NCBI GenBank assembly: GCA_003327425.1
Contig: QOQW01000013.1
Coordinates: 61,351-125,350 of the forward strand
Direction: 5' to 3'
Length of the DNA stretch: 64,000 nt
From: Candidatus Ozemobacter sibiricus
Lineage (GTDB): Bacteria > Muiribacteriota > Ozemobacteria > Ozemobacterales > Ozemobacteraceae
Shown here: positions 1 to 64,000 of the stretch, in pieces
Position numbering within the stretch: the first letter of the stretch is position 1
How the letters are laid out: every line of letters starts with the position of its first letter
The notes under the pieces: model-generated
What the model was told of the DNA's origin: nothing
Seen by the model: the letters and a program-made list of their open reading frames with translations, nothing else
Databases searched by the model: none
Translations under genes and position numbers: made by a program

Positions 1-1
1 G

Positions 2-1093
2 GAGTACCTCCGCCTGCTGTTCGTGCCGCTCGAGCTGTCCCCCGTCTATCCCGTCGCCTGGGTCGGAACCGCGGCCGATCCCCGCTTCTGGGGAAGCCTG
101 ATGGCGGTCATCGCCAGCCTTGTCCTGTTCGTCCACCGCGCCCGCCTGGGAGCCGCCGGCCCGCGCCCCGTCTGGTTCGGGCTGACGACGATGGGGGCCG
201 GCCTCCTGCCCTACCTCCACCTGCGGGCCCTCGCCCCCGAACTCCTCATCCAGGACCGCTACCTCCTGCTGGCTTCCTTCGGATTCTGCCTGCTTCTGGC
301 GTTGGCCATCCGCGGCGCGACGACCCCGACCACCCGGCGTGGGCCAGCCCTGACCATCATCCTAGGCCTCACCCTGGTGTATGGCGCTTTGACCTTCCGC
401 CAGACCCGCTTCTGGCAGGATGATCTGGCGCTGTTCACGCGGGCGGCCGCCATCGCGCCGACCTCGGGCCTGGCCAACCAGAACCTAGGCATGGCGCTGC
501 TGCTGCAGGGCCGGCTCGAGGAAGCCGAAGAGCGGTTCCGGCGCAGCCTCGCCCTGGGACAGCCAGCCGCCGGCCTGGCCGGGCTCGGCGACGTGGCCTT
601 CGCGCGCGGCCAGTTCGCGGCGGCGGTGGAGGCCTATGAACAGGCCCTGGCGAGCTGCTGGAACGCGCCCGCGACCTTGCTGCGCAACCTCGGCCTGGCC
701 TATGTCAGGCTGGGGGAAGACGACCAAGCCCTGCGCACCTTCGATCTGCTGGCCGCTCGCTTTCCCGATCATCCGGGGGGGTTCCTGAACGGGGCCTTGC
801 TGCGATTGAAACGTCAGGAGCCGGCCGCGGCCCTCGAGAAGCTGGCCCGCGCGCGGGCTCTCGCCCCCCACGACCACGTGATTCCCTACTTCATGGGGGA
901 GGCCTATGACGCTCTCGGCGACCGGCGGGCGGCTCGCCAGGCATATCGGGCCGCCCTGCGTCTCGCCCCCGGGTTCGAACGGGCGGCGGCCCGGCTCGCC
1001 GACCTCGACCGGATGGAGACCGAGACGGAAAGCGGCACCGGCACCGGGACCGGGATCGCCCCTGCCCCCGCCACGCTCCCGACCGGGCCCTGA
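2..1093 (+). CDS. TPR-repeat integral membrane protein, C-terminal part (5' end lies outside the window); membrane region resembling PMT_2/DUF1736-type glycosyltransferases followed by TPR repeats
   Basis: The frame stays open back to position 2 (EYLRLLFVPLEL...), and the GTG at 23 is only the first in-window start. There are hydrophobic helices (LMAVIASLVLFV, FGFCLLLALAI) followed by TPR-like repeats (LGMALLLQGRLEEAEERFRRSLAL; AFARGQFAAAVEAYEQAL; GEAYDALGDRRAARQAYRAALRLAP). The amino-acid composition is diverse, unlike the Arg/Pro-rich opposite-strand ORFs. Confidence 0.6.
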   Translation, partial: EYLRLLFVPLELSPVYPVAWVGTAADPRFWGSLMAVIASLVLFVHRARLGAAGPRPVWFGLTTMGAGLLPYLHLRALAPELLIQDRYLLLASFGFCLLLALAIRGATTPTTRRGPALTIILGLTLVYGALTFRQTRFWQDDLALFTRAAAIAPTSGLANQNLGMALLLQGRLEEAEERFRRSLALGQPAAGLAGLGDVAFARGQFAAAVEAYEQALASCWNAPATLLRNLGLAYVRLGEDDQALRTFDLLAARFPDHPGGFLNGALLRLKRQEPAAALEKLARARALAPHDHVIPYFMGEAYDALGDRRAARQAYRAALRLAPGFERAAARLADLDRMETETESGTGTGTGIAPAPATLPTGP

Positions 1094-1153
1094 CGGCGCC
1101 GCCCGCCTTTCCTCAGCAAGCCAGACATGGTAGGCTGAACGAGAGAGGAACCC

Positions 1154-1984
1154 ATGCCCCACTCGTACCATACGCATACGGCCTGGAGCGACGGCGACAC
1201 CTCGCCCCGCGCACTCTGGGAAGAAGCCGTCCGTCGTGGCCTCGACGAACTCGGCATCTCCGACCACCTCGCCCTCCATCCGGCCTATCCCGACCTGGCC
1301 TGGTCGATGACGCCCGACGAACTGCCCGCCTATCTGGCCGAACTGGCTGATTTGCAGGCGCTGACGGCCCAGAGCGGGGCGGCGCCCGCGACCGGCGGCC
1401 CCCCTGGCCCGCCGCTGCGGGTGGGGCTAGAGGTCGATTTCATTCCCGCCACCCACGACCGGCTCGTGCCTCTGCTCGCCGCCCATGCCTTCGATTTCTT
1501 GATCGGCAGCGTCCATTTCGTGGGCGATTTCCCGATCGAGGCCCCGCCGCCGGTCTGGCAGACCCTTTCCGAACCCGCGCGCAACGAGATCTGGCGAGGG
1601 TACTGGCAGGCCATCCGGGGCCTGGCCGAGAGCCGAATGTTCGACATCGTCGGGCACCTCGATTACCCCAAGAAATTCACCCCGCCGCCGACGGTCGATC
1701 TGCGCCACGAGATCGCCGCCGCCCTCGACGCCATCGCGGCGGCTGGCCTGGTCCTCGAGCTCAACACCAACGGCTGGGACAGCCCCGCCGCGGAAGCCTA
1801 CCCGGCGCCCGCCCTGCTGGAAGCGGCCCACCACCGTGGCATTCCGCTGCTCATCTCGGCCGATGCCCATCGCCCCGCCGACCTCACCCGCCATTTCGAG
1901 CGCGCCGGGGCGCTCGCCCGCGCGGCCGGGTATCGCGAGACGGTCCGCTTCGCAGGCCGCCGTCGGCGCGCCGTGCCTCTCTGA
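1154..1984 (+). CDS. PHP-domain phosphoesterase (histidinol-phosphatase HisJ/HisK family-like)
   Basis: The N-terminal MPHSYHTHTAWSDG...GISDHL matches the PHP-domain His cluster. A GAGAGAGGAA RBS lies just upstream of the ATG at 1154. Confidence 0.7.
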   Translation: MPHSYHTHTAWSDGDTSPRALWEEAVRRGLDELGISDHLALHPAYPDLAWSMTPDELPAYLAELADLQALTAQSGAAPATGGPPGPPLRVGLEVDFIPATHDRLVPLLAAHAFDFLIGSVHFVGDFPIEAPPPVWQTLSEPARNEIWRGYWQAIRGLAESRMFDIVGHLDYPKKFTPPPTVDLRHEIAAALDAIAAAGLVLELNTNGWDSPAAEAYPAPALLEAAHHRGIPLLISADAHRPADLTRHFERAGALARAAGYRETVRFAGRRRRAVPL

Positions 1985-2019
1985 CCGCCCCCCGGATCCA
2001 TCGAAAGGAAGGAGCCACC

Positions 2020-2394
2020 ATGGGATTGATCAACATCCAGGCCTTCAACCGCATCGCTGTCTACGTGGACGATCTCGCCCTCGGCCTGCGCTTCTATACC
2101 GAAGTCCTGGGGTTCACCAAGGAGCGCGAGCTGCCGCCTGGCGTGCTCCTGCGCGCCACTCCCGACCTGGTGGTGTACCTCGAAGGCGGCCGGCGGCCGG
2201 TGGCCGAACCCGCCCTGCAGGCCCGTACCAGCCTGTGCTTCCGTACCGGCGAGGGCATCCGCGCGTCCTATCAGCGATTGCGCGAGGCCGGCGTCCGGAT
2301 GATCGGGGAATACCTGGCGCTCGCTCCTGACCTTCACCAGTTCCGCATCGCCGATCCCGCCGGCAACGTCATCGAATTCGCCGGCCGGCCCTGA
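2020..2394 (+). CDS. VOC family protein (glyoxalase/bleomycin-resistance/dioxygenase fold)
   Basis: The ORF is 124 aa. The N-terminus RIAVYVDDLALGLRFYTEVLGFT is the typical first beta-alpha-beta unit of VOC proteins. An AAGGAAGGAG RBS precedes the ATG. Confidence 0.6.
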   Translation: MGLINIQAFNRIAVYVDDLALGLRFYTEVLGFTKERELPPGVLLRATPDLVVYLEGGRRPVAEPALQARTSLCFRTGEGIRASYQRLREAGVRMIGEYLALAPDLHQFRIADPAGNVIEFAGRP

Positions 2395-2534
2395 CCGCCC
2401 GGCCTCGTCCTCGTCCTTTCATCGTCCTTTGGCCATCAGCCATCGGGGTAGCCAGAGAGCCGAGACCACCGGCGCGCGGCCCCCGGCGGCCGGGGTCGAC
2501 CTCAACCTCCCCTTGCCGGGTCACACCGGCCTCG

Positions 2535-2622
2535 GTCACCGCCCAGCTGGTGCGAGGACCCGCCGTTCACGGGCATCAATTTCCGCAGGCTTGCTCTCAC
2601 CGCCCAGCTGGCGCGAGGACCC
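2535..2622. repeat. two copies of a 26-nt direct repeat (1 mismatch) 62 nt apart in an intergenic region
   Basis: TCACCGCCCAGCTGGTGCGAGGACCC (2535-2560) and TCACCGCCCAGCTGGCGCGAGGACCC (2597-2622) lie between the VOC gene and ORF 2800..3498. Confidence 0.5.
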
Positions 2623-2799
2623 TCCCCCTCCTCCTCCTCCGACCCCGGCGCGCGATCGGCTCAGGGCGCCGGGGCGCGACCGGCCTCGGCCAGCCCCTGC
2701 AGGTAGGCCAGGCGACGTTGGTGGTAGGGCCCCCCGTCGGGGCCGAACGGCACATACTCGCTGACCGCTGCCGCCCCGCCGCAGGGGCCCCACGATGTC

Positions 2800-3498
2800 A
2801 TGGCGGTCATCCGCGAGATCTTCGATCGGGTCCGGTTCTTCCTGACGATCGGTACCATCGCGCTCTACCTCAAGAAAGGCAATCGCACCCTCACCGCCGA
2901 TCGCGTCTGCTTTCGCGCCATCCAGCACGGCTTGCTGTCGGTCAACACCTTGCAGCTGCTGCAGGCCCTGGCCCCCGCCTTCCCCGAGCCGGCCGGCACC
3001 GGCGACCTCTTCCCCCTGGTGCTGTCGCGCTTCTGCCGCCTCGACGAAGACGAGGTCGTCTTCGAGCCGTTCCTCTCCCTGCAGGAAGGATGCGCCCTGC
3101 TCGACGACCACCCCGAGGAAGTGGGCAACTTCCTGCCCGCCGCCAGCGACAGCCTGGCCCTGCTGTTGCGGAACCTCGCGCCCGCTCTCGGCCCCAACCG
3201 CCTGCTGGTCAAACGCATGCTCCCCGAAGGGACCAAGGTCTTCGACTTCTTCGCCCCTGTGGCCACCGCCATCGATCCCAAGGCGGTGCCGGCCATTCCC
3301 CTACCGGCCAATTTCGGCGTGCTCGTCAGCCAGGACTCGCTCAACAACATCGTCCTCGGCCCCTTCCTGCGCTACGACGAGACGAAGGCCGCCATGGTGT
3401 TCGGCCTGGTCGAGGAGCAACCGCTGTTCGACTTCCTCAAAAAGTACGAGGCGCACGAGGCGTATCTGTCCTACCTCTCGGAAGCCGGCAACGACTGA
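2800..3498 (+). CDS. hypothetical protein
   Basis: This 232-aa ORF has balanced, non-repetitive composition. The overlapping ORF 2550..3587 is Arg/Pro-rich and looks like an artefact. It is convergent with the 3' end of the giant gene and has no clear RBS. Confidence 0.4.
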   Translation: MAVIREIFDRVRFFLTIGTIALYLKKGNRTLTADRVCFRAIQHGLLSVNTLQLLQALAPAFPEPAGTGDLFPLVLSRFCRLDEDEVVFEPFLSLQEGCALLDDHPEEVGNFLPAASDSLALLLRNLAPALGPNRLLVKRMLPEGTKVFDFFAPVATAIDPKAVPAIPLPANFGVLVSQDSLNNIVLGPFLRYDETKAAMVFGLVEEQPLFDFLKKYEAHEAYLSYLSEAGND

Positions 3499-3529
3499 GA
3501 TCGCTTCGGTCCCAGCGCCCTCCGCTTCT

Positions 3530-6500
3530 TCACTGGCACCGCACGAGGCTGACCCGCGGTTCGGACGGATTGCCGGCCTGGTCGTAGACGATCAGCGAGA
3601 GCAGATGCAGGCTGCCGCGCTCGAGCGGAGCGGGCGGCATCACGGTCAGGTGCAGGCCGGTGCCGTCGGCGGCCACCTGCTCGGGCGAGATCGCGATCGG
3701 GCGACCATCGAGGGTCAGCACCAGCCGGGACAGGTCGATGCCGCTGTCGTCGTCGTGGAAGGCAGCGCTGACCCGGATGGCCATCGGCGGCACCGAGTCG
3801 TCGGTCTCGGGCGACAGCCGGGTGATGACCGGCGGCACCGTATCATCAGAGACCCGCAGGTCGATGACCTGGTCGGCAGTACGATGCCCCTGCCGATCGG
3901 CGACCGAGACGACGACCGTGCGGAAGCCCGCCGCCAGCGGCCCGGTCACGGCGAGGGGCACCTCGAGCCGGGCGACGCGACGGCCGGCCGGGTCTTCCCA
4001 ATGCCAGCGATAGCCGTCGAGGGCCGGCGTGGCCGGGTCGTCGGGCCAGACGCGCCGGCCGTCGATGGTCACCCGGGGCGAGGCCTCGTCGAGCCCGGCC
4101 CCGCCGGGGTCGATCCAGCGCATGACGAGGCGCTCGATGCGCGTGCTGATCACCGCGCGCGGCGGCGGCAGGGCCGAGGCCAGCACCGGCGGCCAGGTAT
4201 CGGGCCGGCAGAAGAAGGTGGTGACGGCCTCGGCCGAACGGTTGCCGGCCCGGTCGAAGACGACCAGGCTGACCAGGTGCTGCTGGTCGGGATCGAGATC
4301 GATGGCGGGGGTCCAGGTCAGAAGACCGGTCGCCGCCTCGAAGGTCAGCTCGGCCTGATCGACCCGCTCGCCGTTGCAGAACAACCGGATGTTCTCCTTG
4401 GCCAGCCCGCTGCCGCCGGTATCGGTCAGGCGGGCGCGCACCACCGGCCGGCGGTCGGTGACGACGGTCTGATCGGCCGGTTCGAGGCTGGCGATGTCCG
4501 GCGGCCGGGTGTCGAGCACCACCTTGAACTTGACGGTGGGCGAGCGCACCGGGTTCCCCTGCTTGTCGCACGCCTCGAACGAGTATGAGTACCAGGCCGT
4601 CTTCTCGTCGAGCGGCTGCACGGGGCTGAACATCACCTGGCCGGTCAGCGGGTTGTACAAGACGACATCGCGCTGGTAGCTCCACCAGTCCCAGTCTTCG
4701 CCGCTGCGGCCGGGAATGTAGTAGGTGACCTGATTGGCCACCTTCTGTCCGTTGAGCCAGAAGCTGATGGTGGTCGGATCGATGCCGGCCTCGGCATCGA
4801 ACAGGCGGCAACTGATCAGGGGATTGGCGGCATAGACCGTCTGCCCGTCGGCCGGCTCGAGGTCGGTGATCTGGGGCGGGCGCCGATCGCGGAAGGGGAT
4901 CTCCTGGCCGGCGGCGTTCCGACCCGGCGGCAGCTTGACCTCGAAGCTGACCGCTCCCGGCGGCGCGGCATTGCCCGCCTGGTCGTAGGCATAGAAGATG
5001 GCGATATGGACGCCTTCCCCCAAAGAGGTGCGCGGCGTGAAGGTGACCCGCCCGGTGACCGGGTCGTAGCTGTCAACCTCGGTGGTCACCTCGTCGATCT
5101 TGAGGCGGATGCCGGCGGTGGCCACGTCGCCTGGGCTGCAGACGATCACCGCCGACAGCTCGGGCAGGCCGGTGGCCAGGCGGGCGCCGTTGGGCGGAGA
5201 AACCTTGGTGATCTGGGGGGCCACGCGGTCGACCATGAGCTGCCCGCGGCGCGCTACCGAGGGCGTGCCATCGAGGTACTCGGCCTCCAGCAGGTAGCGG
5301 TAGGTGCCGTCGGGCAGCGGTTGCCCGCGATCGTCGTTGCCATCCCAAGGCTCGTTGTACAAAGCCGTCCGCACTTCGACGCGATCGAGCAACGTGCGCA
5401 CCGGCTGTCCGCCGCGATCGAAGATCTTCAGCGAGACGAGGCCCGGTTCGGTGACCTGGAAGGTGATGACGGCGGTGTCTTCGATGCCGTCGCCGTTGGG
5501 CGAGAAGACGGCCGGCAAGGCGAAGACCTCCTGGCAGAGGCCGGCGTCGAGCCGCACCTGCTGGCTGATCTGCAGCAGCTCGACATCTTCGATGGCGGCG
5601 AAGACGCGCAGAGTATAGAACCCGTTGCCGACCACATCCTGCCGGTCGTTCTTGCCATCCCAGACCAGGGTGGCCGGCCCGGCCGGGTAGGGAACCCCTT
5701 CGAGCAGGCGGCGCACGACCCGGCCCTGACGGTCGATCACCTCGGCGCGCAGGCGGGCCGGCCGCTCCAGGCGCCAGGCGCAGGTCAGCACGTCGTCGAG
5801 CCCGTCGGCGTCGGGGGTGACCACCGCCGGCTCGCACCGCACCTCCTGCACGATCAGATGGCGCAGCTCGACGTCGAGCGCCGCGCTGGCCGCGGCGCCG
5901 GTCGCGGTTCCGCCCGGGGCGACCGCGGGCAGGCCGATGCGGGTCTCGGGGAAGTAGCCGGGCCGGCTGAACCGCAGATCGAAGGTGCCGGGGGTCAGCC
6001 CGGCGAGCCGGAAGGCGCCGCTGGCGTCGGTCAGGGCGGTGACCGTGGTATCGAGCGCGGTCACCAGCACATCGCCGGCGGTGGTGCGGTTCTGCAACTG
6101 GACCCGCCCGGCCAGCTCGCGATCGGGCTGCCTCGCCACGTGGATCCGGCACTCGCGGGGCGCCGCCGCATGCCCGCCGAAATCGGTCATGGTGGCGCGA
6201 CAGACGTAGGTGCCGTCGGGCACGCGCTGCCCGCGATCGTCGGTCAGATCCCACAGGGTGCGGAAGGTGTTGTTCGAGAATTCGACGTCGGTGGCCAGCC
6301 GGCGGACGACCCGCCCCTGCCCATCGAGAATGAGCACGCTGGCCAGACCGTTCTCACTGGCCCGCAGCGTGATCAGGCTGCGGTCGGCGGCGCCCGCCCC
6401 CAGCGGGTCGGGGCCGTCGTCGAGGCCGGTGATGACCGGCGGGGTCTGGTCGATCATCAGGGCGTAGACCGAGAAGCTGTTCGAGCGGGCGACCGCTTCG

Positions 6501-9500
6501 CCGGTCTGCGGATCGATCGCGGTGCGCAGCGGCACCCAGGCCTGGCTCTCGGCATCCCAGCGTTTGACCACCACCGAGCGGGAACTGATTCCCCCCAGCA
6601 GCTTCTCATCGAAGGCGAAGCGCATCTCGGCCAATGGGGTGAACTTCGTCCCTTCGGGGCCGAAATCGATGGCATGGCCGCCCACCACGGCGTCGCCCGT
6701 CACCCCCGAAGCGATGGCGATCGGCTGCGCCGATACGGCGAGCGGCCCGCCCACCGCCCCGTGCGGAATCACCACCTGGCCGGCCACCCCGGGGCTGGCC
6801 GTGAACGAGGCGGCTCCGCCCGCCGCGGTCACGGTCTGGGTCGGCACCGCGATGCGGAACGCCCCGATCCCCGAGCTGGCGCCGTACCTGGCCCCGACGT
6901 CAGGGAAGGCGGGTGAATCGCACCGCACGCGGAAGTACCAGACGCCGTTGCCGAGCCGATGGTTCAGCTTGGCGGCCTGCTCTGCTTCCGACAGCACCTT
7001 CCCGAAGTCGAATTCGAGCAGGGTGCCGTGCGGAATGGGAATCTCGCGCGCCCCGACGAACTCGATATTGTCGGCGTAGAGCAGGGTGAACTTGAGCTGC
7101 CGATCATCCTCGCCGCCCAGCAGCCCATTGGCATGCCAGCTGATGCGCGGGGCGGCGGTGGTCAGCACCGGCAGCGTCGAGCGCGGCGTCTCGAGCCGGA
7201 TGACCGGCACCAGGCCCAGCGCCAGGAAATCGGACAACTGATCGGCGAACAGCTCGGCCATGACGCTGACCGGCATGTACTTCGGCGAGACGGCATTGAG
7301 AGCGTACGAGCGCAAGTTGGTCAGGAACAGGCTGCCGTAGGTCTCGAACAGCCGCCACATCATCAGCGACCAGGCCAACTCGCAGTTGAGGCCGCGGCCG
7401 GGCTTGTCCTGCAGCTCGTCGAGCCAGCCGTAGGTACCCGAAGCGTCGGCCTCGAGCGTCACCTTCTCGGCATACGAGCGGTAGAGGGCCAGGGGATCGA
7501 GCGGGCGGCGATCGGCGGTCTGCACGTGCGGCAGGGTGGCCGCGCCGCGCACGGCGTAGCTGAAGAAGGTATCCCAGCCCTGGTACCAGGCATCGCGCAG
7601 GCCCAGCGGCGTGCTGCTGTGCCGCTGGTCGAGGCGATACTGGGTAATGCCGGGTTCGAGCTTCTCGAAGATGCGATGGCGAACGAACGCGCCGTAGGCC
7701 CGGAAGAACAGATCGTCGTGCCAGACGTCGGTCCGGTCGACATGCACGCCCAGGCAGGGCGCTCCGCGCTCGGCCTTGTACAAACCATAGTGCGGATAGC
7801 TGACCGGGCGATCACCATGCGCCGGCGAGAAGGGGTAGTAGATCAAGGCGCCGCTGATGTCGACCACCCGGCTGGGCTCGCGCCGCACCGTGCTGCGCCG
7901 CGGCGCGGCCAGGGCCAGGGAGACGGCGGTCTCGACCCGGCGGGCGGCGGCCTGGCGGGCGGCCGCGTCTTCCTCCAGGCGCGCCACCGCTTCTTCGCGG
8001 GCGAGGCGCTCGCGGTACCACGGATCGAACTCCTCAGCCACCTCTTCTTCTTCCGCCGGCGGCTCGACCAGCACTTTCATCTTGGGCGACAGGGGCGTCG
8101 TTTCATAGAAAGCTGGCGGCGGCGGCAGATGCACCCCCATATCGACCGACGAGGGCTCGGCCAGGCCTGACAGGCGACCCCACGGGCTCTGCCCGCGATG
8201 GAGGAAGGCGACCTCGCCGGCTTCCCGCCGGGCGGCCAGGATGTCGCCATCGGGCGTGACATGGAAGGCGGCCAGGCCGGCCAGGGAAACTGGCGGCGGG
8301 GCGGCAGGCGCGCCGAGAGAACCGAGCCCGGCCCCCGAGCCAGGCCCGGCCCCAATCCCGGACCCTGGCCCCGACGGGCCGCCAGGGCGGGCCGCGCCGG
8401 GCACCACCTCCTTCCGGCGCTCACCGTCTTCGCCGAAGCAGAGCAGGCGGCCGCTCTTCTCGCCGACCCACCATTCATCGCTGCCGGCCCGTCGATACAG
8501 ACAGACCGGCTCGCGCAGCCCGTCGGCTTCGCCGAATCGCCGCACGATCTCGCCAGCAGGCGTCACTTCGAGCACCTGCCCCACCGCGCCGTCGAGCACC
8601 AGCGTATGCCCATTGCCGAGGCGCTCGGCGGCCAGCGGCATCTGCACCGGGCTCGAGGCAGCCAGCGTGTCCCCGCCCCACGACCAGATCATGGTCAGAT
8701 CGGTCGTCAGCTCGAGCACGCGCCGGTTGCCGGTGTCGGCCACCAGAATGGTCGGTCCTTCGGCCACGCTCAGCGAGCGCGGGTCACGCAGGCCCGTGAC
8801 CAGACCGTCATCGTCAGGGAACCAATCGGCCGCGGCCTTGACCTGCCCCTCGCGCCCGACCACCAGCATCCGCCGGCGACCGGCATCGAGGATGGCCACC
8901 TCCTCGCCCGGCAGGAAGCGCGCCCCGACCGGCCGGAACGCCTTGTCGTCGGGCGCGTAGGCCCAGTGCTGGCCTTGATCGAGCGTGTAGAGGGCGCGTA
9001 CGCGGGCGGCCCCGGCCTCGGCGATCAACGTCAGACTGCGCGGCCGTTTCTCCTTGGCCGGCGGGGGCGGCGGCACGTTCTCGTCGACCGGCGGGGCGGG
9101 CGGCGGCGGCACCACGGGCGGCGGCCCTGGCGGCGGCGGCTCGCCGTAGACGATGTCGCTGGGCGGGTCCGGCGGCGGCGGGGGCTCGAACGTGCTGGTC
9201 AGGATGGGAATGAACGTACCCTCGGTGGCGAAGCTCGGAATACGCTCGAAGACCCGGATCATCTCGTTGGCGAAGGAATGGGCCTGCACCGCCAGGTCGA
9301 GCAGGTAGAGGGCTTCGGTGCGATTGTGCCAGTAGATGCCGGGCGTGGTGCCGACCACCCCGCTCATCGCAGGATTGCGCACGTTGACCAGATTGCCTTG
9401 CAGGGTGAAAGCGGCGGCGGCATCCATGCCTTCCTGCAGGCGGATGCCGAAGGGGCTGATGAAGCCTCCGGTGCTGAGTTCCCCTTCCCAGGTGATGAGG

Positions 9501-12500
9501 ATGCCCTTCTCGGACCTGGGCCCGCCACCGGCGTAATGGTGATAGGGAATGATCTGATGGGGGGCTTGGTAGACGGTCTGCCCGATCACCTCGCCTTCGA
9601 GGTCGGCTCCCTCTTCGGGAGCGCTGAGGCGGAAGGCCTCGGTGATGCACCGGTACGGCCGTTTGCTGGGCGGGCAGGCGACGGCGGCGATGGCCCGCCG
9701 CACCTCGCGGGCGAGCGGAGTCGGGGCGGCGGGGGCAGCACCGGCCGCGGTGCCGGCCGCGCCGGCCGGCTGGCCTCCGCCCGCGCCCCCCGCCGCTGGA
9801 CCGGTCGGCGGCGCGATCACCTCGCGCACCGTCTCGACGGCCATGGCGTCGGCCACCAGTCGGATGCGCAGCTCGCTCTGGTTGACCAGTTGCACGGGGA
9901 TCCGGTAGAACCCGTTGTCATCGCGGATCTCTCCATACCCGACGAACTGCTCGACGAACTTGGGCATGTCGCCGCCGAAGGTCGGCATTTTGTAGATCTG
10001 GCTGATACGGATCTGGGTGCCGCGCGGCACGGGCCGGGTGCCGGTCTTGCGCCCTGCGGCATCGGCCGTCTCATAGGCGAGGGTGCCCTGCACGACGGTG
10101 GGCCGGGCCGCACCCTCGGCTTGCAGAACCACCGGCACGTTCAGCCGCCGTTCTGTCCACCCTTCGTTCGCCGAAGCGCCGCCAGAGCGGTATCGCAAGG
10201 TGTAGTGCAGGTCCCAGGTTCGGTTCTCTTTCACAAGGCCGACCTGGAATTTCTCTTTCTGCTGGCTCTGCTTCACCCCGACCCGGAAGTCGCCCCGCGC
10301 ATCGGCCCGGGTCTTCCCCTCGACCCCCCGGATGACGATCTTCGGTTCGGTGGCGAGCCTGGTGAGCGGCGCCCCGGCCGGCAGCGGGTGGGGCGTGATC
10401 TCGATATCCGAGATCTCCATGAAGCTGAAGTTGGTGGCGGTGAAGCCAAGATCGAAGGTTTCGCTGCTGGTGAAGGCGATCTTGGCCGGATGGAACGTCG
10501 GCGTGACTCTCAGATCCTGGTAGGAATCGCCAATGAAGAACGTGTGATCGACCCCCATGGCCAGGCCCGCGCCATTGGTGGCCCGCACGGTCAGAATGTA
10601 CAGACCTTCGGGCAGGTCTTTCGGCCCCTGGAAGGTCACCTCGGCCTTGGCGAACGATTCGTCTTTGGCCGAGCTGAACGCCCCCTCGATCCCCTTCCAG
10701 GCGACGCGTTCGGGGTCGTTGCCCCGATAGAGGAACCGCCGATCAGGGTTGTCGGCGGACGAGATGCAGAAGATCAGGTCTTTCTTGCGCACCCGGCTGA
10801 TCGAGTCGCCCACTTCGACCTTGACCTCGAACCCCTGCCCGGCCTTGGCAGCCGGCCGGTCGCTGGGCGGGGAGCGCACTACGACAGTGGGCGGGTCGGG
10901 ATCGTAGCGCAATTTGAAGGTCTTCTCGACGACATTGGAGGCATGCCCGGCCCGGTCGCGGATCCAGCCTTTGATGGTGTGCACCTTGGTCTCCGAGGTG
11001 GGCGGCGGCGGCGGCAGGACGACCTGGACCAGCCCCTGTTTATGCTTGGTTTCCTGGAAATAGTACTCTTCGTAGATTTGCGGAATGAAGCGGAAGGCGG
11101 GCAGGCGCGGGTCGTGGACGAGACGCTTGCCGTCGAGGGCGAACCACCACATCAGCGGGTCGGGGTTGAGCCCGGCATTGGCATCGGAAGCGATGAAGGT
11201 CAGCGGCACCGGCCGATCGTGGTAGAAGAGCATCTCGGCCGGGTCGTCGCTCTGCCAGGCCAGTTCGGGGTCGTCCAGATCCCATTTGCTGATGATGCGG
11301 GCGATGCTCTTGCAGATGCGGCCGAGGCGGCCCAGGTTCTTCTTCCCGACCTTCTTCTCGAGCCACTTGTAGGGCTTGTTGAGCCATTCCTCGTACTTCT
11401 CGTTGATCGAGTATTTCTTGATGAACTTCTGCATCTTCTCGCCGCCCCACAGCTCTTCGAGCTTGTCGAACTTCTTCTGGATCGTCTTGACGAACTCGTT
11501 GAACTGCTCGAAATCGACGAGATCGCGGGCGAAATTGGCCCCCATCGCGGCGAGGGCATCTTGCAGCTCTTTCAACTGGGCGTCGTCGGGCGAGGGCAGG
11601 ACGAAGCTGCCTCCCATCTTGTCGCGGAAGATCGCGTCGAACCTGGCGATGTCCAATCCTTTGATGGCCGAGAGGGCGGCGGCGCAGCGGGCCGGCAAAT
11701 GGCCGAACCCGCCGGTCAGGAAGTTGGTGATCGAGACCTTGAGGTTGTCGATCTCTTCGACGGTCGCCCCCCCGGTGATGATCAGCTTGCGGATGGTGGC
11801 GATGTCGTCCATGCGCGCTTCGAGGGCCTTCTTCAGCTCCAGGAAGCCTTCGGCCACCTGATCGAGCTTTTTGGCCTCCTCGAGGATCCCCTCGAACTGC
11901 TGCTTCTTCTCCTCGTAGTAGTCGCACAGCTTTTCGGCGTCTTCCCAGGCCTTCTCGACCTTGTCGATCCAGGCCGAGGCCTTTTCAGGCGTGAGGTCGA
12001 TGTCGCCGAACACCTTGCTGCCCAGTTCCCGGCCTTTCTTGATCAGATCGGCGATATCCTGGGCGGTCGCGGCCCGCCGGATCATCTGATTGCGGGCCTC
12101 GTAGGTCTCGCCGATCTCCTTCTTGAGGGCCGCGATCTCTTTGTCGATGGCTTGGATCTGCTGCGACAGGTCATCGCGCCGGCGGTTCTCCCCCTCGAGA
12201 TCCTGCGAGGATTCGTCGGCGGCTTCGGCTTTGCGCTCGAGCCGCTCGATATCGCGCCGCACCGCGGCCATCTCGGCTTCGAGGTCCTGGACAGCCGACT
12301 GGGCCTGCCGCAAGCCGAGCTTCTCTTCCTCGACCCGGCGTTTTTCTCGCTGGGCCTTGGCCAGCTCGGCCTCGAGCTGCCGACGGGCCTCGTGGTCGCG
12401 GGCGATTTCCTCGGGAGTGCGGGCGGCCAGCGGCCGGTTGTTCAGCTCATCGAGCCGGGCCTGCGCGGCGGTGAGGCGATCCAGCGCGGCTTCTTCGCGG

Positions 12501-13891
12501 GCCTTGACGTCGGCCACCTTCTGCAGCGGTTCCCACAGCTTCTGGCGCTGCGCCTCCAGGGCTTCGAGCCGCTTCTTCTTTTGCGTCAGCAGCTTGTTGA
12601 TGTCGCGCCCCTTCTTCACCGCCAGGCGGTGCACGTCGCCGAAGGCGGCGTGGCGCTCGAGCTGCTGTTCGAGCTGGTTCTTCTTCCGGTGCAGGTGTTC
12701 GATCTTCTTGCGCAGCGTTCGAATGTCCTTATGCTGCCGGTCGATCTTCTGGCCGAGCTTGTCCTGCTGGGCGGCGTCTTTGAGGGCCGACCGCAGCGAC
12801 GCGGCCATCTCCTTGAGCTTGTCGCGCACCTCTTTCTGCTTGGCCAGCTCGAGCAGGGTCTTGGCGATCGACTGTTCGCCCTTGGTGCGGTAGATCTGGG
12901 CCACCTGCTTGAAGGAGGTGCCGAATTTCCCGAAGAACTGGTCGGCGTGCTTGACGATCATCTTCTCGGCCGGCTTGTTCAGCGCCTTGACCATCTCGTC
13001 GAGCCGTACCTGCATCATCGTCGAAGCCCGGTCGATCCAGTCGACCGGTTCTTTGTCCTTGGGCATGGTCAGGAAATCCTGGATCAGCCCGGCCTCGGAG
13101 GTGAACATGATGCCCTGCACCGGCGAGGCGGCGGCCAGAGCTTCCTGCACCGCCGAGATCAGCGGTTCCCGCAGGATCTCGGCCCAGTAGCCGCGGGTGG
13201 CGTAGATGAGGTCGGCCGTCGCCTTGGCCATGATGTAGGCGTCTTTGGCCAGGGCGGTGGCGCTGGCCAGGCGATCCTCCATCTCTTTCAGCTTGGTCTC
13301 GTAGTCGAAGATGGCTCGGCCGAAGGAGGCGATGTTCTCGCCGACCTGCTCCTTCAGTTCCTGGATCTTGGCCTTGACCTTCTCGCGCGCCAGGGCGGCG
13401 GTCTGCCGGGCCCCCTCGGCCATGCCTTGGGCCAGGGCCTGGCCCAGCCGGCCGCCGGCGTCGAGCAGCGCCTCGGGCACCGCGCCCGCGCCGGCCAGGG
13501 CGGGCATGCCGGCCACTGCCGCGCTCGGAGCGGCCGCAGCCGCCAACGGCGCGGGGGCGGGAGAGGGGGCGGCGGGTGCCCCCCCGCCGGGCGGGTTCAT
13601 GCGGCCGGCGCCGCGGCCCTGGGCCCAGGCCGCCGCCGGGCCGCCGAACCCCGAGCCGGGCCGCCCGGCCGCCGCAGTCGCAGCCGCAGCCGCAGCTTCG
13701 ATCTCGACCTCGACGACCCGAGGCGCCGGTCGACCCGGGCGCGGCCCGGACCCGACCCCGCCGAACGGCACTAGATCGGCGCCGAACAGCGCCAGCAGCA
13801 CCAGCCAGACCACCGCGCGCCGCGGCGACCGGCGCGGCCGGCGCGGCGAGAATGAGTGCAGGATCTTCGTCGCAGGCAGGTTCCGGTTCAT
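3530..13891 (-). CDS. giant multidomain surface protein (3453 aa): N-terminal signal-anchor, Ala/Gly-rich linker, ~360-580 aa coiled-coil, Ig-like domains, Pro-rich linker, NHL/beta-propeller-like repeats, large unassigned domain, C-terminal array of bacterial Ig-like (Big/SbsA-like) domains
   Basis: It is a single uninterrupted minus-strand ORF. The N-terminus MNRNLPATKILHSFSPRRPRRSPRRAVVWLVLLALFGADL is signal-anchor-like. Residues ~340-700 carry K/E/R/Q heptad-rich sequence (EHLHRKKNQLEQQLERH..., LEAELAKAQREKRRVEEEKLGLRQAQSAVQDLEAEMAAVRRDIERLERKAEAADE). There is a PPPPPDPPSDIVYGEPPPPGPPPVVPPPPAPP linker and NHL-like ILVADTGNRRVLEL repeats. The C-terminal repeats are of the form PP-IT-L-PA-G....P.I.......D..GID......L.LDG (e.g. 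TVPPVITRLSPETDDSVPPMAIRVSAAFHDDDSGIDLSRLVLTLDGRPIAI). The start ATG overlaps the upstream stop as ATGA (13888-13891). The opposite-strand ORFs here are low-complexity R/G/P-rich. Confidence 0.85.
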   Translation of the reverse strand: MNRNLPATKILHSFSPRRPRRSPRRAVVWLVLLALFGADLVPFGGVGSGPRPGRPAPRVVEVEIEAAAAAATAAAGRPGSGFGGPAAAWAQGRGAGRMNPPGGGAPAAPSPAPAPLAAAAAPSAAVAGMPALAGAGAVPEALLDAGGRLGQALAQGMAEGARQTAALAREKVKAKIQELKEQVGENIASFGRAIFDYETKLKEMEDRLASATALAKDAYIMAKATADLIYATRGYWAEILREPLISAVQEALAAASPVQGIMFTSEAGLIQDFLTMPKDKEPVDWIDRASTMMQVRLDEMVKALNKPAEKMIVKHADQFFGKFGTSFKQVAQIYRTKGEQSIAKTLLELAKQKEVRDKLKEMAASLRSALKDAAQQDKLGQKIDRQHKDIRTLRKKIEHLHRKKNQLEQQLERHAAFGDVHRLAVKKGRDINKLLTQKKKRLEALEAQRQKLWEPLQKVADVKAREEAALDRLTAAQARLDELNNRPLAARTPEEIARDHEARRQLEAELAKAQREKRRVEEEKLGLRQAQSAVQDLEAEMAAVRRDIERLERKAEAADESSQDLEGENRRRDDLSQQIQAIDKEIAALKKEIGETYEARNQMIRRAATAQDIADLIKKGRELGSKVFGDIDLTPEKASAWIDKVEKAWEDAEKLCDYYEEKKQQFEGILEEAKKLDQVAEGFLELKKALEARMDDIATIRKLIITGGATVEEIDNLKVSITNFLTGGFGHLPARCAAALSAIKGLDIARFDAIFRDKMGGSFVLPSPDDAQLKELQDALAAMGANFARDLVDFEQFNEFVKTIQKKFDKLEELWGGEKMQKFIKKYSINEKYEEWLNKPYKWLEKKVGKKNLGRLGRICKSIARIISKWDLDDPELAWQSDDPAEMLFYHDRPVPLTFIASDANAGLNPDPLMWWFALDGKRLVHDPRLPAFRFIPQIYEEYYFQETKHKQGLVQVVLPPPPPTSETKVHTIKGWIRDRAGHASNVVEKTFKLRYDPDPPTVVVRSPPSDRPAAKAGQGFEVKVEVGDSISRVRKKDLIFCISSADNPDRRFLYRGNDPERVAWKGIEGAFSSAKDESFAKAEVTFQGPKDLPEGLYILTVRATNGAGLAMGVDHTFFIGDSYQDLRVTPTFHPAKIAFTSSETFDLGFTATNFSFMEISDIEITPHPLPAGAPLTRLATEPKIVIRGVEGKTRADARGDFRVGVKQSQQKEKFQVGLVKENRTWDLHYTLRYRSGGASANEGWTERRLNVPVVLQAEGAARPTVVQGTLAYETADAAGRKTGTRPVPRGTQIRISQIYKMPTFGGDMPKFVEQFVGYGEIRDDNGFYRIPVQLVNQSELRIRLVADAMAVETVREVIAPPTGPAAGGAGGGQPAGAAGTAAGAAPAAPTPLAREVRRAIAAVACPPSKRPYRCITEAFRLSAPEEGADLEGEVIGQTVYQAPHQIIPYHHYAGGGPRSEKGILITWEGELSTGGFISPFGIRLQEGMDAAAAFTLQGNLVNVRNPAMSGVVGTTPGIYWHNRTEALYLLDLAVQAHSFANEMIRVFERIPSFATEGTFIPILTSTFEPPPPPDPPSDIVYGEPPPPGPPPVVPPPPAPPVDENVPPPPPAKEKRPRSLTLIAEAGAARVRALYTLDQGQHWAYAPDDKAFRPVGARFLPGEEVAILDAGRRRMLVVGREGQVKAAADWFPDDDGLVTGLRDPRSLSVAEGPTILVADTGNRRVLELTTDLTMIWSWGGDTLAASSPVQMPLAAERLGNGHTLVLDGAVGQVLEVTPAGEIVRRFGEADGLREPVCLYRRAGSDEWWVGEKSGRLLCFGEDGERRKEVVPGAARPGGPSGPGSGIGAGPGSGAGLGSLGAPAAPPPVSLAGLAAFHVTPDGDILAARREAGEVAFLHRGQSPWGRLSGLAEPSSVDMGVHLPPPPAFYETTPLSPKMKVLVEPPAEEEEVAEEFDPWYRERLAREEAVARLEEDAAARQAAARRVETAVSLALAAPRRSTVRREPSRVVDISGALIYYPFSPAHGDRPVSYPHYGLYKAERGAPCLGVHVDRTDVWHDDLFFRAYGAFVRHRIFEKLEPGITQYRLDQRHSSTPLGLRDAWYQGWDTFFSYAVRGAATLPHVQTADRRPLDPLALYRSYAEKVTLEADASGTYGWLDELQDKPGRGLNCELAWSLMMWRLFETYGSLFLTNLRSYALNAVSPKYMPVSVMAELFADQLSDFLALGLVPVIRLETPRSTLPVLTTAAPRISWHANGLLGGEDDRQLKFTLLYADNIEFVGAREIPIPHGTLLEFDFGKVLSEAEQAAKLNHRLGNGVWYFRVRCDSPAFPDVGARYGASSGIGAFRIAVPTQTVTAAGGAASFTASPGVAGQVVIPHGAVGGPLAVSAQPIAIASGVTGDAVVGGHAIDFGPEGTKFTPLAEMRFAFDEKLLGGISSRSVVVKRWDAESQAWVPLRTAIDPQTGEAVARSNSFSVYALMIDQTPPVITGLDDGPDPLGAGAADRSLITLRASENGLASVLILDGQGRVVRRLATDVEFSNNTFRTLWDLTDDRGQRVPDGTYVCRATMTDFGGHAAAPRECRIHVARQPDRELAGRVQLQNRTTAGDVLVTALDTTVTALTDASGAFRLAGLTPGTFDLRFSRPGYFPETRIGLPAVAPGGTATGAAASAALDVELRHLIVQEVRCEPAVVTPDADGLDDVLTCAWRLERPARLRAEVIDRQGRVVRRLLEGVPYPAGPATLVWDGKNDRQDVVGNGFYTLRVFAAIEDVELLQISQQVRLDAGLCQEVFALPAVFSPNGDGIEDTAVITFQVTEPGLVSLKIFDRGGQPVRTLLDRVEVRTALYNEPWDGNDDRGQPLPDGTYRYLLEAEYLDGTPSVARRGQLMVDRVAPQITKVSPPNGARLATGLPELSAVIVCSPGDVATAGIRLKIDEVTTEVDSYDPVTGRVTFTPRTSLGEGVHIAIFYAYDQAGNAAPPGAVSFEVKLPPGRNAAGQEIPFRDRRPPQITDLEPADGQTVYAANPLISCRLFDAEAGIDPTTISFWLNGQKVANQVTYYIPGRSGEDWDWWSYQRDVVLYNPLTGQVMFSPVQPLDEKTAWYSYSFEACDKQGNPVRSPTVKFKVVLDTRPPDIASLEPADQTVVTDRRPVVRARLTDTGGSGLAKENIRLFCNGERVDQAELTFEAATGLLTWTPAIDLDPDQQHLVSLVVFDRAGNRSAEAVTTFFCRPDTWPPVLASALPPPRAVISTRIERLVMRWIDPGGAGLDEASPRVTIDGRRVWPDDPATPALDGYRWHWEDPAGRRVARLEVPLAVTGPLAAGFRTVVVSVADRQGHRTADQVIDLRVSDDTVPPVITRLSPETDDSVPPMAIRVSAAFHDDDSGIDLSRLVLTLDGRPIAISPEQVAADGTGLHLTVMPPAPLERGSLHLLSLIVYDQAGNPSEPRVSLVRCQ

Positions 13892-16179
13892 CGCGTGCCC
13901 TCCTGATCGCCGGCGGCGGCCCGGCGGCTCAGGCGTTGCCAGAGGTGGCGCGCCAGGGCGGCGGTGCCGGTCGTGTACTCCCGCCGGAACAGGCGTTCGA
14001 ACAGCTCGCGAGCTTTGGCGGTGTCGCCCTTGTCGAGGGCGAACCGGGCGTTGACGAACAGCACGGTCGGGTCTTCGGCCTTGCGGGCCAGGGCCCGCTG
14101 CCAGTGCAGCCGCGCCAGCTCGGGCTGCTTGAGGGCGTCATGGAGGCGAGCGCACAGCACGTCGGGCAGCGGGTCGGGGAAGCTCTCCGCCAGCGGGGTC
14201 AGCGCCGTCACCATCAGTCGGGCCTTGGCATCGTCGAGCGGGCGCTGGGCATACTCGGCCTCACGGAACCGCGCCAGGTGCAAGAGCCACTCCACGGCGG
14301 GGCTCGCCCCCGCCCGCTGCTGGGCCTCCCGAGCGTACCGAGCCGCCAGCTCGAACTGGAAGAGGCTGAAGGCTACCGCCGCGGCCGTACGCCAGGGCGC
14401 TGCATCTTCCGGATCGGCGGCCGCCGTCTCGAGGGCGGCGTACAACGAGCGAGCGAACAGATCGGCCAGCGCCTGGAAGACCTCGGGCGCCGCCGTCCGC
14501 CAGCGCGCCACCGCATGGTACCCCTGCGGCAGGGTGGTCCAGGCGGACAGGGCCAGGAACTCGTCGAAGGCGGCGCCGTGCTTCCCCTGCTCGAGCCTGG
14601 CCATCACCAGCTTCCAGCGGGCCGCCATCAACAGGGGATCGGCTTCGAGCGCCTGCCGGTAGAAGTCGGCGGCCGCCGCCGGCCCGCCCGCCGGAACCGC
14701 CGGAGCGCTGACGGTGGCCCCGGGCGGCCCCGCCGACGGCGCGCCCGATCCGGCAGAGGTACCGGCAGCGCCTGGCGGGGTGTTCGCGGGGGCGCTGGCC
14801 GGAGCGCCGCTCGGAGCAGCCGCCGTGGGCGCCGCGCCGGTTGGGGCACCGCCGGCAGCGGGCGGGCGGGCCGCCTCGGCGCCGGTGAGCCAGGCCAGGT
14901 CGCCCAGGGCCTCCCGCGCCAGGCCGACCCCCGCCCCGGTGACCCCAGCCAACCAAGACCGCGCCGCCGCCAGCCGGGCGGTCGGACGATCGACCCCGGC
15001 CCGTCGCACGATATCGGCCGGCCTGACGGCGAACCACTCGTCGGCTCGCCCATCGGGCCGATCGGTCAGGCTGCCGCCCCCGCTGGGAGTACCCGCTGCC
15101 AGTCCTCCTTCCAGCCTGGGCCGCGGTTGGTCGCCCCACAGCACATCGGCTGCTACCTGCTCCCGGTAGGCTTCCTCGGGGCGGTTCAAGTTTTGGCTGA
15201 CCGACACGTAGGTCTGCGACACCCGCGGATGCTTCGCCCCCAGATTGATGGCCAGGGCCAAAGCGCCTCGTGCCTGCTCGAGGCGGCCGAGCCGGATCAA
15301 CGTCAGCGCCAGCGGGAAGTAGAAGCGCGGATCTTTCTCCAGGCGCGCCAGGTAGCGATCGGCCTGCCGCACCACCTCGCCATCTTCGCGCAGCAAGTAC
15401 AAGCCATGCAGCAGATCGACGATCTCGTCGGCCGTCAGGGCCGCCCCGCCCGCCGCCCGTTGCAGCCGGGCCGTCACCACGTCGCGCAGGGCGGTCTCGG
15501 GGTGCTGCCAGGCCCGCACCTGGGCTCGTCCGGCCCACAGCCGCGCCAGATTCCCCAGTTCGCCCGGCTGCCCGGCCAGGCCGCCGAACCGCGTGGCCGC
15601 CTCGTCATACCGCTGCTCGACGAAGGCGAGCAACCCTGCCTGCCATTCGGTCATCGGCCCGGCCGGCGCCGTGGCCAGGGCCTGCCGTGCCACCTCCCAT
15701 TCGCCCTTCAGCAGAGCCACCGAGACCGGCTTGCCCACCGGTTCGCCCGGCTCGCGGTAGAGGCCGTCGAGGAAGAACAGATGCCGCTGCAACCAGCGCA
15801 CCTCTTCATCGGCTGTCACCACGAACACCTTGTCGCGCAGGCCGCGCAGGGTCGCCAGCACCGAGGCCGCCCCCGCTGGCGGCGCCTCCGGCACCCAGGC
15901 CTGGCCGAACACCGCGGTCGCCCACAGTCCGGCCATCAAAAGAACCGCCACCGGCCAACGCCCTTTCCAAGGAAGCGCGACGGGCGTCACGGCTGGGGCA
16001 CCCATCCATTTCGCCGCCTCGCGCGCGGCTCGAAGAGCCGGACCGCCCCCCCGTTGGGCCCCTTGGCCAGGGGCCGCCGGCCCCGACGCCGCCGGCGGCA
16101 TCACGTGGTGCGAGCCAGTGCGACCGACGCGAGGAAGAGGGTCTGAGCGAAAGCGAAGATGCGAACGGCAACAGGTCAT
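13888..16179 (-). CDS. secreted TPR-repeat protein (start at 16179 overlapping the upstream stop as ATGA; alternative start at 16005 would put a signal peptide at the N-terminus)
   Basis: The ORF is long and helical-repeat rich (pairs of A/L/R-rich helices such as ARLHDALKQPELARLHWQRALARKAEDP, FALDKGDTAKARELFERLFRRE). The candidate signal peptide is MGAPAVTPVALPWKGRWPVAVLLMAGLWATAVFGQAWVP. The track ORF start at 16530 would overlap the upstream giant gene by 355 nt and translates to R/P/G-rich junk before residue 118, so I shortened it. The ATG at 16179-16177 overlaps the TGA at 16178-16176. Confidence 0.7.
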   Translation of the reverse strand: MTCCRSHLRFRSDPLPRVGRTGSHHVMPPAASGPAAPGQGAQRGGGPALRAAREAAKWMGAPAVTPVALPWKGRWPVAVLLMAGLWATAVFGQAWVPEAPPAGAASVLATLRGLRDKVFVVTADEEVRWLQRHLFFLDGLYREPGEPVGKPVSVALLKGEWEVARQALATAPAGPMTEWQAGLLAFVEQRYDEAATRFGGLAGQPGELGNLARLWAGRAQVRAWQHPETALRDVVTARLQRAAGGAALTADEIVDLLHGLYLLREDGEVVRQADRYLARLEKDPRFYFPLALTLIRLGRLEQARGALALAINLGAKHPRVSQTYVSVSQNLNRPEEAYREQVAADVLWGDQPRPRLEGGLAAGTPSGGGSLTDRPDGRADEWFAVRPADIVRRAGVDRPTARLAAARSWLAGVTGAGVGLAREALGDLAWLTGAEAARPPAAGGAPTGAAPTAAAPSGAPASAPANTPPGAAGTSAGSGAPSAGPPGATVSAPAVPAGGPAAAADFYRQALEADPLLMAARWKLVMARLEQGKHGAAFDEFLALSAWTTLPQGYHAVARWRTAAPEVFQALADLFARSLYAALETAAADPEDAAPWRTAAAVAFSLFQFELAARYAREAQQRAGASPAVEWLLHLARFREAEYAQRPLDDAKARLMVTALTPLAESFPDPLPDVLCARLHDALKQPELARLHWQRALARKAEDPTVLFVNARFALDKGDTAKARELFERLFRREYTTGTAALARHLWQRLSRRAAAGDQEGTR

Positions 16180-19100
16180 GGCTTCAACCTCGCAGCGAAG
16201 GGCGGGAAGGGTGGTCGCCACCACAGACAGTAGGCGGCGGCGACGAGCATGCCGATGAGCGTGCTCCACCAGATCAGGGCCTGCCACCAGGCCAGGAGGC
16301 GTCCCCGCTTGACCGAGAACTTCCCAGAGGTCGGGTCGATCCGGCTGACGGCGGTGAACCCGGCGGCATCGACCAGGGTCACCTCGAGCGACCCGGCCGC
16401 GGTAGCGGGCGGCAGCAGCACCAGCATCCCCGACCAGGGATCGTAGCGGTAGGGCACCGCCGTCTGGATCTGCAACCCCGGGCTCTCTTCCTGAACCTGG
16501 AGGGTGACGGCGCCGGCCGGCACCTGCCAATCGGGGCCGGGCGCCCGCCAGGTCACCTGCGGCGGGGTGACATCGACCGCGAAGGTGGCCACCGCCACCT
16601 GGACATGGCCGAACCGGTCCTCGGCACAGAGCAGCACCCGGTGCGGCCCGGGCCGGAAGCCGCCGGCCGGCTGCACGCGCACCTGGCCGAGCACCGGATC
16701 GTAGGAGAAGACATCGGTCACTTCGAGGTCGCGGCTCGGGCCCAGCAGATGACCATCGAGATCGAGCAGCAGCCGGCGCGGGTCGAGACCGGTGCCCCGG
16801 TCTTGCACGCCCAGGATCAGCGGTTGGTCGATCCGGTCGAGGGCGCGGCCGGGGGCCGGCTGTACCAGCCTGATCTCGGGCGGTTCGACATCGGTGCGGA
16901 AATCCCAGGTCTGAGCGACCTTCTTTCCGCCACGATCTTCGAGCTGCACCTGCACGCGATGCACCCCCGACGGCAGGCGGCGTGGCGGGTGGGCCACCAG
17001 CCGCCCGGCGACCGGATCGAACCGCACGGTCAAGCTGGCGCCGTCGAGGGTCAGGTGCGTCCGCTCGGGGTCGATCCCGCCGCCCTCGTCGGCCGCGACT
17101 ACGCTGATGACCGGGCGGCCCACCCCGAGGGCGGTACCCGACGCCGGCAGCACCGAGGTGATGCGGGGCGGCTCGTTGTCGATGACGAACCGCCAGCGCC
17201 GCACGCTCTCGTTCTCGACCACATCTTGCACCCGCAAGGTGACGATATGCGCGCCGGGCGTCAGATCGGCCGGCGGGGTGTAGGTGAGCGTAACCTCGGT
17301 CGGATCCTCGGTCGAGAGTTTGAGGTGGGCCCGATCGGCCGGCATGCCGTCGATGTGCAGGGCGATCGGGTTCTCGGCGCCCTGGGCGATGCCGGTGCCT
17401 TTGTCGATGAGCCGGGCCTGGATGACCGGCCGGAAGGTCTTGACCGTGCTGTCGGGAGCGGGCGACAGATCGCAGATGGTGGGTGGCGTCCGCTCGGAGA
17501 CCACAACGTAGGTGGTGATGTCGCGGGCGGGGGCGATGATTTCCCCCGTGCCGGTGCTGATCTCGATATCCTCGACGATCTCCCAGCGCCCGCGCTTGCC
17601 GGTCGGGGTCCGGCCCTCGGCCTCATCGCGGGTGGCAGGCACCCATTTGACCACCTTGAGGCGCGAGGCGAGGTAATCGACGTCGGCCACCGCCTCGGAG
17701 CCCAGCTCGGGCACTTTCAGACGCAGTTTGGGTGCAAGTTCCTTCAACTGGCTGAGATCGGCCTGGGTGGCGCCGGCTTTCAGCGACAATGGCTTCTCGG
17801 TGTTGACGTTGAGTTCGATGCGGTAGGGCGTGCCGATCACCTCGAGCGAGGGCGGCAAGGGGTCGGGTTCGCGCGGGTCGACCGGCGCCGTGGCCGCGGC
17901 CGGCCGCGGCCGGTCGGGGATGTTCTCATAGCGGATGAAGAAGAGGTTCTGGTAGCCGCCCACCCGTTGGAATTCGCCCGGCCCCTTGGGCACCACGGGC
18001 ACCAGCCCGGCCGGGATCTCGAGCTGCACGAGCTGGTCGGCGCTCTCGACGCGGCCGCCGGTCTCGACCGCGACCGGCTTCGCCTCGAGGCTGGTGAGCT
18101 GCTGCACCTCGTTGCCCGCCGGGTCGGGCGAATGGACGACGATCTCGACCCGGCCATCGAACTGCCGCAGAATCTGGGGCAGCACCCGCCCCCGCCGCGG
18201 CGGTCCGCCGCCCGGCATCTGGATCTCCTGCAACTGGCCGGAACTGCCCCCGAGATCGACCTCCATCGTCTTGCCGCCCGGGAAGCGCAGTTCGATCCGC
18301 ATCTCGGGCGGGGCCTCCTCATCGGCCAGGATGATGAAATCATCGCCGCTGGGCACCGCGGTGATCTTCAGCTCGGGCTTGATGCTGTCGATGAAGATCG
18401 ACTTCGTTTCGGAAACCTCGCTCTCGTTGCCCGCCAGATCGAGCTGGGTGACGGCGTAGAACCAGTTGCCGTCGACCGGCGGGTCATCGACGATGATCGG
18501 AGCGTAGATGCCAGTCTTGACGGGGATCAGCCCTTCGCGGGTGGTGATCGGCGTCAGCGAGCGGTACAAATTGAAGCTGCGCGGGTCGCCAGGCCCTTCG
18601 GTCCATTTGATGACGGCGATGCCGAGCTTCTTCTGCTCGACCTGCAACCCGATGGGCGGCTCCGGCGGCACGCTGTCGATGGTGAAGACCCCGCCCGTGG
18701 TGGCATAGGATTCGAGGGTGCGGGCGATCTCGCCTTCTTCATCGAGCTTGCGCTCATATTTGCGCGGTTCGATGGCGGTGCTGACGTTGCCGATGCGATC
18801 GACCCCGCGGTAGCGGAAGCGCGCCGAGGCGCTGGCGATGCCATGGGGGATCTCCATCCAGCCCGACCAGAAGGCGCCGAACCCCCGCAGCGTGATGGGC
18901 TGCCAGTCGTCGCGGCCGTCGATGGCCCAGGCCAGCTCGGGCGGCTGGGCCAGCTCGCCGAGCGTCTCGACCGTCACCTCGATCGGCCCGCCGCGCACCG
19001 GCGCCACCACCACCTGGTTGGCGAGAGCATCGATCCGCATCGTATTGATGCTGGGAATGCGGATGCGCGCTTCGGGCCCGACCGTATCGATCCAGAAGGT

Positions 19101-22100
19101 GCGGCCGGCGGTGATGAAGGTGCCCACGGTGCCGTCGCGGCCGACCGCGCGCGCTTCGAAGGCGGCCTCGACCTCGCGGCCGGCCGCCTGGTCGATGACC
19201 AGGCGCCCTTCCCAGAGCAGGCCCGCCTCGGAAGCCGGCCCGCCCGCCCGTTCGGTCATCGGCACGGCCGTGCGGCTGGCCACCACCCCGGCCAGCTTCT
19301 CGTCGCGGGTGACCTCGTACCAGTGCAGCGTCAACGAGGCCAGCGGCTGCGACGAGCGAACCTCGACCCGGCACGGGCCACCCCCGATCCGGTCGACGGG
19401 CACCGGCCCGCCCACTTCGGTGAACAGGCGCACCACCAGGCGGGGCACCTTGGTCGACGACACCACCGAGACGACAGCCGACGGCGAACTCTCGTTTCCG
19501 GCCAGATCGCCAGAGGTCACGCAATAGTACCAGGTGCCGTCGTGCGGGGGCACATCGTGGTGGATGTATTCATCCATGTTCTCATACTGCACGCGCACGA
19601 CCTGCACCGGCGCCTGCCCGGCCAGGCTGGCCATCGGCCGTTCGGAGCGGTAGATCCGGTAGAGGTGGGGCACCTCGGTCGGCCGGTCGGGCAATTTGGG
19701 CAAGTTCCACGTCAGGCGCACCGCCCCCGGCGTGTTGGCATCGTCGGGCACCACCTTCAGATGGCTGGGCGGCAGGGGGGCGGTGCGATCGATATGGAAC
19801 AGCGGCCCACGCGAGATCTCGCGCCCCACGGTGTTGCCTTCCCCCTTGCCGGTGAACAGGAAGCCGCAGGTGCCCTCGGGAAGCTGATCATCGATGGTGA
19901 GCGTGGCCCGCCAGCGGCTGCCGGCGCCCGCGAACCGCAGCGGGAAGACGAGGCCCTTCTCGTGCTTGACCTCGACCAGCGGCGGCTCGACCAGCGGTTT
20001 CGAGGTGGTCAGATCGACCTCGTAGCGCCCGTTGCGCAGCCAGATGTCGGGATGGATGGTGAAGCTGGCGATCGGCAGCGTGCGCCGGTAGTCGACCTCG
20101 ACGCTTTCGGAAGGCGCGCTCTCGTTGAGCGTGGCGTCGACGGCGGTCACCGCGAAATAGTAGCGCCCGTCGTCGTTGGGCGTGCCGTAGAGGTAGGTGA
20201 AGGGCACGCCGCGCGCATTGGGGGTCAGCCCCGCCGTCGAGACGATGGGGAAGGTCTCGAGGTAGACGTTGTAGAACGTAGGAGCAGGCCCAGGCGGCGG
20301 TTCCCAACTGACCTTGACCACGCCGGTCTCGGTGATGGCGGCCTTGACATGGCGCGGCGGCGGAGGCGGCTCGCGATCGATCGTGGTCATCACCGACAGG
20401 CTGACCGGGCCTTCGTTGCCGGCCTCGTCGACCGCGACGACAGCGTAGTAGACCTCGCGCGCCCCCTTGGGCTCGTCGAAGGTGCCGAGCGTGCGAGCGA
20501 CCGACTGGATGGGCGTCAGCCCGCGCACATCGAGGATCTCCTGCGACGAACGATAGAGGCGGAACCGGTTGGCGCTGGCGTCGGGCCGGCCGGTCGCGGT
20601 CAGTGGCGGCGTCCAGTCGAGTCGCACCCGGCCGCCCGGGAAGGCCACCGCCCGCAGCCGGGCCACCCGCCCGGGCGGGGTGGTGTCGACCACCACGGTG
20701 CCGCCCTCGGCCAGGCTCGTGCCCTGGTTCCCCGCCGCGTCGACCGCCTGCAGGAAGAACTGGCCCACTCCGTCGCCGGTGGCACCATCGATCAGCAGAA
20801 CCCCCTCCCAGCGGCGATCGGTCTGACGCGTCAGAGGCAGGTTCACCCGCTTGCCCGACGCGCTTTCGAAAGCCAGGGTGGGCGGACGGGCCGGCGGTTC
20901 GTCGAGCTCGAGGACGAACGGGTAGCGCCCGGCCCGCAAGATGGCCTGCCGATCGCGCCGCGGCAGATCAGGAGCGGTGAAGAGGAGGCGGCCCTCGGGG
21001 CCGGCCCGGTCGATGGCGAAGCTGGCGGGCCCGAGGAACTCGGTGCCGGTGTAGGTCTTGCCAGCGACCGTCACCTGGCCACGCCAGGCGAAATCGATCC
21101 GCCGCAGCGACGGCGCCTCGGGCAGGACGAACCGGCCCTGCCAGGTGGTGCCGCTGCCCTGCAGGACGATGGCGGTGGCCGACGCCCCGGGTTCGCCGAG
21201 ATCGTCGAACCACTGCCAGGTGAGCTGCGGGGTAGCCGCCAGGGCGCGAGTCGTTTCCAGCGTGACCGCGACCGACCCGGTCGCCCAGGGCGGCGGCGGC
21301 CGGAAGGCCAGGGTGGCGGCGGGCGCCTGCCGCTCGTAGTGCACCAGGGTCGGCGGGGAAAAGGCCGAGGCGTGATCGAGGTGATCGAGGGCCCGCACCC
21401 GATACGAGAAATCGCCGCCGCGCAAGGGGCGGTGCAACGCCCGGCCGCCGGTGGCGGGCCCCCAGACCTTTTCTTCGACGGTCTGCCGGGTCACCGGATC
21501 GTGCCACGACACCCACACCTCGTAGCGATCAGGCGGCGTGCCCGCGGCCGGCGCCGGGTCATGCCAGGTCAGGGTGACGCCCTCGTCGCCAGGTACCGCG
21601 GTGGGGGCGGCGGGAACGGGAGGCGGCCTGCGATCGGCGAGGCCCGCCACCCAGGAGCTTGGGAGGCTCTCCCATCCGGCCTGGTCGACGGCGGTGACGG
21701 CGAAATACCAGGTGCCATCGCGCGGAATACCGCCATCTTCGAACGCGGGCCCGACCGCTTCGCCGGCCCGCACCGCGGCTGCGGTAGCGACCCCGGGGCG
21801 GTCGGCCCGATAGATGCGCCAGCGGCGAACATCGTCGGGCCCCGACCGTGCCTGGAAAGGAGCGGGCTGCCAGGTCAGGAAGACGCGGCCGTGCGGCCGA
21901 GCGACGGCCCGCAGATCGATCGGCGGCCGGGGCGGATGGTTGTCGATGAAGACCCGATCGGGGTCGGCCCGCGTGCCGACGTTCCCCGCCAGATCGCGGG
22001 CCGAGACGCGCAGGAAGGCCTGCCCATCGGGCAGGGTGGCGGGCAGGGTGAACGACCCGACGTAGACCAGGGGCGCCGCCCCCTCGCCCGCGCCGGCCGG

Positions 22101-25100
22101 GGCGGGCGGAGCAGCAGCCAGCGGCTGCAGGGCCACCGGCAACGGTGAACCGCCCTGCGGCGCGATGAGCACCTCGGGTGGCGCCGCTAGCAATTCATTG
22201 GGAGTGACCCGCACCGTCACCGGCCCGGTGCGCAGAGGCGCGGGCGGGTCGAAGGCCAGGCTCAGCCAGGGCGGCGTGGTATCGACGGTCAGGGTGGCCC
22301 CTTCGGTGATGACCGTTCCCGGCAGCCCTTCTTCAGAAAGGCCGCGGAACAGGAACCGCCCGACCCCGTCGCCGGTCTTCTCGTCGACCGCCAGAGCGCC
22401 GGTGAACCGGCTCTTGGAGCCGGCCTCGAGCGTCAACGCCACCGCCAGGGGAGCCCGCCCGGCCGGTTCGAACCAGAGACTGGGCGGTTCGCGCAGGGGC
22501 ACCGTCGTCTCGACCCGCACCCGGCAAGCGCCGCGTGCCGGGCCGGGCGGTTCGACCCGCACCCTGGCCGCGGGAATCTTCGCCCCGATCGTCAGCGGCG
22601 CGATGGCCGGCGAGTCGCTGACGTTCCCGGCCGCATCGACCGCCACCACCGCGAGATGGATGGCCGGCCAGGGCTGCGGCACGAAGGAGCAGCGCGGTTC
22701 GGTCAGGCCGTCGGCGATCAGGGTCACGCCGGGGGTGGTCGACCCCGCCCCGGCCGGAATCGGCTCCGGCGAGGCCAGCACCCGCCAGGTGACCGGCTCG
22801 CCCGCCGGCTGCCCGGCCAGCGGGGCGACGGCGGCCGCGGCCGGCGCCGAGCCGCCGCCAACCGTGCCGGCGCCCGGCACCCAGGTCAGCTCGACCGTCG
22901 CGCCGACCTTGACTTCGACGCCGGTCGGGGCGGCAGGCGGCACCGCGTCGGTCACCACCGCCACGGCGGGCGTCAGCGAGCCGATATGTCCGGCCCGGTC
23001 GCGGGCCGTGGCGGCATAGTACCAGGTGCCGTCGCGCGGCGGCCGGTCGGTGAACGCGGCGTCTTTCAGGTCGGCGGCCACGAGCTGGGCGCTTTCCGAG
23101 GCGGTGAACGGCCGCTCGCTGCGGAAGACCAGGTACCGGGGTTCGCCTTCCGGCTCGGTGGCGGGCGGCGCCCAGGTCACCCGCACGACGCCGCCCGGGC
23201 CGGGCACGGCGGTCAGCCGGTTGAGCGGCGCGGGCGGCGTCGAGTCGAGCAGCAGTTCGGCCTCGGCGCCCAAGGGGCCAGCCGCATTGCCGGCCAGATC
23301 GGCCGCTTGCAGGCCGAACCGCACGTCGAGGTCGGCCCCGAGATGCGAGGGCAGATCGAGGCTTCCCTCGAAGAGCGTCGGCCCCCGGCGAGTCAACGGA
23401 ACGGGACGCGGCACCTCATCGGCTTCGAGACGCCAGGTGAGCCCCACGTCGTCGCGCACCGGTTCGTCGAACTCGAGCGTGAGGCTGAGCCGGCCCGGGC
23501 GCACCACTTCGCCCAGATCGCGCCAGGTCACGCTCATCAGACCGTAGATGGGAATCATCCGGCGGCCGAACGTCGGCGCGAACCTGATCTTCGCCACCGG
23601 CGGCGTCAGGTCGTACGACAGCGTCGCGGTGCGCGCCGGCGGGCTTTCGTTGGCGGCGGCATCGAGGGCGTGCACGGCGTACACGAGGTCGCCGGTCAGA
23701 CGCGGCAGGTCGTCGACTTCCCGCAGCGGCCCTTCGTAGATCTGGTCGAGCTGGCGGCGACCATCGCGCAACCGAGCTTCGCGCACCACCCGGTACCGAT
23801 CGACCGCTTCGAGGCGCGGCTTCTGCCAGGCGATGCGCACCTGCCCGCCCGGCAGCAGGGTCGCCTTGACCTCTTCGGGCGGCGGCGGCGGGGTGGTATC
23901 GCTCGAGCCGGTGCGTGGCTGGCAGGCCACTCCTTCATTGCCGGCCAGATCGGTGGCGCTGACCCGGTAGGCGAACTCGCTGCCCAACGCTTCCCGATCA
24001 TGGTACTGCACGTCGCGCACCTCGGTGGCGAGGCGGGCCGCCGGGGTCTGCGGCACCGCATCGGAGGCCCCCCGGTAGACCGAATAGAAGGCGGGGCTTT
24101 CTTCGAGCGGGGGCTTCCAGCGCAGCAAAATGCCTCCGCCCGGGCCCGGCCCGACCACCAGATCAAGGGGAGGGCCGGGCGGCACGCCGTCTTTGAAGAA
24201 CCGCTCGCCCTCGCGGATGCGCGTGCCCTCGCGCCCGAACAGATCGCGGCCCGTCACCGCGAATGTGACCTCGCCATCGGGGGTATCGGTGGCCAGGAAC
24301 AGCACGCCCCGCCAGGCATTGTTGCGATAATCGAACGTCAGAGAAGCCAGCACCTGGGGCTGCCCGCCGGGCGGAGTCCAGGTCAGGCGGGGGGCCTCGG
24401 GCAGCGGCTCGTCGGCCTGCACGAAGACAGTGACCGTGCCGATCGCGCTGGCATGGGGCGGGTCGCGCCAGATCTTCCAGGTGGGCGAGGCGGTATCGAG
24501 CACGTATGAGGAATAGTGCAACGTCAAGCCGGCGTTCCCTTCGAGGTCGATCGCCTCCCCCCGGAACTGCAGGAACCCGTCGGCCGCGGTGGCCGGCACC
24601 CGGAACGCCGCCGTGAAGAAGAGAGAGCCCGAAGCCCACTCTACCGCCCCGGTGGCGGTGGAACCATCGGCCAGCACCAGCGTCAGCGACGGCGGGCCGG
24701 CCAGCCGTTCGCTCAGGGTGGCCAGCACGGTGAAGGCGCCGGGCGGCAGCCGCCCTTCGACCGGGGCGGTGGCCGGCACCGGCGGCAGCGGCTCGGGGCG
24801 CAGATCGGCGATGACCAGCGCGGCCCGGGCCGGCGTGGTATCGACGACGATCCGGGTCGTGGCCAGGGGCCCGCGGTTGCCGGCCCGGTCGCGAGCCGCC
24901 ACCCGATAGTCGTAGACGCCGTCGCCCGGCGCATCATCCGCCCGCCGCACGGAGGCGGAAACGGTGGTGAGCGGGCGGGCCCCGACCGGCAGTTCCTGGC
25001 CGGCCGGCGTCCGGAAGACCTCGTAGCCTGCCACATCGGCCTCGGCCACGGGTTCCCACCGCAGCGTCACCGTGCCACCCCGTCGCGTGGCCGCCAGGTT

Positions 25101-28100
25101 GCCTGGCGCCGCCGCGGGCGGGGTGCGGTCGGTGTCGACCGTCACCGGCGGCGACCAGGGCCCCTGGTTGCCGGCCGCATCGAGGAAGGCGAGGCGGTAT
25201 TCCCAGGCGCCCTCGGTGGGCGGCTGATCGACATGGGCGAGCTGGTCGACCCGCGTCAGCCGGGCGACTTCCGAGGCGGGGCCGCCGGGCGCCGCCCGTC
25301 CCAGCACGTACCCGGCCACCCCGGCCTCGGCCGGCGGCGCCGCCCACCCCACCTCGACCCGGCCCTGATCGCGGGCCTGGGCGATCGGCGGAGCGCGCGG
25401 CGCCGGAGGCGGCACGGTGTCGACGGTGAACGGCACGGGCGGCGCCGCGGTCCCATCGGCGCCGGTGGCTTCGAGCCGGGCCGGCCCCTGCGGGGCCCCG
25501 GCTGCGATGCTCAGCTCGCCAGACCAGGTCTGCGGGCCGGCTGCCTGCAGGGCGATCTCCTCGCGCCGCCCGTCGGCCCAGACCACCGTCAGCCGCGGCG
25601 GGCCGACCGCCGGGCCGCTGACCAGCACGCGCTGCCGCCCCGCTCCCAGCGCCCCCGTCCGCTCGAGGAGGATGGTCAGCCGGGCGGTCTGCAGCCGGGT
25701 CGTGCCGATCACGAAGGAGGTCTCGGCAGCGGCAGCCACCGGCTGGCCCCGCCGATCCTGCACGAATTCCGGCGCGAAGCGCACGGTCACGGTTTCCCCA
25801 TCGGCGAACGGACGCTCCGGCCGCAGCACCAGGGCATACCCATCGGGCTCGGCCGCCGCCTGACACGGCACCGCGCCGCTCTGGCTGCCTCGCACCTCGA
25901 TCCCGCCCGGGCGATAGGAAGCGGCCTCGATCATTCGCGTGAAATTCAGGCGAATGGTCGTGGTCGGATGCACACCCATCTGCCCCGACCAGGGCTGCAC
26001 GCCCGTCAGCCGCAACGGCCATCGATCGGCCCCAGCCGGGAAGGTGGCGACCAGCGAGTAGGCACCGACAGCGCCCACCCCATCGGCAGCCGAGACCCGG
26101 ATCTGATACTGGCCGGCGGGCAGGGTCAGACGCTGCCGTTCGGGGAACCCGGGCCCGCCCCCACAGGTGGAATCGATCGCGATTCCGCGCTGGCGCGGCA
26201 GATCGAGCAGGGCGAAGACCTTCCAGAGCAGGGCGTCCTGGGCCTTCCCGCCAGGATTCTGCATATCGACGGCCAGCGTCCCCTGGCCCCAGCGCCGGAA
26301 GACCGTCAAGGCCCGCGTCGTCGTCGCCGCCTGGTGCAGCACCACCGGCGCGAACCCGGCCGCCGCCCAGTCTTCGATCCAGCCGCTGGCATCAAGCCAC
26401 GGCAGCCCCTGCAACGGGCCGCCGGTCGGATCAGGCATCCCCGCCGCCGCGATGGCGGCCGGCACGGCCTGATTGGCCTCCCAGAGCTGGCAGAGACGCA
26501 GCCCGAACCAGCGCTTCTCGGAATCGGCGGTCAGCGCCTCGATCTCGCCGAGCTGCACTTCGCTGCCGTGCCCGTAATTCGAGGTGACCACCACTCGCAG
26601 CGCCCGCAGTGCGGTCGGCATGATCGGAATCACATGCGGGCCATCGGCCGCCGGCAGCGTCAGGCTGGCCAGCAGCGTGAACGGGCCATGCTCGCCAACC
26701 GTCGAGCCGTACAACTGCACATCTCGGGCCCGGGCCTCGCGCGTCTGGGACGTCGCATGCACCACCAGCCGATCGATCGGCCCCGGCACTCTGTCAGGGA
26801 AGACCAGGACGATCTCCTGCGGAGTCGCCACGCCGCCCGAGACGCAGCACCAGCCGCGCGCCCCATTGTAATGCTCGTTGCCGGCCATGCTCAGGCCGTC
26901 GATCAGGCGGTCAGGCTTCCAGGTATCGCTATACTGACTGGTGAAACTGGCGACCCGACCGCCACGCGCCTGGCGCAATTCGCTGAACGACACCGACGGC
27001 GCGGTCAGCAGCACCCGGCCCCCACCCTCGACATACTTCTGGATCTTCGCCTGCACGGCGTTCGAGAACAGATCGAACTGGTCGGGATCGGTCACCCCAT
27101 CGATGATGACCGCCACGTAGTCATCGAGGCCATCCCAGACGGTGGCGGCCCGCGACGCGGTCCAGGTCACCCGCTCGACCTCGAAAGGCAGGCCGATCCG
27201 CTCGTGGAGGTTGTGGAAGTCGGCCAGGCCTCCGACCAGATACAGCACCCGGGCCCGCCCGCCCCGCGTCGGATGTTCCGGAATGACATGCACCTGCGCA
27301 TCGAGATCTTCGGTCCCGACCGGATCCAAGGTCAGATCGAGGGTGCCCGTGCCCATCTCGACCACGAAATGATCGACATCGCCGTCAGGAAACACGCCGC
27401 CGGTCACCGGCACCCCGCTCTCCAGGCGGACCGCATCGCCGGGGCGGTCGTCGGGCTCATGCTGCACCGGCAAGGGAACGCGTTGCAGGGCCAACCGATA
27501 GGGAACGGTCGCCTGGTTCGGCGGGAAGGCATCGGCCACCCCCAGCCAGTACAGCCCGGTCGTGGTGGCCAGGGAATGACCGGCTTCGACCCCACCGAAG
27601 CCGACACGGCGCGAGCCGTCGAACGTTCGCGGCAAAGCCTGCTCATCGGCTTGGGATTTCACCGACAGCGAAGGATCGAGCGTGTAGGTCAGGGGCTCCA
27701 GCCACAGCCCGAGCCGGGTGGGCCGGTCGACCGCCACCCGCCACCAATCACGATCGCCGGCCGGGAACAGCTCGCCCTCGACGGTATCGCCGACCGGCAG
27801 CGGCACCGCCGCGCCGGGCGTCTGGTTGGGCTCGGCCGTGGACGTGGCCGCCCAGAAGGTCGGTCGCAGCACGAATGGCGCCGACGCCCACCGCCCTTCG
27901 GCCGCGGGCCGCACGGTCAGGCGATACCGACCGGCGGCCGACGCCCGGAACCATCCCCCGCCGCGCAGCGTCTGCAACTGGGCAGGGGGTACATCAAGGA
28001 GGTTGGCGATCTTCCAGGCGGCGGGCCGGACATTGTCGCGATACCCCAGCTCCTGCGTTTCCAGGATCAGGGTTCCCCGGCCCAAGGTTCGGCGCACCGT

Positions 28101-31100
28101 AATGCCGAGCTGCTCGGGATCGGCCGCATCGACGTAGGCCGCGGTGAAGCCGGCCTCCCGCCACCCCACCCAGCACCCGTTGCTCTCCGAGACCGGCCAG
28201 CCATTGGGATTGCCCCGCGCCCGCCCTGAAACGAGAGGGTCGCTGTCGCTGACCGCCTGCACGGTGTCATTGCGCCATTGCGACTGGTGGAAGACCCCGA
28301 ACCATCCGGTCGGTGCATCGGGGCCATAGAACTCGCAGTCGCCCAGCCGGACCGCCTGGTTGCCGACGCTGGCCAGCACGGTCAGGCGAACGAACCGCGC
28401 CGCCACCGCCGGGAAGCGGGCTTCGGTCATCCGGCGCCCGGGCCTCGCCTCGAACTCGCCCACCGGCTGGAACGGCCCGTCGGGCCCGGCCATCGTTACC
28501 TCGACCCGGAACCGGCGCACCTGCGCCGCCGGGTCGGGGCTCGCCGTCTGCACCACGATCCGATCGAGCACCACCGGCCAGCTGCCGGGCAGGCCGAACA
28601 CCACCGCGTGCGGCGGCGGCGCGCCGGCATAGGCCCCCTGCGAACCTTCGATCTCATAGCGCCCATCGAGCAGCTCCGGCAATCCGGTCCACGCCGGGCT
28701 GCCAGAGGCGATCCAGCCACCCCGGACGGCCGCGTTCAGTGCGAACGTGAAGAATTGAGGACAGACCACGACCACCCGCTTGCCCTGCTCGACCAGCGCT
28801 TGCAGCGCTCGATGGGTCTCGGGACGGTCGAGGAAGAACTGGCAGGGATGCGTGATCCCCTCGATGATGATGGTGTCGAACCGAGCAGCTTGCGAAGCCG
28901 CCCAGGAGACGGCGGGGGACGTCAGCACCGGCAGCCGCAGGGTCTGGGTGCCGGTCCAGGCTTCGAAGTCGACCGCGCCCAGCAAAACGTTCCATGAGGT
29001 TTCGAGTTCGACCAGCAGCGGCGCCCCCGCCGCCAGATCGGGCACCGGCCACGCCCAGTCGCTCCATTCCTCCCATGAGCGCAGTCGCCAGCCGGTCACC
29101 GCCTCCCCGTTCACCTTCACTTTCAGAGAGCGCTCATCGAGCGAAAGACCGCGCATGATCAACCGCCCTTCGCGAGTGGCGACGGGAACGGTCAGACGCG
29201 CCGACCAGGTGGCGCCGACCGGCGGCGGGAAGTCCCGCCGAGGAGAAGCGCCGAGATGCAGGCACGATTGCAACCAGAGCGGTGCATCTTCTTGCAGGCG
29301 CAGCGAGACCAGATGCTCGTTGGGCACCGCGAACAGATCGTAATCGCGCCGGCCGCCGACCAGACACAGCACCCGGCTCGGAGAAGCGACCTGCTCATGC
29401 CAGGTCAAAGCCAGATCGAGCCGATCGGGCGTGCCCCCTTCCAGGCCCAGCAAGCCGGCCCCCGGAACATCGATGGTGTACGCGGCCCATGCTCCTGCCG
29501 GCACCAACGGCGACGACAGCGGCGTCGCCACATCGACCACCGGCTCCGACGTCGTGGCGACGGTCGGTTGCCACCTGGCCCAGGCCGCCGCCAGCCAGTC
29601 GGGGGGCCCAGCGGCCTCCGGCTTCGCCCCGGCCTCGGCCACCGACCACTGCACGCCCGGGCCCGACCAGGCATGCAGACGGAAGACGGCTTGCAACGGC
29701 GCGCGGGCCGCCCGGTCGCCGCCCGACCGCACGACCGCATAGTATCGTGCTCGCCGGGGGAGCACCACCCGGCCCGCCTCGCGCGAGCGATTCGTCTGGT
29801 CGCAAACCTTCAGCGGCGCGGCCGCCGCATCCGTGCCGGCCTCCCTGATCTCGACGATGGGGTCGGTGTGGCCGTCGAGGGCGGTCAGATCGAGTTCGAG
29901 CAGCCCCGGCCCGATGTCGCCCAGGTCGATCCATTCACGATCGCCCTCGGGGTAGAGATGGAAAGCGAAGCTGGCGGGCAGGCTCACCGTGCGGGCCTGC
30001 GTGGCCGCCGCGTGGTCGAACGAAGGCAGGCCGACCGTCGCCGTTTCGGGCCAAAGCCCAACGGTACGCACGATCGCCTGGTAGGGCGTCATCGACTCGG
30101 CATTGTGGAATTGGTAGCCATAGCCGTTCTCGTTGATCCCATGGCCGCCATCCATGACCCGGAAGACGAACGACGCCGGTGCCTGCACCGTGAAACGCCC
30201 CACCAGAGGATCGTCGACCGGCGCGGTGAAGGTCTCGATGGGGTTGCCGTTGGCATCGAGCACCTCGAGCCGGGGGGCCACGGGCCCGGCCAGATCGGGA
30301 ATCTCGATCTCGAGCATGGTCGGACCGCTTCCTGGCACCTCGACCCGGAAATGATCGATATCTCCCGCCGGGAAGATGGTGTCGGCCACGGGCTGGCCCA
30401 ACGTCACCAGGAACGCCTGATCAGGACTGCCATGGGGAGCGGTCGGGGTGACGACGGGCGTATAGGTCACCCGCAGGGAATACGGCCCCGCCCGGTTGTT
30501 GTAGTGATAACTGTAGTTTTGCTCACCGGTTCCGGTTCCCCCATCAATCACTTCGAGCCAGTAGCGGCCGGGCTCTTTGAGCGACGCTTCGAGCCTGACC
30601 ACATTGCTTTCGGGCCCCATGGCCGAGCCGATCTCCTGTTGCTGGGGATTGAACAGGCGCAACCGGGGGCAGGTCGGGCCCAGAACGGCATCGCATTCGA
30701 TCTGCAGCCGCCCCCGGCCCGGCGTGGGCACTTCGAAGGTGAACCAGTCGTTGTCGCCAACCGGGAAGAGGTGCGCCATCATACGTTCGCCCAAGGTCAG
30801 CGACGTCGCCGAAGCCATGGTGTCGTTGGGCTCGCCCGGATCGGGCACCTCCTCGAACCGCACGAACCCTCGATATTCGAGCGGGGAACAGACGTTGTTG
30901 TAGTGGTAGGCGTAGCCCTGCTCCCCTTTCCCGCGCCCGCCGTCGATGACCCGCAGCCGGTAGGCGCCCGAAGCCACCGCCGCCACGAGCACTCCGGGCT
31001 CGCCCCGCGGATGATCGGCCGCTTCGAGATCGCGGCCGCTTTCGTCGCGCAACAGCAGATGAAGGGCGATCATTTCCGAGGGGTGGTCGACGCGAATCGT

Positions 31101-31748
31101 GACCCACCCTCGTTTCCCGGCCGGAATGGTGAAGCGGTACCAATCCTCGTCAGCCGTGGGGACCAGTCGCCCCGTGAAGGCGCGGTTCAGCTCGATCGGG
31201 CTGGCCGCGTCTGGCGACCCATTTGGCTCGTGCTCATCGGGCAGGGGGGTAACCTTCACGGTCAAACGATAGGGGGCCGTGGCCTCCTGGTTGTTGTAGT
31301 GATAGGCGTATCCTGCTTCGCCGATCCCGTGCGGGCCATCCTGCAAAAGAATGGTGAGACTGGCCGGGTCGCCGAGCCAGGCTCGATACCAGAACGGCTG
31401 CCCCGGCGGCGCTTCGTGGGTGAAAATGGTCTGGCCTTTGGCATCGTACCCGACAAGGCGGGGGTTGATATTGGAAGCCACTTCGTCGGCAGTCACCTCG
31501 ACGGCGATCGGCACCCCGTTGCCCGGGACGGGAATGCGGTAGTAATCGTGATCTCCGACGGGGAAGATCGTTCCGATGATGGGAACGCCCGAAGCGACCA
31601 CCGCGGCCTTTTCGAGAGCGTCGTTCGGCTCGAACTGGTCGGGGGCAGCTGGCAGCGGGCCACACAGGCCACCGACCAGCGCCAACAGCAGGCCCAGGAA
31701 CAGCCGCAGTCCCTGTCTGGCAACCATTCCCATGACTCGTCGCCGCAT
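16176..31748 (-). CDS. giant multidomain surface protein (~5190 aa): signal peptide, 7 PPC (pre-peptidase C-terminal)-like domains, two [GATase1/ThuA-like + F5/8 type C discoidin + ~90-aa] modules, long array of fibronectin type III domains, three C-terminal bacterial Ig-like domains and a C-terminal transmembrane anchor
   Basis: Five tandem repeats starting at residue ~48 have EPND...G.IFP.GD.D.Y.F.VP ... DGG.G.GE.GY.YHYNN...PY.L.V signatures (e.g. FEPNDALEKAAVVASGVPIIGTIFPVGDHDYYRIPVP, GEPNDTMASATSLTLGERMMAHLFPVGDNDWFTFEVP), with two more at residues ~1315-1500. The discoidin-type endings are ARFVRLTVLASVGNQAVRLGDCEFYG and ALRVVVTSNYGHGSEVQLGEIEA. There are many fn3-like units (PPAAAPGNLAATRRGGTVTLRWEPVAEADVAGYEVFR...). 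The C-terminal Ig-like repeats are homologous to those of the 3453-aa protein. The last residues ALIWWSTLIGMLVAAAYCLWW form a TM helix. The ATG at 31748 (MRRRVMGMVARQGLRLFLGLLLALVGG, signal peptide) is preferred over the TTG at 31781; ATG 31733 is also possible. Confidence 0.85.
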   Translation of the reverse strand: MRRRVMGMVARQGLRLFLGLLLALVGGLCGPLPAAPDQFEPNDALEKAAVVASGVPIIGTIFPVGDHDYYRIPVPGNGVPIAVEVTADEVASNINPRLVGYDAKGQTIFTHEAPPGQPFWYRAWLGDPASLTILLQDGPHGIGEAGYAYHYNNQEATAPYRLTVKVTPLPDEHEPNGSPDAASPIELNRAFTGRLVPTADEDWYRFTIPAGKRGWVTIRVDHPSEMIALHLLLRDESGRDLEAADHPRGEPGVLVAAVASGAYRLRVIDGGRGKGEQGYAYHYNNVCSPLEYRGFVRFEEVPDPGEPNDTMASATSLTLGERMMAHLFPVGDNDWFTFEVPTPGRGRLQIECDAVLGPTCPRLRLFNPQQQEIGSAMGPESNVVRLEASLKEPGRYWLEVIDGGTGTGEQNYSYHYNNRAGPYSLRVTYTPVVTPTAPHGSPDQAFLVTLGQPVADTIFPAGDIDHFRVEVPGSGPTMLEIEIPDLAGPVAPRLEVLDANGNPIETFTAPVDDPLVGRFTVQAPASFVFRVMDGGHGINENGYGYQFHNAESMTPYQAIVRTVGLWPETATVGLPSFDHAAATQARTVSLPASFAFHLYPEGDREWIDLGDIGPGLLELDLTALDGHTDPIVEIREAGTDAAAAPLKVCDQTNRSREAGRVVLPRRARYYAVVRSGGDRAARAPLQAVFRLHAWSGPGVQWSVAEAGAKPEAAGPPDWLAAAWARWQPTVATTSEPVVDVATPLSSPLVPAGAWAAYTIDVPGAGLLGLEGGTPDRLDLALTWHEQVASPSRVLCLVGGRRDYDLFAVPNEHLVSLRLQEDAPLWLQSCLHLGASPRRDFPPPVGATWSARLTVPVATREGRLIMRGLSLDERSLKVKVNGEAVTGWRLRSWEEWSDWAWPVPDLAAGAPLLVELETSWNVLLGAVDFEAWTGTQTLRLPVLTSPAVSWAASQAARFDTIIIEGITHPCQFFLDRPETHRALQALVEQGKRVVVVCPQFFTFALNAAVRGGWIASGSPAWTGLPELLDGRYEIEGSQGAYAGAPPPHAVVFGLPGSWPVVLDRIVVQTASPDPAAQVRRFRVEVTMAGPDGPFQPVGEFEARPGRRMTEARFPAVAARFVRLTVLASVGNQAVRLGDCEFYGPDAPTGWFGVFHQSQWRNDTVQAVSDSDPLVSGRARGNPNGWPVSESNGCWVGWREAGFTAAYVDAADPEQLGITVRRTLGRGTLILETQELGYRDNVRPAAWKIANLLDVPPAQLQTLRGGGWFRASAAGRYRLTVRPAAEGRWASAPFVLRPTFWAATSTAEPNQTPGAAVPLPVGDTVEGELFPAGDRDWWRVAVDRPTRLGLWLEPLTYTLDPSLSVKSQADEQALPRTFDGSRRVGFGGVEAGHSLATTTGLYWLGVADAFPPNQATVPYRLALQRVPLPVQHEPDDRPGDAVRLESGVPVTGGVFPDGDVDHFVVEMGTGTLDLTLDPVGTEDLDAQVHVIPEHPTRGGRARVLYLVGGLADFHNLHERIGLPFEVERVTWTASRAATVWDGLDDYVAVIIDGVTDPDQFDLFSNAVQAKIQKYVEGGGRVLLTAPSVSFSELRQARGGRVASFTSQYSDTWKPDRLIDGLSMAGNEHYNGARGWCCVSGGVATPQEIVLVFPDRVPGPIDRLVVHATSQTREARARDVQLYGSTVGEHGPFTLLASLTLPAADGPHVIPIMPTALRALRVVVTSNYGHGSEVQLGEIEALTADSEKRWFGLRLCQLWEANQAVPAAIAAAGMPDPTGGPLQGLPWLDASGWIEDWAAAGFAPVVLHQAATTTRALTVFRRWGQGTLAVDMQNPGGKAQDALLWKVFALLDLPRQRGIAIDSTCGGGPGFPERQRLTLPAGQYQIRVSAADGVGAVGAYSLVATFPAGADRWPLRLTGVQPWSGQMGVHPTTTIRLNFTRMIEAASYRPGGIEVRGSQSGAVPCQAAAEPDGYALVLRPERPFADGETVTVRFAPEFVQDRRGQPVAAAAETSFVIGTTRLQTARLTILLERTGALGAGRQRVLVSGPAVGPPRLTVVWADGRREEIALQAAGPQTWSGELSIAAGAPQGPARLEATGADGTAAPPVPFTVDTVPPPAPRAPPIAQARDQGRVEVGWAAPPAEAGVAGYVLGRAAPGGPASEVARLTRVDQLAHVDQPPTEGAWEYRLAFLDAAGNQGPWSPPVTVDTDRTPPAAAPGNLAATRRGGTVTLRWEPVAEADVAGYEVFRTPAGQELPVGARPLTTVSASVRRADDAPGDGVYDYRVAARDRAGNRGPLATTRIVVDTTPARAALVIADLRPEPLPPVPATAPVEGRLPPGAFTVLATLSERLAGPPSLTLVLADGSTATGAVEWASGSLFFTAAFRVPATAADGFLQFRGEAIDLEGNAGLTLHYSSYVLDTASPTWKIWRDPPHASAIGTVTVFVQADEPLPEAPRLTWTPPGGQPQVLASLTFDYRNNAWRGVLFLATDTPDGEVTFAVTGRDLFGREGTRIREGERFFKDGVPPGPPLDLVVGPGPGGGILLRWKPPLEESPAFYSVYRGASDAVPQTPAARLATEVRDVQYHDREALGSEFAYRVSATDLAGNEGVACQPRTGSSDTTPPPPPEEVKATLLPGGQVRIAWQKPRLEAVDRYRVVREARLRDGRRQLDQIYEGPLREVDDLPRLTGDLVYAVHALDAAANESPPARTATLSYDLTPPVAKIRFAPTFGRRMIPIYGLMSVTWRDLGEVVRPGRLSLTLEFDEPVRDDVGLTWRLEADEVPRPVPLTRRGPTLFEGSLDLPSHLGADLDVRFGLQAADLAGNAAGPLGAEAELLLDSTPPAPLNRLTAVPGPGGVVRVTWAPPATEPEGEPRYLVFRSERPFTASESAQLVAADLKDAAFTDRPPRDGTWYYAATARDRAGHIGSLTPAVAVVTDAVPPAAPTGVEVKVGATVELTWVPGAGTVGGGSAPAAAAVAPLAGQPAGEPVTWRVLASPEPIPAGAGSTTPGVTLIADGLTEPRCSFVPQPWPAIHLAVVAVDAAGNVSDSPAIAPLTIGAKIPAARVRVEPPGPARGACRVRVETTVPLREPPSLWFEPAGRAPLAVALTLEAGSKSRFTGALAVDEKTGDGVGRFLFRGLSEEGLPGTVITEGATLTVDTTPPWLSLAFDPPAPLRTGPVTVRVTPNELLAAPPEVLIAPQGGSPLPVALQPLAAAPPAPAGAGEGAAPLVYVGSFTLPATLPDGQAFLRVSARDLAGNVGTRADPDRVFIDNHPPRPPIDLRAVARPHGRVFLTWQPAPFQARSGPDDVRRWRIYRADRPGVATAAAVRAGEAVGPAFEDGGIPRDGTWYFAVTAVDQAGWESLPSSWVAGLADRRPPPVPAAPTAVPGDEGVTLTWHDPAPAAGTPPDRYEVWVSWHDPVTRQTVEEKVWGPATGGRALHRPLRGGDFSYRVRALDHLDHASAFSPPTLVHYERQAPAATLAFRPPPPWATGSVAVTLETTRALAATPQLTWQWFDDLGEPGASATAIVLQGSGTTWQGRFVLPEAPSLRRIDFAWRGQVTVAGKTYTGTEFLGPASFAIDRAGPEGRLLFTAPDLPRRDRQAILRAGRYPFVLELDEPPARPPTLAFESASGKRVNLPLTRQTDRRWEGVLLIDGATGDGVGQFFLQAVDAAGNQGTSLAEGGTVVVDTTPPGRVARLRAVAFPGGRVRLDWTPPLTATGRPDASANRFRLYRSSQEILDVRGLTPIQSVARTLGTFDEPKGAREVYYAVVAVDEAGNEGPVSLSVMTTIDREPPPPPRHVKAAITETGVVKVSWEPPPGPAPTFYNVYLETFPIVSTAGLTPNARGVPFTYLYGTPNDDGRYYFAVTAVDATLNESAPSESVEVDYRRTLPIASFTIHPDIWLRNGRYEVDLTTSKPLVEPPLVEVKHEKGLVFPLRFAGAGSRWRATLTIDDQLPEGTCGFLFTGKGEGNTVGREISRGPLFHIDRTAPLPPSHLKVVPDDANTPGAVRLTWNLPKLPDRPTEVPHLYRIYRSERPMASLAGQAPVQVVRVQYENMDEYIHHDVPPHDGTWYYCVTSGDLAGNESSPSAVVSVVSSTKVPRLVVRLFTEVGGPVPVDRIGGGPCRVEVRSSQPLASLTLHWYEVTRDEKLAGVVASRTAVPMTERAGGPASEAGLLWEGRLVIDQAAGREVEAAFEARAVGRDGTVGTFITAGRTFWIDTVGPEARIRIPSINTMRIDALANQVVVAPVRGGPIEVTVETLGELAQPPELAWAIDGRDDWQPITLRGFGAFWSGWMEIPHGIASASARFRYRGVDRIGNVSTAIEPRKYERKLDEEGEIARTLESYATTGGVFTIDSVPPEPPIGLQVEQKKLGIAVIKWTEGPGDPRSFNLYRSLTPITTREGLIPVKTGIYAPIIVDDPPVDGNWFYAVTQLDLAGNESEVSETKSIFIDSIKPELKITAVPSGDDFIILADEEAPPEMRIELRFPGGKTMEVDLGGSSGQLQEIQMPGGGPPRRGRVLPQILRQFDGRVEIVVHSPDPAGNEVQQLTSLEAKPVAVETGGRVESADQLVQLEIPAGLVPVVPKGPGEFQRVGGYQNLFFIRYENIPDRPRPAAATAPVDPREPDPLPPSLEVIGTPYRIELNVNTEKPLSLKAGATQADLSQLKELAPKLRLKVPELGSEAVADVDYLASRLKVVKWVPATRDEAEGRTPTGKRGRWEIVEDIEISTGTGEIIAPARDITTYVVVSERTPPTICDLSPAPDSTVKTFRPVIQARLIDKGTGIAQGAENPIALHIDGMPADRAHLKLSTEDPTEVTLTYTPPADLTPGAHIVTLRVQDVVENESVRRWRFVIDNEPPRITSVLPASGTALGVGRPVISVVAADEGGGIDPERTHLTLDGASLTVRFDPVAGRLVAHPPRRLPSGVHRVQVQLEDRGGKKVAQTWDFRTDVEPPEIRLVQPAPGRALDRIDQPLILGVQDRGTGLDPRRLLLDLDGHLLGPSRDLEVTDVFSYDPVLGQVRVQPAGGFRPGPHRVLLCAEDRFGHVQVAVATFAVDVTPPQVTWRAPGPDWQVPAGAVTLQVQEESPGLQIQTAVPYRYDPWSGMLVLLPPATAAGSLEVTLVDAAGFTAVSRIDPTSGKFSVKRGRLLAWWQALIWWSTLIGMLVAAAYCLWWRPPFPPFAARLKP

Positions 31749-31897
31749 CGAAGGACCCTTTGTGAAATCAGACTGCGCCAAACATCATCACGAAGCCCTG
31801 AATGCCATCCCAGCGATGGCCTCGGTACTATCGCGCTTATTTTCGCCCGAAAAGCGCCTCAATGCAATAGCGGGTCCCAGCCGACCGGGCCCCCCCT

Positions 31898-31969
31898 GAA
31901 GACCCCATAAAAACAACTGGGGGAGCGACAGCCTGTCCGAAGCCCCCACCAGGGGCCAGCGGCCCCTGG
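31898..31969 (-). terminator. putative rho-independent terminator downstream of the Fe-S protein gene / upstream of the giant operon
   Basis: There is a perfect 9-bp inverted repeat CCAGGGGCC-AGC-GGCCCCTGG (31949-31969). On the minus strand a second GC-rich imperfect hairpin (GACAG-G-CTGTC core) and an AGTTGTTTTTAT tract follow. The geometry is not canonical. Confidence 0.4.
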
Positions 31970-32059
31970 ACCCCTTCTCACCGCCAGCCGAACGCGATGC
32001 GTCCGGCTGGAGAAGCGGCCGCTTCGCGGGCTAGAGCAGCCGTTCAGGCGATCAGCCGA

Positions 32060-32875
32060 TCACCAGTCTTCGGCGACTTCGGCCAGGCCCCGTCGGTCGC
32101 GCAGGGCGATGGCATCCTTGGGGCAGACGGCCCGGCAGACGCCGCATCCGACGCATTGTTGCGGGGCGATCACCGCTTGGCCGGCCTCGCGGTCGAAGGC
32201 GAGCGCATCGTAGAAACAGCGACGCAGGCAGGCCCGGCACCCGATACAGCGCTCGGGATCGACCATCGCCACGTATTCGGCCTTCCACATCACCTTGACC
32301 GCCTGCTCCTTGAACTGGGTGCGCCAGGCCATGCAGTCGCGGTCGCAATTGCAGATGGCCCCGATGTACGGCGTGCCGAAGGTCCAGATGCTGTGAACGC
32401 ACCCTGCCTGGTCGAGGTGCCGCACCAGAGTCGTCGCCTCGACCGGCGAAATGCGATCGAAATCCCGGAAGTCGGGCGCCTCACGCAGCACGTGGGTCAG
32501 ATCCATGCCGATGCCGAGGCAATACCGCAGCTCCTTGCCGGTGGTCACCCGACGGCAGATGCAGGGCAGGCGCACGACCATGGTGAACCGCTCCAGGATG
32601 CGCTCGACATCTTCGAGCGGCACGATCTGCCCGAAATGGGCGCTCTTGAAATACCGGGTGGCCAGCGGCCAGGCCAGGAAGCGGTAGATCTTCGGATACC
32701 GACGCCGCCAGGCCATGGCCCGTGGCAGACTCTCGCGCAGCACACCCGGAAACTCCTGCAGGAAGGCCTTCAGTTTCTCTTCCGAAGAGACCTGCCGAAA
32801 GACTTCTTCCGTGTAGTTCCGGGCGTTCTCGTACCACTTGCCGCCCTCGCCATGCTTTGTACAAAACTCACACAT
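32060..32875 (-). CDS. Cys-rich iron-sulfur protein with two 4Fe-4S ferredoxin-type motifs
   Basis: The C-terminal CIGCRACLRRC...CVGCGVCRAVCP matches two CxxCxxCxxxC(P) clusters. There are additional Cys clusters (CEFC, PCIC, CNCDRDC). It is co-directional with and immediately upstream of the giant operon. Confidence 0.6.
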   Translation of the reverse strand: MCEFCTKHGEGGKWYENARNYTEEVFRQVSSEEKLKAFLQEFPGVLRESLPRAMAWRRRYPKIYRFLAWPLATRYFKSAHFGQIVPLEDVERILERFTMVVRLPCICRRVTTGKELRYCLGIGMDLTHVLREAPDFRDFDRISPVEATTLVRHLDQAGCVHSIWTFGTPYIGAICNCDRDCMAWRTQFKEQAVKVMWKAEYVAMVDPERCIGCRACLRRCFYDALAFDREAGQAVIAPQQCVGCGVCRAVCPKDAIALRDRRGLAEVAEDW

Positions 32876-33068
32876 GTGTCACTGCCTGGCTCGTGTCGTT
32901 GCAGGCATCCTACCGGAAAACGAGGTATTCGGCAAATGGGGCCGCACACCCCGGCTTGTTCTCGGTCAGGCGCGACGCGGCCAACGCCGCCGACCGGCGG
33001 GCGGGAAAAGGCACCACGGGTTCGAGCGCGCTCTGACCGGGCAGCGAAGATCCCTGATGCTCGATCGC

Positions 33069-34472
33069 TCAGAAGGCGCTCCCGACCTGGGCGTTGATGA
33101 ACGCCATCGTCTCGGGAATCTTGCCCTGGGTCAGGCCATGGATCCGTTCGAGGTTGGGATAGGCGCGCAGCCAGCGGTCCGGTGTCTCCAACAGGTGGGT
33201 TTCATATTCCACCAATCGGGTGAGGGAGGGATTGCGCCCCACCGCGCTGTCTTTGATCCGGCGCAAGAACGCGCGGAACTCATCCTTCCCTTGCGGGCGG
33301 GTCGGGAGAACCGCTCCGATCCGGTAGAGGTCAATGAGTTTCAAAATCGTCTGCAGCTGGACCTTCCCGCCTTTGTAGCGAGCCAGATCTCTCTGGAGCA
33401 GGCTGTAATAGTAATACCGCGCCTGGATGAGCGAACCGACGAAGTATTCGTAGATGATGCGGAACATGCCAAAATCCTGGAGAATCGCACCACCCAACTG
33501 CGCCATGCTCTGCGGATTGGCCGCCAACCGACCTTGCTGTCGCAGCACGTCGAACTGCGGCACGAGATACGCCACCACCTGAAAGCAGGTCTTGGCCAGA
33601 TCGTACCAGGCCTTGGCCACTTCCAATCGCTTCTCGTACTGGCGGGCCAGATCGATCGACGGGACCCGGCTCAACTCCGTGCGCAACTGACGGATCTTCT
33701 CTTCCTGGGTACGGAAATAGTCGGATGACACGAAACCGCGAAGCACCAGCGCAATGCGGCCCAACGCCCGCAGGGTTTCCACATTTTCGCCCAGGTCGGC
33801 GGCGATCTGGGCCAAGCTGGCGCCAGCCCGCCCCAGAGCGGCAGGAATCTGCGCATCGATGGCCGCTTCATCGACCGTATAGGCCAGATTGATTTTCCTG
33901 GGAGCGGCCGGCGAGAACAACAACAGCGAGGTCTGGGCTTCGCCCTGGCCGGTCTGAGCCGGCCACTGGAAGGTCAACCCGCAGTTGACCAGATTGCGCA
34001 GCTCGGAATCGCCCGAAGCCGCCAGCCGTTCGCCAGCCAACCGGAAGCGGAAGCGACGGATGGATTCATACAAGGGTTTCATCGATGGATCGAGCGTGCC
34101 ATCGACATTCGGATCGATCACCCCCCAGGGGGGGCGGCGATCTTCGACCATGGAGAAGAAGACCGACCGTCCATCGGTGACATCCTGCCACCCGCCGGAG
34201 GAAGAGGTGTCGACTCCCAGGGTTTCTATGCCGTAGGGGTTGATCATCAGCTCTTCGATCAGATCTTCGGATACCTTCTGGGATAGGATGACCGCCTGAA
34301 GGTGTTCCGAGGTGAAGGTCACCTCTTTGCGGCCAGAGCGGATGAACGTCAGCAAGGTCGTCCCGATCAACGCGCAGAGCCCCACCGCCACCAGGATCTC
34401 GACCAGGGTGACCGCCCGGCCGCGACCAGGAATTCGTTTGGCCCTGGAATTACCAGTCGGGATTCCCATCAT
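33069..34472 (-). CDS. pseudopilin/minor-pilin-like protein (467 aa) with N-terminal prepilin-type hydrophobic segment (GspK-like size)
   Basis: The N-terminus MMGIPTGNSRAKRIPGRGRAVTLVEILVAVGLCALIGTTLL resembles the prepilin class-III G-(F)TL(I/V)E motif. Its start overlaps the upstream stop as ATGA (34469-34472). Confidence 0.5.
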   Translation of the reverse strand: MMGIPTGNSRAKRIPGRGRAVTLVEILVAVGLCALIGTTLLTFIRSGRKEVTFTSEHLQAVILSQKVSEDLIEELMINPYGIETLGVDTSSSGGWQDVTDGRSVFFSMVEDRRPPWGVIDPNVDGTLDPSMKPLYESIRRFRFRLAGERLAASGDSELRNLVNCGLTFQWPAQTGQGEAQTSLLLFSPAAPRKINLAYTVDEAAIDAQIPAALGRAGASLAQIAADLGENVETLRALGRIALVLRGFVSSDYFRTQEEKIRQLRTELSRVPSIDLARQYEKRLEVAKAWYDLAKTCFQVVAYLVPQFDVLRQQGRLAANPQSMAQLGGAILQDFGMFRIIYEYFVGSLIQARYYYYSLLQRDLARYKGGKVQLQTILKLIDLYRIGAVLPTRPQGKDEFRAFLRRIKDSAVGRNPSLTRLVEYETHLLETPDRWLRAYPNLERIHGLTQGKIPETMAFINAQVGSAF

Positions 34473-35074
34473 CGGAGTCCTCCCAGGTTCATCAACCCGA
34501 TGTGGCCAAGGAATTGGAACTCGTTCCGATCTTGAACCACGGTCACATTCACCTGCACGGAATTTGGCGACAGACTGGTGAAGGAGAGAGAGCGCACCGA
34601 TTCGAGCAGGACCTTCTCGTTGGACGCATTGTACGCCCCGGAATAATCGGTACGATAGGCCAGCAGGCGATACACCGGAACCTTCAGCCGTTGGGCCAGA
34701 GGATCGTTCGGCTCGAGGTAGAGGATGGTCACCCGATTGGTGATGTCTTTGAAAATCAAGTAGGGAAGGGTTTCCCCCAGCACGGGGCGAACGAGGTCGG
34801 TGCCCTCGCGAATGAGGGCCATGGTCTGGTCGAAGGCGCGACGGGCTTCCAATTGCAACTGGACCTGCTGGCTGAACGTCCGTTGGGAGAGGCTGAGATG
34901 CTGGATCAATCGAACCCCCACCGCCCCCAGGATCATCATGATGGCCAGCCCCACCATGACCTCCACCAGGGTCCAGCCCTGGGAAGGAGGTAGGTTGCAG
35001 CCCAAGGGCCGCCTTTCATGCCCATGCGCCCAAGACCAGAGAAGCGAGCGCTGAGACCACGGCGGCCGCTTCAT
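34469..35074 (-). CDS. prepilin-type N-terminal cleavage/methylation domain protein (type II secretion / type IV pilus pseudopilin-like)
   Basis: The SQG|WTLVEVMVGLAIMMILGAVGV segment fits the prepilin peptidase site (G at -1, E at +5) followed by a hydrophobic helix. The ATGA overlap with the upstream gene is at 35071-35074. Confidence 0.6.
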   Translation of the reverse strand: MKRPPWSQRSLLWSWAHGHERRPLGCNLPPSQGWTLVEVMVGLAIMMILGAVGVRLIQHLSLSQRTFSQQVQLQLEARRAFDQTMALIREGTDLVRPVLGETLPYLIFKDITNRVTILYLEPNDPLAQRLKVPVYRLLAYRTDYSGAYNASNEKVLLESVRSLSFTSLSPNSVQVNVTVVQDRNEFQFLGHIGLMNLGGLR

Positions 35075-36570
35075 GGCGTGGTGCCGGGCGGGGTCGTCAG
35101 GGGCGGCATCTGATTGGCCAGACGCGCCTCTTCTTCGGCTTTGAGCTCTTCATACCTGGCCTGAGCGAGAGAAATGGCCCGTCTCACCAACGGAGGAAGG
35201 GACGCCAGGATCTGCTGGGCGGCAGCCAGAGCAGCCTGGGTGGCCGGCGTCATCGCATAGTCGGCGATCGAGCTCATGATGCCATTCATGGTGTTGATTT
35301 CGGCCAGGAGATCGGTGAGGGCCCGGGTCCAGATGTCGACCACATTTTTGGCCGCATCTGATGTCGACAGCCCAGCCACGATATCCGCGGCATTGCGAAA
35401 GTGGGCGTATTTCCGTTCCAGGCTGTCGACGAGATTCTTGTACCCGCTCACCATGGTGGCGCTGACGGTTTCCTGGATCGATCTGGCGGCCTCCTCGCTG
35501 GGAGCGTTGCGCACCCGCTCGCCAGCCGCTGCCACCACCTCGTTCATCGCCCGATAGGTGGCGACCCGTGCTTGCGCATCCGCTTCCAGAGCGGCACGAA
35601 CCACCGGGTCATCCCAGGAACGGTTGCCGAGTTCCACGGCGTCCATTCCTTCCTGGGCTCTAGCCAAGGATATTCGCGAATTCCGCAGAACCTCGTTCAT
35701 CAGGTCGTCGAGACTGGACGTTGGGTTGCTACTTCCACCCGAGGTCGGGGGCAACCCCGGAAACCCCTCGGCAGGGGGAGTGGAGGACTGGCCGCCGGTT
35801 CCGGTGGTGGGGGGGGCGAACACGGGATTCGGCCCCGGGCCACCGGCGGTCGGCAGCTCCCCGTTCTGTGGCGGGAGGATGACGGGAGGCGAGGCCGCGG
35901 GGTTGGTCGGCCCGGACACGCCATCGGGCGGGATGTTCACCAACCCTGGCGAAAACGACCTTGGCCGACGCGCGTGCATTTTGTCGAGGATGCTGGGAAG
36001 GTCGCTCAACCCGACGAGTTCCCATCCCAGGTCATCGCTGCGCTTCTGGTTGGCCTCCCGCTCCTGCAGGAGGCGATCGACATGCTGCGAAAACCGGCTG
36101 GGGCCGGCCGCCGTGGGAAAATCAACAGGATCGCCCTGGCAGAAGAAATTGATGGAGATGCGATTGGAGATTTCCAGGAGATCGTCCTCGAAGGCCACCC
36201 GCCAGAAAAAAAGGCGGGTCTGCCCGCTGAGATGCGTGCGCACATAGATATCGGCCTGACGCTCCCGCCCAGGCGTGTTTTCGACGAACAGATCGTAGAT
36301 ACCGCCTTGCAGGGGAACATTGTTCTCGCGGTACGGGGCATGCGCGAACGGCCGGTCTGGCCATGGGAGGGAGTAGACACGGGCATGAAGTTTCGCCATG
36401 GCGGAATACGCCATCAGGAACGCCCAATGATTGGTAGTGGTGTGGTAGATCTGCGATTTGGCCCCTTGCTGCAAGGTGGCCACCGAGATGACCACGCCTG
36501 CCAGCATGATGAGCCCTACCAGCACCAGGGGAAGGGCCAGACCCGTGCGCCGCCCAAGGGAGGTACACAT
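35071..36570 (-). CDS. membrane-anchored Pro-rich protein, first gene of the pseudopilin-like tricistron (pilus/secretion accessory candidate)
   Basis: The start is set at ATG 36570 (MCTSLGRRTGLALPLVLVGLIMLAGVVISVATL), which is preceded by a strong AGGAGG RBS at a 7-8 nt spacing. The track start at 36693 lacks an RBS. The protein has an N-terminal TM helix, a central proline-rich region (PPVILPPQNGELPTAGGPGPNPVFAPPTTGTGG) and a helical C-terminus. Confidence 0.5.
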   Translation of the reverse strand: MCTSLGRRTGLALPLVLVGLIMLAGVVISVATLQQGAKSQIYHTTTNHWAFLMAYSAMAKLHARVYSLPWPDRPFAHAPYRENNVPLQGGIYDLFVENTPGRERQADIYVRTHLSGQTRLFFWRVAFEDDLLEISNRISINFFCQGDPVDFPTAAGPSRFSQHVDRLLQEREANQKRSDDLGWELVGLSDLPSILDKMHARRPRSFSPGLVNIPPDGVSGPTNPAASPPVILPPQNGELPTAGGPGPNPVFAPPTTGTGGQSSTPPAEGFPGLPPTSGGSSNPTSSLDDLMNEVLRNSRISLARAQEGMDAVELGNRSWDDPVVRAALEADAQARVATYRAMNEVVAAAGERVRNAPSEEAARSIQETVSATMVSGYKNLVDSLERKYAHFRNAADIVAGLSTSDAAKNVVDIWTRALTDLLAEINTMNGIMSSIADYAMTPATQAALAAAQQILASLPPLVRRAISLAQARYEELKAEEEARLANQMPPLTTPPGTTP

Positions 36571-36910
36571 TATTTTGACCTCCTGCTTAGTAAACCAGGG
36601 GGAAGGTCTGGAAGTATCCTCAGTTAAGACATAGCACGAAAAATCCCTTACTGGGAAGACCGATCGCCAACTTCCTCCAGTCATTCTGAGCATTGAAACC
36701 CCCTTTTGGTGTCAGTTCTTGCCCAGGGTGACAGCTCGCTTCGGGTTTTTGTGACCAGGGCGGGAAAAAGCCCGTCGTCGGGCCGGTTGTACGCGAGGCT
36801 GGTCCGCCCTGGCCATGCCGCCGCAGGGTGCGCGGGGGAGGAACGCCCGCGGCTGGTCGATCGGATGCCCAGCGGCAACCGGGTTCGCAGGCTCCTGGCC
36901 TCCTCGCCCA

Positions 36911-38143
36911 TCAGGGTCGCGCCTGGACCGCCCGCGCCACGGTCTCTTCGTACTGCCGGGCGCACCGACGATTGTGACGGCTCCAGGCTCGCGTGAGCCG
37001 GTGGTCGCGCCAGATCAGATCGGTAATACGGGAGCGCTCGGGACCACCATCTCCGAGGTAGGCGTAATTCATCAGGGCATGGATCGCCAGGCACCGGTAA
37101 TAGATATACGCCGCCGGCTGGGCGGCATACCCGAGCACGCTCGGCACCAGCAATTTGCACATGACATACGGGAAGGTATCGTACTGGCTGACAAAGGCGA
37201 GATTCCAGGAGGTGTACAAGTCGGACCAGGCTCGCGGGCAGGCCGTGCGCAGCAGGATGGCCCGCCGATCGGCCGTCCAGATGCTCGGGCCTTCGCCGGT
37301 CGCCGGATTCTCGCGTGGCGCCCCGGGCGGATATCGGGCCAGAGTCAGGCCGGCGCGGGCATTGCCGGGGTAGCCTTCCACGATCTCCCAGGCCACCGCC
37401 TCCAGGATATTGAGAGGCAGCAGCACCCTCATGAAATCGGGCGGCACGACGCCCCGCCGGTGGCATTCGACGAACCGGGCGTTCAAATGCTCGATCGACA
37501 GCAGTTTGACATGATCGAACAGCCGGAAGTTCTTGCTGCCCCAGATGAACCGCCGCCCCTGCCGCCAGTGGTCCAGGGTAAATGCCAGGAACCGCCAGTC
37601 TTCGGCCATCAGGCGGGTCAGGGCCTCCAACGCCCAGGCGAAGGTCACCACATCGGGCAGCACCCGCGTCCCTTCCGTAGCCAGGCGGGCCGCCAGCACG
37701 GGGAAGCGGAGACTCCAGGCCCTGACCGACCGCGCACCGCCCGCTTGGCAGAACGGAGGTCGATCACCGGCGGCCTCCGCCCCGCCCCCGGGTCCGTCCT
37801 CCCCTGGTGGCGCCCCGCGGGGCGATTCCGATTCCTCATCGACCCTGTCGGCGCCGACCACCTGATCGAGGAACCCTGCCAGATAGGGATTGGCCGCGGC
37901 CAGGCGGGCCACCGCATCGACGAACCGTTCGAGAGCGGCCCGGTCGAGCCCGGGGGGGCGCAGCCGGTCTTCGGCCTTCGTCAGGGCGGCGGTCACCCAT
38001 CGCCCCGCCCCGTCCAGCAGCCGCCATTCCCGATAATGGCGGACCAGCATCGCCTCGATCGCGGCCGGATCGAGCCCGGCCAGGGCGGCTTTGACCGCCG
38101 CCGCCACCCGCCCGACTCCCGCTCCCGCCGCCAGCGCCGTCAT
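36911..38143 (-). CDS. hypothetical protein (410 aa)
   Basis: This is a long ORF with complex composition in its C-terminal 250 aa (FIWGSKNFRLFDHVKLLSIEHLNARFVECHRRG...). The opposite-strand ORF 36815..39511 is Arg/Pro-rich junk. Confidence 0.45.
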   Translation of the reverse strand: MTALAAGAGVGRVAAAVKAALAGLDPAAIEAMLVRHYREWRLLDGAGRWVTAALTKAEDRLRPPGLDRAALERFVDAVARLAAANPYLAGFLDQVVGADRVDEESESPRGAPPGEDGPGGGAEAAGDRPPFCQAGGARSVRAWSLRFPVLAARLATEGTRVLPDVVTFAWALEALTRLMAEDWRFLAFTLDHWRQGRRFIWGSKNFRLFDHVKLLSIEHLNARFVECHRRGVVPPDFMRVLLPLNILEAVAWEIVEGYPGNARAGLTLARYPPGAPRENPATGEGPSIWTADRRAILLRTACPRAWSDLYTSWNLAFVSQYDTFPYVMCKLLVPSVLGYAAQPAAYIYYRCLAIHALMNYAYLGDGGPERSRITDLIWRDHRLTRAWSRHNRRCARQYEETVARAVQARP

Positions 38144-38167
38144 TCGCGCAACCGAGCCATGGTCGGC

Positions 38168-39268
38168 CTACCAGTTCCCCCAGGAACCACCACCGCCGGA
38201 GCTGGACCACCCGCCGCCGCCCCGGGAATCCCCCCCGCTGCCCCACGACCCCGAACTGCCGCCGTACCAGCGATGGCGACGGCGGCGAGAGCTGGAGGTC
38301 ATGATGATGAGCAGCACCATCATGACCTTGACGAAAGAATCCACGAGCAGATACCCCCAACCCCCTTCGCCCGTCGTGGCGAGGGAATGCCCCAACGCCC
38401 CGAGAAAGGCCACCACCACGACGAACAGCACGGGCTTGAACCACGGCCGTTCGGTGAGAGGAATCGGCCGTTCGAGTTCGGCCGCGATTTCGCGCGCCCC
38501 GGCCAGCACCGCCACCGCCAGACGCCCGCTGCGCAGATGGTTCCCCACCGCGCGCTCGACCGCCTGCCGCAGCGCTGCCGCCCGCGACGGCTTCCACCCT
38601 TCGCCGAGGGCCAGCACGGCCCGGACATCATCACGACTGACCAGGAACAGCACCCCGTTGCGCGGCTTGGGATGGCCGATGCCCCAGACGAACAGGAAGT
38701 CCTCGGCCAGCTCCTGGGGATGCTTCGCCCCGTGCGCCGCAGCGCTCTTGACGGTCACCGCCGCCACCTCCACCCCCGTGCGGGCCTCGACGCCACGCAA
38801 AATCTGCCGCAACCGGCTCAGGTCCTCGGCCGACAGGATCCCAGCCAGGTCGTTGGCATGCGGGTCATCAGGGAAAGGCAGATTGAAGCGGGCCAGGCGC
38901 AGCCGTTTCCAGACCTCTTTGGCTTCGTAGCGGGCGAGCACCGGCCGCCCCGGCGGCAGGCCCAGCCTGTGGGCCAGCGGCTCCGGCCAGGGCACCCACC
39001 CGACCACCGCCAGCAGAACGCCCAGCAGCCACGGCCCGCACCGCGCCCGCGCCTGGCGCGGTACCCGGGCCACGGGGACGGGGCATCGCTCGATCTCTCC
39101 GGCCTCGGCCACCGGCGGGCCGTCCAGGCCGTCCCGGCCGCCCATGAGCCCCGCCATTGCGGGGCCGTCGGTGCGCTCCGTGACGCCGTCGGAAAAGCCG
39201 CCGACCGTTTCCCGCCGACCGCGACCGGTCCAGGTCGCGGGCCCAGTTCGCTCGCTCTGGCTCATCAT
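38168..39268 (-). CDS. TPM-domain (TLP18.3/Psb32/MOLO-1 phosphatase-like) membrane protein with Gly/Ser/Trp-rich C-terminal tail
   Basis: TPM-like core (DLAGILSAEDLSRLRQILRGVEARTGVEVAAVTVKS...NGVLFLVSRDDVRAVLALGEGW), then a TM helix (VLFVVVVAFLGALG) and a GGSSGSWGSGGDSRGGGGW tail. Its ATG overlaps the upstream stop (TGATG at 39266-39270). Confidence 0.55.
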   Translation of the reverse strand: MMSQSERTGPATWTGRGRRETVGGFSDGVTERTDGPAMAGLMGGRDGLDGPPVAEAGEIERCPVPVARVPRQARARCGPWLLGVLLAVVGWVPWPEPLAHRLGLPPGRPVLARYEAKEVWKRLRLARFNLPFPDDPHANDLAGILSAEDLSRLRQILRGVEARTGVEVAAVTVKSAAAHGAKHPQELAEDFLFVWGIGHPKPRNGVLFLVSRDDVRAVLALGEGWKPSRAAALRQAVERAVGNHLRSGRLAVAVLAGAREIAAELERPIPLTERPWFKPVLFVVVVAFLGALGHSLATTGEGGWGYLLVDSFVKVMMVLLIIMTSSSRRRRHRWYGGSSGSWGSGGDSRGGGGWSSSGGGGSWGNW

Positions 39269-39708
39269 CAGCGTTCTCCGAAACTGATCGTATCGGACAG
39301 CTCGTTGCGATCATCGGCCTGCCGGGGGAACCAGGCGGCAAGCTGCTCGCCGGCAGCACGCACGCCAGCCAGCAGACCATCCTTGAAACGGCCCTCCCGG
39401 AATTCGGCGATCGCTTTGTCCCTGATGCTATCCCAGAAGCCGGGGGGCACCTTGAGGTTGATGCCCTCGTCGGCCAGAATGGCAAAGGCGCGGCTGCCGA
39501 CGGCCAGATAGAACAGCACCCCATTGCGCTGGGCGGTCTCTCCCATGCGCAGGTAGGCGAACACGATCTTGGCCCGTTCGAACGGATCGCCGGGGCAGGT
39601 GTCCTCGATGTGGATGCGGATCTCGCCCGAGGTCTTGCCTTCCGCTTCGCGAATGGCAGCTTCCAGTTCCTGACGCTCGGTTTCCCCGAATATGGACCGT
39701 GGATCCAT
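39268..39708 (-). CDS. TPM-domain protein (146 aa, soluble)
   Basis: The ATG at 39708 begins MDPRSIFGETERQELEAAIREAEGKTSGEIRIHIEDT...NGVLFYLAVGSRAFAILADEGI, the TPM/DUF477-type motif. The longer track ORF 39268..40476 would overlap the epimerase gene and is R/P-rich upstream of this Met. Confidence 0.55.
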   Translation of the reverse strand: MDPRSIFGETERQELEAAIREAEGKTSGEIRIHIEDTCPGDPFERAKIVFAYLRMGETAQRNGVLFYLAVGSRAFAILADEGINLKVPPGFWDSIRDKAIAEFREGRFKDGLLAGVRAAGEQLAAWFPRQADDRNELSDTISFGER

Positions 39709-39847
39709 GCATGAGCCTCCTTGCCGCGAGCAAATCGCTCGCTTCATCGCTCTCAGAGGGGAGCTGGTCGGCAGCGCCCCGCACGATCGGCCGACGACCG
39801 ACCTCGATCTGCTTCGAGGGTACGCCCCCGTCACCGTCGAGTCAAGA

Positions 39848-40906
39848 TCAGCCCGGGGCCGTTCCGGCCTTTTTGACGTCGGCCCGCACCCGCTGGAAAG
39901 AGGGCAGGCGGTCCCATTCTTCTTCGAGCCGGCCCGGACGAAACCCCAGGGCAAACGCCAGACGACTATCAAGGGACACATCGGGCGGCCGGGGCGCCGC
40001 CATCGGCAGATCGGCCTGCCGCACCGGCACGAGGCCGGTGGCCGGCACCCCCAGCCAGGCCGCCAGCCGCCGGCCCAGGTCGAAGCGCGACACCCGTTCG
40101 GGCCCGCCCAGGTGCAGCAGCGCGGGGGCCGACCGCTGGGGAGCCGGCCCGGGGGCGGCGGTCGGTCCTTCGCCGCGGTCGGGGCGGCAACCGCCAGCAG
40201 GCGGCGCCGGCCGCTCGCCAGGCGGCCAGGGCGGGGACCACGGCCGCCCCAGAGCCAGATGCAGCGCCAGGGCCAGCCCTTCCGCGGCCGCCATGGTGCT
40301 GATGGGCGTGCGGAACTCATCGATGAACAGACGGGCCGGCGGGCCACCCGCCAGCGCGGCCAGCACCGCGGCCAGGGTGTGGCGCCCCGCCGGACTGGGA
40401 TCGCCATACATGAGGGGCAGACGACAGACCGTGGCGGCATCACCCAGCACCTCGTGCACGAGGCGTTCGGCCTCATGCTTCAAGGCGGCATACCGGCTGA
40501 CCGGCCGCGGTTCGGCTGCCTCGGCGTAGGGCGGGTGGCGACCGTCGAAGACGAGGTCGGTCGAGGCGAAGACCAGCCGGGCGCCGAACCGCTGGCAGAG
40601 CATGGCCAGGCGGCGCGGCAGCTCGACGTTGAGCGCTCGCGCTTCGACAGGATGCTCTTCGCACCAGTTGGGATCGGCCGCCGCCGCCAGATGGATCAGG
40701 CCCGCCGGCGGCCGGGCGGCGAATTCCCGCTCCAGCCCGACGGCATCGGTCAGATCGAGGGGAAGCGGCTCCACCCCCGGCCAGCCCGGCCAGGAACCGA
40801 GCTGGCGGACCGTGGCCACCACTTCATCCCCAGGGAAGAGTCGCCCCGCCGCCCGCATCACCTGCTGGCCGACGAAGCCCGTTCCTCCCGTCACCCAGAT
40901 CCGCAT
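39848..40906 (-). CDS. NAD(P)-dependent epimerase/dehydratase family protein (RmlD/dTDP-4-dehydrorhamnose-reductase-like SDR)
   Basis: The ATG at 40906 gives MRIWVTGGTGFVGQQV (Rossmann GxxGxxG), followed by an extended-SDR-like body (~352 aa). The track ORF start at 41185 adds an R/G-rich leader with no support. Confidence 0.65.
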   Translation of the reverse strand: MRIWVTGGTGFVGQQVMRAAGRLFPGDEVVATVRQLGSWPGWPGVEPLPLDLTDAVGLEREFAARPPAGLIHLAAAADPNWCEEHPVEARALNVELPRRLAMLCQRFGARLVFASTDLVFDGRHPPYAEAAEPRPVSRYAALKHEAERLVHEVLGDAATVCRLPLMYGDPSPAGRHTLAAVLAALAGGPPARLFIDEFRTPISTMAAAEGLALALHLALGRPWSPPWPPGERPAPPAGGCRPDRGEGPTAAPGPAPQRSAPALLHLGGPERVSRFDLGRRLAAWLGVPATGLVPVRQADLPMAAPRPPDVSLDSRLAFALGFRPGRLEEEWDRLPSFQRVRADVKKAGTAPG

Positions 40907-41300
40907 GCCGACCGCCTTTCCGTTCTCGACGGTAGCACGCCATCCCGCGTCCCGGCAACCGGCCCGATCGATCTCGGAAGTTCTTCTTCCAACGGCCCAG
41001 CCCAGGCAGGGTCCCCCTCCTCCCGCGAGCCGGACTCGCTCGCACCGGGCTCCGCCATGGAGGGCCGCGTCCAGCCGGGCTGGTCGGAGGCGCCTCTCGC
41101 GGGAAGCGCGCGCCATCCACCGTCGCCCGCGAATGCGAGGGAAAGCGACCAGAGATAGGGAGTTCGACGAGCCCACCACCGTCACCTGCTCCAGACCGCT
41201 GAGCGAGAAGGTCTGGCCCGCTGGGTCAGGTTTGCCAAACCCCCTGGAGATGGTCTAGCCTGGAAGTCTGCAGGTTCCTTCCAGGAGAATCGCCCCCAGC

Positions 41301-43781
41301 ATGTCGCGCCCTTCCCTGCCCGCCGCCCCCCTGCCGGAAGCCTCCCCGTCGGGAACCCTGCGGTCGCGGCCATCGACCGCCTTCCGCCCCGGGATCTGGC
41401 TCCTGCAGGCGCTGGCGTTCATCGGCATCCCCCTGCTGCTCGGTCTGGCCGCGCTGGAACTGCTGGCCAGGCAGGCGACCGCCGAGGCCCAGCACGCCGA
41501 GATCCAGCTCCTGCGCGAGATCTTGACCCAGACGGCGGCCCGCGGCCACCTGCCGACCGCGCTCACCGCGCTGTTCGAACGGCTGTCGTCCCTGCCCTGG
41601 ACCCCCGCTCGGTTCGCCCGGCAGGCGAGCGCTCTGCTGCGCCGCCAGCCCGGCGTCTTCGATCTCTTCCTGTTCGACGCTCAGGGCCGGCGGGTGTCCA
41701 TCCCCGGCGTCCCCGACACCCTGGTCTTCGCCTCCCAGAAATTCCTCGAAGCCCTGCGGCGCGAGGACGCCCGCGTGCCCGCCAAGCTCATCCAGGGATT
41801 CGCCGGCAACCCGCGGGTCCCCGCCCGGCTGCGGGCCTCCCCCGGCCTGCTGGTCGACCTGCTCAACGGCGATCGCCGCACCTGGGGCGGCTGGTGGACC
41901 CTGCGCGACCGCCACGGCAAGGTGACAGGCCATCTCATCGTCTTCGCCCATCGGGCTGCCAGTCCCCCCGACCAGACGCTCGAGCAGGCGGTGGCGCGAG
42001 CGGCCAGCCAGGTCGCCAGCCGATTCCATCTCGGGTGGTACGACCCGCTCGACCCGGGCATCCTGCGCCCGCTCGGGGCCAGTTTCCCCGCCGATCTGGT
42101 CAGCACCCTGCCACGGCTCTCGCCGGCCCGGCCGGTGACCGAGGTCGATGGCCGCCCCCTGGCCGTGCACCTGACCGAGACGGGGACGGTGCTGTTCGGC
42201 CTCGCCCGCCACCCTCCTCGGCCGGTCACCGACTGGCGTCGCGGGCAAGGTCTGCTGCTCGTCGGTGGGCTCCTGGCGCTGGTCCTGTCCTGGGCCTGGT
42301 CACCGCTGCGATCGCTGCGCACCCGGCTGATCCTCCAGTTCCTGGTCGGGGGCGGTATTCCCCTGGCGGTCTTCCTCGGCACCGTTCTCGCCGACCGCGA
42401 TCTGCGCGAGCGGCTGCTCGTCGCCCGCCTGCAAGACACCAACCTGGAGATCCTCATCCGCCTCGACCAGGATCTGCCCACCGTCTACACCCCGCTGCTG
42501 CGCCGGTATCGCGCTACCATGGCCGCCCTGCACCGCACCCCCCTGGCCAGCGCCACTGGGCATCTGGAGCGTCTGGCCGACTGGGCCAGCCGCCAGCGCG
42601 GCCTGGCCGTCTCGACCGGCCTGCCGCAGCACCGGGTGACCCGGGTCGGCGGGCGGCTCTATCTGGTCAGCGCCAGCCGCGGCACGTTCCTCGACGGCTA
42701 CGTGCTGTTCGTCGCGCGGCCCTATGCCACGATCCAGGCGGCCGCTCGCGAACTCACCGGACAGGCGGCCCTCCTCGCCGGCCTGATGCTGGTGGTGTCC
42801 GGGCTGGTGGCTGCCGGCACCTCGCGCTTCCTGCTGGGTCCCATCACGAACCTGCAGCGCGGCCTGGAAGCGCTCCGCCAGCGCGATTTCCGGCACTTCG
42901 CCCCGCCGGGGCACCTGGCCGATCTCGCGGTGGTGACCGATCGGTTCAACCAGATCATGGCGCGCCTGGGCGAGCTGCAGGTGGCCCGCTCCATCCAGGA
43001 AGCCCTCTGGCCGCGGGCCGGCCTGGCCGGCCCCGGCTGGCGCGTCGCCGGCGCCTGCCGAACCGCCACCCACCTGGGCGGGGACCATCACGACTGGTTC
43101 CGCTGCCCGGACGGGTCGGTCTTGCTGGCGATCGGCGATGTCGCTGGGCACGGCATCCCCTCCGCCCTGGTGGGCGCCGCGGCCAAAGCGCTGCTGGCCC
43201 TGACCGCCCCCCTCGGCGACCCCGCCGCCATCCTGGCGGCGATGAATCGGGGATTCCTCGATCAGGCCGGACGGGCCAAACCCATGTCATTCTGGGTCGG
43301 CCTGTTCGACCCCACCACCCGCCGCCTGCGCTTCGCCAATGCCGGCCACAATTTCCCGCTGGCCGTCCGGCCCACGGGCGAGCTGGTCACGGCCGGCACG
43401 CCCGGCTACCCGCTGGGCACCCGGCGGCATCCCACCTACACCGCCGGCCTCCTCGATCTGACGACCGGCGGCCGCCTCCACCTGTATTCCGACGGGTTGA
43501 TCGAAGCGCATGACCGCACCGACCAGCCCTACGGCTACGACCGGTTCGCCGACACCGCCAGCGACCTCCTCCCTCCCGGCCTCGACCGCCCCCGCGCCGA
43601 GCCGTTCGCTCACCAGGCCGCCCAGACCGGCGAACCGCTGCGACGGGCGGATGGCTCGCTGGTGGTCGTCTTGACCACGGCGGGCCCCCATGTCCTGCTC
43701 GGGCAGGTGCCGCCGCCCTCTCCCACCTTGCCGGTCGGCGCACTCGCCGCCTGGCTGCTCACCGCCAACCTCGCCCTGGTC
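41301..43781 (+). CDS. membrane sensor - HAMP - PP2C (SpoIIE/RsbU-type) serine phosphatase, module 1; no stop codon before module 2 (in-frame continuation)
   Basis: TM helices (IWLLQALAFIGIPLLLGLAALELL; GLLLVGGLLALVLSWAW) and a HAMP-like linker (LLGPITNLQRGLEALRQRDFRHF...FNQIMARLGELQ). The PP2C signatures are GGDHHDWF...LLAIGDVAGHGIPSAL, ANAGHNFPL and LHLYSDGLIEAHD. The phosphatase domain ends near residue 797 (~43690), but the frame stays open. Confidence 0.6.
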
Positions 43782-45862
43782 ATGCCTGCGCCGGGACGCT
43801 GGCCCCGCCCCGCGCTGGCCGCCTTCCTCATCGCCTCGCTCGGGGTGGCCGCCGGTCTGCCCATCCTCGTCACCGCCCTGTTCTGGATGCGCTTCACCAC
43901 CACCTTGACCGCCACCGCGGAAGCCGAAGAGCTGGCCCGCCTCGGCGAGGCCCTGGTCCAGATCGACAACCGCTTCCCCATCCTGTTGCGGCGGCGGCAA
44001 CGCGAGTTCCGCGCTCTCCTGCGGGAGTTCGAACGCACCCAGGCCCTCGGCCCTCTCCTCGATCGCCTGGCGATCATGGAACTCGGCTGCGAGTTCGACA
44101 ACGGCTTCCTGATCAGTTCGGCGGGCGCCATGCTTCGGCAGTATTCCCGCATGGCGACGCACCATCGCCCCTTCGTGCTGCTGCCGAAAGACCGACGCCG
44201 ACAGGCCCTGCAGGACCAGTTGAATGCCGGCCTCCGACCTCATCCGGCCGAGGTGGAGCTGATGCTCGAGATCGACCTGGCCACCGCCTCGCTGCTCCGC
44301 ACCTGGAATTTCCACCTCAAGGACACGGAGGCCGTCAGCCATTTGATGGGAACCCTGGGCAAAGTGCTGATCACCGGCTACAACCAGGAGGTGCTCGGGC
44401 TCGCGCCTACGGCCCCCGATCAGCCGGAAGATCCCGCTTCCGTGCTCTACGGCGGTCTGTTCGAATCCTCGGCCGCCGACCTGAAATCGCAGCTGCTGGC
44501 CAACCTTGGCACGTTCGTGCGGGCCGGCAGCGGGCCCAGCATCCTCCACCTCTACTTCGACATCTTGCGCGACGCCCTCGGACATGGGGCCTACGCCCTC
44601 TACTCGTCCATCACACGCTCGGGGCCGAGATGGCCTTCCTGCGCGACCTGTTCCGGGAGGCGCCGCTGGTCGACGAGGGGGTCCGGTTCTACGCCCAGAG
44701 CGCCGCCGTCGGGTTCGCCTTCCCCCCCGGCGAGCGGCCTCCCCTGCTGGCGTCGTGGGCCAATCGCCTCGAACCGCCCCGCCGGCTGCGCGGCGAAGTC
44801 GCCACCCTGGACGGCGAGCGGGTGCTGGTCGCCGCGTTCGCCTGTCGCCACCTTCCCAACTACCGACTGTTCGCCGTCCGCCCCTATGCGCCGCTGGCGG
44901 CTCGTCTGCACCAGACGCGGGTTCTGATGGGAAGCGGGTTGTTGCTGGTGTTCCTGCTGGTCGGCACGATCGGCTGGCGGCTGCGCGAAGGGGTGTGGCG
45001 TCCGACCCGCGCCCTCCTGGCCGGAGTCCAGGCCATGGCCACCCGCGCCTTCGATCACCGCATCACGGTCGCCACCGGCGACGAATGGGACGACCTCCCC
45101 GCCGCCTTCAACCAGACCCTGGCGACCATGGAAGAACTCGAGGTGGCCAGCGTCATCCAGGCCAGGTTGTTCCCCGCCGGGCCGGTCACCACCCCGGCCG
45201 GCACCTTCCTGGGCCGCAGCCGCACCACGCAGGAGGTGGGCGGCGACTATTTCGACGCCCTGCCCGGCCCCGACGGCACGCTGTTCTTCCTGATGGGCGA
45301 CGTCACCGGACACGGCGTCTCGGCAGCTCTGGTCGTGGCCATGGCCAAATCGGCCTTCGGCTACCTGGTCCGGACCGGCCCGCCCTCCCCGGCCGCCATT
45401 CTGGACCGGATGAGCGCTCTCTTCCGCGAGCAGCTCGGCCGCACCCTCGCCATGACCTGCCAGATCGGCTGCCTCCACCCTGATGGCACACTGCGCTTCG
45501 CCAACGCCGGGCACCTCTTTCCCTTCCTGCTGCAGCCGGGGCAGCCGATTCGCCGCCTCGAGCAGCCGAGCGTGCCGCTGGGTATGCGCGCTCGCCGCCC
45601 CTACGTCGATCTGGTGATCGACCTGCCGAGCGACGCTCGCCTCCTCTTCTGCACCGACGGCATCATCGAAGCGACCGACCCCGCCGGAAAGATGTTCGGG
45701 TTCACGGGGCTGACCGCTTTGCTCGCCGCGCTGCCGCCGGCGCCCCCTGCCGCGACCATCGAGGCCGTGTTCGCCGCCCTCGCCGCGCACACACGGGAAG
45801 TGCCCTGGGCCGATGACGTCACCGTGGCCATCCTGTGCCGGTCGGCAGGAGAGACGGCCTGA
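43782..45862 (+). CDS. membrane sensor - HAMP - PP2C (SpoIIE/RsbU-type) serine phosphatase, module 2; requires a -1 frame change near 44619-44632 (GGGG run), so either a frameshifted gene/pseudogene, a sequencing error, or part of one tandem-module protein
   Basis: An in-frame ATG at 43782 (MPAPGRWPRPALAAFLIASLGVAAGLPILVTALFW, a TM helix) is followed by a sensor region in frame 0 up to ...ILRDALGHGAYALYSSI. The plausible protein then continues in frame +2 from ~44621 (…LGAEMAFLRDLFREAPLVDEG...LLLVFLLVGTIGWRL TM, HAMP, then GGDYFDALPGPDGTLFFLMGDVTGHGVSAAL, ANAGHLFPFL, LLFCTDGIIEA) to the stop at 45862. Frame 0 beyond 44630 and frame 2 before 44590 are both Arg/Pro/Ser-rich junk. Confidence 0.5.
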
Positions 45863-45981
45863 CCCCGCGCGGCGAAGACCAAACCCTCTGAGCGAGGGCA
45901 TCCGAGCTGGGCCCCGAACCCGTTGAAGGGCGGCCAGATCTGCGGTACACTCCCCACAGCCTCCCGACGAAAGGAACCACC

Positions 45982-46512
45982 ATGCGTCCCTCTTTCCCCT
46001 TCATAACGCTGATCCTGGTGGGGCTGGCGGCCCTGTTCACCTGGCTGGGGGCCGGCCATCCCGCGGCGGCCAATGTGACCCGCTCCGTCTTTCCGGTAAA
46101 CATCGCGCTGTCGGTGACCCCGCTCGGGCCCTGGTCGCCTGACCAGGGCGGCATCCTCAAAGCCCAGATCACTTCCCGGCTCGGCACCTTGCGACATCTT
46201 GAGATCTCCTTCGCCGCCTCGCCCGACCTGACCGTGCATCCGCTGACCAGCCAGGTGGCCGAGCTGGCAGAAGGGGCCAGCGAGAATATCCCCCTGCGGG
46301 TGGCTAGAGGGCCCGGCTTGCCCGACGAGATGGGCTCCTGGGTCCGGATGCGGGTCCAGTATCTGCCCGACTACGAACGGATCGCCCAGGCCGTCCGCGC
46401 CCCGGCCTCCTACCCGAATCCAGCCGAGCGGCAACGCCTGCTCGCGATCGTCGAACGCAACGCCCACCGCGCCGAGCGCTACACCGCCGCCTGCCGCTTC
46501 TTCGCCCGCTGA
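45982..46512 (+). CDS. secreted hypothetical protein (176 aa)
   Basis: Signal-peptide-like N-terminus MRPSFPFITLILVGLAALFTWLGAGHPAAA. An AAAGGAA RBS precedes it. The antisense ORF 45601..46467 is low-complexity. Confidence 0.5.
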   Translation: MRPSFPFITLILVGLAALFTWLGAGHPAAANVTRSVFPVNIALSVTPLGPWSPDQGGILKAQITSRLGTLRHLEISFAASPDLTVHPLTSQVAELAEGASENIPLRVARGPGLPDEMGSWVRMRVQYLPDYERIAQAVRAPASYPNPAERQRLLAIVERNAHRAERYTAACRFFAR

Positions 46513-46726
46513 CTACCGCGCGCACGCCGCAAGTCGCGAGGTTCTTCGTGACGCTCTTCGCTCGCGGCAGCGGCAAGCGCCCGCGCCTCTCCCCCCCGCT
46601 CTACCGATCTTCCTCGCCTGCCCTGATCGGGCGCCCCTCTCTCGCACGTGCGACAGAAGCCCCTCTGAGCAACTTCTCGGCTCCCAGGGCATGGCGCATG
46701 GCCATGGGCGCTCCGCCCGAGATGCC

Positions 46727-46766
46727 CCTGACAAAACAATAACCCCCACCCGAGTTCAGGTGGGGG
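46727..46766 (-). terminator. rho-independent terminator of gene 46821..47282
   Basis: An 8-bp stem CCCCCACC/GGTGGGGG (46743-46766, 8-nt loop) is followed on the minus strand by TTATTGTTTTGT. Confidence 0.55.
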
Positions 46767-46820
46767 CCAGGAGGAATCACCGAAAGGCCCTGGCCGACTG
46801 GGCGATCGGCGGGAGGCCGC

Positions 46821-47282
46821 TCAGTTCTTCTTCAATTCTTCTTCGATCTTCTCGATCGAATAGCGGAATCCCATGCCCAGCGTCTTGTTCGTGCCGGCTT
46901 CGAGCGGCCACAGGCCCTGGATCCCGTTGAGGAGAACCTTCTGCCCATCTTTTTCCACCAGGAAGAGCACGGCCTTCTTGCCTTTGGGCGGGAAGATGGG
47001 GGAGTCTTCAAGGTATTTCTCCTCGGTCCCGTAGGAAGTGAAAGACAGAGTGTCCTTCTCCTTCAGCGCCCCTTTGAGGACCCGTTCGACCTCGACGGTC
47101 GTATCGACCTTGGGATAGTCTTTCCCGGGAACGGGGCTCTGGGTCTGTTCCGTCACCGTGACGATGGCAATGATTTCGGCCTGCCTGACCAGTTCGGGGA
47201 AAGGAAGGGTGCGAATCATCGCGGAAGCGGACAGCCCCATGACCAGAACGAACACGAACACCATCGAAAGACGCAACATCAT
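46821..47282 (-). CDS. small secreted protein (153 aa) in lower-GC patch
   Basis: N-terminal signal peptide MMLRLSMVFVFVLVMGLSASA. An AAGGAG RBS lies directly upstream. Codon usage is AT-richer than the surroundings. A rho-independent terminator follows at 46727..46766. Confidence 0.55.
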   Translation of the reverse strand: MMLRLSMVFVFVLVMGLSASAMIRTLPFPELVRQAEIIAIVTVTEQTQSPVPGKDYPKVDTTVEVERVLKGALKEKDTLSFTSYGTEEKYLEDSPIFPPKGKKAVLFLVEKDGQKVLLNGIQGLWPLEAGTNKTLGMGFRYSIEKIEEELKKN

Positions 47283-47438
47283 GTGATCTCCTTGCTTCCA
47301 GGTTTATCCAGGGCATCAAGGCCAACGGCATTATACTCCGTCGGATTGCTTTTTTCATGTCGGACTGAATGCCAGGCGAGACGGAACGGCCGCCCTTGCC
47401 GGGGCGGCCGTCCTATCGGGAATGAGGTTGATCGCCGG

Positions 47439-47825
47439 TTACTGTTGGGTAGTCAAGAACTTCTCACGCTCGTTGAGCATGTACTCGAGCTGGTAGCCCA
47501 CATCGCGATAGATCCCGCCAGCCATTTTATAGGTGTCGGCAATGGCCCGGGCTTGAGCCATCTCTTCCTTGGTCTGGATCGAGGCGACCTCTTTGCGGAT
47601 GGTATCCTGGGCCTCGTGAAGCTGCTTGATCTTGTCAGGAAGCTGGGGGTTGGTCCAGGGCTTGGGCATGCCTGGATGCATGACCATGTTCATCCATTCG
47701 GACGCCGCCGCATATTGATTGAGGGCCTTTTCCAACTTGCCGACGTCGAGGGCGAACGTCGAAGGGGTCACGAGCGCCAGCAGAGCCGCCACCAGAAGGA
47801 CCATCAGGGTCTTGTTCATTTTCAT
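47439..47825 (-). CDS. small secreted protein (~128 aa) in lower-GC patch
   Basis: The start is set at ATG 47825/47819 (MKMNKTLMVLLVAALLALVTPSTFA signal peptide) with a GGAGA RBS. The longer track start at 47915 lacks support. The mature part is helical and K/E-rich. Confidence 0.5.
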   Translation of the reverse strand: MKMNKTLMVLLVAALLALVTPSTFALDVGKLEKALNQYAAASEWMNMVMHPGMPKPWTNPQLPDKIKQLHEAQDTIRKEVASIQTKEEMAQARAIADTYKMAGGIYRDVGYQLEYMLNEREKFLTTQQ

Positions 47826-47964
47826 TCTCCGTTTCGTGAATTGGTTTGTGTTCGCCTGTTCCGCAAGGACTGTGCCACCTTGTGGACTAGATGAAAACCC
47901 TGACCCCCAGGGCACTTTCCCGGCGCTCTTCGACAGCGCAGGCGGACCCAGACCTCCCGCTTGA

Positions 47965-47994
47965 TGAATTTCCGGCGGGGGTCTGCCGGAAATT
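47965..47994. promoter_or_regulatory. palindromic operator-like site in divergent promoter region
   Basis: AATTTCCGGC-N8-GCCGGAAATT is a perfect 10-bp inverted repeat. It lies between divergently transcribed small secreted-protein genes (47439..47825 on minus, 48238..48573 on plus). Confidence 0.4.
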
Positions 47995-48237
47995 GCCCAC
48001 CCTCCATCCGGTCACCCCAAAACGTATGGTCCGAGGCCTTCCGATGCCTCCCAGCCAGACAGGATGGTGGCGAAAGATGACCGGCCTTTCCTCTCGCCCT
48101 CAGTCGTGATCGACACGTTAAGAGCCCTCTGCTCCCCAGCCTTCAGCGAGGGGCACAGCCTGCCTCGCATCTTCCTCTTTGAATGGCACGAGATTTGCTA
48201 CAAGCAGCGGGACGTATTCATCACCGAGGAGGAAGAA

Positions 48238-48573
48238 ATGTTTCGATTGAGTTCCCTGCTCCTGGCTCTGACCGTGATCGCGCTTCTGGCGCAAGCCCCA
48301 ACGGCTTTTGCCAACAAGGGGTATGGTCATGATTCGACGTCGATCACCGCCTTCGCGCATGGTTACCAGATTCTGGCCAAGAACAAAGACAAGAACACCG
48401 GCACGATGCCCGACTACCCGCCTGACACCGATGACCCCGACGGGACCGACAGCGGCTCGGGCGGCCACGACAGCGGACCCGATTCGACCGATGACGGCGG
48501 CGGCTGCGGCGGTTCGGGCGGCGGCGATTGGGGCGGCGGACCCGACGGCAGCGGCAGCGGCGTCGACTTCTGA
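48238..48573 (+). CDS. small secreted Asp/Gly/Ser-rich protein (111 aa)
   Basis: The ATG at 48238 is preceded by a GAGGAGGAAGAA RBS. It has a signal peptide MFRLSSLLLALTVIALLAQAPTAFA followed by a DTDDPDGTDSGSGGHDSGPDSTDDGGGCGGSGGGDWGGG tail. Confidence 0.45.
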   Translation: MFRLSSLLLALTVIALLAQAPTAFANKGYGHDSTSITAFAHGYQILAKNKDKNTGTMPDYPPDTDDPDGTDSGSGGHDSGPDSTDDGGGCGGSGGGDWGGGPDGSGSGVDF

Positions 48574-48754
48574 TCTGATCCTTCCCACACCCCCCTGGCG
48601 GGGGTGGTTCGTTTTAGGGGAAACCTTTTCCAGAAAACGCAGTAGAATGTGTTACAGGCAGCACCCTGAAAAGCGTATAGACGATAGGATCAGGGTTTGA
48701 TACCCTGAAGACAGACTTCCCTTGCTAGATCGAGAGACGCATCAGGAGGTATTC

Positions 48755-50221
48755 ATGCGATTCCCCACTCGCATCGTCCTGGCCGCCTTGTCCGTGGTCG
48801 TGGCCCTGGCCCCCGCTGTTTCGGCCGGCAGCCCCTTCACCGACGAAGAAATCAGCATTCCGGGCATCTCCAACCTCGACACCACCGAGAGCACGCCCAC
48901 CGCCCCGGCCGTCCAGCCCACCTCCCCCGTTCCCCCGCTCCAGGGCGATCCGGTCGGGATGGGCCAGCCCACCGCCCGTGATGTGCGCACCAGCATCAAA
49001 CTGATCAACGGCTACCTGTCGGCCGGCGACCTCGATGCCGCCATCGCCCGCGTCAAGAAGATGCGCGAGCAGGCCAAGGGCGTCAACGACCTGACCCAGG
49101 TCGACCGCTGGGACATGGACCTCGCCGAGAAACAGGTGATCGTCGGCATCACCACCCGCATCGTCGAGCGGCTGGCCCAGCTCGAGACCCAGGCGAAGAA
49201 CCTCACCACCCCGACCAGCGAGCTGGTGGCCGCCATCGCCGAGCTGCGCAAGCTGCTGCAGGCGCTGCGCGACCTCGCGGGCAACAGCTACGATGCGTTC
49301 CTGGTCGTCATTCAGACCAGGCTCGACCAGATCGCCAGTTCGTTCACCTACCAGCGCGACCTCGCCCTGCTCGACCAGCAGATCAATCAGGCCCGCTGGG
49401 AAGAAGCCGAACGCACCCTGCGCCATCTGAAAGGCATCGTCGCCGCCAACCCCAATCTCAGCTCTCTGAATGACCAGGTCAAGCTCTACGAAACCCGCAT
49501 CGTGCGGGCCATCGTTGGCGAGATCCGCACCGGGCTCGACGAGGTCGAGCGCCTGCGGCAGGGCGGCGATGTCCGACGGCTGGCCGCCGCCATCCAGAAG
49601 GTCGAGAAGTGGCTCCTGGTCCTCGAGCGCATGGATCTCCCCGCCTACCGCGACTTCGTGAAGCAGGCCCGCGAACAGCTCAACAAAGGCAAGAACGACC
49701 TCCAGGTCGACGCCAACCAGGTCAACATCCCCTACCTCAGCATGCACAACAATTCCTGGGTTCCCGACAGCTCCTGCCAGAACACCTGCCTGGGCATGAT
49801 GTTCGCCGCCTACGGCATCAAGATCTCCCCCGACTATCTCTCGCAATGGGTCGGCTTCCGCCAGACCGCCACCCCGATGGGGGCGGCCGAGGTCTTCAAC
49901 CATCACGCCGAGAGAAGCAAAGTGCCGGTGCGCGCCCGCGGCCAGATCGTCAAATTCGCCGAATTCGAACGCCTGGTCAAAGAAGGCAAACAGATGATCG
50001 TCTACGGCAACTTCGCCCCCAATCATGCCGTGATCATCAACCGTTTCGACGGCAAGGCCTACGACGTCATGGACCCGGGCGGCAAATGGAACCAGCAGGT
50101 CAACGGCACCCATGACAAGAATGTCTCCGGGGCTCACCAGAAGTACGACAAGGCGGCCTTCGACCGGGCCATCAATCGCGACGGCGAAGTCTGGGTCGTC
50201 ACCTTCGAAAAGAGCAACTGA
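48755..50221 (+). CDS. secreted protein with helical N-terminal region and C-terminal papain-like cysteine peptidase domain (peptidase C39-like, putative)
   Basis: The ATG at 48755 has an AGGAGG RBS 6 nt upstream. The signal peptide is MRFPTRIVLAALSVVVALAPAVSA. The C-terminal SSCQNTCLGMMFAAYGI ... NHAVIINRFDGKAYDVMDPGG resembles the C39-like Cys...His...(DP) pattern. A strong terminator follows at 50250..50285. Confidence 0.5.
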   Translation: MRFPTRIVLAALSVVVALAPAVSAGSPFTDEEISIPGISNLDTTESTPTAPAVQPTSPVPPLQGDPVGMGQPTARDVRTSIKLINGYLSAGDLDAAIARVKKMREQAKGVNDLTQVDRWDMDLAEKQVIVGITTRIVERLAQLETQAKNLTTPTSELVAAIAELRKLLQALRDLAGNSYDAFLVVIQTRLDQIASSFTYQRDLALLDQQINQARWEEAERTLRHLKGIVAANPNLSSLNDQVKLYETRIVRAIVGEIRTGLDEVERLRQGGDVRRLAAAIQKVEKWLLVLERMDLPAYRDFVKQAREQLNKGKNDLQVDANQVNIPYLSMHNNSWVPDSSCQNTCLGMMFAAYGIKISPDYLSQWVGFRQTATPMGAAEVFNHHAERSKVPVRARGQIVKFAEFERLVKEGKQMIVYGNFAPNHAVIINRFDGKAYDVMDPGGKWNQQVNGTHDKNVSGAHQKYDKAAFDRAINRDGEVWVVTFEKSN

Positions 50222-50249
50222 CCACATTCTTCGACTGACCGATCCGACG

Positions 50250-50285
50250 CCTCCCCCAGCCCCCTGGGGGAGGCTTGGTTTTTCC
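50250..50285 (+). terminator. rho-independent terminator of gene 48755..50221
   Basis: A perfect 10-bp stem CCTCCCCCAG-CCCC-CTGGGGGAGG is followed by CTTGGTTTTTCC. Confidence 0.7.
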
Positions 50286-50462
50286 GAAGGGATGCGCCAC
50301 CGGCTCGAACTCCCGCCCAGGGAAGCCCCCCCCCCGTGGCCAGCCACTATCGCCAGCAAGGACCACCGGCACCCACCGGCCTGCCGCTTTACGAAGCGCC
50401 CAGGTTCAGGCAGAATCAGGGGGAGTGATCCCGACTCACGAAATGAACCCGGAGCATGAATC

Positions 50463-51302
50463 ATGGGCATGGTCAACCGCCTCGCTGGCTTCAAGAATCT
50501 GCTGTGGAAGTTCCTCGGCCAGGATTTCTGGACCCTTCTGCGCAAACCGCCCCGCGACCCGCGCCGACGCTTGCGCCACGAGGAGGTCCGCTTCGTCCTC
50601 GTCCAGGCCAGGGACGACACGCCCGAAGACGCCGAACGGGGGGTCACCGCGCTGCTGCGGGCGGCGACCGCGCGCGGTCTCAGCGTCGAATACGTATTGT
50701 CGTCGCTCCTGTTCCTGACCCTGCCACGGGAAGACCCGCCCGCTCTCGCCGACCGACTCTGCCGCGACCTGATCCAGGCCTGTGCCGGTCGGGCTCGGGC
50801 GCTGTTCGGCCGCCTGCCTGCGCGCCGCGGGCTGTTCGGCAGTGCGAACCGGCTGCAGGCGGGATCGCTGATTCCCCGACTCCACCTCCCGCTCACGGCG
50901 CTGTTTTCTCTCGATTGGGGAACGGCGAGCGCCTGGGCGCCCCCGACCGCCGACGCCACGGCCGCCGCTGACGCCACGGCCCAGCCCCCCGCCCACCACG
51001 CGACGGCGGCCCCCCTCGCCGCCAGCGAGACGGCCCCTCCGCCAGCGCCCTCGCCCGCTCCTGCTCAGCTTTCGATTCAAACCAGCGGTCAGGAATGGTT
51101 CGTGGTCTGGGATGCCATCGGCGACGGCCAATTGGTCGGCATCTTCCAAGACCGCCGCACGGCCGAAGCCTTGGCCAACGTCAATCCCTGGTACTACAAG
51201 GTCATTCCCGCCCCGGCCAACCTGGTCCGGCGTTCCGCCCTCGAGTGGCTCGACCCGCGCCTGCAGGCCACCATCCGCCAGATCGCCGCGGTCACCCCTT
51301 GA
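50463..51302 (+). CDS. hypothetical protein (279 aa) with Ala/Pro-rich central linker
   Basis: The composition is complex, whereas the antisense ORF is junk. A GGAG sits 7 nt upstream of the ATG. There is no recognisable motif. Confidence 0.4.
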   Translation: MGMVNRLAGFKNLLWKFLGQDFWTLLRKPPRDPRRRLRHEEVRFVLVQARDDTPEDAERGVTALLRAATARGLSVEYVLSSLLFLTLPREDPPALADRLCRDLIQACAGRARALFGRLPARRGLFGSANRLQAGSLIPRLHLPLTALFSLDWGTASAWAPPTADATAAADATAQPPAHHATAAPLAASETAPPPAPSPAPAQLSIQTSGQEWFVVWDAIGDGQLVGIFQDRRTAEALANVNPWYYKVIPAPANLVRRSALEWLDPRLQATIRQIAAVTP

Positions 51303-51549
51303 GGATCGATCCATCCCGAACGAACCACGCGTCCGTCGCCCAGCCCCCTGGATGGAGCCCGGGCTCTGGCCCCGAACCTTCCGCCTGGGGGCCGGCAGGT
51401 CGCCCTGGAAGCGGCGACCTGCCCTTGACACGTGGGGCCAGACCGCGACGCGCCGCTGTTCGATTCTGACCCACCGGCCGGTTGCGTTCGCCACCGCGAC
51501 ATATTACAGTGCGAGCATCAGCCACCTCGAGGAAAGGAAGAACGTTCGC

Positions 51550-52698
51550 ATGCCACAGCAGAAAACCATCGTCGTGTTGGGGGCCGGGATGGTCGGCGCC
51601 GTCATGGCCGAAGATCTGGCCCGAGAAAAGACCTTCGCGGTCACGGTCGTCGACCGCGATGCCGAGGCGTTGCAGTCCCTGGCCCGGCGCGTCCCGGTCA
51701 AGACCGTGGTAGCCGACCTCGCCAGGACCGCCACCGTCAAGCGGCTGATCGCGCCCGCCGACCTCGTGGTCGGCGCGGTGCCGGGGTTCCTGGGCTTCCA
51801 GACTTTGAAGACGGTCATCGAGGCCGGGAAGAATTTCGCCGACATCGCCTTCATGCCCGAAGACAGCCTCGAACTCGACGGCCTGGCCCGCCGGCACCGG
51901 GTCACCGCCGTGGTCGATTGCGGGGTGGCCCCAGGCCTGTCGAACGCGCTGCTGGGCAAGTACAACGCCGAATTCGACACCTTCGAGGAAGCCCTGATCC
52001 TGGTCGGCGGCCTGCCCCGGATCCGCACCTGGCCCTATGAATACAAGGCTCCCTTCTCGCCCATCGATGTGCTCGAGGAGTACACCCGCCCGGCCCGCTA
52101 CGTACGCAACGGCAAGGTCGTGACCATGCCCGCCCTCTCAGAGCCCGAGCTGGTCGACCTGCCCGGCGTGGGCACCCTCGAGGCGTTCAACACCGACGGC
52201 CTGCGTTCCCTGATCAAGACGATCAACTGCCCCGATATGAAGGAGAAGACGCTGCGGTACCCCGGTCACATCGCATTGATGCGGGTGCTCCGCGAAACCG
52301 GCTTTTTCTCGCCGCACCCCATCGAGGTCAAAGGCGTCAAGGTGGCTCCGCTCGATGTGACCACCAGGCTGCTCTTCCCGATGTGGAAGCTGCAACCGGG
52401 CGAGGAGGAATTCACCGTCATGCGCGTGCAATGCACGGGGGTGAAAGGGAAGAACCGGCTCCGCCACACCTGGGACCTCCTCGACCGCACCGACCCGACC
52501 ACGGGCTACAGTTCGATGGCCCGCACCACCGGCTTCCCCAACGTCATCATGGCACGGCTCATCCTGGACGGCACCTTCCGCGAGCATGGGGTCTTCCCGC
52601 CCGAACGGTTCGGCAGCGACCCCGCCATCTTCAAGGCGCTCGTCGCGGGGTTGAAACAGCGCGGAGTCACTTTCACCCACCGCGAAGAACGGCTCTGA
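51550..52698 (+). CDS. saccharopine dehydrogenase family NAD(P)-binding protein
   Basis: The ATG at 51550 is preceded by GAGGAAAGGAAG. The N-terminus KTIVVLGAGMVGAVMAEDLA is a Rossmann motif. The ~380-aa length and the central AVVDCGVAPGLSN are typical of the Sacchrp_dh_NADP/C family. A terminator follows at 52717..52761. Confidence 0.65.
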   Translation: MPQQKTIVVLGAGMVGAVMAEDLAREKTFAVTVVDRDAEALQSLARRVPVKTVVADLARTATVKRLIAPADLVVGAVPGFLGFQTLKTVIEAGKNFADIAFMPEDSLELDGLARRHRVTAVVDCGVAPGLSNALLGKYNAEFDTFEEALILVGGLPRIRTWPYEYKAPFSPIDVLEEYTRPARYVRNGKVVTMPALSEPELVDLPGVGTLEAFNTDGLRSLIKTINCPDMKEKTLRYPGHIALMRVLRETGFFSPHPIEVKGVKVAPLDVTTRLLFPMWKLQPGEEEFTVMRVQCTGVKGKNRLRHTWDLLDRTDPTTGYSSMARTTGFPNVIMARLILDGTFREHGVFPPERFGSDPAIFKALVAGLKQRGVTFTHREERL

Positions 52699-52716
52699 CC
52701 GCTGCGCTTCGCCCAC

Positions 52717-52761
52717 CTCCGGCCGGGGTCGCCCCGGGCGACCCGGCCGGAGCTGTTTTCC
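52717..52761 (+). terminator. rho-independent terminator of saccharopine-DH-family gene
   Basis: An 11-bp stem CTCCGGCCGGG...CCCGGCCGGAG (with an internally palindromic loop GTCGCCCCGGGCGAC) is followed by CTGTTTTCC. Confidence 0.6.
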
Positions 52762-52981
52762 GGCCTGCGGCAACCGAGCCCCGCGATCCACATCGGCCAG
52801 CCGGGCGAGGTTCCGCCCGCCGGTACGTCAATCGATGTTTCCCGGGAATCTCCGCGGGATGCGCCTCGGCGGCCGGCGCGCCAGGCCTCGCCCGGGATTT
52901 GTCCGAATCACCACTTGCGGACAGATCGGTCCGCAAGTGGTCATTGGCACCGAAGAACCGCCAACGGCACCCCGGGGCTGG

Positions 52982-54424
52982 TCAGGGCGCGTCGGGGGCG
53001 TTCAGGAAATCGAACATCCAGTCTCCAGAGCTCTCCCAGGCCTGGCCTTGAGGGCCGGTCCAGGTGTGGTCGGTGGTGAGCAGTCCGCCCTCGACCTGCC
53101 GGTCGGCCTGGTGGGTCACGGTCTTCCCGCGGTCGGTCGTCCAGGCAGAGTTGACCGAGCCCCCGTCGACCGTGGTCTGGCCGGTGACATGGCGCGTCTG
53201 GCCATCCGGCGTAGTATAGGTCTTGTCGGACGTGAAGGTCGAGCCGTTTTTGACGGTGGTACCGGTCACCGTGGTGGTCCGACCCTGGGGCCCCGTCCAG
53301 GAGCGGTCATAGGCGGCCTGGTTGCCGTCAACGGTGGTCTGGCCCTGGAAAGAGGCGGTCTTCCCGCCTTCGCCCCTCCAGGTCTTGTGCGTGGTCGTGG
53401 TCGAACCCTCACGGGTACGGGTTCCCTGCACCTCGACCGTCTGGCCGCCTGGGCCGGTCCAGGTGCCTTGCTGCTGCCAGGTCTGTCCGCGATGGGTCAC
53501 CGTGCCATCGTAGGTCTGGGTGCGTCCCTGCGGCCCGGTATGGGTGCCCGTGGTCCACCATGTCCCCTCGCGAGCGCCGCCCGGGCCTTGGCTCTGGCCA
53601 CTCACCGCTCCCTGCCATTGGGACGCGCGGCCGGCCGGCCCGACGAGGGCGCCCTGAGCGGCCAGGCCGCGAGGGCCGCCGGCCAACTGGTTCATCCGTT
53701 CGGCCAGCTGGGGGAAATCCCTCTGGAGGGCGCCGAGCTGGTCGGGGCTCATCTGGCTCCAGTGCTGACGCAACTCCTGGAGACGGGCTTGCCACGCCTG
53801 CGGATCGCCGCTGCCGCGAGCGGCCATGAACGCTTTGATCTTCTCCTGCAAAGCCCCCATCTGGGGATTGCCCTGGACTCGTTCCTGCCACTTCTGGCGA
53901 AACTGCTCCCAGCCCTGACCGCCATGGGGATCGCCCCAGCGGGCCCGCATCCGCTCCTGCCAGGCCTGCCAGCGCTCGCCGCCCCCCTGACCGGCTTGCA
54001 TCCGTTCCTTCCACTTCTGCAGGAAGCCCGCGCCCGGCCCGCCCTCCTGGTTCCTCTCCCGCATTCGCTCTGGCCAGCGCTCCCGTAGGCGCTCCACCCC
54101 GGGCGGCAAGCGGTCGGCGCCTTCTCCCCCCGGGCCACCTCCTTGCTGCCGTCGCTCCTTCCACTGCTGGAACCGATCGGCCGTGGCCCCGCCTTCCTCA
54201 CCGGCCTGGCCGCCCGCCCGGCGCTGCTGCCATCGCTCCTTCCAGGCGGCCCCCGCGCCCGCCCCCGTTCCGCCCGCCTCCTGCCCGGCCGGACGATTCT
54301 GCCAGCGGGCCCCGGCGCCCCCGGCACCGCCCTGCCCCTGGCCCCATCTGCCTTGGGCCGCCACCGCGACCGTCATGCCGAATAGCATCACCCCGCAACC
54401 CATTCCCACTAGCCAAGCACGCAT
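52982..54424 (-). CDS. secreted repetitive protein: N-terminal half of ~17-aa W-x-E-R/Q-rich repeats ending in Gly runs, C-terminal half Thr/Gly-rich beta-type repeats
   Basis: An AAGGAG RBS sits 7 nt upstream of ATG 54424. The signal peptide is MRAWLVGMGCGVMLFGMTVAVAAQG. The repeats include AAWKERWQQRRAGGQ, FQQWKERRQQGGG, FLQKWKERMQAGQGGG, RWQAWQERMRARWGDPHGG and WEQFRQKWQERVQGNP, followed by GTWTGPGGQTVEVQGTRTREG...TGPQGRTTTVTGTTV. Confidence 0.55.
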   Translation of the reverse strand: MRAWLVGMGCGVMLFGMTVAVAAQGRWGQGQGGAGGAGARWQNRPAGQEAGGTGAGAGAAWKERWQQRRAGGQAGEEGGATADRFQQWKERRQQGGGPGGEGADRLPPGVERLRERWPERMRERNQEGGPGAGFLQKWKERMQAGQGGGERWQAWQERMRARWGDPHGGQGWEQFRQKWQERVQGNPQMGALQEKIKAFMAARGSGDPQAWQARLQELRQHWSQMSPDQLGALQRDFPQLAERMNQLAGGPRGLAAQGALVGPAGRASQWQGAVSGQSQGPGGAREGTWWTTGTHTGPQGRTQTYDGTVTHRGQTWQQQGTWTGPGGQTVEVQGTRTREGSTTTTHKTWRGEGGKTASFQGQTTVDGNQAAYDRSWTGPQGRTTTVTGTTVKNGSTFTSDKTYTTPDGQTRHVTGQTTVDGGSVNSAWTTDRGKTVTHQADRQVEGGLLTTDHTWTGPQGQAWESSGDWMFDFLNAPDAP

Positions 54425-54478
54425 CGATACTCTCCTTTTTTCCGACGATAGGGCCGCCTGGCAACCCAGGCCAGCGCC

Positions 54479-57157
54479 TCATTTTTCTTCTTCCATCTTT
54501 TGAATGGCTTTTTCTGCTTCTTCGAAATCCAACAATGATGGCCCGATCAATTCGGGCGACAATTCCAACGTGTTCAAGTCGGTGTTATATTCCACGCTGG
54601 GCAGAAGGTTGGCATTTCCCTTGATTTTCTGGTCGCTATATTCCTTCTTGGATTTGACCTTCTGAGCCCCATCAAACGCCGTTTTGGCGAATTTAACGGC
54701 TTTTTGCTGCCTGGGCGTCAATTTCCGAAACACTTCCGGCGTTTCCAGATGATCCAGCCATTTCCCGCCCAGATAGTTGTTCAGATCGTAGAGCAGACCT
54801 TCGTAGTCGGATTTCCCCAATTTCGCCAGAAGACCAAGCACCGTCAAAAACTCATCGACAAATTTCCCATAGACCGGAACTTTCTTGAGAAACTCCAGCA
54901 TCAAGAATTGATCGGGCGTTTGCGCTTCCAGCGAGGAAACCAGGCTGACCAGGAAATGCTCAGGACTCTCCTTGGAAATGATGGCCAGGGCGTCAGATTG
55001 CACCAATTGTTCATCGATGCGTCCCAGATCTTTTCCGTCCTGGTCGGTCAGCAGCAACTCGCCGACGATCCGATAGCTATGGAACCCCTCGCTCATCATC
55101 TTTACGGCTGGGTAGGCGTATTTGGTGATGTTATAGACGGTCTCTTCGCCAGAAGTATAGGAAAGGACCGTCAGAACGTTGGTATCCCCCGCGCCCTGCC
55201 TGACCGGCGTGATTTTCGTGATCCCTTGAAATGCCTTGTCTGGAGGGAGATTGCCCGGTTTGTTCACCCATTCGAGGGAGAGCTTGATGCCGAGGGTTCT
55301 ACCGTCCCAGACTTTTCGGCTGGCACTGCTGAAATACACCCCCAGATTCAATTTGGGGAAATGTCTGCTGACCAAGGAAAGCGTGAACGGATGGCGATCG
55401 CCATACGCGCCCTTGATGGCTTTGATTCTGTGAAAAGCCAGACCCAACCCCACATGGATGGTGACAGCATCTTTTTCTTCGCCCACACTGCACTTGACTT
55501 CATACTTGCGAGGCTGATCGAGTCGGCCGCCCGAATAATAGAATAAAGCCTTGGCCATGCCTTTGGCGTCGGCCTCGACCTGGACGGTCGTCCCGCTGGC
55601 GTTGCCGGCCACCAGATACGCGTCGGGCGGGCTTTTCGCGATCGCGAACGTGACCAAGGCGCGCGGCTGGGTCTGGGCCATGATGCACGCCGGCAGTTGG
55701 TTGGTGGCCGGCAGATACGCCACATGCCATTCATCGCCCAGGGCTGACGGCAACGCTGAAGCGGTAAGGGAGACTTTTTCGGCCGGCGGGCGCGCTTTCA
55801 TCTCTTTCTTGCTCACCACCGCCTGCGACGCCTTGATATTGCCCAGAATGGCGTCGCGCAATTCTTTCAACATTGCCATATCGGGACCGGACAAATGCCC
55901 ATACAGATTCCCGAAATGGAATTTCAGGTGAGCATTTCCGGCCTGGTCTTTCGCCCTTGTCAGATAGGAATATTCCGGAACGCCGAAATGATCCCTCAGC
56001 TCGTAATAGACCGTCCTTTCGGGGACAACGATACCGGTTTTTATTTTTTCAACGACTTCGGAAGCAATGTTCGTTTCATAATCCGTTATCTTATATTCGC
56101 ACAGGAACCGATATAGCTCTTGCAGGACTTCACGATAGGCTTTGGTCTGAGAAATAAGTTTATTCTCGGCGACCATGCCGTCTCTGGCCAGGATCGCCGG
56201 GTCTTCTTTTTCTTCGAAGCGCCAGAATTCCGCCCGATACTCGCGGTTGTTGATAACGAAATGGTAGCTCAGCGAGCCGAAATGCTTTTGATCGACGGAA
56301 GATGCCAATTCCTGCTTTTCCTTGGGCAAGAGCGCATTTTTGTCATATTGCCGCAAATACAGGTTGTCTTCGATGACTTTCGGCACAAACGAAGGCGTGA
56401 AATCATAGATGGGCTTATCGAAGTAGGACAGACTCGTTGGCCTGACCGGCGACGCCTCCACCTTTTTGATGGCTCCAGCGTCAGGCGATATTTTCTGCGC
56501 GGCGTTGGTTCCGACTTTTCTGACCCACGCCAGATCGGGCGCTTCGATCTCCACCAGGATATTTCCCAGCCCCCAAGCCCCGCGAAAGACCTTATTCCCC
56601 GTGAAATTCTGCTCATTGATCGCGTAATAAATGCCGTTCACATCAGAATTCTGAACGGCATCGAGGTCAAAGGCGGCCCCAAACATGCGGTACAAGTCAG
56701 GGATGTTCGATTCAACCAGCTTGACTTCTTTGGGATACGTTTTCTCCATTTTGGAAAAGTCAACAATTCTTCCAAAAATGTATTTTTCGTATGGAATGCT
56801 CTTCCCAGTTTCTCGCTTTATGTCATCCAGGAAGAATTGCCGGTATTCGATTCGCCCAACGACCTCAGGCTTGTCGTTGGCAAAAACAAATTGATAATAC
56901 AAGGGCATGTCAGGCCTTGCTTCCTTGTCGATTTTCAACCCTGTCACCGTAAGCCCTTCAACTGCGCAGTTCGAAAATCGATCATTCGATTCCGGCAATT
57001 TCTGGAATGTGAGCGCCTCGGCCGGAATAAAGTCGGAGAAATAGAGATGCGGCGGATCGTAGGCATCAAGGGGCTTATCGAAATATCTGGCCGATTGCCC
57101 ACTGGCTGAAAAAACTGACAAGAAAAGGAATCCGAATATGAGCAGCAACTTCTTCAT
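54479..57157 (-). CDS. large secreted protein (892 aa) of unknown function encoded in a low-GC island
   Basis: It is an uninterrupted ORF with AT-rich codon usage (aaa/gaa/ttt/att frequent), in sharp contrast to the ~70% GC context. A GGAGG RBS sits 9 nt upstream of the ATG. The signal peptide is MKKLLLIFGFLFLSVFSASGQ (Bacteroidota-like). No catalytic motif was recognised. Confidence 0.7.
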   Translation of the reverse strand: MKKLLLIFGFLFLSVFSASGQSARYFDKPLDAYDPPHLYFSDFIPAEALTFQKLPESNDRFSNCAVEGLTVTGLKIDKEARPDMPLYYQFVFANDKPEVVGRIEYRQFFLDDIKRETGKSIPYEKYIFGRIVDFSKMEKTYPKEVKLVESNIPDLYRMFGAAFDLDAVQNSDVNGIYYAINEQNFTGNKVFRGAWGLGNILVEIEAPDLAWVRKVGTNAAQKISPDAGAIKKVEASPVRPTSLSYFDKPIYDFTPSFVPKVIEDNLYLRQYDKNALLPKEKQELASSVDQKHFGSLSYHFVINNREYRAEFWRFEEKEDPAILARDGMVAENKLISQTKAYREVLQELYRFLCEYKITDYETNIASEVVEKIKTGIVVPERTVYYELRDHFGVPEYSYLTRAKDQAGNAHLKFHFGNLYGHLSGPDMAMLKELRDAILGNIKASQAVVSKKEMKARPPAEKVSLTASALPSALGDEWHVAYLPATNQLPACIMAQTQPRALVTFAIAKSPPDAYLVAGNASGTTVQVEADAKGMAKALFYYSGGRLDQPRKYEVKCSVGEEKDAVTIHVGLGLAFHRIKAIKGAYGDRHPFTLSLVSRHFPKLNLGVYFSSASRKVWDGRTLGIKLSLEWVNKPGNLPPDKAFQGITKITPVRQGAGDTNVLTVLSYTSGEETVYNITKYAYPAVKMMSEGFHSYRIVGELLLTDQDGKDLGRIDEQLVQSDALAIISKESPEHFLVSLVSSLEAQTPDQFLMLEFLKKVPVYGKFVDEFLTVLGLLAKLGKSDYEGLLYDLNNYLGGKWLDHLETPEVFRKLTPRQQKAVKFAKTAFDGAQKVKSKKEYSDQKIKGNANLLPSVEYNTDLNTLELSPELIGPSLLDFEEAEKAIQKMEEEK

Positions 57158-57606
57158 TGTCTATCAGCCTCCGTTTGAATGTCTTGCTCGACATCGAATA
57201 CCCGAGGGAGACGATCTCACCTCGTTCACTTCAGGGGCGTAGCTCAGGCGAGCCCCCAGAAGATCGTCATCGACCTGGCCATGCCGGCCATATGGCGCGG
57301 CCAACGGCTCTGGGAGCGCAAACACGATCGATCTTCGCCACCATTCCAAAATGGATGAAATCGAGGTATCCTGATTCCTGGTGGAGCCTCCATTGGCTCC
57401 GAGGGCCGATCGGCGATTTGATCGTCCCGCGAGAAAGGCATACGGCATGGGCATTCAGATGCTTTTGCAGGCGATCCGTGCGAGAAACCCTGTCGCGATA
57501 TGACTGACCGGTTTCCCTCCCCCAAAGGTACCGCTGACTGGTTGGTCAATCAAGCCCATGCCGAAGGCTTCCGCCCCTACCCCTGATTCGAGGAGGATCC
57601 TGCCCC

Positions 57607-58728
57607 ATGCCTATTTTCCAACCCTTGTCGCGGCTGGCCCTGGCGGTCGTTCTGATCGCCGGCCTTCGGTGGCCCCCCGCGGCCCGCGCGGAAGAACTGA
57701 TCGCCCGCTTGCCGGCGAGCGGGTCGGTGGTCATCTCGATCGATGCCGCCCGTTTGCTGGCCAACCCCGCCTGGAAGAACCTGATCGACGATCTGACAGG
57801 CTCGGCCAGCCAGGCCCTGGCGCCGATCATGGCCGAATTCGACGCCACCTGCAAGACCCTGGAGGTCAACCCTCGCCAGGACCTGCGCGACCTCGCGTTC
57901 CTCCTGCCCTTCCCACGGCCAGGCGGCCAGATGGAAGAGGGCCTGCTCCTCCTCCGGGGCACCTTCCAGAAAGAGGCCATGGTCGCCGCCCTCGAGAAAG
58001 ACGAGTCGTTCAAGATCGACGGGAAGATCGACACCTTCGAGGGGCTGACCGCCATTCGGGCCGTCGGCAAACCCGATTTCACGGTGTTCCTGGCGTCTGA
58101 TCTGCTGGCGGTCGGCAATGAATCCTGGCTGCGGGAAGCCATCGCCGTGCAGAACGGGAAAGGCCCCGCCTTGTCGACCTCACCCGGTTTCAGCGACCTG
58201 GTGAAGCGCGTCCCGGCCGGCACCCCAGTCTGGATCGGCGCCGTCCTGACCCCTGAGTCGCAGCAACAGATCGCGCAGGCCGCCTCCGACACTCCCTACG
58301 CCGCGTTCAGCCGGATGGTCGATCTGCTCCTCACCATCGATGTCACCACCGCCATCGAGGCTCGGCTGCAGGTGCGCGCCGAAACTCCCGAGGCGGCCGG
58401 TGTCATCGGCAGCACCATCGAAGGCACCATCGCCCAGGCCCGTCTCAACGCCACCGGCGCTCCAGCCGAATGGGTCAAGCTGCTCAACGGCTTCACCTTC
58501 AAATCCGAGGGAGCGATGGCCATCGTCAACCTGAGCTATCCACTGGCCGACGTCAAAGTCCTGGTGCAACGCTTCCAGGAAACCACGTCTCCGGGCGGGC
58601 CCGCGCCCGCCTCGGATGATGATCGCCTCGACCCGGGCCTGCCACCTGGCGAGAGCGAGCCTGAGGGGCCTCCGGACAGCGGCGCCACCGACGACCCTCC
58701 GCAAGAAACGAACGAACCCGGCTCCTGA
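57607..58728 (+). CDS. secreted hypothetical protein (373 aa) with acidic Pro-rich C-terminus
   Basis: A GAGGAGGA RBS precedes the ATG. The signal peptide is MPIFQPLSRLALAVVLIAGLRWPPAARAEE. The antisense ORF is R/S-rich junk. Confidence 0.5.
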   Translation: MPIFQPLSRLALAVVLIAGLRWPPAARAEELIARLPASGSVVISIDAARLLANPAWKNLIDDLTGSASQALAPIMAEFDATCKTLEVNPRQDLRDLAFLLPFPRPGGQMEEGLLLLRGTFQKEAMVAALEKDESFKIDGKIDTFEGLTAIRAVGKPDFTVFLASDLLAVGNESWLREAIAVQNGKGPALSTSPGFSDLVKRVPAGTPVWIGAVLTPESQQQIAQAASDTPYAAFSRMVDLLLTIDVTTAIEARLQVRAETPEAAGVIGSTIEGTIAQARLNATGAPAEWVKLLNGFTFKSEGAMAIVNLSYPLADVKVLVQRFQETTSPGGPAPASDDDRLDPGLPPGESEPEGPPDSGATDDPPQETNEPGS

Positions 58729-58765
58729 ACAAGCCTTCTTCGCTCCCTTCCCTGGGCCCGGCCCG

Positions 58766-59197
58766 TCATTGGCCCCCCGGGGGCCGCGTTCCTCCGAACC
58801 GTCGCGCGAGAGCGGACCCCAGCAGCACGAGGCCGATCACGAGCTGGACGCCGATCAGGAACTCCGTCCGCCAGGCGGGCGGGGTCGGTTGGCCTCTGGC
58901 CAGCCAGGCCTCATAGGGCACCAGAATGTTCAGCCGATCGAGCGCCAGAGGCAGGCTCACGCCGGCCACGCCGGTCCACCACAGCCACCCGGCGCCCAGG
59001 CCGGTCACCGGCGACTGGTTCGCCAGGCGAGGATAGAGAAGCCATGTCACGATCAGCAACCCCGCATAAGCTGCCGCGACGAGCCCGAGGGGCAACGCGG
59101 TATGCCCCGCCGGATTCAGCCAGGCATAGATGAGAAGGCCGTCCACGCCTGTCATGGCGGCCATGAGCACTCCCCAGACCAGAACGGTCACTCCCAT
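58766..59197 (-). CDS. small integral membrane protein (4 predicted TM helices)
   Basis: Hydrophobic segments VTVLVWGVLMAAMTGV, LPLGLVAAAYAGLLIVTWLL, GLGAGWLWWTGVAGVSLPLAL and FLIGVQLVIGLVLLGSALA. Confidence 0.4.
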   Translation of the reverse strand: MGVTVLVWGVLMAAMTGVDGLLIYAWLNPAGHTALPLGLVAAAYAGLLIVTWLLYPRLANQSPVTGLGAGWLWWTGVAGVSLPLALDRLNILVPYEAWLARGQPTPPAWRTEFLIGVQLVIGLVLLGSALARRFGGTRPPGGQ

Positions 59198-59233
59198 GCC
59201 TTCCTCTTTGTCCTTCCCGAGGTGTTCACCTCC

Positions 59234-62053
59234 TCACCGGCCGCCCTTCCCTTGCAGAACGGCCGCCACGTGCGCGGCCAGATCCTGGGGAGTGAGCGGC
59301 TTGTGCAGGAGGATCCCCTGCTCGGGGGTCAGGCCCTGCTGGGAGAAGATGTCTTCGGTATACCCAGACATGAAGATCACTTTCATTTCGGGACGGCTTC
59401 CCTTCAACGCCTCGGCCAGTTGTTTGCCATTCATGCCAGGCATGATGACATCGGTCAGCAGCACGTCGATGGACCCGGCATGGCGCGCGCTCAGGTCGAG
59501 GGCCTCCTGGACGGTCGTGGCCACCAGAAGCTGGTACCCCAGCGGCTGCAGGGTGTCGCGAATCAGATTACCGATCGTGGGTTCGTCATCGACCACGAGA
59601 ATCGTCCCCTGCCCTCGGAGAGCATCCGCCGGGACCGCCATCGGTCCTGGCACCGCTTCTTCGGTTACCGGGAAGAACACGTCGAAGGTGGTGCCCTGGC
59701 CTGGCTCGCTGGTGAATCGGACATGGCCGCCGTGCTGCTTGACGATGCCATAGACCATGGCCAGGCCCAATCCCGTGCCTTTTCCGGTTTCCTTGGTGGT
59801 GAAGAAGGGTTCGAAGATCTTGCCCCTGATTTCGGGAGGAATGCCCACCCCGGTATCGGTAACACTGATCACTACGTATTCTCCCGGCTGATCGAGACCC
59901 AGTTCCGACACCTGGCCCGGCGACACGTTCTGCAACCGCGTCGCGATGGTCAAACGGCCACCGTTGGGCATGGCATCGCGGGCATTGACCACGAGGTTCA
60001 TCAGGATCTGCTCGACCTGGTTGTGGTCGGCCCGCACGTTCTTCATGGGCCCCTCTTCGATCATCTGCAAATCGATGTCCTCTCGCAACAACCGGCGGAA
60101 GATGCCATGCAGCCCTCGGACCACCTCGCGCAGGTCGAGGGGTCTCACCTGCAGGGCCTGTTTCCGGCTGAAGGCCAGCAGTTGCCGGGTCAGCAGGGCG
60201 GCCTTCTCGCCGGCCGTCTTGATGTTGACGAGATAGCGCCGGGCTGGCGCTCCCTCGGGCAGTTGCTTGGCCGCCAGTTCGGCATAGCCGATGATGCTGG
60301 TCAGGATGTTGTTGAAATCGTGGGCGATCCCACCGGCCAGGAACCCGATCGATTCCATTTTCTGGGCCTGGGCCAGTTCCTCGTGCAACCGCTGCTGAAT
60401 GCGCTCGGCCTGGCGGCGTGCCGTCAGGTCATGGGCGGTGACCAGCAGGGCGGGGCCATCGCCCAGATCGAGGGGGGAACAGACCATCTCGACGGGAATC
60501 TCCGACCCGTCCTGGCGACGCAGCGTCGTTTCCAGCACCGTCCGACCCGCCGTCAAGGATGCGAGCAGGCGCTCCTGCACGGTTCGCCCGGGGTCGCCGC
60601 CAGCGCTTTCCGGCCCGCGATCCGGCCCGACGAACGTTGCCAGCGAGCGCCCGACCAAGCCGCCGGCCGGCATGCCCAGACAGCTCTCGGCCTGGAGGTT
60701 GGCTTGCAGGATCGTGCCGTCCGCGCCAAGCACGAACACCAGATCGACGGCCGTCTCGAAGAGCTTGCGAAACCGGCGTTCCGATCGGCCCAGCGCGTCC
60801 TCGGCCATCTTGCGACCGACGATGGTCAGCCCCAGAAGCAGGATGCCGAGCATCAGGAGGGCGATCACGGCGGCCGTGCCGATCACGAACTCCCGATGGG
60901 TCTCCAGCATCGATTGCGGCCGGTTCAGAATGATGCTGTCGGGCGGCAGCCGGCTGGGGTCGATCCCGAACCGGCGCAGCACCAGATGGTCGAACAGCCA
61001 GAAGGTCGATCCGGACAGATCGACGGGCAGACTGGCCACCGGCGTTCCGCCCAGGATGTCGAGCGCCATCTGGGCCATCCGCACGCCCTGGGCCTCCCCG
61101 CCGACGACCCGGCCGCCGACGACCCCGTACCCGACCCGCTCGGCGTGCACGACGTAGACGGGCACCGGCGCATGCCGGCCCAGCAGGCTGGCGATTCGGC
61201 GATGGTCGAAGATGGTGCCATCCCGATCCATGCTGAACGAGATCGCCAGCACGATCGTATCGGACGCCAGCATTTCCAGGGTATGCAGCAGCTCATCCAT
61301 GGCGAGGTTGGGCGCGAACCGGATCCGGACGTGCCGCGCCATCCGCGCCAGTTGCGCCGCCGTCTCCCGCCGCGACGAGAGCCCCGTGATGGAATAGTCA
61401 TGGACCACCAGCACCTCCCGGGTTCCGGGATGGAGACGCAAGGCCAGATCGAGGGTGCGGCCGGCATCGAGGATCTCGGCCACGCCCGTCACGTCACGGT
61501 GCCCCTCCAGGCGGGTCGGGTCGAATCCGTTGATCCCACCGAAGACGATGGGCACATTCGGAAACAGGTCAGCCCGGTGATCGAGGGCGAACTCGAGGGC
61601 CGGATTGTCGGCCGCCACCACCAACGCGATCTCCTTGCCGGCATACTTCGCCCGGAAGAGATCGATCAGGCGCGGAAAGTGCTCCATGCCCGGAAAGCGC
61701 TTGCAATCGAGATACTCGATGATCGGCTCGAGATAGGGCGCCCGATGGCGGAAGGTCTCGACCAGTCCCGCCATCTCGTTGTCCGACCAGGAATACCCGG
61801 GGTGGTAGGAATTCAGGATCAGCACCTTCCGCTTCGCCCCGGCCTTCATCGATTCCGCCTGGAACGGCGGATAGTCGAGACCGACGGCCCGCTCGAGCTG
61901 CGGTTCATAGAAGACCTGGGACAGCAGGGCCGCCAGCAGCCCTGACACCACCAGGACGAATCCCACGATGCCCAGGATCGCCAGGCGGGACACCCCTCGC
62001 CCGAACAACGACGGTCGAGCTACCAGGGACGGGTGGACCAATCGCAGGCTCAA
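59234..62053 (-). CDS. hybrid sensor histidine kinase/response regulator with N-terminal periplasmic-binding-protein-like sensor domain, PAS, HisKA, HATPase_c and C-terminal REC domain
   Basis: TM helix 1 is [22 protein letters not shown]. The periplasmic domain has [17 protein letters not shown], and a second TM is [19 protein letters not shown]. The PAS-like region is followed by the H-box [10 protein letters not shown]-boxes [10 protein letters not shown] / GTGLGLAMV, and the receiver [18 protein letters not shown]...[13 protein letters not shown]...KPL. The start codon is uncertain (TTG at 62053 or a downstream TTG/GTG). Confidence 0.85.
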
Positions 62054-62203
62054 GGCTCCTCTCCAGATTCTATCTGAGCCTTATGGTACCCCACCCTGAG
62101 GGAGGTGTCAAAATAGGCTCGGGAGGGCATGTCTCGCCTCCTGGCAAAATGGTACCATGCCCCCGCGAAGTCCAAGCCCGACGAAACCCGTCGACGGGAA
62201 GGG

Positions 62204-64000
62204 TCAAGGGGTCAGGAAGAAGCGCAGGCCTGAGGTTCTGGTCACACCATTCGAAGTGGTGGCCTTGATCTGGAAGAAGTAGGTGGTCGCCGAGGGCAGC
62301 GGGGCCCCATCGAGGAACAGGGTGACGGTGTGCGAGGACGTGCCAGGGGCGCCGACGCCAGGCACGTTGTCTTCCGCGATGCCTGCGTTGGTGGGCGGAT
62401 TGGTACGGCCATGGGCGATCTCGCAGGTCGCCGGCACCGAGGTCTCCCACAGCAATGACGCCTGGGTGGCGGTGACGGCGAGCAACTGCACGTTCTGGAT
62501 GAGCAGGAGAGCCGGCGTGGTGAAGCTGTAGTTGCCCGAGATCACCTCGTTGCCAGCCGCATCCTTCGAGCGCACGCGGAACTGGTAGGTAGTGAGAGGC
62601 GTCAGACCGTCGATGACCAACCGATGACTCGTGGTCAGGGCATCGGTGATCTGCATGACGCTGCCATAGGCGGTGGTCTTGCCGTACTCGATCCGCGAGG
62701 TGGCGGGCTCGTCGGTCGTCCATTCGATCGTGGCCGATTCTTCCAGGATGGTGGTGGCCGCCGGCGCCACCGTGATCACCGGCGGCGTGCGATCGAGCGT
62801 CTTGAAGGTGTACACCCCCGCCTGCGCGGTGTTGCCCGAGGCATCGGTCGACACCACCTTGAAGTAGTAGGTCTGATTGCCGGTCAGGAACGACAAGGCC
62901 AGCGCGTGGTCGCGGGTCAACTGGCCGCGGCTGACCGTCGTGCCCAGCGCCATGGTGGTGCCGTATTCCACGACGGTATCAGACAACTCGTCGGTGCGCC
63001 AGACGATGGTCGCGGCGTTCTCGGCGATAGACGTGACGGTCACCCCGCTGATCAGCGGCGGCAACGTGTCGAGGCTGGTGAAGGTATAATCGCGGGTCAG
63101 CGCGACATTGCCGGCCAGATCGGTGGCCCGCAGCCGGAACTTGTAGGTGGTGCCCGGCACGAGGCCATCGAGCAGCACGGTATGCGAGGTGCCCGTAGGT
63201 GCGGGCAGCAGGGGTCGGGTGGTCCCGTAGGCGGTGGTCAGGCCGTAATCGACCTGCGGCACCGCCGGCTCATCGGTGGTGAAGGTGATGGTGGCCACGG
63301 TGCCGGCCACCGCCACGACCGCGACGTTCGAGATGACCGGCGGCGTGCGATCGAGCGTCGAGAAGACGCCGATCGCGCTGGTCGAGGCGTTGTTGAACCG
63401 GTCTTTCGACTGGGCATAGAAGGAATACGTCGTGCTGGCCGACAAGCCGACCAGCGTCACCGAATGGGTGCGACCGAGCACGGTTCCCAGCGGGGTCGAC
63501 TGGACCGGGTTGGAGCCCGTCCAGTAGAAGACCTGGCGATCGGCGTTCTCATCGGTCTTCCAGATGACGGTGGCGGTGGTCGTCCCGATGCCGATGACCT
63601 GCACTTCGGTGATGACCGGACCAGTGGTATCCTGCGTCGTGAAGGTCTCGACGGGGGAAACGCTCTCCAGGCCGGTGTCGGGGTGACGCGACCGCACCCG
63701 GTACTGATAGGCGGTCCCGCCCAGCAGGTTGGTGAGCGCCACCGCATGGGTGGTCGTGGCCGCGGTGCTGAGCGGGGTCTGGATGCCCAACAGACTGGTG
63801 GTGCCATACTCGACCTGCGAGGTGCAGGCCACATCGGTCAGCCAGTAGATGGTCGCCGAGGTGTCGGTCTGATTCACCGCACGCACCGAGGAGATGACCG
63901 GCGCCGGAACGCCGGGGGTCTGGAAGATCCGCTCGGTGGAGGTCGCTTCCCGCCCCTGGGCGTCGGTCGAGCGCGCGATGTAGTAGTAGGTGCGCCCGCC
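62204..64000 (-). CDS. fibronectin type III-like repeat protein (at least 6 tandem ~95-aa repeats); 5' end outside window
   Basis: The repeat consensus is PPVI..V.V..I....A.I.W.TDE......V(E)YG.T...G.........H.V.L.GL...T.Y.F.V.S.D..GN......Y.F.T.D. The frame stays open upstream of the GTG at 63886 to the window end (…GGRTYYYIARSTDAQGREATSTERIFQTPGVPAPVISSVRAVNQ). Confidence 0.7.
   Translation of the reverse strand, partial: GGRTYYYIARSTDAQGREATSTERIFQTPGVPAPVISSVRAVNQTDTSATIYWLTDVACTSQVEYGTTSLLGIQTPLSTAATTTHAVALTNLLGGTAYQYRVRSRHPDTGLESVSPVETFTTQDTTGPVITEVQVIGIGTTTATVIWKTDENADRQVFYWTGSNPVQSTPLGTVLGRTHSVTLVGLSASTTYSFYAQSKDRFNNASTSAIGVFSTLDRTPPVISNVAVVAVAGTVATITFTTDEPAVPQVDYGLTTAYGTTRPLLPAPTGTSHTVLLDGLVPGTTYKFRLRATDLAGNVALTRDYTFTSLDTLPPLISGVTVTSIAENAATIVWRTDELSDTVVEYGTTMALGTTVSRGQLTRDHALALSFLTGNQTYYFKVVSTDASGNTAQAGVYTFKTLDRTPPVITVAPAATTILEESATIEWTTDEPATSRIEYGKTTAYGSVMQITDALTTSHRLVIDGLTPLTTYQFRVRSKDAAGNEVISGNYSFTTPALLLIQNVQLLAVTATQASLLWETSVPATCEIAHGRTNPPTNAGIAEDNVPGVGAPGTSSHTVTLFLDGAPLPSATTYFFQIKATTSNGVTRTSGLRFFLTP

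Follow-up and report, generated by a model that had tools for sequence, protein, structure and literature searches.

A conserved giant–TPR–giant operon of Ozemibacteraceae that may encode the components of a single cell-envelope or cell-surface complex

Introduction

Do two giant multidomain proteins encoded on either side of a TPR protein gene act together, or do they merely share an operon? The question is raised by a MAG of Ca. Ozemibacter sibiricus (Rifleibacteriota, Ozemibacteraceae), an uncultured groundwater bacterium, from which a stretch of 64,000 nucleotides (the window) was analysed. An initial annotation had described three translationally coupled genes without intergenic space, and had suggested a fibrillar assembly, an idea drawn from domain composition only.

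Results

Three genuine genes

The three minus-strand ORFs were confirmed with matching coordinates and translations: 16176..31781 (5201 codons), 13888..16530 (maximal, TPR) and 3530..13891 (3453 codons). They contain the following genes.

16176..31748, minus strand: giant 1, about 5190 aa from ATG 31748; the maximal ORF opens at TTG 31781, and the deposited protein (RCK79415.1) at ATG 31727, giving 5183 aa
13888..16005, minus strand: TPR protein, 705 aa from ATG 16005; deposited as RCK79414.1
3530..13891, minus strand: giant 2, 3453 aa; the exact protein is on record as RCK79413.1

ORFs of this size could stem from collapsed repeats or chimeric contigs, or be shadow ORFs in a high-GC genome. 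The window does come from a MAG, has ~70% GC, and abounds in long spurious ORFs on both strands, such as 15270..22148 on the plus strand (2292 aa). However, such an origin is hardly credible here. Coding-type GC3 (0.86 in giant 1, 0.88 in giant 2) is peculiar to the giant frames. All three genes are under strong purifying selection, third-position substitutions dominating in comparisons with relatives (by codon position, 93/80/428 across 3332 codons of giant 1). No DNA repeat exceeds 38 bp within 3400-32000, and orthologues are collinear, which disposes of the chimeric mis-assembly that the initial annotation had named as a possible objection. Also, two contigs (70.9 and 159.5 kb) carry identical proteins on record, and five other samples hold collinear orthologues. 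Compared with locus L007, giant 2 is 39% identical across 3343 aa to a complete orthologue of 3143 aa with the same Pfam set; giant 1 is 44% identical across 3330 aa, a figure that covers the protein beyond its N-terminal 1860 residues, for which no orthologues were recovered, so that the conservation of its putative binding end lies outside the comparison. All three ORFs are genuine genes, and an assembly or annotation artefact is effectively refuted.

The deposited names are 'Fibronectin type 3 domain protein' for giant 1, 'DNA polymerase III gamma/tau' for the TPR protein and 'Exonuclease SbcC' for giant 2. The last two are probably wrong.

Giant 1

The features of giant 1 run from its N-terminus as follows.

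31647..31703, minus strand: hydrophobic core of the signal peptide, residues 27-45, LFLGLLLALVGGLCGPLPA; Kyte-Doolittle (KD) 2.04
30138..31568, minus strand: four tandem PPC-type (pre-peptidase C-terminal) beta-sandwich domains, residues 72-548
28359..28568, minus strand: discoidin (F5/8 type C)-like segment, module 1, residues about 1072-1141; sub-threshold
26568..26948, minus strand: discoidin-like segment, module 2, residues about 1612-1738; sub-threshold
25713..26018, minus strand: Big_5 Ig-like domain, residues 1922-2023; PF13205 35.4 bits against a cutoff of 23.6
18420..25649, minus strand: alternating fn3/Ig-like (Big_13-type) array, 12 + 12 domains, residues 2045-4454
17487..18419, minus strand: membrane-proximal module, the most conserved part of the protein, without known family, residues 4455-4765
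16605..17495, minus strand: three C-terminal Ig-like domains of a family common to giant 2, residues 4763-5059; also a Big_13 match
16224..16280, minus strand: C-terminal transmembrane (TM) helix, residues 5168-5186, KD 1.84, then the short tail RPPFPPFAARLKP

The signal core comes after MRRRV...ARQGLR, and the N-terminus has no canonical lipobox. A signal-like N-terminus and a single C-terminal TM helix are conserved features, the helix and basic tail having equivalents in L002, L003, L004, L006 and L007; no LPXTG, PEP or GlyGly motif adjoins the helix. Most of the domains initially proposed were recovered. The PPC domains exceed the Pfam threshold (PF04151, 33.9 bits against 25.9), and their self-profile finds four full copies (E about 1e-36 to 1e-39) and more partial copies near residue 1338. 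Both fn3 and Big_13 exceed the Pfam cutoff, and iterated self-profiles give the 12 + 12 copies, which are too diverged to leave repeats at the DNA level. Discoidin assignments, in contrast, stay below the PF00754 cutoff of 28.2 bits, at 24.5 bits for module 1 (16 on a shorter tile) and 14.5 for module 2 (profile positions 3-118 of 127). The alpha/beta parts flanking module 2, once called GATase-like, matched nothing in any domain search, and the confidence of the AF2 model there was too low for use. Residues 4455-4765 reach 65% (L007) and 58% (L006) identity, against 44-49% overall, and have no relative among PDB sequences at E<=1.

The TPR protein

Two segments of the middle gene bear on its export and on its deposited name.

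15898..15957, minus strand: signal-peptide-like hydrophobic segment, WPVAVLLMAGLWATAVFGQA, then conserved WVPEAPP
14670..14910, minus strand: Ala/Pro/Gly-rich low-complexity insertion, specific to the window's sub-lineage; GC2 0.88-0.94

Its identity as a TPR protein, proposed at the outset, is upheld by profile comparison with consensus TPR structures (E=5e-18); single-sequence Pfam TPR matches all fall under the cutoff. The hydrophobic segment is the first conserved block in all TPR homologues and the very N-terminus in L006 and L007. The insertion, missing from P0005, P0006 and P0007 in the TPR alignment, is the probable cause of the gamma/tau name.

Giant 2

In giant 2, the features are, again from the N-terminus:

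13760..13816, minus strand: hydrophobic segment, residues 26-44, then a linker rich in Ala/Gly/Pro as far as about residue 150
12812..13384, minus strand: conserved helical 'head' domain, residues about 170-360, motif IFDYE.K.KE...YAT.GY..E
11447..12886, minus strand: coiled-coil-like region, residues about 336-815 (~480 residues), from a heptad and composition scan
8192..9094, minus strand: NHL-type beta-propeller region, residues about 1600-1900, after a proline-rich linker
6857..7939, minus strand: conserved domain without assigned fold, residues 1985-2345
5288..6409, minus strand: three FlgD-Ig-type domains with CarboxypepD_reg between them, residues 2495-2868, from self-profile copies
3569..5230, minus strand: five C-terminal Ig-like domains, residues 2888-3441; Pfam Big_13, Big_7 and Big_5

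The proposed N-terminal signal-anchor holds for the window and L003, where the segment is strongly hydrophobic (KD 2.11 and 2.32), but is not conserved: hydrophobicity is under threshold in L006 and L007, L006 has a lipobox-like signal, and L007 and L008 have cleavable-looking signal peptides. The head, found in L008 too, shows 60% identity to L007, the top value in the N-terminal half, and has no PDB or Pfam relative above noise. A coiled coil of several hundred residues had been predicted and is present; its low-score SMC/Rad50/LmuB/JetC matches are typical of coiled coils, and it is the cause of the SbcC name. Its length varies between orthologues, with 35-48% gaps in comparison with L007. 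The propeller-like repeats proved to be an NHL propeller, given phmmer matches to Pizza designed propellers and PknD, an orthologue profile matching the NHL domain of Thin (E=2.4e-11), and PF01436 precomputed on orthologue P0102; the Pfam NHL match in giant 2 is weak. Residues 1985-2345 are about 50% identical to L007 and 71% to P0102, have no Pfam or PDB relative, and gave an AF2 model with pLDDT about 30. The FlgD-Ig region matches FlgD_ig (60.8 bits), CHU_C (54.8), CarboxypepD_reg (38.4) and TIGR04131 (36.8). Its third FlgD-Ig domain also matches the CHU_C / T9SS type B sorting domain, yet is internal.

As initially noted, the two giants have a C-terminal Ig-like family in common: the C-terminal Ig domains of giant 1 match residues 2881-3409 of giant 2 by BLASTP (23-30% identity, E 1e-15), and one self-profile finds three copies in giant 1 (residues 4763-5059) and five in giant 2. 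Domain and motif searches found no catalytic domain or motif in the trio. Structure predictions were of low confidence (pLDDT about 36).

Gene junctions

ATGA tetranucleotides lie at both junctions (16179-16176 and 13891-13888), with two features of interest.

16006..16175, minus strand: spacer from the giant 1 stop to the conserved TPR start, open in the TPR frame from ATG 16179-16177, which overlaps TGA 16178-16176
13888..13904, minus strand: Shine-Dalgarno (SD) AGGAGGG and ATGA; box 13904-13898, overlap 13891-13888, 7-nt spacer counted from AGGAGG

The claim that all three genes are coupled stands for the second junction. The same SD and overlap recur in L002, L003, L006 (GTGA), L007 and L008, which makes a convincing case, read from the sequences, that the TPR gene is coupled to giant 2. 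The first junction differs. GC3 in the TPR frame is only 0.56-0.68 from 16179 to about 16000, then 0.84-0.90, and among homologues conservation begins at the signal peptide, not in the spacer. Against L002, a 91% relative, 35% of sites in the 170-nt spacer differ, evenly by codon position (21/17/20), compared with 11/8/74 in adjacent coding DNA. The open frame through it is unsurprising (shuffle, P=0.83), its RNA fold gives z=+0.7, and it has no Rfam match. Deposited TPR gene calls begin at GTG 15951 or ATG 15936, not at the overlapping ATG 16179; we consider ATG 16005 the most likely start. Probably, then, the absence of intergenic space was wrongly asserted for this genome, in which ~170 nt of unconstrained, non-coding-like DNA lie between the ATGA and the conserved signal peptide. 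At the two most distant loci (L006 and L007), overlaps are found at both junctions and the TPR protein opens directly with its signal peptide. The giant 1–TPR overlap is probably genuine only in distant relatives and not functional here; with the TPR start at ATG 16005, the ATGA that ends giant 1 would be left over from the ancestral overlap.

Conservation of the trio

That the trio is kept as a unit was confirmed: the giant, TPR, giant order is present in 6/6 related contigs (L002, L003, L004, L006, L007 and L008), to the extent that each contig covers it. The family is tiny. An exhaustive search with the TPR protein matched about 90 generic TPR proteins, and true family clusters numbered four among 1.84 billion representative proteins; nowhere was the TPR family found outside the trio context. 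Gene order and start/stop overlaps are maintained between lineages whose TPR proteins are only 31-32% identical. No secretion or sorting gene linked to the trio was found. A pseudopilin cluster lies at 33-37 kb, with a ferredoxin gene and a hairpin between it and the trio.

These patterns bear on whether the giants are two ordinary adhesins for biofilm, particle or cell attachment, acting independently from a common promoter, with a TPR protein that is a general periplasmic chaperone or unrelated. PPC, discoidin-like, fn3, Big_5, Big_13, FlgD_ig, CarboxypepD_reg and NHL domains are standard in the adhesins and surface proteins of bacteria, and giant repetitive surface proteins are well documented, at times in consecutive genes (PMC12863079, PMC11573180, 10.1101/2023.11.21.568195). 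Nevertheless, we regard independent action as unlikely, if worth keeping in mind. Order and overlaps have outlasted deep divergence of a TPR family tied to the trio, a specific Ig family sits at complementary ends of the two giants, and conservation peaks in modules outside the repeats, close to the ends presumed to do the anchoring, rather than in binding-type modules. The best-conserved parts, which are residues 4455-4765 in giant 1 and the head in giant 2, are those expected in anchoring or assembly, not in variable ligand binding. Taken together, the conserved unit, the conserved coupling of the TPR gene to giant 2 and the double overlaps of the most distant loci favour a dedicated set, co-produced stoichiometrically, over a random pair of adhesins.

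Discussion

We suggest, with somewhat more confidence than doubt, that the trio is a lineage-specific Ozemibacteraceae operon whose products are made in a set ratio and join in a single fibre complex of the cell envelope or cell surface, with an adhesive or structural role. For giant 1, we propose Sec export, followed by retention in the cytoplasmic membrane through its single C-terminal helix (type I topology). The protein would form a chain of about 40 beta-sandwich domains, with ligand-binding-type modules (PPC, discoidin-like) at the N-terminal end farthest from the membrane, and with the strongly conserved module and the three Ig-like domains beside the membrane. The TPR protein may be a Sec-exported solenoid, serving the giants as a periplasmic scaffold or chaperone. 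Giant 2 would be exported by a signal peptide, lipoprotein signal or signal-anchor, according to lineage, and would consist of a helical head, a ~480-residue coiled-coil stalk that implies oligomerisation, an NHL propeller, a domain without known relatives and an Ig-like tail. Because the anchor of giant 2 varies, the geometry once proposed, with one protein anchored C-terminally and the other N-terminally, is not a conserved feature. Translational coupling on its own does not prove complex formation. Moreover, Rifleibacteriota have been reported as diderms with OmpM tethering (10.1101/2021.05.31.446380), and how a chain of some 40 domains anchored in the inner membrane would reach the surface of a diderm is not obvious, which counts against the complex.

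It might instead be speculated that the trio is an element of envelope architecture in a diderm Terrabacterium, be it a spacer or tether that crosses the periplasm or a canopy like an S-layer, with the coiled coil of giant 2 setting the distance and Ig/fn3 chains forming a lattice. A membrane anchor with a long Ig-domain chain in giant 1, a long coiled coil behind a conserved head in giant 2, and the OmpM-type tethering reported for the lineage would all suit such a role, as would the structural precedent of a 292-kDa membrane-anchored S-layer protein with 19 Ig-like domains (10.64898/2026.08.21.746120). However, we find it improbable: SLH, OmpM-like, beta-barrel and known S-layer domains were found in none of the three proteins, the inconstant length of the coiled coil is a poor fit to a fixed spacer, and the PPC and discoidin-type modules at the distal end point to ligand binding rather than a lattice.

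As to known systems, the architectural role just described would liken the trio to Omp-alpha of Thermotoga, to tetrabrachion of Staphylothermus and to the 'colossal' Ig-domain S-layer proteins of Thermoproteota. Searches of Pfam, NCBIfam, PADLOC, PDB sequences and published work turned up no system described so far that has this domain combination, in agreement with the initial annotation. Even so, the trio of Ozemibacteraceae, which we favour as the source of one envelope or surface complex, is a variant of known giant adhesin-like proteins and not a new kind of system.

The three genes and their records

The G+C content of the window is ~70%, and long shadow ORFs are abundant on both strands. 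Listing and translation of the ORFs confirmed the three minus-strand genes of the initial annotation:

16176..31781, minus strand: giant 1, an ORF of 5201 codons
13888..16530, minus strand: the TPR protein gene, a maximal ORF of 880 codons
3530..13891, minus strand: giant 2, an ORF of 3453 codons

These are real genes under selection. The codon-position G+C of both giants (GC3 0.86-0.88, GC2 about 0.5) follows the pattern of true genes of this genome, and in all three genes third positions hold most of the substitutions relative to close relatives, as in giant 1, where 3332 codons compared with a close relative gave 93/80/428 substitutions by codon position. Long ORFs also lie antisense to the giants, at 8198-13774 (+, 1858 aa), 15270-22148 (+, 2292 aa) and 24516-28229 (+, 1237 aa); none has the GC3 pattern of coding sequence, and we class them as shadow ORFs of the kind common in high-G+C DNA. 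Self-BLAST found no DNA repeat >38 bp within 3400-32000, indicating that collapsed repeats do not account for the giant ORFs. Together with collinear orthologues and the occurrence of an identical protein on two contigs (the exact 3453-aa giant 2 protein is also recorded on contig DYEH01000053.1 of GCA_020725785.1), this rules out mis-assembly, and we regard an artefactual origin of the giant ORFs as nearly negligible.

The proteins are deposited from a second contig of 159.5 kb under Candidatus Ozemobacter/Ozemibacter sibiricus (phylum Rifleibacteriota, family Ozemibacteraceae) as RCK79415.1 (giant 1, 'Fibronectin type 3 domain protein'), RCK79414.1 (TPR protein, 13888-16005, 'DNA polymerase III subunits gamma and tau') and RCK79413.1 (giant 2, 3530-13891, 'Exonuclease SbcC'). 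The latter two names look like composition artefacts, caused by the Ala/Pro-rich insert of the TPR protein and the coiled coil of giant 2, respectively; domain-model searches of the trio proteins found no DnaX or SbcC domain. Such misleading names would distort metabolic or replication inventories of the phylum.

Conservation of the trio as a unit

A word-indexed search of 5.8 billion proteins returned only three relatives of the TPR protein, and an exhaustive search with a HMMER profile, covering 1.84 billion representatives, recovered only four true clusters of its family, the remaining ~90 matches being generic TPR proteins matched over short stretches. When genome and metagenome collections were scanned with the TPR profile, nothing was gained beyond L005, a duplicate of L003, and the short contig L008. 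In every contig with a member of the family, the neighbourhood is identical as far as the contig extends:

Table. Contigs with relatives of the trio, identity of the TPR protein to that of the window, and genes present
L002: 91%; upstream giant, TPR gene, start of the downstream gene
L003 (= L005, an Ozemobacteraceae MAG): 80%; upstream giant, TPR gene, 1133 aa of the downstream gene
L004: 52%; upstream giant, TPR gene
L006: ~32%; upstream giant, TPR gene, 483 aa of the downstream gene
L007: ~31%; upstream giant, TPR gene, complete downstream giant of 3143 aa with the same Pfam set
L008: no identity figure; end of the TPR gene, start of giant 2

L006, L007 and L008 come from samples SRR12113422, SRR22388293 and Ga0208460. 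Both giants are collinear with their orthologues in L007, with 44% identity over 3330 residues for giant 1 and 39% over 3343 residues for giant 2. The initial annotation had held that chimeric repeats, frameshifts or a lack of synteny would speak against the arrangement; the absence of long repeats, the conserved neighbourhood, the collinearity and the third-position excess show that none of these applies. Conserved synteny, along with the coupling described below, also supports its view of the trio as a dedicated unit.

Junctions between the genes

The initial annotation proposed that start/stop overlaps chain the genes at both junctions. At that between the TPR gene and giant 2, the sequence AGGAGGG is followed after 7 nt by ATGA (13904-13888), and the Shine-Dalgarno box with stop/start overlap recurs in L002, L003, L006 (as GTGA), L007 and L008, that is, in six loci including the window. 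The proposed translational coupling of the TPR gene to giant 2 is therefore real and conserved.

The junction between giant 1 and the TPR gene bears out the proposal in two distant loci but probably not in this genome. The ATGA is present here (16179-16176), and the TPR genes of L006 and L007 begin exactly at the giant 1 stop, after a GGAGG box, and run straight into the signal peptide. We conclude that overlap at both junctions is ancestral; the view that the ATGA of the window is pure coincidence was revised accordingly. However, several properties of the 170-nt spacer (16006..16175, minus strand) argue against its use as a start in the window. GC3 in the TPR frame is 0.56-0.68 down to about 16000 and 0.84-0.90 thereafter, and conservation among homologues starts only at a hydrophobic signal-like segment and the motif GQAWVPEAPP. 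In the relative with 91% identity, 35% of the spacer positions differ, evenly by codon position (21/17/20), as against 11/8/74 in the flanking coding DNA. The spacer measures 318 nt in L004, where a GGGAGG box of its own precedes the signal peptide, and 426 nt in L003, where it holds a repeat-flanked MITE-like element. In this element (L003:8975-9390) a ~30-nt unit (CCGGGGACATGATACGAAAT) occurs three times in direct orientation at one end and twice inverted at the opposite end, the two sets being separated by about 300-350 nt, and the TPR reading frame stays open across the element. No stop interrupts the spacer frame in any of the four loci that make up the window's sub-lineage, but by a dinucleotide-shuffle test this openness is unremarkable in the window (P=0.83) and mildly unusual in L003 (P=0.03; L004, P=0.17). 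A translated N-terminal extension is thus weakened by the shuffle test, the even substitutions, the non-coding-like GC3 and the insertion in L003, and initiation at 16179, which would add an unconstrained 58-residue extension, seems somewhat doubtful. A regulatory RNA found no support either, as the spacer gave no Rfam match and folds no more stably than its shuffles. The functional start of the TPR protein is most likely the ATG at 16005 (MGAPAV...KGR...hydrophobic...FGQA); deposited versions start at 15936 or at 15951 (687 aa), and neither at 16179. In this genome the first overlap is probably non-functional, a remnant of a coupled start that was ancestral.

Domain anatomy

The TPR protein has a signal-like N-terminus. 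Single-sequence Pfam TPR matches all fall below cutoff, but a profile of seven family sequences matches consensus and engineered TPR structures (E=5e-18) and the TPRs of OGT (3e-12), and at this profile level the repeats are confirmed and the middle protein belongs to the TPR proteins. An Ala/Pro/Gly-rich low-complexity insert (14670-14910, minus strand) is specific to the sub-lineage and absent or different in distant orthologues.

Giant 1 begins with a signal-like N-terminus (Kyte-Doolittle score 2.04); four tandem PPC domains occupy residues 72-548, and partial copies of the domain lie near residue 1338. Two separate modules match discoidin/PF00754, all below threshold (24.5, 16 and 14.5 bits against a cutoff of 28.2); in one of them the match spans most of the profile. 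Discoidin domains are plausible here, and a homology search with the discoidin module retrieved no homologues. A Big_5 domain follows these modules, and residues 2045-4454 consist of 12 fn3 and 12 Ig-like domains in alternation. The best-conserved part of the protein is a family-less module at residues 4455-4765 (65% identity to L007, 58% to L006), for which no PDB relative was found. Three Ig-like domains (residues 4763-5059) precede the C-terminus, where one TM helix and a short tail are kept in all five orthologues. Neither LPXTG nor a PEP or Gly-Gly motif occurs within 80 residues of the C-terminus, and the five orthologous C-termini conserve no sortase, exosortase or rhombosortase motif, the helix and tail alone being kept; with no motif directly upstream of them, giant 1 was rejected as a substrate of these enzymes. 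The GATase-like domain that the initial annotation placed in this protein is unsupported: tiles over residues 560-2020 gave no Pfam match at E<=1, the region has no PDB sequence match and retrieved no homologues, and a single-sequence AlphaFold2 model of residues 1585-2010 was unusable (mean pLDDT 36.5).

The N-terminal hydrophobic segment of giant 2 is strong in L003 and in the window; that of L006 resembles a lipobox, and those of L007 and L008 look cleavable. Residues 45-150 (13442-13759) are an Ala/Pro/Gly-rich linker of the window's sub-lineage, absent or different in distant orthologues. The helical head that follows (residues about 170-360) is conserved, sharing 60% identity with L007, and has no relatives that we could find in PDB or Pfam; residues 336-815 are coiled-coil-like. 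The region 10000-14000, with an AT skew of -0.16 to -0.25 and a G+C dip to 0.63, coincides with the Lys/Glu-rich coding region of this coiled coil on the minus strand. The length of the coiled coil differs among orthologues. Such variation speaks against a structural spacer or S-layer-like role for the trio, as does the lack of SLH or S-layer domains, and we consider this role distinctly improbable. No tile gave a Pfam/NCBIfam match to an SLH domain, an OmpM-like barrel or a known S-layer family, and membership among S-layer/OmpM-type envelope proteins was rejected on this basis.

Beyond the coiled coil, Ig-like domains and a proline-rich linker lead to an NHL-repeat beta-propeller. An orthologue profile matches the Thin NHL domain in two stretches (E=2.4e-11), and there are further matches to Pizza and PknD and to PF01436 in the giant 2 orthologue P0102. 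Residues 1985-2345 form a conserved domain without a known fold; a homology search with residues 1900-2520 returned one match only, an Ozemobacteraceae fragment, and AlphaFold2 on a 2-sequence alignment of these residues gave an unusable model (mean pLDDT 36.6). Three FlgD-Ig-type domains and a CarboxypepD_reg domain are also present, one FlgD-Ig-type repeat (residues about 2793-2870 of 3453) scoring 54.8 bits against CHU_C and 36.8 bits against TIGR04131. In the C-terminal part, five Ig-like domains belong to the family of the last three in giant 1. Neither a catalytic domain nor an HExxH motif was found in the trio proteins by domain-model and motif searches, and PADLOC defence-system models gave coiled-coil noise only.

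Genomic surroundings

Two features lie upstream of giant 1, while a convergent gene ends 31 nt downstream of giant 2:

32060-32875, minus strand (same as the trio): gene with a 4Fe-4S ferredoxin domain, directly upstream of giant 1
33069-36693, minus strand: three consecutive genes with prepilin-type N-termini, one with a Pfam N_methyl match

The ~280-nt gap between the ferredoxin gene and giant 1 contains a strong GC hairpin with a T-run, and the trio is therefore likely to be transcribed from a promoter of its own; scans for promoter and terminator consensus were at chance level and uninformative. The pseudopilin/minor-pilin-like cluster at 33069-36693 has a G+C of 0.62-0.65 against 0.70-0.74. 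In the rest of the window, no gene was recognised as encoding a secretion or sorting enzyme. The lowest G+C of the window (0.54-0.58) is found at 54000-58000, which may be foreign DNA; an ORF there (54479-57157, minus strand, 892 aa) has a GC3 of 0.63, a weak sign of coding, and matched no Pfam family. Other genes encode a 1208-aa SpoIIE-type phosphatase protein (41301-44927, plus strand), a hybrid histidine kinase with PAS and receiver domains (59234-62053, minus strand) and a protein with repeated purple-acid-phosphatase-N/fn3 domains (62204-63886, minus strand), and many further ORFs have no Pfam match (for example, 48722-50221, 52982-54424 and 57607-58728).

A possible envelope or surface assembly

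We lean towards the reading that the products of the trio co-assemble into one envelope or surface fibre complex, and the putative fibrillar assembly that the initial annotation proposed is plausible. The operon would deliver three Sec-exported products in fixed proportions. Giant 1 would be a type I membrane protein, with ~40 beta-sandwich domains projecting from the cytoplasmic membrane and binding-type modules at the far end of the chain; the TPR protein might act as a periplasmic scaffold or chaperone for the giants; and giant 2 might oligomerise via its coiled coil and present its NHL propeller and Ig arrays. Candidate contact surfaces are the Ig family common to both giants and the two exceptionally conserved family-less modules. 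Alternatively, the operon may encode two adhesins that are co-regulated and act independently, which we think unlikely.

Rifleibacteria are reported to be diderm Terrabacteria with OmpM-type tethering of the outer membrane (10.1101/2021.05.31.446380). It would be tempting to see in the trio an undescribed, Rifleibacteriota-specific envelope superstructure, in which giant 1 is rooted in the cytoplasmic membrane, oligomeric giant 2 docks onto it through the common Ig family or through residues 4455-4765 of giant 1 or the head of giant 2, and the periplasmic TPR protein serves as a dedicated assembly factor. The resulting fibre would have its own export route and would span the periplasm or cross the outer membrane of a diderm Terrabacterium. 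This more specific idea is speculative and, in our view, quite unlikely. If the three products do form one structure, they would represent a compact, genetically defined case of very long envelope or surface fibre assembly in a diderm of an uncultured phylum, and one that proceeds without any known secretion or sorting signal. The trio would also add three relative-less domains, namely the TPR family, the head of giant 2 and the membrane-proximal module of giant 1.

Comparison with known systems

LapA, SiiE, MpIBP and the Bap/RTX adhesins are exported by type I secretion and consist of several thousand residues with long Ig-like/BIg chains, with ligand-binding modules at one end and cell anchoring at the other. 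Such adhesins have no N-terminal Sec signal, but rather C-terminal RTX repeats, a T1SS signal and an adjacent ABC/MFP/TolC-type exporter. The giants of the trio are similar in length, in their Ig-like chains and in having putative binding modules and anchoring at opposite ends, whereas the Sec-type signal, the C-terminal TM helix and the coupled TPR gene set the trio apart. Membership among the T1SS RTX adhesins was rejected on the signal-like N-terminus, the zero matches to the RTX nonapeptide (GGxGxDxUx) in all three proteins and the absence of exporter domains in the genes flanking the trio.

Periplasmic TPR scaffolds and chaperones include LcrH/SycD (T3SS class II), PrsT (PEP-CTERM-associated), the N-terminal TPR of Slam and the PilF/PilW pilotins. 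Like these, the presumably exported TPR solenoid of the trio adjoins, and is coupled with, its presumed large exported clients. Its matches to the LcrH_SycD, PrsT and TPR_Slam models are weak (20 bits against cutoffs of 105-312), the trio locus has no T3SS, exosortase or Slam barrel, and, unlike known TPR chaperones, its family is confined to four clusters. Giant 2 resembles T9SS type B cargo in one domain, that matching CHU_C/TIGR04131; because this domain is internal, being followed by about 580 residues with five Ig-like domains, it cannot serve as a C-terminal sorting signal, and giant 2 was rejected as such cargo.

Tetrabrachion and Omp-alpha are coiled-coil stalk proteins, which giant 2 resembles in its long stalk with beta-rich distal parts. 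Giant 1, with a membrane anchor and a long Ig-like chain, resembles PySLP of Pyrobaculum (10.64898/2026.08.21.746120). The trio differs from this group of proteins in its bacterial diderm host, its two giants with a TPR partner and its variable coil length, and shares no sequence similarity with them; any likeness to an S-layer would lie in the layout of anchor, chain and stalk.

The survey of West-Roberts et al., which covers proteins of >10,000 to >30,000 aa, describes 'dockerin-type' giants of Omnitrophota that have discoidin repeats, an N-terminal bulk largely free of TM helices and predicted to lie outside the cell, a C-terminal TM combined with intracellular parts, and dockerin/cohesin-like and glycoside-related domains, and for which a role in attachment is proposed (10.1101/2023.11.21.568195). 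They share with the trio the layout of discoidin domains (putative in giant 1), presumed extracellular bulk and C-terminal TM, as well as pseudopilin/T2SS-like genes nearby; by the survey-wide sizes they are several times larger than the giants of the trio, their domain content differs, and they are not described as a giant-TPR-giant trio. The phylum differs, and no sequence relationship between the trio and the Omnitrophota giants was detected. In the searchable literature we found no description of a giant-TPR-giant trio, which is a lineage-restricted form of the giant adhesin and envelope-protein theme.

Follow-up and report, generated by a model that had tools for sequence, protein, structure and literature searches.

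The head of a giant protein encoded in the window, that is, in the whole stretch of 64,000 nucleotides from Candidatus Ozemobacter sibiricus analyzed here, carries two copies of a module in which three domains are nested rather than placed in series: a domain of the pre-peptidase C-terminal (PPC) type is interrupted by an α/β domain of the class-I glutamine-amidotransferase (GATase)-like type, which is itself interrupted by a discoidin/CBM32 domain. The protein is encoded by a single uninterrupted open reading frame (ORF) of 5201 aa. It begins with a signal-peptide-like N-terminus; residues 47-1922 form a binding head, which is followed by an Ig/Fn3 stalk and a hydrophobic C-terminal helix (Table 1). 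This three-level nesting is a rare and clean case. The architecture is unusual, yet all its folds are known and the family is small; the whole module, discoidin insert included, was found in about 9 of 1.84 billion cluster representatives. Members of the family form a series, with the α/β domain alone, within a PPC domain lacking discoidin, or within a PPC domain with discoidin, and this provides natural material on the tolerance of domains to insertion and on the construction of binding heads.

Table 1. Features of the giant ORF in the window (residue i begins at nucleotide 31781-3(i-1))
Feature	Residues	Nucleotides	Strand	Remarks
Giant ORF, 5201 aa		16176..31781	-	Single uninterrupted frame
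Putative signal peptide	12-46	31644..31748	-	MRRRVMGMVARQGLRLFLGLLLALVGGLCGPLPAA; read by eye from sequence
PPC/CBD unit 1	47-180	31242..31643	-	Tail-loop insertion 148-170 (nt 31272-31340)
PPC/CBD unit 2	181-312	30846..31241	-	Tail-loop insertion 280-302
PPC/CBD unit 3	313-446	30444..30845	-	Tail-loop insertion 413-435; AF2-modelled
PPC/CBD unit 4	447-576	30054..30443	-	Tail-loop insertion 544-566; EPND degenerated to TAPHG
PPC/CBD unit 5	577-712	29646..30053	-	Degenerate; no tail insertion, no EPND
Split PPC unit A, N-terminal half	740-801	29379..29564	-	HMM positions 18-65; weak alone
α/β copy 1, N-terminal part	802-1012	28746..29378	-	β1-β4, Cys1007 at elbow
Extra β-rich insert in α/β copy 1 (~140 residues)	822-960	28902..29318	-	
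Discoidin/CBM32 copy 1	1013-1158	28308..28745	-	Inserted after α/β β4
α/β copy 1, C-terminal part	1159-1267	27981..28307	-	Earlier "shared ~90-aa segment"
Split PPC unit A, C-terminal half	1268-1312	27846..27980	-	11.6 bits, HMM positions 86-118
PPC/CBD unit 6, intact	1313-1437	27471..27845	-	No tail insertion
Split PPC unit B, N-terminal half	1438-1508	27258..27470	-	37.9 bits, HMM positions 3-62
α/β copy 2, N-terminal part	1509-1598	26988..27257	-	Ala1594 at elbow
Discoidin/CBM32 copy 2	1599-1756	26514..26987	-	
α/β copy 2, C-terminal part	1757-1866	26184..26513	-	
Split PPC unit B, C-terminal half	1875-1922	26016..26159	-	Joined halves: 44.0 bits, HMM positions 3-117
Stalk domain 1, Big_5 Ig-like	1922-2023	25713..26018	-	Domain search
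C-terminal hydrophobic helix	5162-5188	16218..16298	-	Read by eye from sequence

Two nested modules in the head

The head contains eight PPC / collagen-binding-domain (CBD) units, six intact and two split. The preliminary description had counted seven and had missed the split unit at residues 740-801 and 1268-1312. It had also placed two further units at ~1315-1500, where we find one intact unit (1313-1437) followed by a unit of which just the N-terminal half (1438-1508) lies there. Each split unit (740-1312 and 1438-1922 with both halves) gives way after about 65 residues to the α/β domain, which is in turn interrupted directly after strand β4 and the "nucleophile elbow" by the discoidin/CBM32 domain. 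The inserted parts of the modules thus span residues 802-1267 and 1509-1866.

The evidence for the split units comes from searches with a PPC HMM in which the tail insertion described below was modelled as an insert state. Scanned alone, the C-terminal halves score 8.5 and 11.6 bits (HMM positions 84-118), and none of 1000 control segments reaches either score. When the halves of unit B are joined they give a single hit over HMM positions 3-117 with 44.0 bits, again reached by 0 of 1000 controls; with the tail insertion inside the profile, the score of the joined halves did not exceed that of controls. Of 28 α/β domains in the family, 18 are preceded by a PPC N-terminal half (HMM positions ~3-65) whose end is at most 25 residues upstream. 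Judging from these sequence comparisons, the split halves are predicted to complete one PPC β-sandwich around the α/β insert. The predicted model of the multi-domain region is of moderate confidence (pLDDT 67).

The inner level of the nest is revealed by relatives: since those without discoidin (P0020, P0016, P0141, P0088, and others) have both halves of the α/β domain contiguous, the discoidin domain is an insertion in the α/β domain. The three segments initially seen as joined in series must be redrawn in consequence. The segment of about 90 residues thought to close each copy is indeed common to both, but is the C-terminal half of the α/β domain and not a separate domain, and the GATase/ThuA-like domain is not a free-standing module of the array, being inserted as a whole into a PPC domain. 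The duplication of the module holds: residues 958-1311 are colinear with 1538-1916 in five segments (self-BLAST, 26-36% identity, E 6e-4 to 9e-9). Copy 2 runs about 500 nt further below the lower limit of 26534 first given for it. In general, profile and structure searches kept the folds that had been named, rather than assigning the segments to unrelated ones, and it is their connections that differ.

The assignment of the innermost domain to the F5/8-type-C discoidin group stands as far as the fold is concerned, as we find a discoidin β-sandwich and homology to solved CBM32 domains (profile against 7jnb, E 4e-9), but the match to PF00754 is below threshold in the window (22.3 bits for a gathering score of 28.2; 15.4 and 13 bits for the single copies). 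The discoidin domain of the homologue P0022 passes this threshold with 53.3 bits. At the profile level, the discoidin domains of the head match the CBM32 of Clostridium perfringens ZmpB, NagH, and NanJ, from which they differ in being an insertion in a loop of the α/β domain and not an appended module.

The gene is very long, repetitive, and derived from metagenome-type sequence, and the homologue P0002 seems to be split over three gene calls in its own contig. These are the circumstances in which collapsed or chimeric repeats, or a fused pseudogene, could pass for a genuine gene. Yet we find such an artefact of assembly or gene calling scarcely credible here, and consider it effectively refuted. 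The frame is open over 15.6 kb, and mis-assembled duplicates are excluded because protein identity between the repeat copies is no higher than 27-44%. Furthermore, an independent contig from a Candidatus Ozemobacteraceae MAG (L001) encodes the same ~2100 aa of the head in one frame, with 81% identity and no stop codon. The architecture is also kept in P0002, P0015, P0017, P0019, and L001, and it recurs in other samples, in proteins 4684 and 5024 aa long. A first search for homologues with copy 1 had returned one partial orthologue only, and our literature search found no account of the PPC/α/β/discoidin nest or of giant proteins in Ozemobacteraceae / Riflebacteria.

PPC units and their tail loop

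Self-BLAST recovered the five tandem units of about 130 residues that had been reported at ~48-705, with limits at residues 47-712 (pairwise E 1e-9 to 3e-24, 27-44% identity). Their identification as PPC domains was also correct. The whole N-terminal region matches the Pfam PPC family (PF04151) with 34.6 bits for a gathering cut-off of 25.9, while single units scanned alone reach at most 20.7 bits, below the cut-off, the best among them being unit 2. A profile of the units matches the collagen-binding domains of ColG/ColH with E ~1e-15 (ColH s3: 7e-15, positions 2-117 of 120). Finally, the AF2 model of unit 3 (pLDDT 89.5) matches ColH s3 and ColG s3b (3jqw, 1nqd) in Foldseek with E 1.6e-8 and TM-scores of 0.7-0.8. 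Both the unit profile and this model include a full-length β-sandwich with the terminal ...Y-x-L-x-V strand.

The tail of the units, once described as not the usual PPC ending, is the usual ending, extended by an insertion of 12-13 residues in the loop that joins its final two strands. This loop is rich in aromatic and acidic residues. The tail (DGG.G.GE.GY.YHYNN) had been attributed to each tandem unit, but the corresponding motif D-G-x-x-G-x-x-E-x8-N…Y is confined to units 1-4; unit 5 lacks it and ends in ...VVRSGGDRAARAPLQAVFRL. None of 193 PPC domains of 12 other PPC-rich proteins has the insertion, and a homologue search with an alignment of the motif-bearing units gave zero matches at E up to 1e-3. 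Among the proteins compared, it appears to be specific to the family of the giant ORF. The E-P-N-D start, likewise attributed to each tandem unit, is present in units 1-3, reads T-A-P-H-G in unit 4, and is lost in unit 5. In its wider form, E-x-N-D ... D-x-D, the motif is found in five of the eight units (1, 2, 3, 6, and split unit B) and is degenerate in units 4, 5, and split unit A. It is N-terminal in the units and aligns with the region of the Ca2+ site of ColG, and its residues are, by reference to ColG, putative Ca2+ ligands. By this analogy, Ca2+ probably stabilises the PPC β-sandwich.

The name of the PPC domain implies a position C-terminal to a secreted peptidase, which the head units do not fit, and domain searches found no peptidase domain in all 5201 aa. 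ColG and ColH, in contrast, do have a protease, and their binding domains are C-terminal, whereas the giant ORF has eight units at its N-terminal side. The head units share the β-sandwich fold of s3a, s3b, and s3, and the tandem arrangement of ColG s3a-s3b. They differ from them in that four units have 12-13 additional residues in the loop preceding the last strand and two are interrupted by an insert of 360-470 residues.

Family and elbow residue of the α/β domain

The α/β domain, of about 200 residues, belongs to the class-I glutamine-amidotransferase-like superfamily. It has a flavodoxin-like α/β fold with a nucleophile elbow after β4, whose position was set by the order of the secondary-structure elements, and it is structurally alike to solved GIFT domains. 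The closest structural matches are the non-catalytic GIFT of IFT52/OST48, STM3548, and ThuA-like proteins. Matches in sequence are weak: 2gk3 (STM3548) with E 0.01 and the DJ-1/PfpI structure 1u9c with E 0.11. DUF4350 (PF14258) is matched by 4 of 18 members of the α/β family (best E 2.9e-5) and by neither copy of the window, for which no Pfam model is significant. The α/β-only sequences also match BPL_N, ThuA, and Glyco_hydro_42M weakly, but none of the 18 matches a GIFT model (ABC_transp_aux or related) at E up to 10, and the Pfam models GATase, Peptidase_C26, and DJ-1 gave no α/β match at this same limit. No Pfam family covers the domain in the α/β-only relatives P0135, P0134, P0088, P0074, and P0153. 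The GATase1/ThuA-like fold had been named correctly, but membership in the ThuA family (PF06283) was rejected as unsupported at the sequence level. The domain constitutes a branch of the superfamily lacking a Pfam model and is also present in other giant proteins, of 2000-6500 aa. Defining this family would improve the annotation of giant proteins in candidate phyla.

The preliminary description raised the question of a catalytic triad in this domain. The triad is incomplete: copy 1 has Cys1007 and copy 2 Ala1594 at the elbow, and a conserved His is missing. Over 18 α/β copies the elbow residue varies among Cys, Ala, Ser, Arg, Gly, and His. None of the His residues is invariant, and a Cys-His-Glu triad is not conserved. 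The idea of a working glutaminase triad in both copies was rejected. Because the elbow residue is variable and no His is invariant, we read the domain as non-catalytic; from its sequence, it is probably inactive. In this it resembles GIFT domains (GldG, IFT52 N-terminal, OST48/Wbp1), which also lack a complete catalytic triad. Other non-catalytic kin include STM3548 (2gk3), the Planctomyces GATase1-like protein 3rht, the ThuA-like protein 1t0b, and DUF4350. In contrast to all these, the head domain is nested in PPC, hosts a discoidin insert, is presumably extracytoplasmic within a giant repeat protein, and keeps the elbow Cys in copy 1.

This invariant Cys1007 sits uneasily with a purely structural role. 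The Cys is at the elbow in all six copy-1 orthologues (window, L001, P0002, P0015, P0017, P0019), across which Gln1009, Gln1243, and Glu1244 are also invariant, the latter in copy 1 only. Close to its last strand, copy 1 further has the motif [DE]-x-Q-E-[LV]-G-[YH]-x-x-N, in which Q-E is invariant; this motif is lost in copy 2. These features would fit a copy 1 that is an active enzyme or reactive site and a copy 2 that is a degenerate decoy. Cys1007, together with Gln1009, Gln1243, and Glu1244, would then make a Cys-dependent hydrolase/transferase or a site of covalent attachment, with the substrate held by the two β-sandwich inserts. We consider this improbable by a wide measure. There is no invariant His, and the one nearby moves by one column between orthologues; no amidotransferase, peptidase C26, or DJ-1 model of Pfam or NCBIfam is matched; the superfamily members that match best in structure are non-catalytic; the discoidin insert adjoins the elbow, just where a substrate would have to enter; and elsewhere in the family the elbow residue is Ser, Ala, Gly, Arg, or His. 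The more specific version, in which copy 1 is displayed at the surface and Cys1007 either acts as a hydrolase/transferase on a held glycoconjugate or forms a thioester-type covalent link to a target, is a shade more doubtful still. If true, a reactive copy 1 would represent a novel type of adhesin head, acting by catalysis or by covalent attachment.

Stalk, probable anchor, and proposed role

Translation of the giant ORF probably starts at M12, M17, or M19 and not at the upstream TTG. Beyond the Big_5 domain, Big_13 and fn3 repeats continue to about residue 5150, giving a stalk of ~3200 residues of Ig/Fn3 type, and the hydrophobic helix that follows is a probable membrane anchor. Neither the head nor either terminus had a match in NCBIfam; in particular, no sorting-signal model matched the C-terminus and no S-layer model matched the protein. 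We assume that the giant protein is exposed at the cell surface, but with a signal peptide and a C-terminal TM helix it would be periplasmic if the lineage has an outer membrane. The Ozemobacteraceae-like host bacterium is uncultured.

Considering these elements together, we favour, with somewhat better than even confidence, a multivalent adhesion head that binds glycans or polymers, with a non-enzymatic α/β domain, on a membrane-held Ig/Fn3 stalk. This reading draws on analogy with known domains. Collagenase PPC domains bind collagen, and those of ColG need Ca2+ for binding (PMC6168687); for GIFT domains, sugar binding has been proposed (PMC7226087). The α/β domains would be non-enzymatic scaffolds, or possibly sugar-binding themselves, and each would hold a CBM32 lectin domain outward from a PPC β-sandwich, itself probably stabilised by Ca2+. 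Combined with the PPC array, they would make up a multivalent head at the far end of the stalk, which the C-terminal helix would hold in the membrane, and the likely role of this head would be adhesion to a surface, a matrix, or a partner cell.

The same protein could instead be mainly structural, as part of a surface layer, sheath, or matrix, with a head that self-assembles or makes Ca2+-dependent contacts between proteins. Its very large size, the repetitive stalk, the retention of the PPC Ca2+-site motif in 5 of 8 units, and the second giant ORF directly downstream all go in this direction. However, CBM32/discoidin domains are typically glycan binders, as in the solved matches, the C-terminal helix suggests a tethered protein and not a lattice, and S-layer and sorting-signal models were not matched. 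We thus regard a mainly structural role as unlikely, though worth keeping in mind. The downstream ORF encodes 3453 aa and has no similarity to the gene downstream of the homologue P0002.

Among known giant proteins, the adhesin of Mobiluncus mulieris (7651 residues, PMC10619420) follows the same overall plan as the giant protein described here, with a very long stalk of repeated Ig/Fn3-like domains and distinctive binding domains at one end. The two differ in that the anchor of the giant ORF is a C-terminal hydrophobic helix with no recognised sorting signal, and in the composition of their heads.

Divergent repeats and PPC domains in the head of the giant protein

The giant gene encodes a protein with a head and a stalk of Ig-like and Fn3 repeats (Big_5, Big_13, and fn3; residues 1922-5150). 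Read from sequence alone, its N-terminus is signal-peptide-like (residues 12-46) and a 27-residue hydrophobic helix (5162-5188) closes the C-terminus. Two long antisense open reading frames lie within the gene, at 24516-28229 (plus strand, 1237 aa) and 29256-31910 (plus strand, 884 aa). Since such frames are expected at the G+C content of the window (around 70%), we did not regard them as genes.

For self-comparison, the first 2100 residues were cut into 120-residue pieces, each matched against the remainder of the protein. Among the five tandem units, E-values range from 1e-9 to 3e-24 at 27-44% identity, and additional related units were found at 1313-1437 and 1438-1508. Five colinear segments align residues 958-1311 with 1538-1916 (E 6e-4 to 9e-9), in agreement with the tandem array and duplicated module reported in the preliminary description. 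The repeats are real. It is hardly credible that they are an assembly artefact, because mis-assembly could not produce copies this divergent and because the same ~2100 residues, in one open frame and with 81% identity, are encoded on a Candidatus Ozemobacteraceae MAG contig (CALLCO010000318.1), detected when one genome per species was scanned. P0001, a partial protein from Ozemobacteraceae, shares 46% identity. It is thus very probable that the window stems from this lineage. The architecture is conserved in at least six proteins from different samples.

Features of the giant protein, its homologues, and the window (residue i of the giant protein starts at nucleotide 31781-3(i-1))
Feature	Residues	Nucleotides	Strand	Remarks
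Giant gene		16176-31781	minus	5201 aa, single open reading frame
Head	47-1922			
PPC units 1-5	47-712			
PPC unit 6	1313-1437			
Split PPC unit A	740-801 + 1268-1312			
Split PPC unit B	1438-1508 + 1875-1922			
Module copy 1	802-1267			α/β with inserted discoidin/CBM32 domain
Module copy 2	1509-1866			α/β with inserted discoidin/CBM32 domain
Extra β-rich insert, copy 1	822-960	28902-29318	minus	~140 aa, between β1 and β3 of α/β domain
Elbow residue, copy 1	1007	28761-28763	minus	Cys in six of six orthologues; conserved tripeptide C-P-Q
Elbow residue, copy 2	1594			Ala or Ser; Ala in window
Elbow residue, other family members				Arg, Gly, Ala, Ser or His
Adjoining α/β halves, homologue P0020	74-161 + 166-274; 406-494 + 498-604			
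3453-aa ORF		3530-13891	minus	FlgD_ig, CHU_C (type IX secretion-type C-terminal domain), Big_13, CarboxypepD_reg
Four upstream ORFs		33069-37466	minus	run 5' of giant gene
201-aa upstream ORF		34469-35074	minus	prepilin-type N-terminal methylation motif, N_methyl E 6.6e-5

The units are full-length PPC, or collagen-binding-type, domains, as first proposed. Single units fall below the Pfam PPC threshold, and the region as a whole exceeds it (34.6 vs 25.9 bits). When a profile was built from 43 units of the window, PPC-rich Verrucomicrobia proteins, and the homologue P0002, it matched the ColG and ColH collagen-binding domains over positions 2-117 of 120 (E 1e-15 to 7e-15). The AlphaFold2 model of unit 3 (313-446; pLDDT 89.5) has eight strands, and among PDB structures Foldseek ranks ColH s3 and ColG s3b highest (E 1.6e-8, TM-scores 0.7-0.8). 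In the profile match, the E-P-N-D and G-D-x-D motifs fall on the N-terminal part of ColG, which binds two Ca2+ ions. These motifs, initially ascribed to each of the five tandem units, have degenerated in units 4 and 5 and also in split unit A; the other units (1-3, 6, and split unit B) have them intact. Collagen binding by the ColG domains requires Ca2+ (PMC6168687).

The tail of the units had been described as departing from the usual PPC ending. The alignment shows that this ending (G-x-Y-x-h-x-V-x-D … P-Y-x-L-x-V) is present, with 12-13 additional residues in units 1-4 that lengthen the loop joining the last two strands. The tail thus occurs in four of the five tandem units, not in each; the insertion is missing from unit 5, unit 6, and both split units. 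Across 15 motif-bearing units of five proteins, the D, G, G, and E of D-G-x-x-G-x-x-E are invariant, and an N eight to nine residues after the E and the Y of the last strand are nearly so; the aromatics in between are Y-x-Y-H-Y in the window and W-x-x-E-W in relatives. In the model of unit 3 the segment (unit residues 102-119) is a loop of lower confidence (pLDDT 68-76). Among 163 fetched proteins (283,568 residues), including 12 PPC-rich proteins with 193 PPC domains, the pattern was confined to the window protein and to the orthologues P0002, P0015, P0017, P0019, and P0023. Since the preceding strand in ColG bears collagen-contacting tyrosines, it is a reasonable guess that the loop extends a ligand-binding face.

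A three-level nest of domains

The duplicated module had been described as an amidotransferase-like domain, a discoidin domain, and a shared ~90-aa segment in series. The analysis establishes a nested order instead: the discoidin domain is inserted in the α/β domain, itself inserted in a PPC domain. The α/β domain starts directly after the PPC N-terminal half, with RVLCLVGG (803) and RVLYLVGG (1511), well upstream of FDTIIIEG…, where it was originally placed. When 1.84 billion cluster representatives were searched with the module profile, about nine contained the whole module, two of them of 4684 and 5024 aa. In several proteins (P0020, and also P0016, P0141, P0088, P0134, P0074, P0062, and P0135) the first 88 profile positions of the module are followed immediately by its last 108 without a discoidin domain, so the ~90-aa segment is the C-terminal half of the α/β domain and not a separate end piece.

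Regarding the outer level, the PPC N-terminal half (profile positions ~3-65) ends at most 25 residues upstream of the α/β domain in 18 of 28 family cases. Against PPC profile positions 84-118, residues 1268-1312 give 11.6 bits and residues 1875-1922 give 8.5, compared with a highest score of 4.3 among 1000 stalk-derived control segments. When joined, the halves give a single match over positions 3-117 of 44.0 bits, compared with 37.9 for the N-terminal half alone, and none of 1000 controls reaches this. A test of the C-terminal half with an earlier, less suitable profile was negative.

The uninterrupted α/β domain occurs in three tandem copies in P0141 (4125 aa; 1056-1857), in P0062 (6578 aa; 2267-2457), and likewise in the very large proteins P0074, P0088, and P0135. 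An automated check found no PPC half directly upstream of it in these five proteins, which show its un-nested state.

The predicted structure agrees with the nest. The AlphaFold2 model of 1438-1922 (pLDDT 67, pTM 0.63; 70-92 in the α/β core) runs through four β-strands, a β-α-β-α-β-α-β stretch, a β-sandwich, four strands with two helices, and three final strands. In a fold search, its α/β domain matched the N-terminal GIFT domain of IFT52 (5fms; 174 residues, 3.0 Å, score 14.1), STM3548 (2gk3; 12.8), OST48 (6s7o_G; 12.7), a Planctomyces GATase1-like protein (3rht; 12.1), ThuA-like 1t0b (12.0), PabA (12.0), and GH42 middle domains (11.3-11.8). The β-sandwich matched discoidin and CBM32 domains (12-14); both folds proposed for the module found support. 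The PPC domain matched the ColG collagen-binding domain 1nqd over 102 of 111 residues (2.1 Å, 12.2), which must draw on both PPC halves, as together they total ~100 residues.

The window discoidin copies are below the Pfam threshold (22.3 vs 28.2 bits); their identity is given by the match of the module profile to solved CBM32 domains (E 4e-9), by homologue P0022, whose discoidin domain is above threshold (53.3 bits), and by the fold search. The extra insert of copy 1 is conserved in the CALLCO010000318.1 contig, P0015, P0017, P0019, and P0023, and missing from P0002. A six-sequence profile of it weakly matches a GH31 α-glucosidase (5x7o, E 0.011), a β-galactosidase (1yq2, E 0.16), and a cycloisomaltooligosaccharide glucanotransferase (3wnl, E 1.0). 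As the stretches matched in these enzymes are sugar-binding β-sandwiches (CBM35-type or GH2), copy 1 may contain a third nested β-sandwich in this insert.

An amidotransferase-like α/β family lacking a conserved triad

At the sequence level, the α/β domain matched no curated family. An 18-copy profile without the discoidin domain has 2gk3 as its best PDB match (E 0.01), and individual sequences weakly match DUF4350 (4 of 18, best 2.9e-5), BPL_N, GLMA_2nd, ThuA, and Glyco_hydro_42M. As all of these belong to the class-I amidotransferase-like superfamily, the weak sequence signals and the fold search agree on it, but membership of ThuA proper is unsupported (1 of 18, E 0.13). Sugar binding has been proposed for GIFT domains (GldG, IFT52, Wbp1/OST48; PMC7226087, citing Beatson & Ponting 2004).

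We placed the nucleophile elbow by strand order in the model, as the residue following β4 (RVLLT, 1589-1593). The Pro right after it is invariant in 18 of 18 copies, no His is invariant even among copy 1 sequences, and a Q-E pair near the last strand (1243-1244) is invariant in copy 1 and lost in copy 2. The analysis establishes the lack of a conserved triad: judging by the aligned residues, copy 1 has an incomplete Cys-His-Glu triad and copy 2 lacks the triad. A purely structural role does not explain Cys1007, conserved in all six orthologues, and copy 1 might hold a reactive Cys site. We consider this quite improbable given the incomplete triad and the entry of the discoidin insert directly after the elbow, where the amidotransferase active site would be. 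Hence, we read the α/β domain as non-catalytic.

Proposed role, novelty and genomic neighbourhood

We consider it moderately probable that the head is a multivalent binder of glycans or polymers. Contacts would come from the CBM32 domains and from the PPC units with their family-specific loops, Ca2+ would stiffen the PPC array as in ColG, and the α/β domains would be rigid adaptors, or possibly sugar-binding domains. The Ig/Fn3 stalk would project the head from the cell, anchored by the C-terminal helix. That the protein is mainly structural or self-assembling seems unlikely.

Giant adhesin-like proteins with exotic heads are common, and all three folds are known. What is new is the nest of three levels, each of which has natural intermediates, the unannotated α/β family within the amidotransferase-like/GIFT-like superfamily, and the family-specific loop of the PPC units. 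We found no prior description of any of them in the literature searched.

Directly downstream of the giant gene are a 761-aa ORF and then the 3453-aa ORF. Upstream, the three ORFs other than the 201-aa one have no Pfam match. The contig carrying P0002 has the same giant gene among unrelated neighbours, and no conserved partner gene emerged from the two neighbourhoods. In that contig (regions 10001-23412 and 24178-25823), the P0002 gene is followed by two overlapping calls (374 and 2163 aa) that carry Big_13/Fn3 domains; this is probably one gene in three calls, broken by frameshifts. The translation of the next called gene is a repeat with a period of ~79 aa. Finally, the region 54001-58000 of the window has a G+C content of 0.54-0.58, compared with ~0.65-0.74 elsewhere in the window, and may be foreign or otherwise atypical.

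What the first reader, a model, noticed from the sequence alone, without database searches (positions are those of the whole stretch)
33069..36570. Three translationally coupled pseudopilin-like genes co-directional with and upstream of the giant operon
Three minus-strand genes are joined by ATGA overlaps (35071-35074 and 34469-34472). The first encodes an N-terminal TM plus Pro-rich protein with a strong AGGAGG RBS. The second has a textbook prepilin class-III site (…SQG|WTLVEVMVGLAIMMIL). The third has a related N-terminus (GRAVTLVEILVAVGL) and GspK-like size. No pilin ATPase, platform protein or secretin is present in the window, so this may be a minor-pilin set recruited to the export or display of the downstream giant proteins, analogous to pseudopilin-dependent secretion.
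Basis: partly seen in the sequence, partly recalled or inferred. Interest (0 to 1): 0.55.

Follow-up and report, generated by a model that had tools for sequence, protein, structure and literature searches.

The report
Riflebacteria-specific minor-pilin-like gene trio
Three overlapping genes in this Candidatus Ozemobacter sibiricus (Riflebacteria) window encode pilin-like envelope proteins that form a conserved, multi-copy cassette found only in that phylum. Other copies often sit next to a sensor phosphatase, and the cassette has no consistent link to the giant genes downstream of it here.

Summary
Three minus-strand genes, A (35071-36570), B (34469-35074) and C (33069-34472), are joined by ATGA overlaps, and A has an AGGAGG ribosome-binding site.

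- **B** is a prepilin: its N_methyl score is above Pfam's threshold, and Thr+2 and Glu+5 are invariant in 26 homologues.
- **C** is also a prepilin at the family level. Glu+5 is invariant and 23 of 27 members hit N_methyl. Its model shows a pilin head plus a roughly 265-residue helical domain.

All three families carry names only from Riflebacteria. The A-B-C cassette recurs in about 37 copies, 2-4 per genome.

The proposed link to the giant proteins is not conserved. Only 4 of 37 copies have a protein of at least 1500 aa downstream, and those proteins are unrelated to each other. About half of the copies lie next to a FecR lipoprotein and a CHASE2-PP2C sensor phosphatase.

No secretion ATPase, platform protein, peptidase or secretin lies in the window. 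One T2SSE-family ATPase lies 6.5 kb from another copy.

Best reading: a GspK/I/J-style tip or priming trio for a type IV filament machine encoded elsewhere. This is a new variant of a known kind, of moderate interest.

The parts
36579..36584 (-). AGGAGG ribosome-binding site, 8 nt upstream of the ATG of gene A
   Evidence: Read from the sequence.
35071..36570 (-). Gene A (499 aa, OZSIB_0059). It has a GspK-like N-terminal anchor (RRTG|LALPLVLVGLIML, no Glu5), a pilin-type α/β domain (about residues 13-146), a helix (159-199), a disordered Pro-rich linker (202-284) and a C-terminal helical bundle (287-486).
35071..35074 (-). ATGA overlap of the A stop codon with the B start codon
34469..35074 (-). 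Gene B (201 aa from the ATG; a TTG at 35005-35003 would give a 10-residue leader). It is a small type IV pilin-like protein with a conserved globular domain of about 140 aa. The public gene call (161 aa) starts after the cleavage site and so lacks the signal.
   Evidence: N_methyl 22.8 bits against a gathering score of 21.2. Thr+2 and Glu+5 invariant and position -1 Gly or Ala in 26 sequences. 32 homologues, those that carry an organism name being Riflebacteria. Gene call.
34919..34984 (-). Class III (prepilin) signal and α1N segment of B, residues 31-52: SQG|WTLVEVMVGLAIMMILGAV
34469..34472 (-). ATGA overlap of the B stop codon with the C start codon. The 4-nt overlap is conserved in 29 of 37 copies.
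33069..34472 (-). Gene C (467 aa). It is a large pilin-like protein with an α1 helix (23-77), a three-stranded sheet (142-186) and a helical-repeat (TPR-like) domain (202-466).
34353..34418 (-). Prepilin-like signal and α1N segment of C, residues 19-40: RA|VTLVEILVAVGLCALIGTTL (Ala at -1, Val at +1, Glu at +5)

Best explanation
The three genes encode a lineage-specific set of type IV filament minor (pseudo)pilins that act together as a heterotrimer.

Inferred mechanism:
- All three are inserted into the inner membrane by their N-terminal hydrophobic helix.
- B and C are cut after Gly or Ala at -1 by a prepilin peptidase encoded elsewhere, which exposes Glu+5.
- A lacks Glu5, as GspK does, and serves as the cap.
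- The three α1 helices bundle into a GspK/I/J-like tip or priming complex. This complex starts a pilus or pseudopilus built by an ATPase and platform machine located elsewhere in the genome, and then sits at its end.
- There it displays the unusual helical domains of A and C as a binding surface.

The ATGA overlaps couple translation, which fits a complex of fixed stoichiometry.

Shown here: the prepilin signals, the conservation, the coupling, the pilin-type folds, the GspK resemblance of A and the cassette's distribution.

Inferred only: processing, complex formation, incorporation into a filament, the partner machine and the ligand.

The cassette is an independent unit. Its position upstream of the giant genes in this window is probably incidental. 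Its recurrent neighbour elsewhere is a FecR lipoprotein plus a CHASE2-PP2C sensor phosphatase, which probably regulates the cassette or senses through it.
For: - B passes Pfam N_methyl. Thr+2 and Glu+5 are invariant and position -1 is Gly or Ala across the family.
- In the C family, Glu+5 is invariant, 23 of 27 members hit N_methyl and 13 of 27 hit TIGR02532.
- The B and C N-terminal regions are homologous (hhalign probability 94%).
- The C model (pLDDT 82) has a long kinked α1 helix plus a β-sheet.
- The A family N-terminus RRG|VALP resembles E. coli K-12 GspK QRG|VALL, and both lack Glu5.
- Weak sub-threshold hits point to GspJ/ComGF for B and to GspI/XpsI/ComGE for C.
- A-B-C is kept as a cassette in about 37 copies from Riflebacteria MAGs, with the 4-nt B/C overlap in 29 of 37.
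- Other N_methyl gene clusters (L033, L038) and a T2SSE-family ATPase (L040) exist in the phylum.
Against: - No assembly ATPase, platform protein, prepilin peptidase or secretin lies in the window or directly adjacent to any copy. The nearest is a T2SSE-family ATPase 6.5 kb from the L040 copy. Their presence in this genome could not be checked.
- A has no sequence-level match to any pilin family. Its model is only moderately confident (pLDDT 65).
- The large helical domains of A and C have no counterpart in known minor pilins.
- B's structure was not modelled.
- The window's C scores below the N_methyl threshold and has Ala at -1 and Val at +1.
- Known tip sets have four or five pilins, or lie within gsp or pil operons.
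Confidence: 0.55

Rival explanations
1. The trio is not part of a filament. It is a membrane-anchored periplasmic complex that uses pilin-like N-termini only as anchors. It works as the input or output partner of the neighbouring FecR lipoprotein and CHASE2-PP2C (SpoIIE-type) sensor phosphatase, forming a five-component envelope-signalling module that feeds a partner-switching cascade.
For: - FecR and/or CHASE2-SpoIIE genes lie directly beside the trio in about 18-20 of 37 copies.
- They occur upstream in some lineages and downstream in others, and also beside the divergent subfamily, whose C is 28-29% identical.
- The only full-length CHASE2-SpoIIE orthologue found in the metagenome scan (L049) again has FecR-CHASE2SpoIIE-A-B-C.
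- The FecR partner is an exported lipoprotein.
- STAS genes lie nearby in L004 and L008.
- No filament machinery lies directly adjacent to any copy.
- A and C carry helical-repeat domains typical of protein-protein scaffolds.
Against: - About half of the copies, including both in this genome, lack the sensor pair.
- Strict conservation of Gly/Ala at -1 and of Glu+5 is expected for peptidase processing and filament packing, not for a simple anchor.
- Minor-pilin operons placed next to their regulators are already known, for example fimS-algR beside fimU-pilVWXY1E (PMC5979040). Adjacency therefore need not mean that the trio is a signalling part.
Confidence: 0.2
2. The trio is a minor-pilin set dedicated to the export or surface display of the downstream giant PPC/fn3/Ig-like proteins. 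It would act either as a pseudopilus piston or as a tip complex that carries a large adhesin, as minor pilins carry PilY1.
For: - The trio has the same orientation as the 5201-aa, about 880-aa and 3453-aa genes and lies upstream of them.
- In three related Ozemobacteraceae loci a 1914-aa secreted VWA protein follows gene C directly. This recalls the VWA-containing PilY1 that docks on minor pilins (PMC7541494).
Against: - 33 of 37 copies have no protein of at least 1500 aa downstream.
- The VWA protein shows no similarity to the window's giants.
- A ferredoxin-like gene and gaps of 193 and 278 bp separate the trio from the giant gene, in contrast to the 4-nt overlaps inside the trio.
- The paralogous copy in the same genome has unrelated neighbours.
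- The 5201-aa protein has its own signal peptide and a C-terminal membrane anchor.
Confidence: 0.08
3. The pilin-like N-termini are convergent signal-anchor sequences, and the three proteins are unrelated envelope proteins of unknown role.
For: - A has no pilin-family sequence hit.
- The window's C is below the N_methyl threshold.
- The globular parts of all three have no sequence relatives in the PDB.
Against: - Thr+2 and Glu+5 are invariant in B and Glu+5 in C, and position -1 is Gly or Ala, across dozens of sequences down to 26% identity.
- The family-wide N_methyl and TIGR02532 hits.
- The pilin-type α/β folds and the GspK match.
Confidence: 0.05

Closest known systems
GspK-GspI-GspJ minor pseudopilin tip complex of the type II secretion system (PDB 3ci0; P. 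aeruginosa XcpX-V-W, PDB 5vtm)
   Same: - Three co-encoded, translationally coupled pilin-like proteins.
- One large member lacks Glu5 and has an RG|VAL N-terminus (A compared with E. coli GspK). Its pilin domain superposes on GspK and XcpX.
- The other two members have canonical G/A|xT(L)xE signals.
- There are weak GspJ-like hits for B and GspI-like hits for C.
   Different: - No Pfam T2SSK or NCBIfam GspK, GspI or GspJ hit reaches threshold.
- The gene order is K-like first.
- The trio is not embedded in a gsp operon, and no GspG/H, E, F, D or O gene is nearby.
- A and C carry C-terminal helical domains of roughly 200 and 265 residues, and A has a Pro-rich linker. Gsp proteins have neither.
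- There are several paralogous copies per genome.
Type IVa pilus priming complex FimU-PilVWXE with PilY1, and its regulator FimS-AlgR (PMC7541494, PMC5979040)
   Same: - A minor-pilin operon located away from the core machine genes.
- A proposed tip or priming role.
- A signalling system encoded next to the operon.
- In three loci a large VWA protein follows the pilins, much as pilY1 does.
   Different: - Three proteins instead of four or five.
- No PilY1 β-propeller family hit.
- The neighbouring regulator is a FecR lipoprotein plus a CHASE2-PP2C phosphatase, not a two-component system.
- The families are unrelated at the sequence level beyond the α1N segment.
Verru_Chthon cassette proteins A-D (TIGR02596, TIGR02598, TIGR02599, TIGR02600). 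That these are lineage-specific, multi-copy pilin-like cassettes is recalled from my own knowledge of the TIGRFAMs descriptions.
   Same: - A lineage-restricted, multi-copy cassette of proteins with prepilin-type N-termini and no adjacent machinery.
- 22 of 26 B-family members give their most frequent weak hit to cassette protein C.
   Different: - The hits cover only about 50 N-terminal residues and fall far below the cut-off (best E-value 7e-7; cut-off 256.5 bits; the window's own B scores 13.1 bits).
- Three genes rather than four.
- A different phylum.
FecR-like protein plus CHASE2 sensor pairs, for example the Burkholderia 'BiofilmReg' operon (PMC5192318)
   Same: An exported FecR-domain protein is encoded next to a CHASE2-domain transmembrane sensor.
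   Different: - Here the output domain is a SpoIIE/PP2C phosphatase, not a histidine kinase.
- Here the pair is linked to a pilin-like trio, which that paper does not report.
- The window's own copy lacks the pair.

Membership tests
Type IV pilin-like proteins (prepilin class III signal; Pfam PF07963 N_methyl, TIGR02532) | A short basic leader ending in Gly (rarely Ala), then a hydrophobic stretch of about 20 residues with Glu at +5 | tested here: met
   - B: 22.8 bits against a gathering score of 21.2. Thr+2 and Glu+5 are invariant.
- C: the window member scores 11.4 bits, below threshold. Its motif A|VTLVE is intact, Glu+5 is invariant, and 23 of 27 members hit N_methyl.
- A: not met. It has no Glu5 and no hit.
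Type IV pilin-like proteins (prepilin class III signal; Pfam PF07963 N_methyl, TIGR02532) | A long N-terminal α1 helix packed on an antiparallel β-sheet | tested here: met
   - C model (pLDDT 82): helices 23-49 and 55-77, strands 142-186.
- A model (pLDDT 65; 66-79 over the sheet): helices 13-38 and 48-65, five strands 80-146.
- B was not modelled.
Type IV pilin-like proteins (prepilin class III signal; Pfam PF07963 N_methyl, TIGR02532) | Cleavage and N-methylation by a prepilin peptidase, and assembly by a PilB/GspE ATPase with a PilC/GspF platform encoded in the same genome | not testable with these tools
   - None is in the window, and no prepilin peptidase, platform protein or secretin lies within about 10 kb of any of the 37 copies.
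- A T2SSE-family ATPase exists in one Riflebacteria MAG, 6.5 kb from a trio (L040).
- The rest of this genome could not be searched.
GspK (T2SS minor pseudopilin K; Pfam T2SSK) | A prepilin-like N-terminus that lacks Glu5 (G|VAL...) | tested here: met
   The A family consensus is RRG|VALP and the window A reads RRTG|LALP. E. coli K-12 GspK reads QRG|VALL.
GspK (T2SS minor pseudopilin K; Pfam T2SSK) | A pilin domain with the GspK fold | tested here: met
GspK (T2SS minor pseudopilin K; Pfam T2SSK) | Sequence membership: a T2SSK or NCBIfam GspK model hit, including the helical insertion domain | tested here: not met
   None of the 12 A-family members gives a Pfam or NCBIfam GspK hit, at E ≤ 1 (Pfam) or E ≤ 0.1 (NCBIfam). 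A is therefore GspK-like in design but is not filed as a GspK family member.
GspK (T2SS minor pseudopilin K; Pfam T2SSK) | Encoded in a gsp operon with GspG, H, I and J and the secretion core | tested here: not met
   No gsp core genes are in the window or in the flanks of the trio copies.
T4aP minor pilin/PilY1 priming set (FimU-PilVWXE plus PilY1) | Four or five minor pilins plus a PilY1 adhesin with a C-terminal β-propeller | tested here: not met
   - There are only three pilin-like genes.
- There is no PilY1-family hit.
- A VWA protein of 1914 aa follows the trio in only 3 of 37 loci.
Verru_Chthon cassette (TIGR02596, TIGR02598, TIGR02599, TIGR02600) | Scores above the family cut-offs over the full length | tested here: not met
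   The best E-value is 7e-7, over about 50 N-terminal residues only, against a cut-off of 256.5 bits.

The most novel reading that the evidence does not exclude
The pilin-like trio, the FecR lipoprotein and the CHASE2-PP2C phosphatase together form a previously undescribed envelope-sensing device. In it, a GspK/I/J-style pilin complex, with or without a filament, carries large helical receptor domains. That complex would be the mechanical or ligand-binding input to a partner-switching phosphatase. This would wire type IV filament parts directly into Ser/Thr-phosphatase signalling in an uncultured phylum.
Probability: 0.15. Interest if true: 0.7.

Novelty: new variant of a known kind. Interest (0 to 1): 0.4.

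Why it matters
- **Annotation.** It assigns about 200 clusters of 'hypothetical' proteins, whose named members are all from Riflebacteria, to the type IV filament superfamily. It also corrects a public gene call that cuts off the prepilin signal of gene B.
- **Design.** It shows that a minimal three-protein, GspK/I/J-like design can exist as a free-standing, multi-copy cassette. The helical domains on A and C are unlike those of any characterised minor pilin, which widens the known range of tip-complex architecture.
- **A testable lead.** The recurrent link to a FecR plus CHASE2-PP2C pair bears on two open questions: what CHASE2 sensors detect, and how pilus tips feed into signalling.
- **A caution.** Proximity to giant surface-protein genes in a single genome is not evidence of a secretion relationship.

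Tried and rejected
- **PDB profile searches.** Searches with all three families found only α1N pilin similarity for B and C and coiled-coil noise for A.
- **AFDB fold libraries.** These were not available.
- **Profile comparison.** hhalign of A against B and against C detected no homology.
- **Pfam and NCBIfam on the A family.** Nothing was found.
- **Rfam search of 31500-37500.** No RNA element was found.
- **Promoter and terminator scan.** No convincing terminator lies between the trio, the ferredoxin gene and the giant gene. The transcription units remain undefined.
- **Motif scan of all held loci.** Searches for GspE/PilB Walker A and prepilin-peptidase GGGDxK motifs found nothing. A later blastp showed that the regex missed one variant ATPase in L040, with Walker A GPHGSGKM.
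- **Metagenome scan with a CHASE2-SpoIIE profile.** It mostly returned generic PP2C domains. Only one true orthologue (L049) came back, so the reciprocal association test is weak.
- **Literature searches.** They found no description of pili or of these genes in Riflebacteria or Ozemobacter.
- **Upstream genes.** The 410-aa gene and the TPM-domain genes upstream were rejected as part of the system because they are absent beside the other copies.


Full report
**Source and gene map**

The window comes from a Candidatus Ozemobacter sibiricus (Riflebacteria) MAG, GCA_020725785.1 contig DYEH01000053.1. Exact protein look-ups place genes A and B as OZSIB_0059 and OZSIB_0058. The minus-strand genes, in order of transcription, are:

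| Gene | Coordinates | Note |
|---|---|---|
| TPM-domain genes and a 410-aa protein with no family | upstream, to 36911 | not part of the system |
| A | 35071-36570 | 499 aa |
| B | 34469-35074 | 201 aa |
| C | 33069-34472 | 467 aa |
| 4Fe-4S dicluster protein | 32060-32875 | 271 aa |
| giant protein | 16176-31781 | 5201 aa; PPC, F5/8 type C, fn3 and Ig-like domains |
| ORF | 13888-16530 | about 880 aa |
| giant protein | 3530-13891 | 3453 aa |

These assignments rest.

**Check of the observation**

- AGGAGG lies at 36584-36579, 8 nt before the ATG at 36570.
- ATGA overlaps lie at 35074-35071 and 34472-34469.
- A has an N-terminal hydrophobic helix and a Pro-rich stretch.
- B carries SQG|WTLVEVMVGLAIMMIL.
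- C carries GRA|VTLVEILVAVGL.

The window contains no GspE/PilB, GspF/PilC, prepilin peptidase or secretin.

The intergenic gaps there are 193 bp and 278 bp, in contrast to the 4-nt overlaps inside the trio.

**Gene B**

- Pfam N_methyl scores 22.8 bits, above the gathering score of 21.2.
- There are 32 homologues. Those that carry an organism name are Riflebacteria, and they are 46-89% identical.
- In a 26-sequence alignment, Thr+2 and Glu+5 are invariant. Position -1 is Gly or Ala and position +1 is mostly Phe.
- A globular domain of about 140 residues ending in QFLAHIGLMNLGGLE is highly conserved.
- The public gene call (161 aa) starts at a GTG after the cleavage site and so lacks the signal.
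- An in-frame TTG at 35005-35003 would give a typical 10-residue leader. The ATG of the ATGA overlap gives a 33-residue leader. Which start is used is not settled.

**Gene C**

- The window member scores only 11.4 bits on N_methyl.
- The family has 31 close hits and 214 representatives at E ≤ 1e-3 among 1.84 billion cluster representatives. Most full-length members are about 430-500 aa, and the named ones are Riflebacteria.
- The family has the consensus RRA|FTLVE with invariant Glu+5.
- 23 of 27 members hit N_methyl and 13 of 27 hit TIGR02532.
- The N-terminal roughly 90 residues are homologous to those of B (hhalign probability 94%).
- The AlphaFold model (pLDDT 81.8, pTM 0.75) shows a long kinked α1 helix (23-77), a small three-stranded sheet (142-186) and a large all-helical domain (202-466).

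**Gene A**

- No Pfam or NCBIfam family matches any of 12 members. There is no profile similarity to B or C.
- Its N-terminus has the family consensus RRG|VALPxxLLALI and reads RRTG|LALPLVLVGLIML in the window. It has the same design as E. coli K-12 GspK (QRG|VALLIVLMLLAL), read from NC_000913.3. Both have a prepilin-like junction without Glu5.
- The model (pLDDT 65) gives:
  - an α1 helix (13-65);
  - a five-stranded sheet (80-146);
  - a helix (159-199);
  - a disordered Pro-rich linker (202-284);
  - a helical bundle (287-486).

**Comparative genomics**

A scan of one genome per GTDB species with the C profile returned 37 loci. All are from Riflebacteria or Ozemobacteraceae MAGs, apart from two vaguely labelled ones. 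I built HMMs for A, B, C, FecR and CHASE2-SpoIIE and searched six-frame ORFs of all held loci. The results were:
- A, B and C co-occur in essentially every locus.
- B and C are almost always adjacent on the same strand, and the 4-nt overlap is kept in 29 of 37 copies.
- A is upstream on the same strand in the main subfamily. In a divergent subfamily, whose C is 26-35% identical, A is sometimes on the opposite strand.
- Genomes carry 2-4 copies. For example, AS27yjCOA_28 has four, nHGRbin4 has three, and O. sibiricus has two (the window and L007).

**Link to the giant proteins**

- Only the window and L013, L014 and truncated L015 have a protein of at least 1500 aa downstream.
- In those three loci it is a 1914-aa signal-peptide protein with a VWA domain. 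It shows no similarity to the window's giants.
- All other copies have unrelated neighbours. These include DNA polymerase III α, LplA, Met-tRNA synthetase, AFOR and glycolysis genes.
- The 5201-aa protein has its own signal peptide and a C-terminal membrane anchor.

A dedicated role in exporting the giants is therefore not supported. The VWA case keeps alive the general idea that some copies dock a large adhesin, as minor pilins dock PilY1 (PMC7541494).

**A recurrent neighbour**

- In about 18-20 of 37 copies, a 200-aa FecR-domain protein and a roughly 620-aa CHASE2-SpoIIE (PP2C) membrane sensor lie directly next to the trio. They are on the same strand in all but two of these copies.
- The FecR protein is a lipoprotein with an LFVAGC lipobox.
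- The pair lies upstream of the trio in some lineages and downstream in others. It also accompanies the divergent subfamily (L043, L044).
- The one full-length CHASE2-SpoIIE orthologue recovered from metagenomes (L049) shows the same five-gene arrangement.
- FecR-CHASE2 pairing as such is known (PMC5192318). Its link to pilin-like genes is not.
- Both copies in this genome lack the pair. The window holds only generic SpoIIE genes about 5 kb away on the other strand.

**Assembly machinery**

- No ATPase, platform protein, peptidase or secretin lies directly adjacent to any copy.
- One Riflebacteria MAG encodes an unusual T2SSF-domain/T2SSE ATPase fusion 6.5 kb from a trio (L040).
- Other N_methyl gene clusters exist in the phylum (L033, L038). 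Type IV filament components are therefore present in the phylum.
- The remainder of this genome could not be searched with the tools available.

**Interpretation**

The best-supported reading (confidence about 0.55) is a GspK/I/J-style heterotrimer of minor (pseudo)pilins. It would prime and cap a filament assembled by a machine encoded elsewhere. Translational coupling would fix the stoichiometry, and the helical domains of A and C would form the exposed surface.

- Shown here: the signals, the conservation, the coupling, the folds, the GspK resemblance and the distribution.
- Inferred only: processing, complex formation and filament incorporation.

The main rival (about 0.2) is a non-filament envelope complex that works with the FecR/CHASE2-PP2C sensor.

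**Novelty**

These are uncharacterised families. Every member that carries an organism name comes from Riflebacteria, and none meets the sequence criteria of GspK, GspI or GspJ, the T4aP minor pilins or the Verru_Chthon cassette proteins. They do share the design of minor-pilin tip sets. I rate this a new variant of a known kind, of moderate interest. The sensor-phosphatase association is the most novel lead.

Noticed in passing
L040:1961-3481 (-): A 506-aa protein fuses an N-terminal T2SSF-like domain (residues 12-99) to a T2SSE secretion ATPase. Its Walker A is GPHGSGKM and it has CxxC...CxxC motifs. It lies 6.5 kb from a divergent trio copy. It is the only type IV filament ATPase seen in any held Riflebacteria locus.
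   Followed up: partly
L013:11458-17202, L014:5021-10765, L015:11518-13028 (truncated): A 1914-aa signal-peptide protein with a VWA domain (residues about 335-481) follows gene C directly in an Ozemobacteraceae subclade. It may be a PilY1-like adhesin partner. It is unrelated to the window's giants.
   Followed up: partly
L003, L004, L008, L010, L011, L014, L015, L021, L024-L028, L043, L044, L049 (both genes); L013, L029, L032 (FecR only): A FecR lipoprotein gene and a CHASE2-SpoIIE (PP2C) sensor gene lie immediately beside the trio, either upstream or downstream. STAS-domain genes lie nearby in L004 and L008. This suggests a partner-switching signalling link.
   Followed up: partly
window 34469-35074 (-): The public gene call for gene B (OZSIB_0058, 161 aa) starts at a GTG downstream of the prepilin cleavage site. 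The deposited protein therefore lacks the class III signal.
   Followed up: yes
L021:1-6420: A tandem arrangement: an A-C pair without B, followed by a complete A-B-C-FecR-CHASE2SpoIIE set.
   Followed up: no
window 3530-13891 (-) and 16176-31781 (-): The 3453-aa protein has an internal, not C-terminal, CHU_C (T9SS-type sorting) domain at residues 2792-2870, plus FlgD_ig, Big_13 and CarboxypepD_reg domains. The 5201-aa protein has a signal peptide, PPC, F5/8 type C, fn3 and Big_5/Big_13 domains, and a C-terminal membrane anchor.
   Followed up: partly
window 32060-32875 (-): A 271-aa protein has a C-terminal 4Fe-4S dicluster domain and a Cys-rich N-terminal part with no family hit. It lies between the trio and the giant gene. 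Ferredoxin-like genes also lie downstream of the second trio copy (L007) and in L004 and L008.
   Followed up: no
window 52982-57157 (-): Adjacent 892-aa and 480-aa proteins have no Pfam family.
   Followed up: no
L033:12845-18858 and L038:1231-3784: Further gene clusters have N_methyl (prepilin) signals near trio copies. Riflebacteria therefore carry several different pilin-like gene sets.
   Followed up: partly
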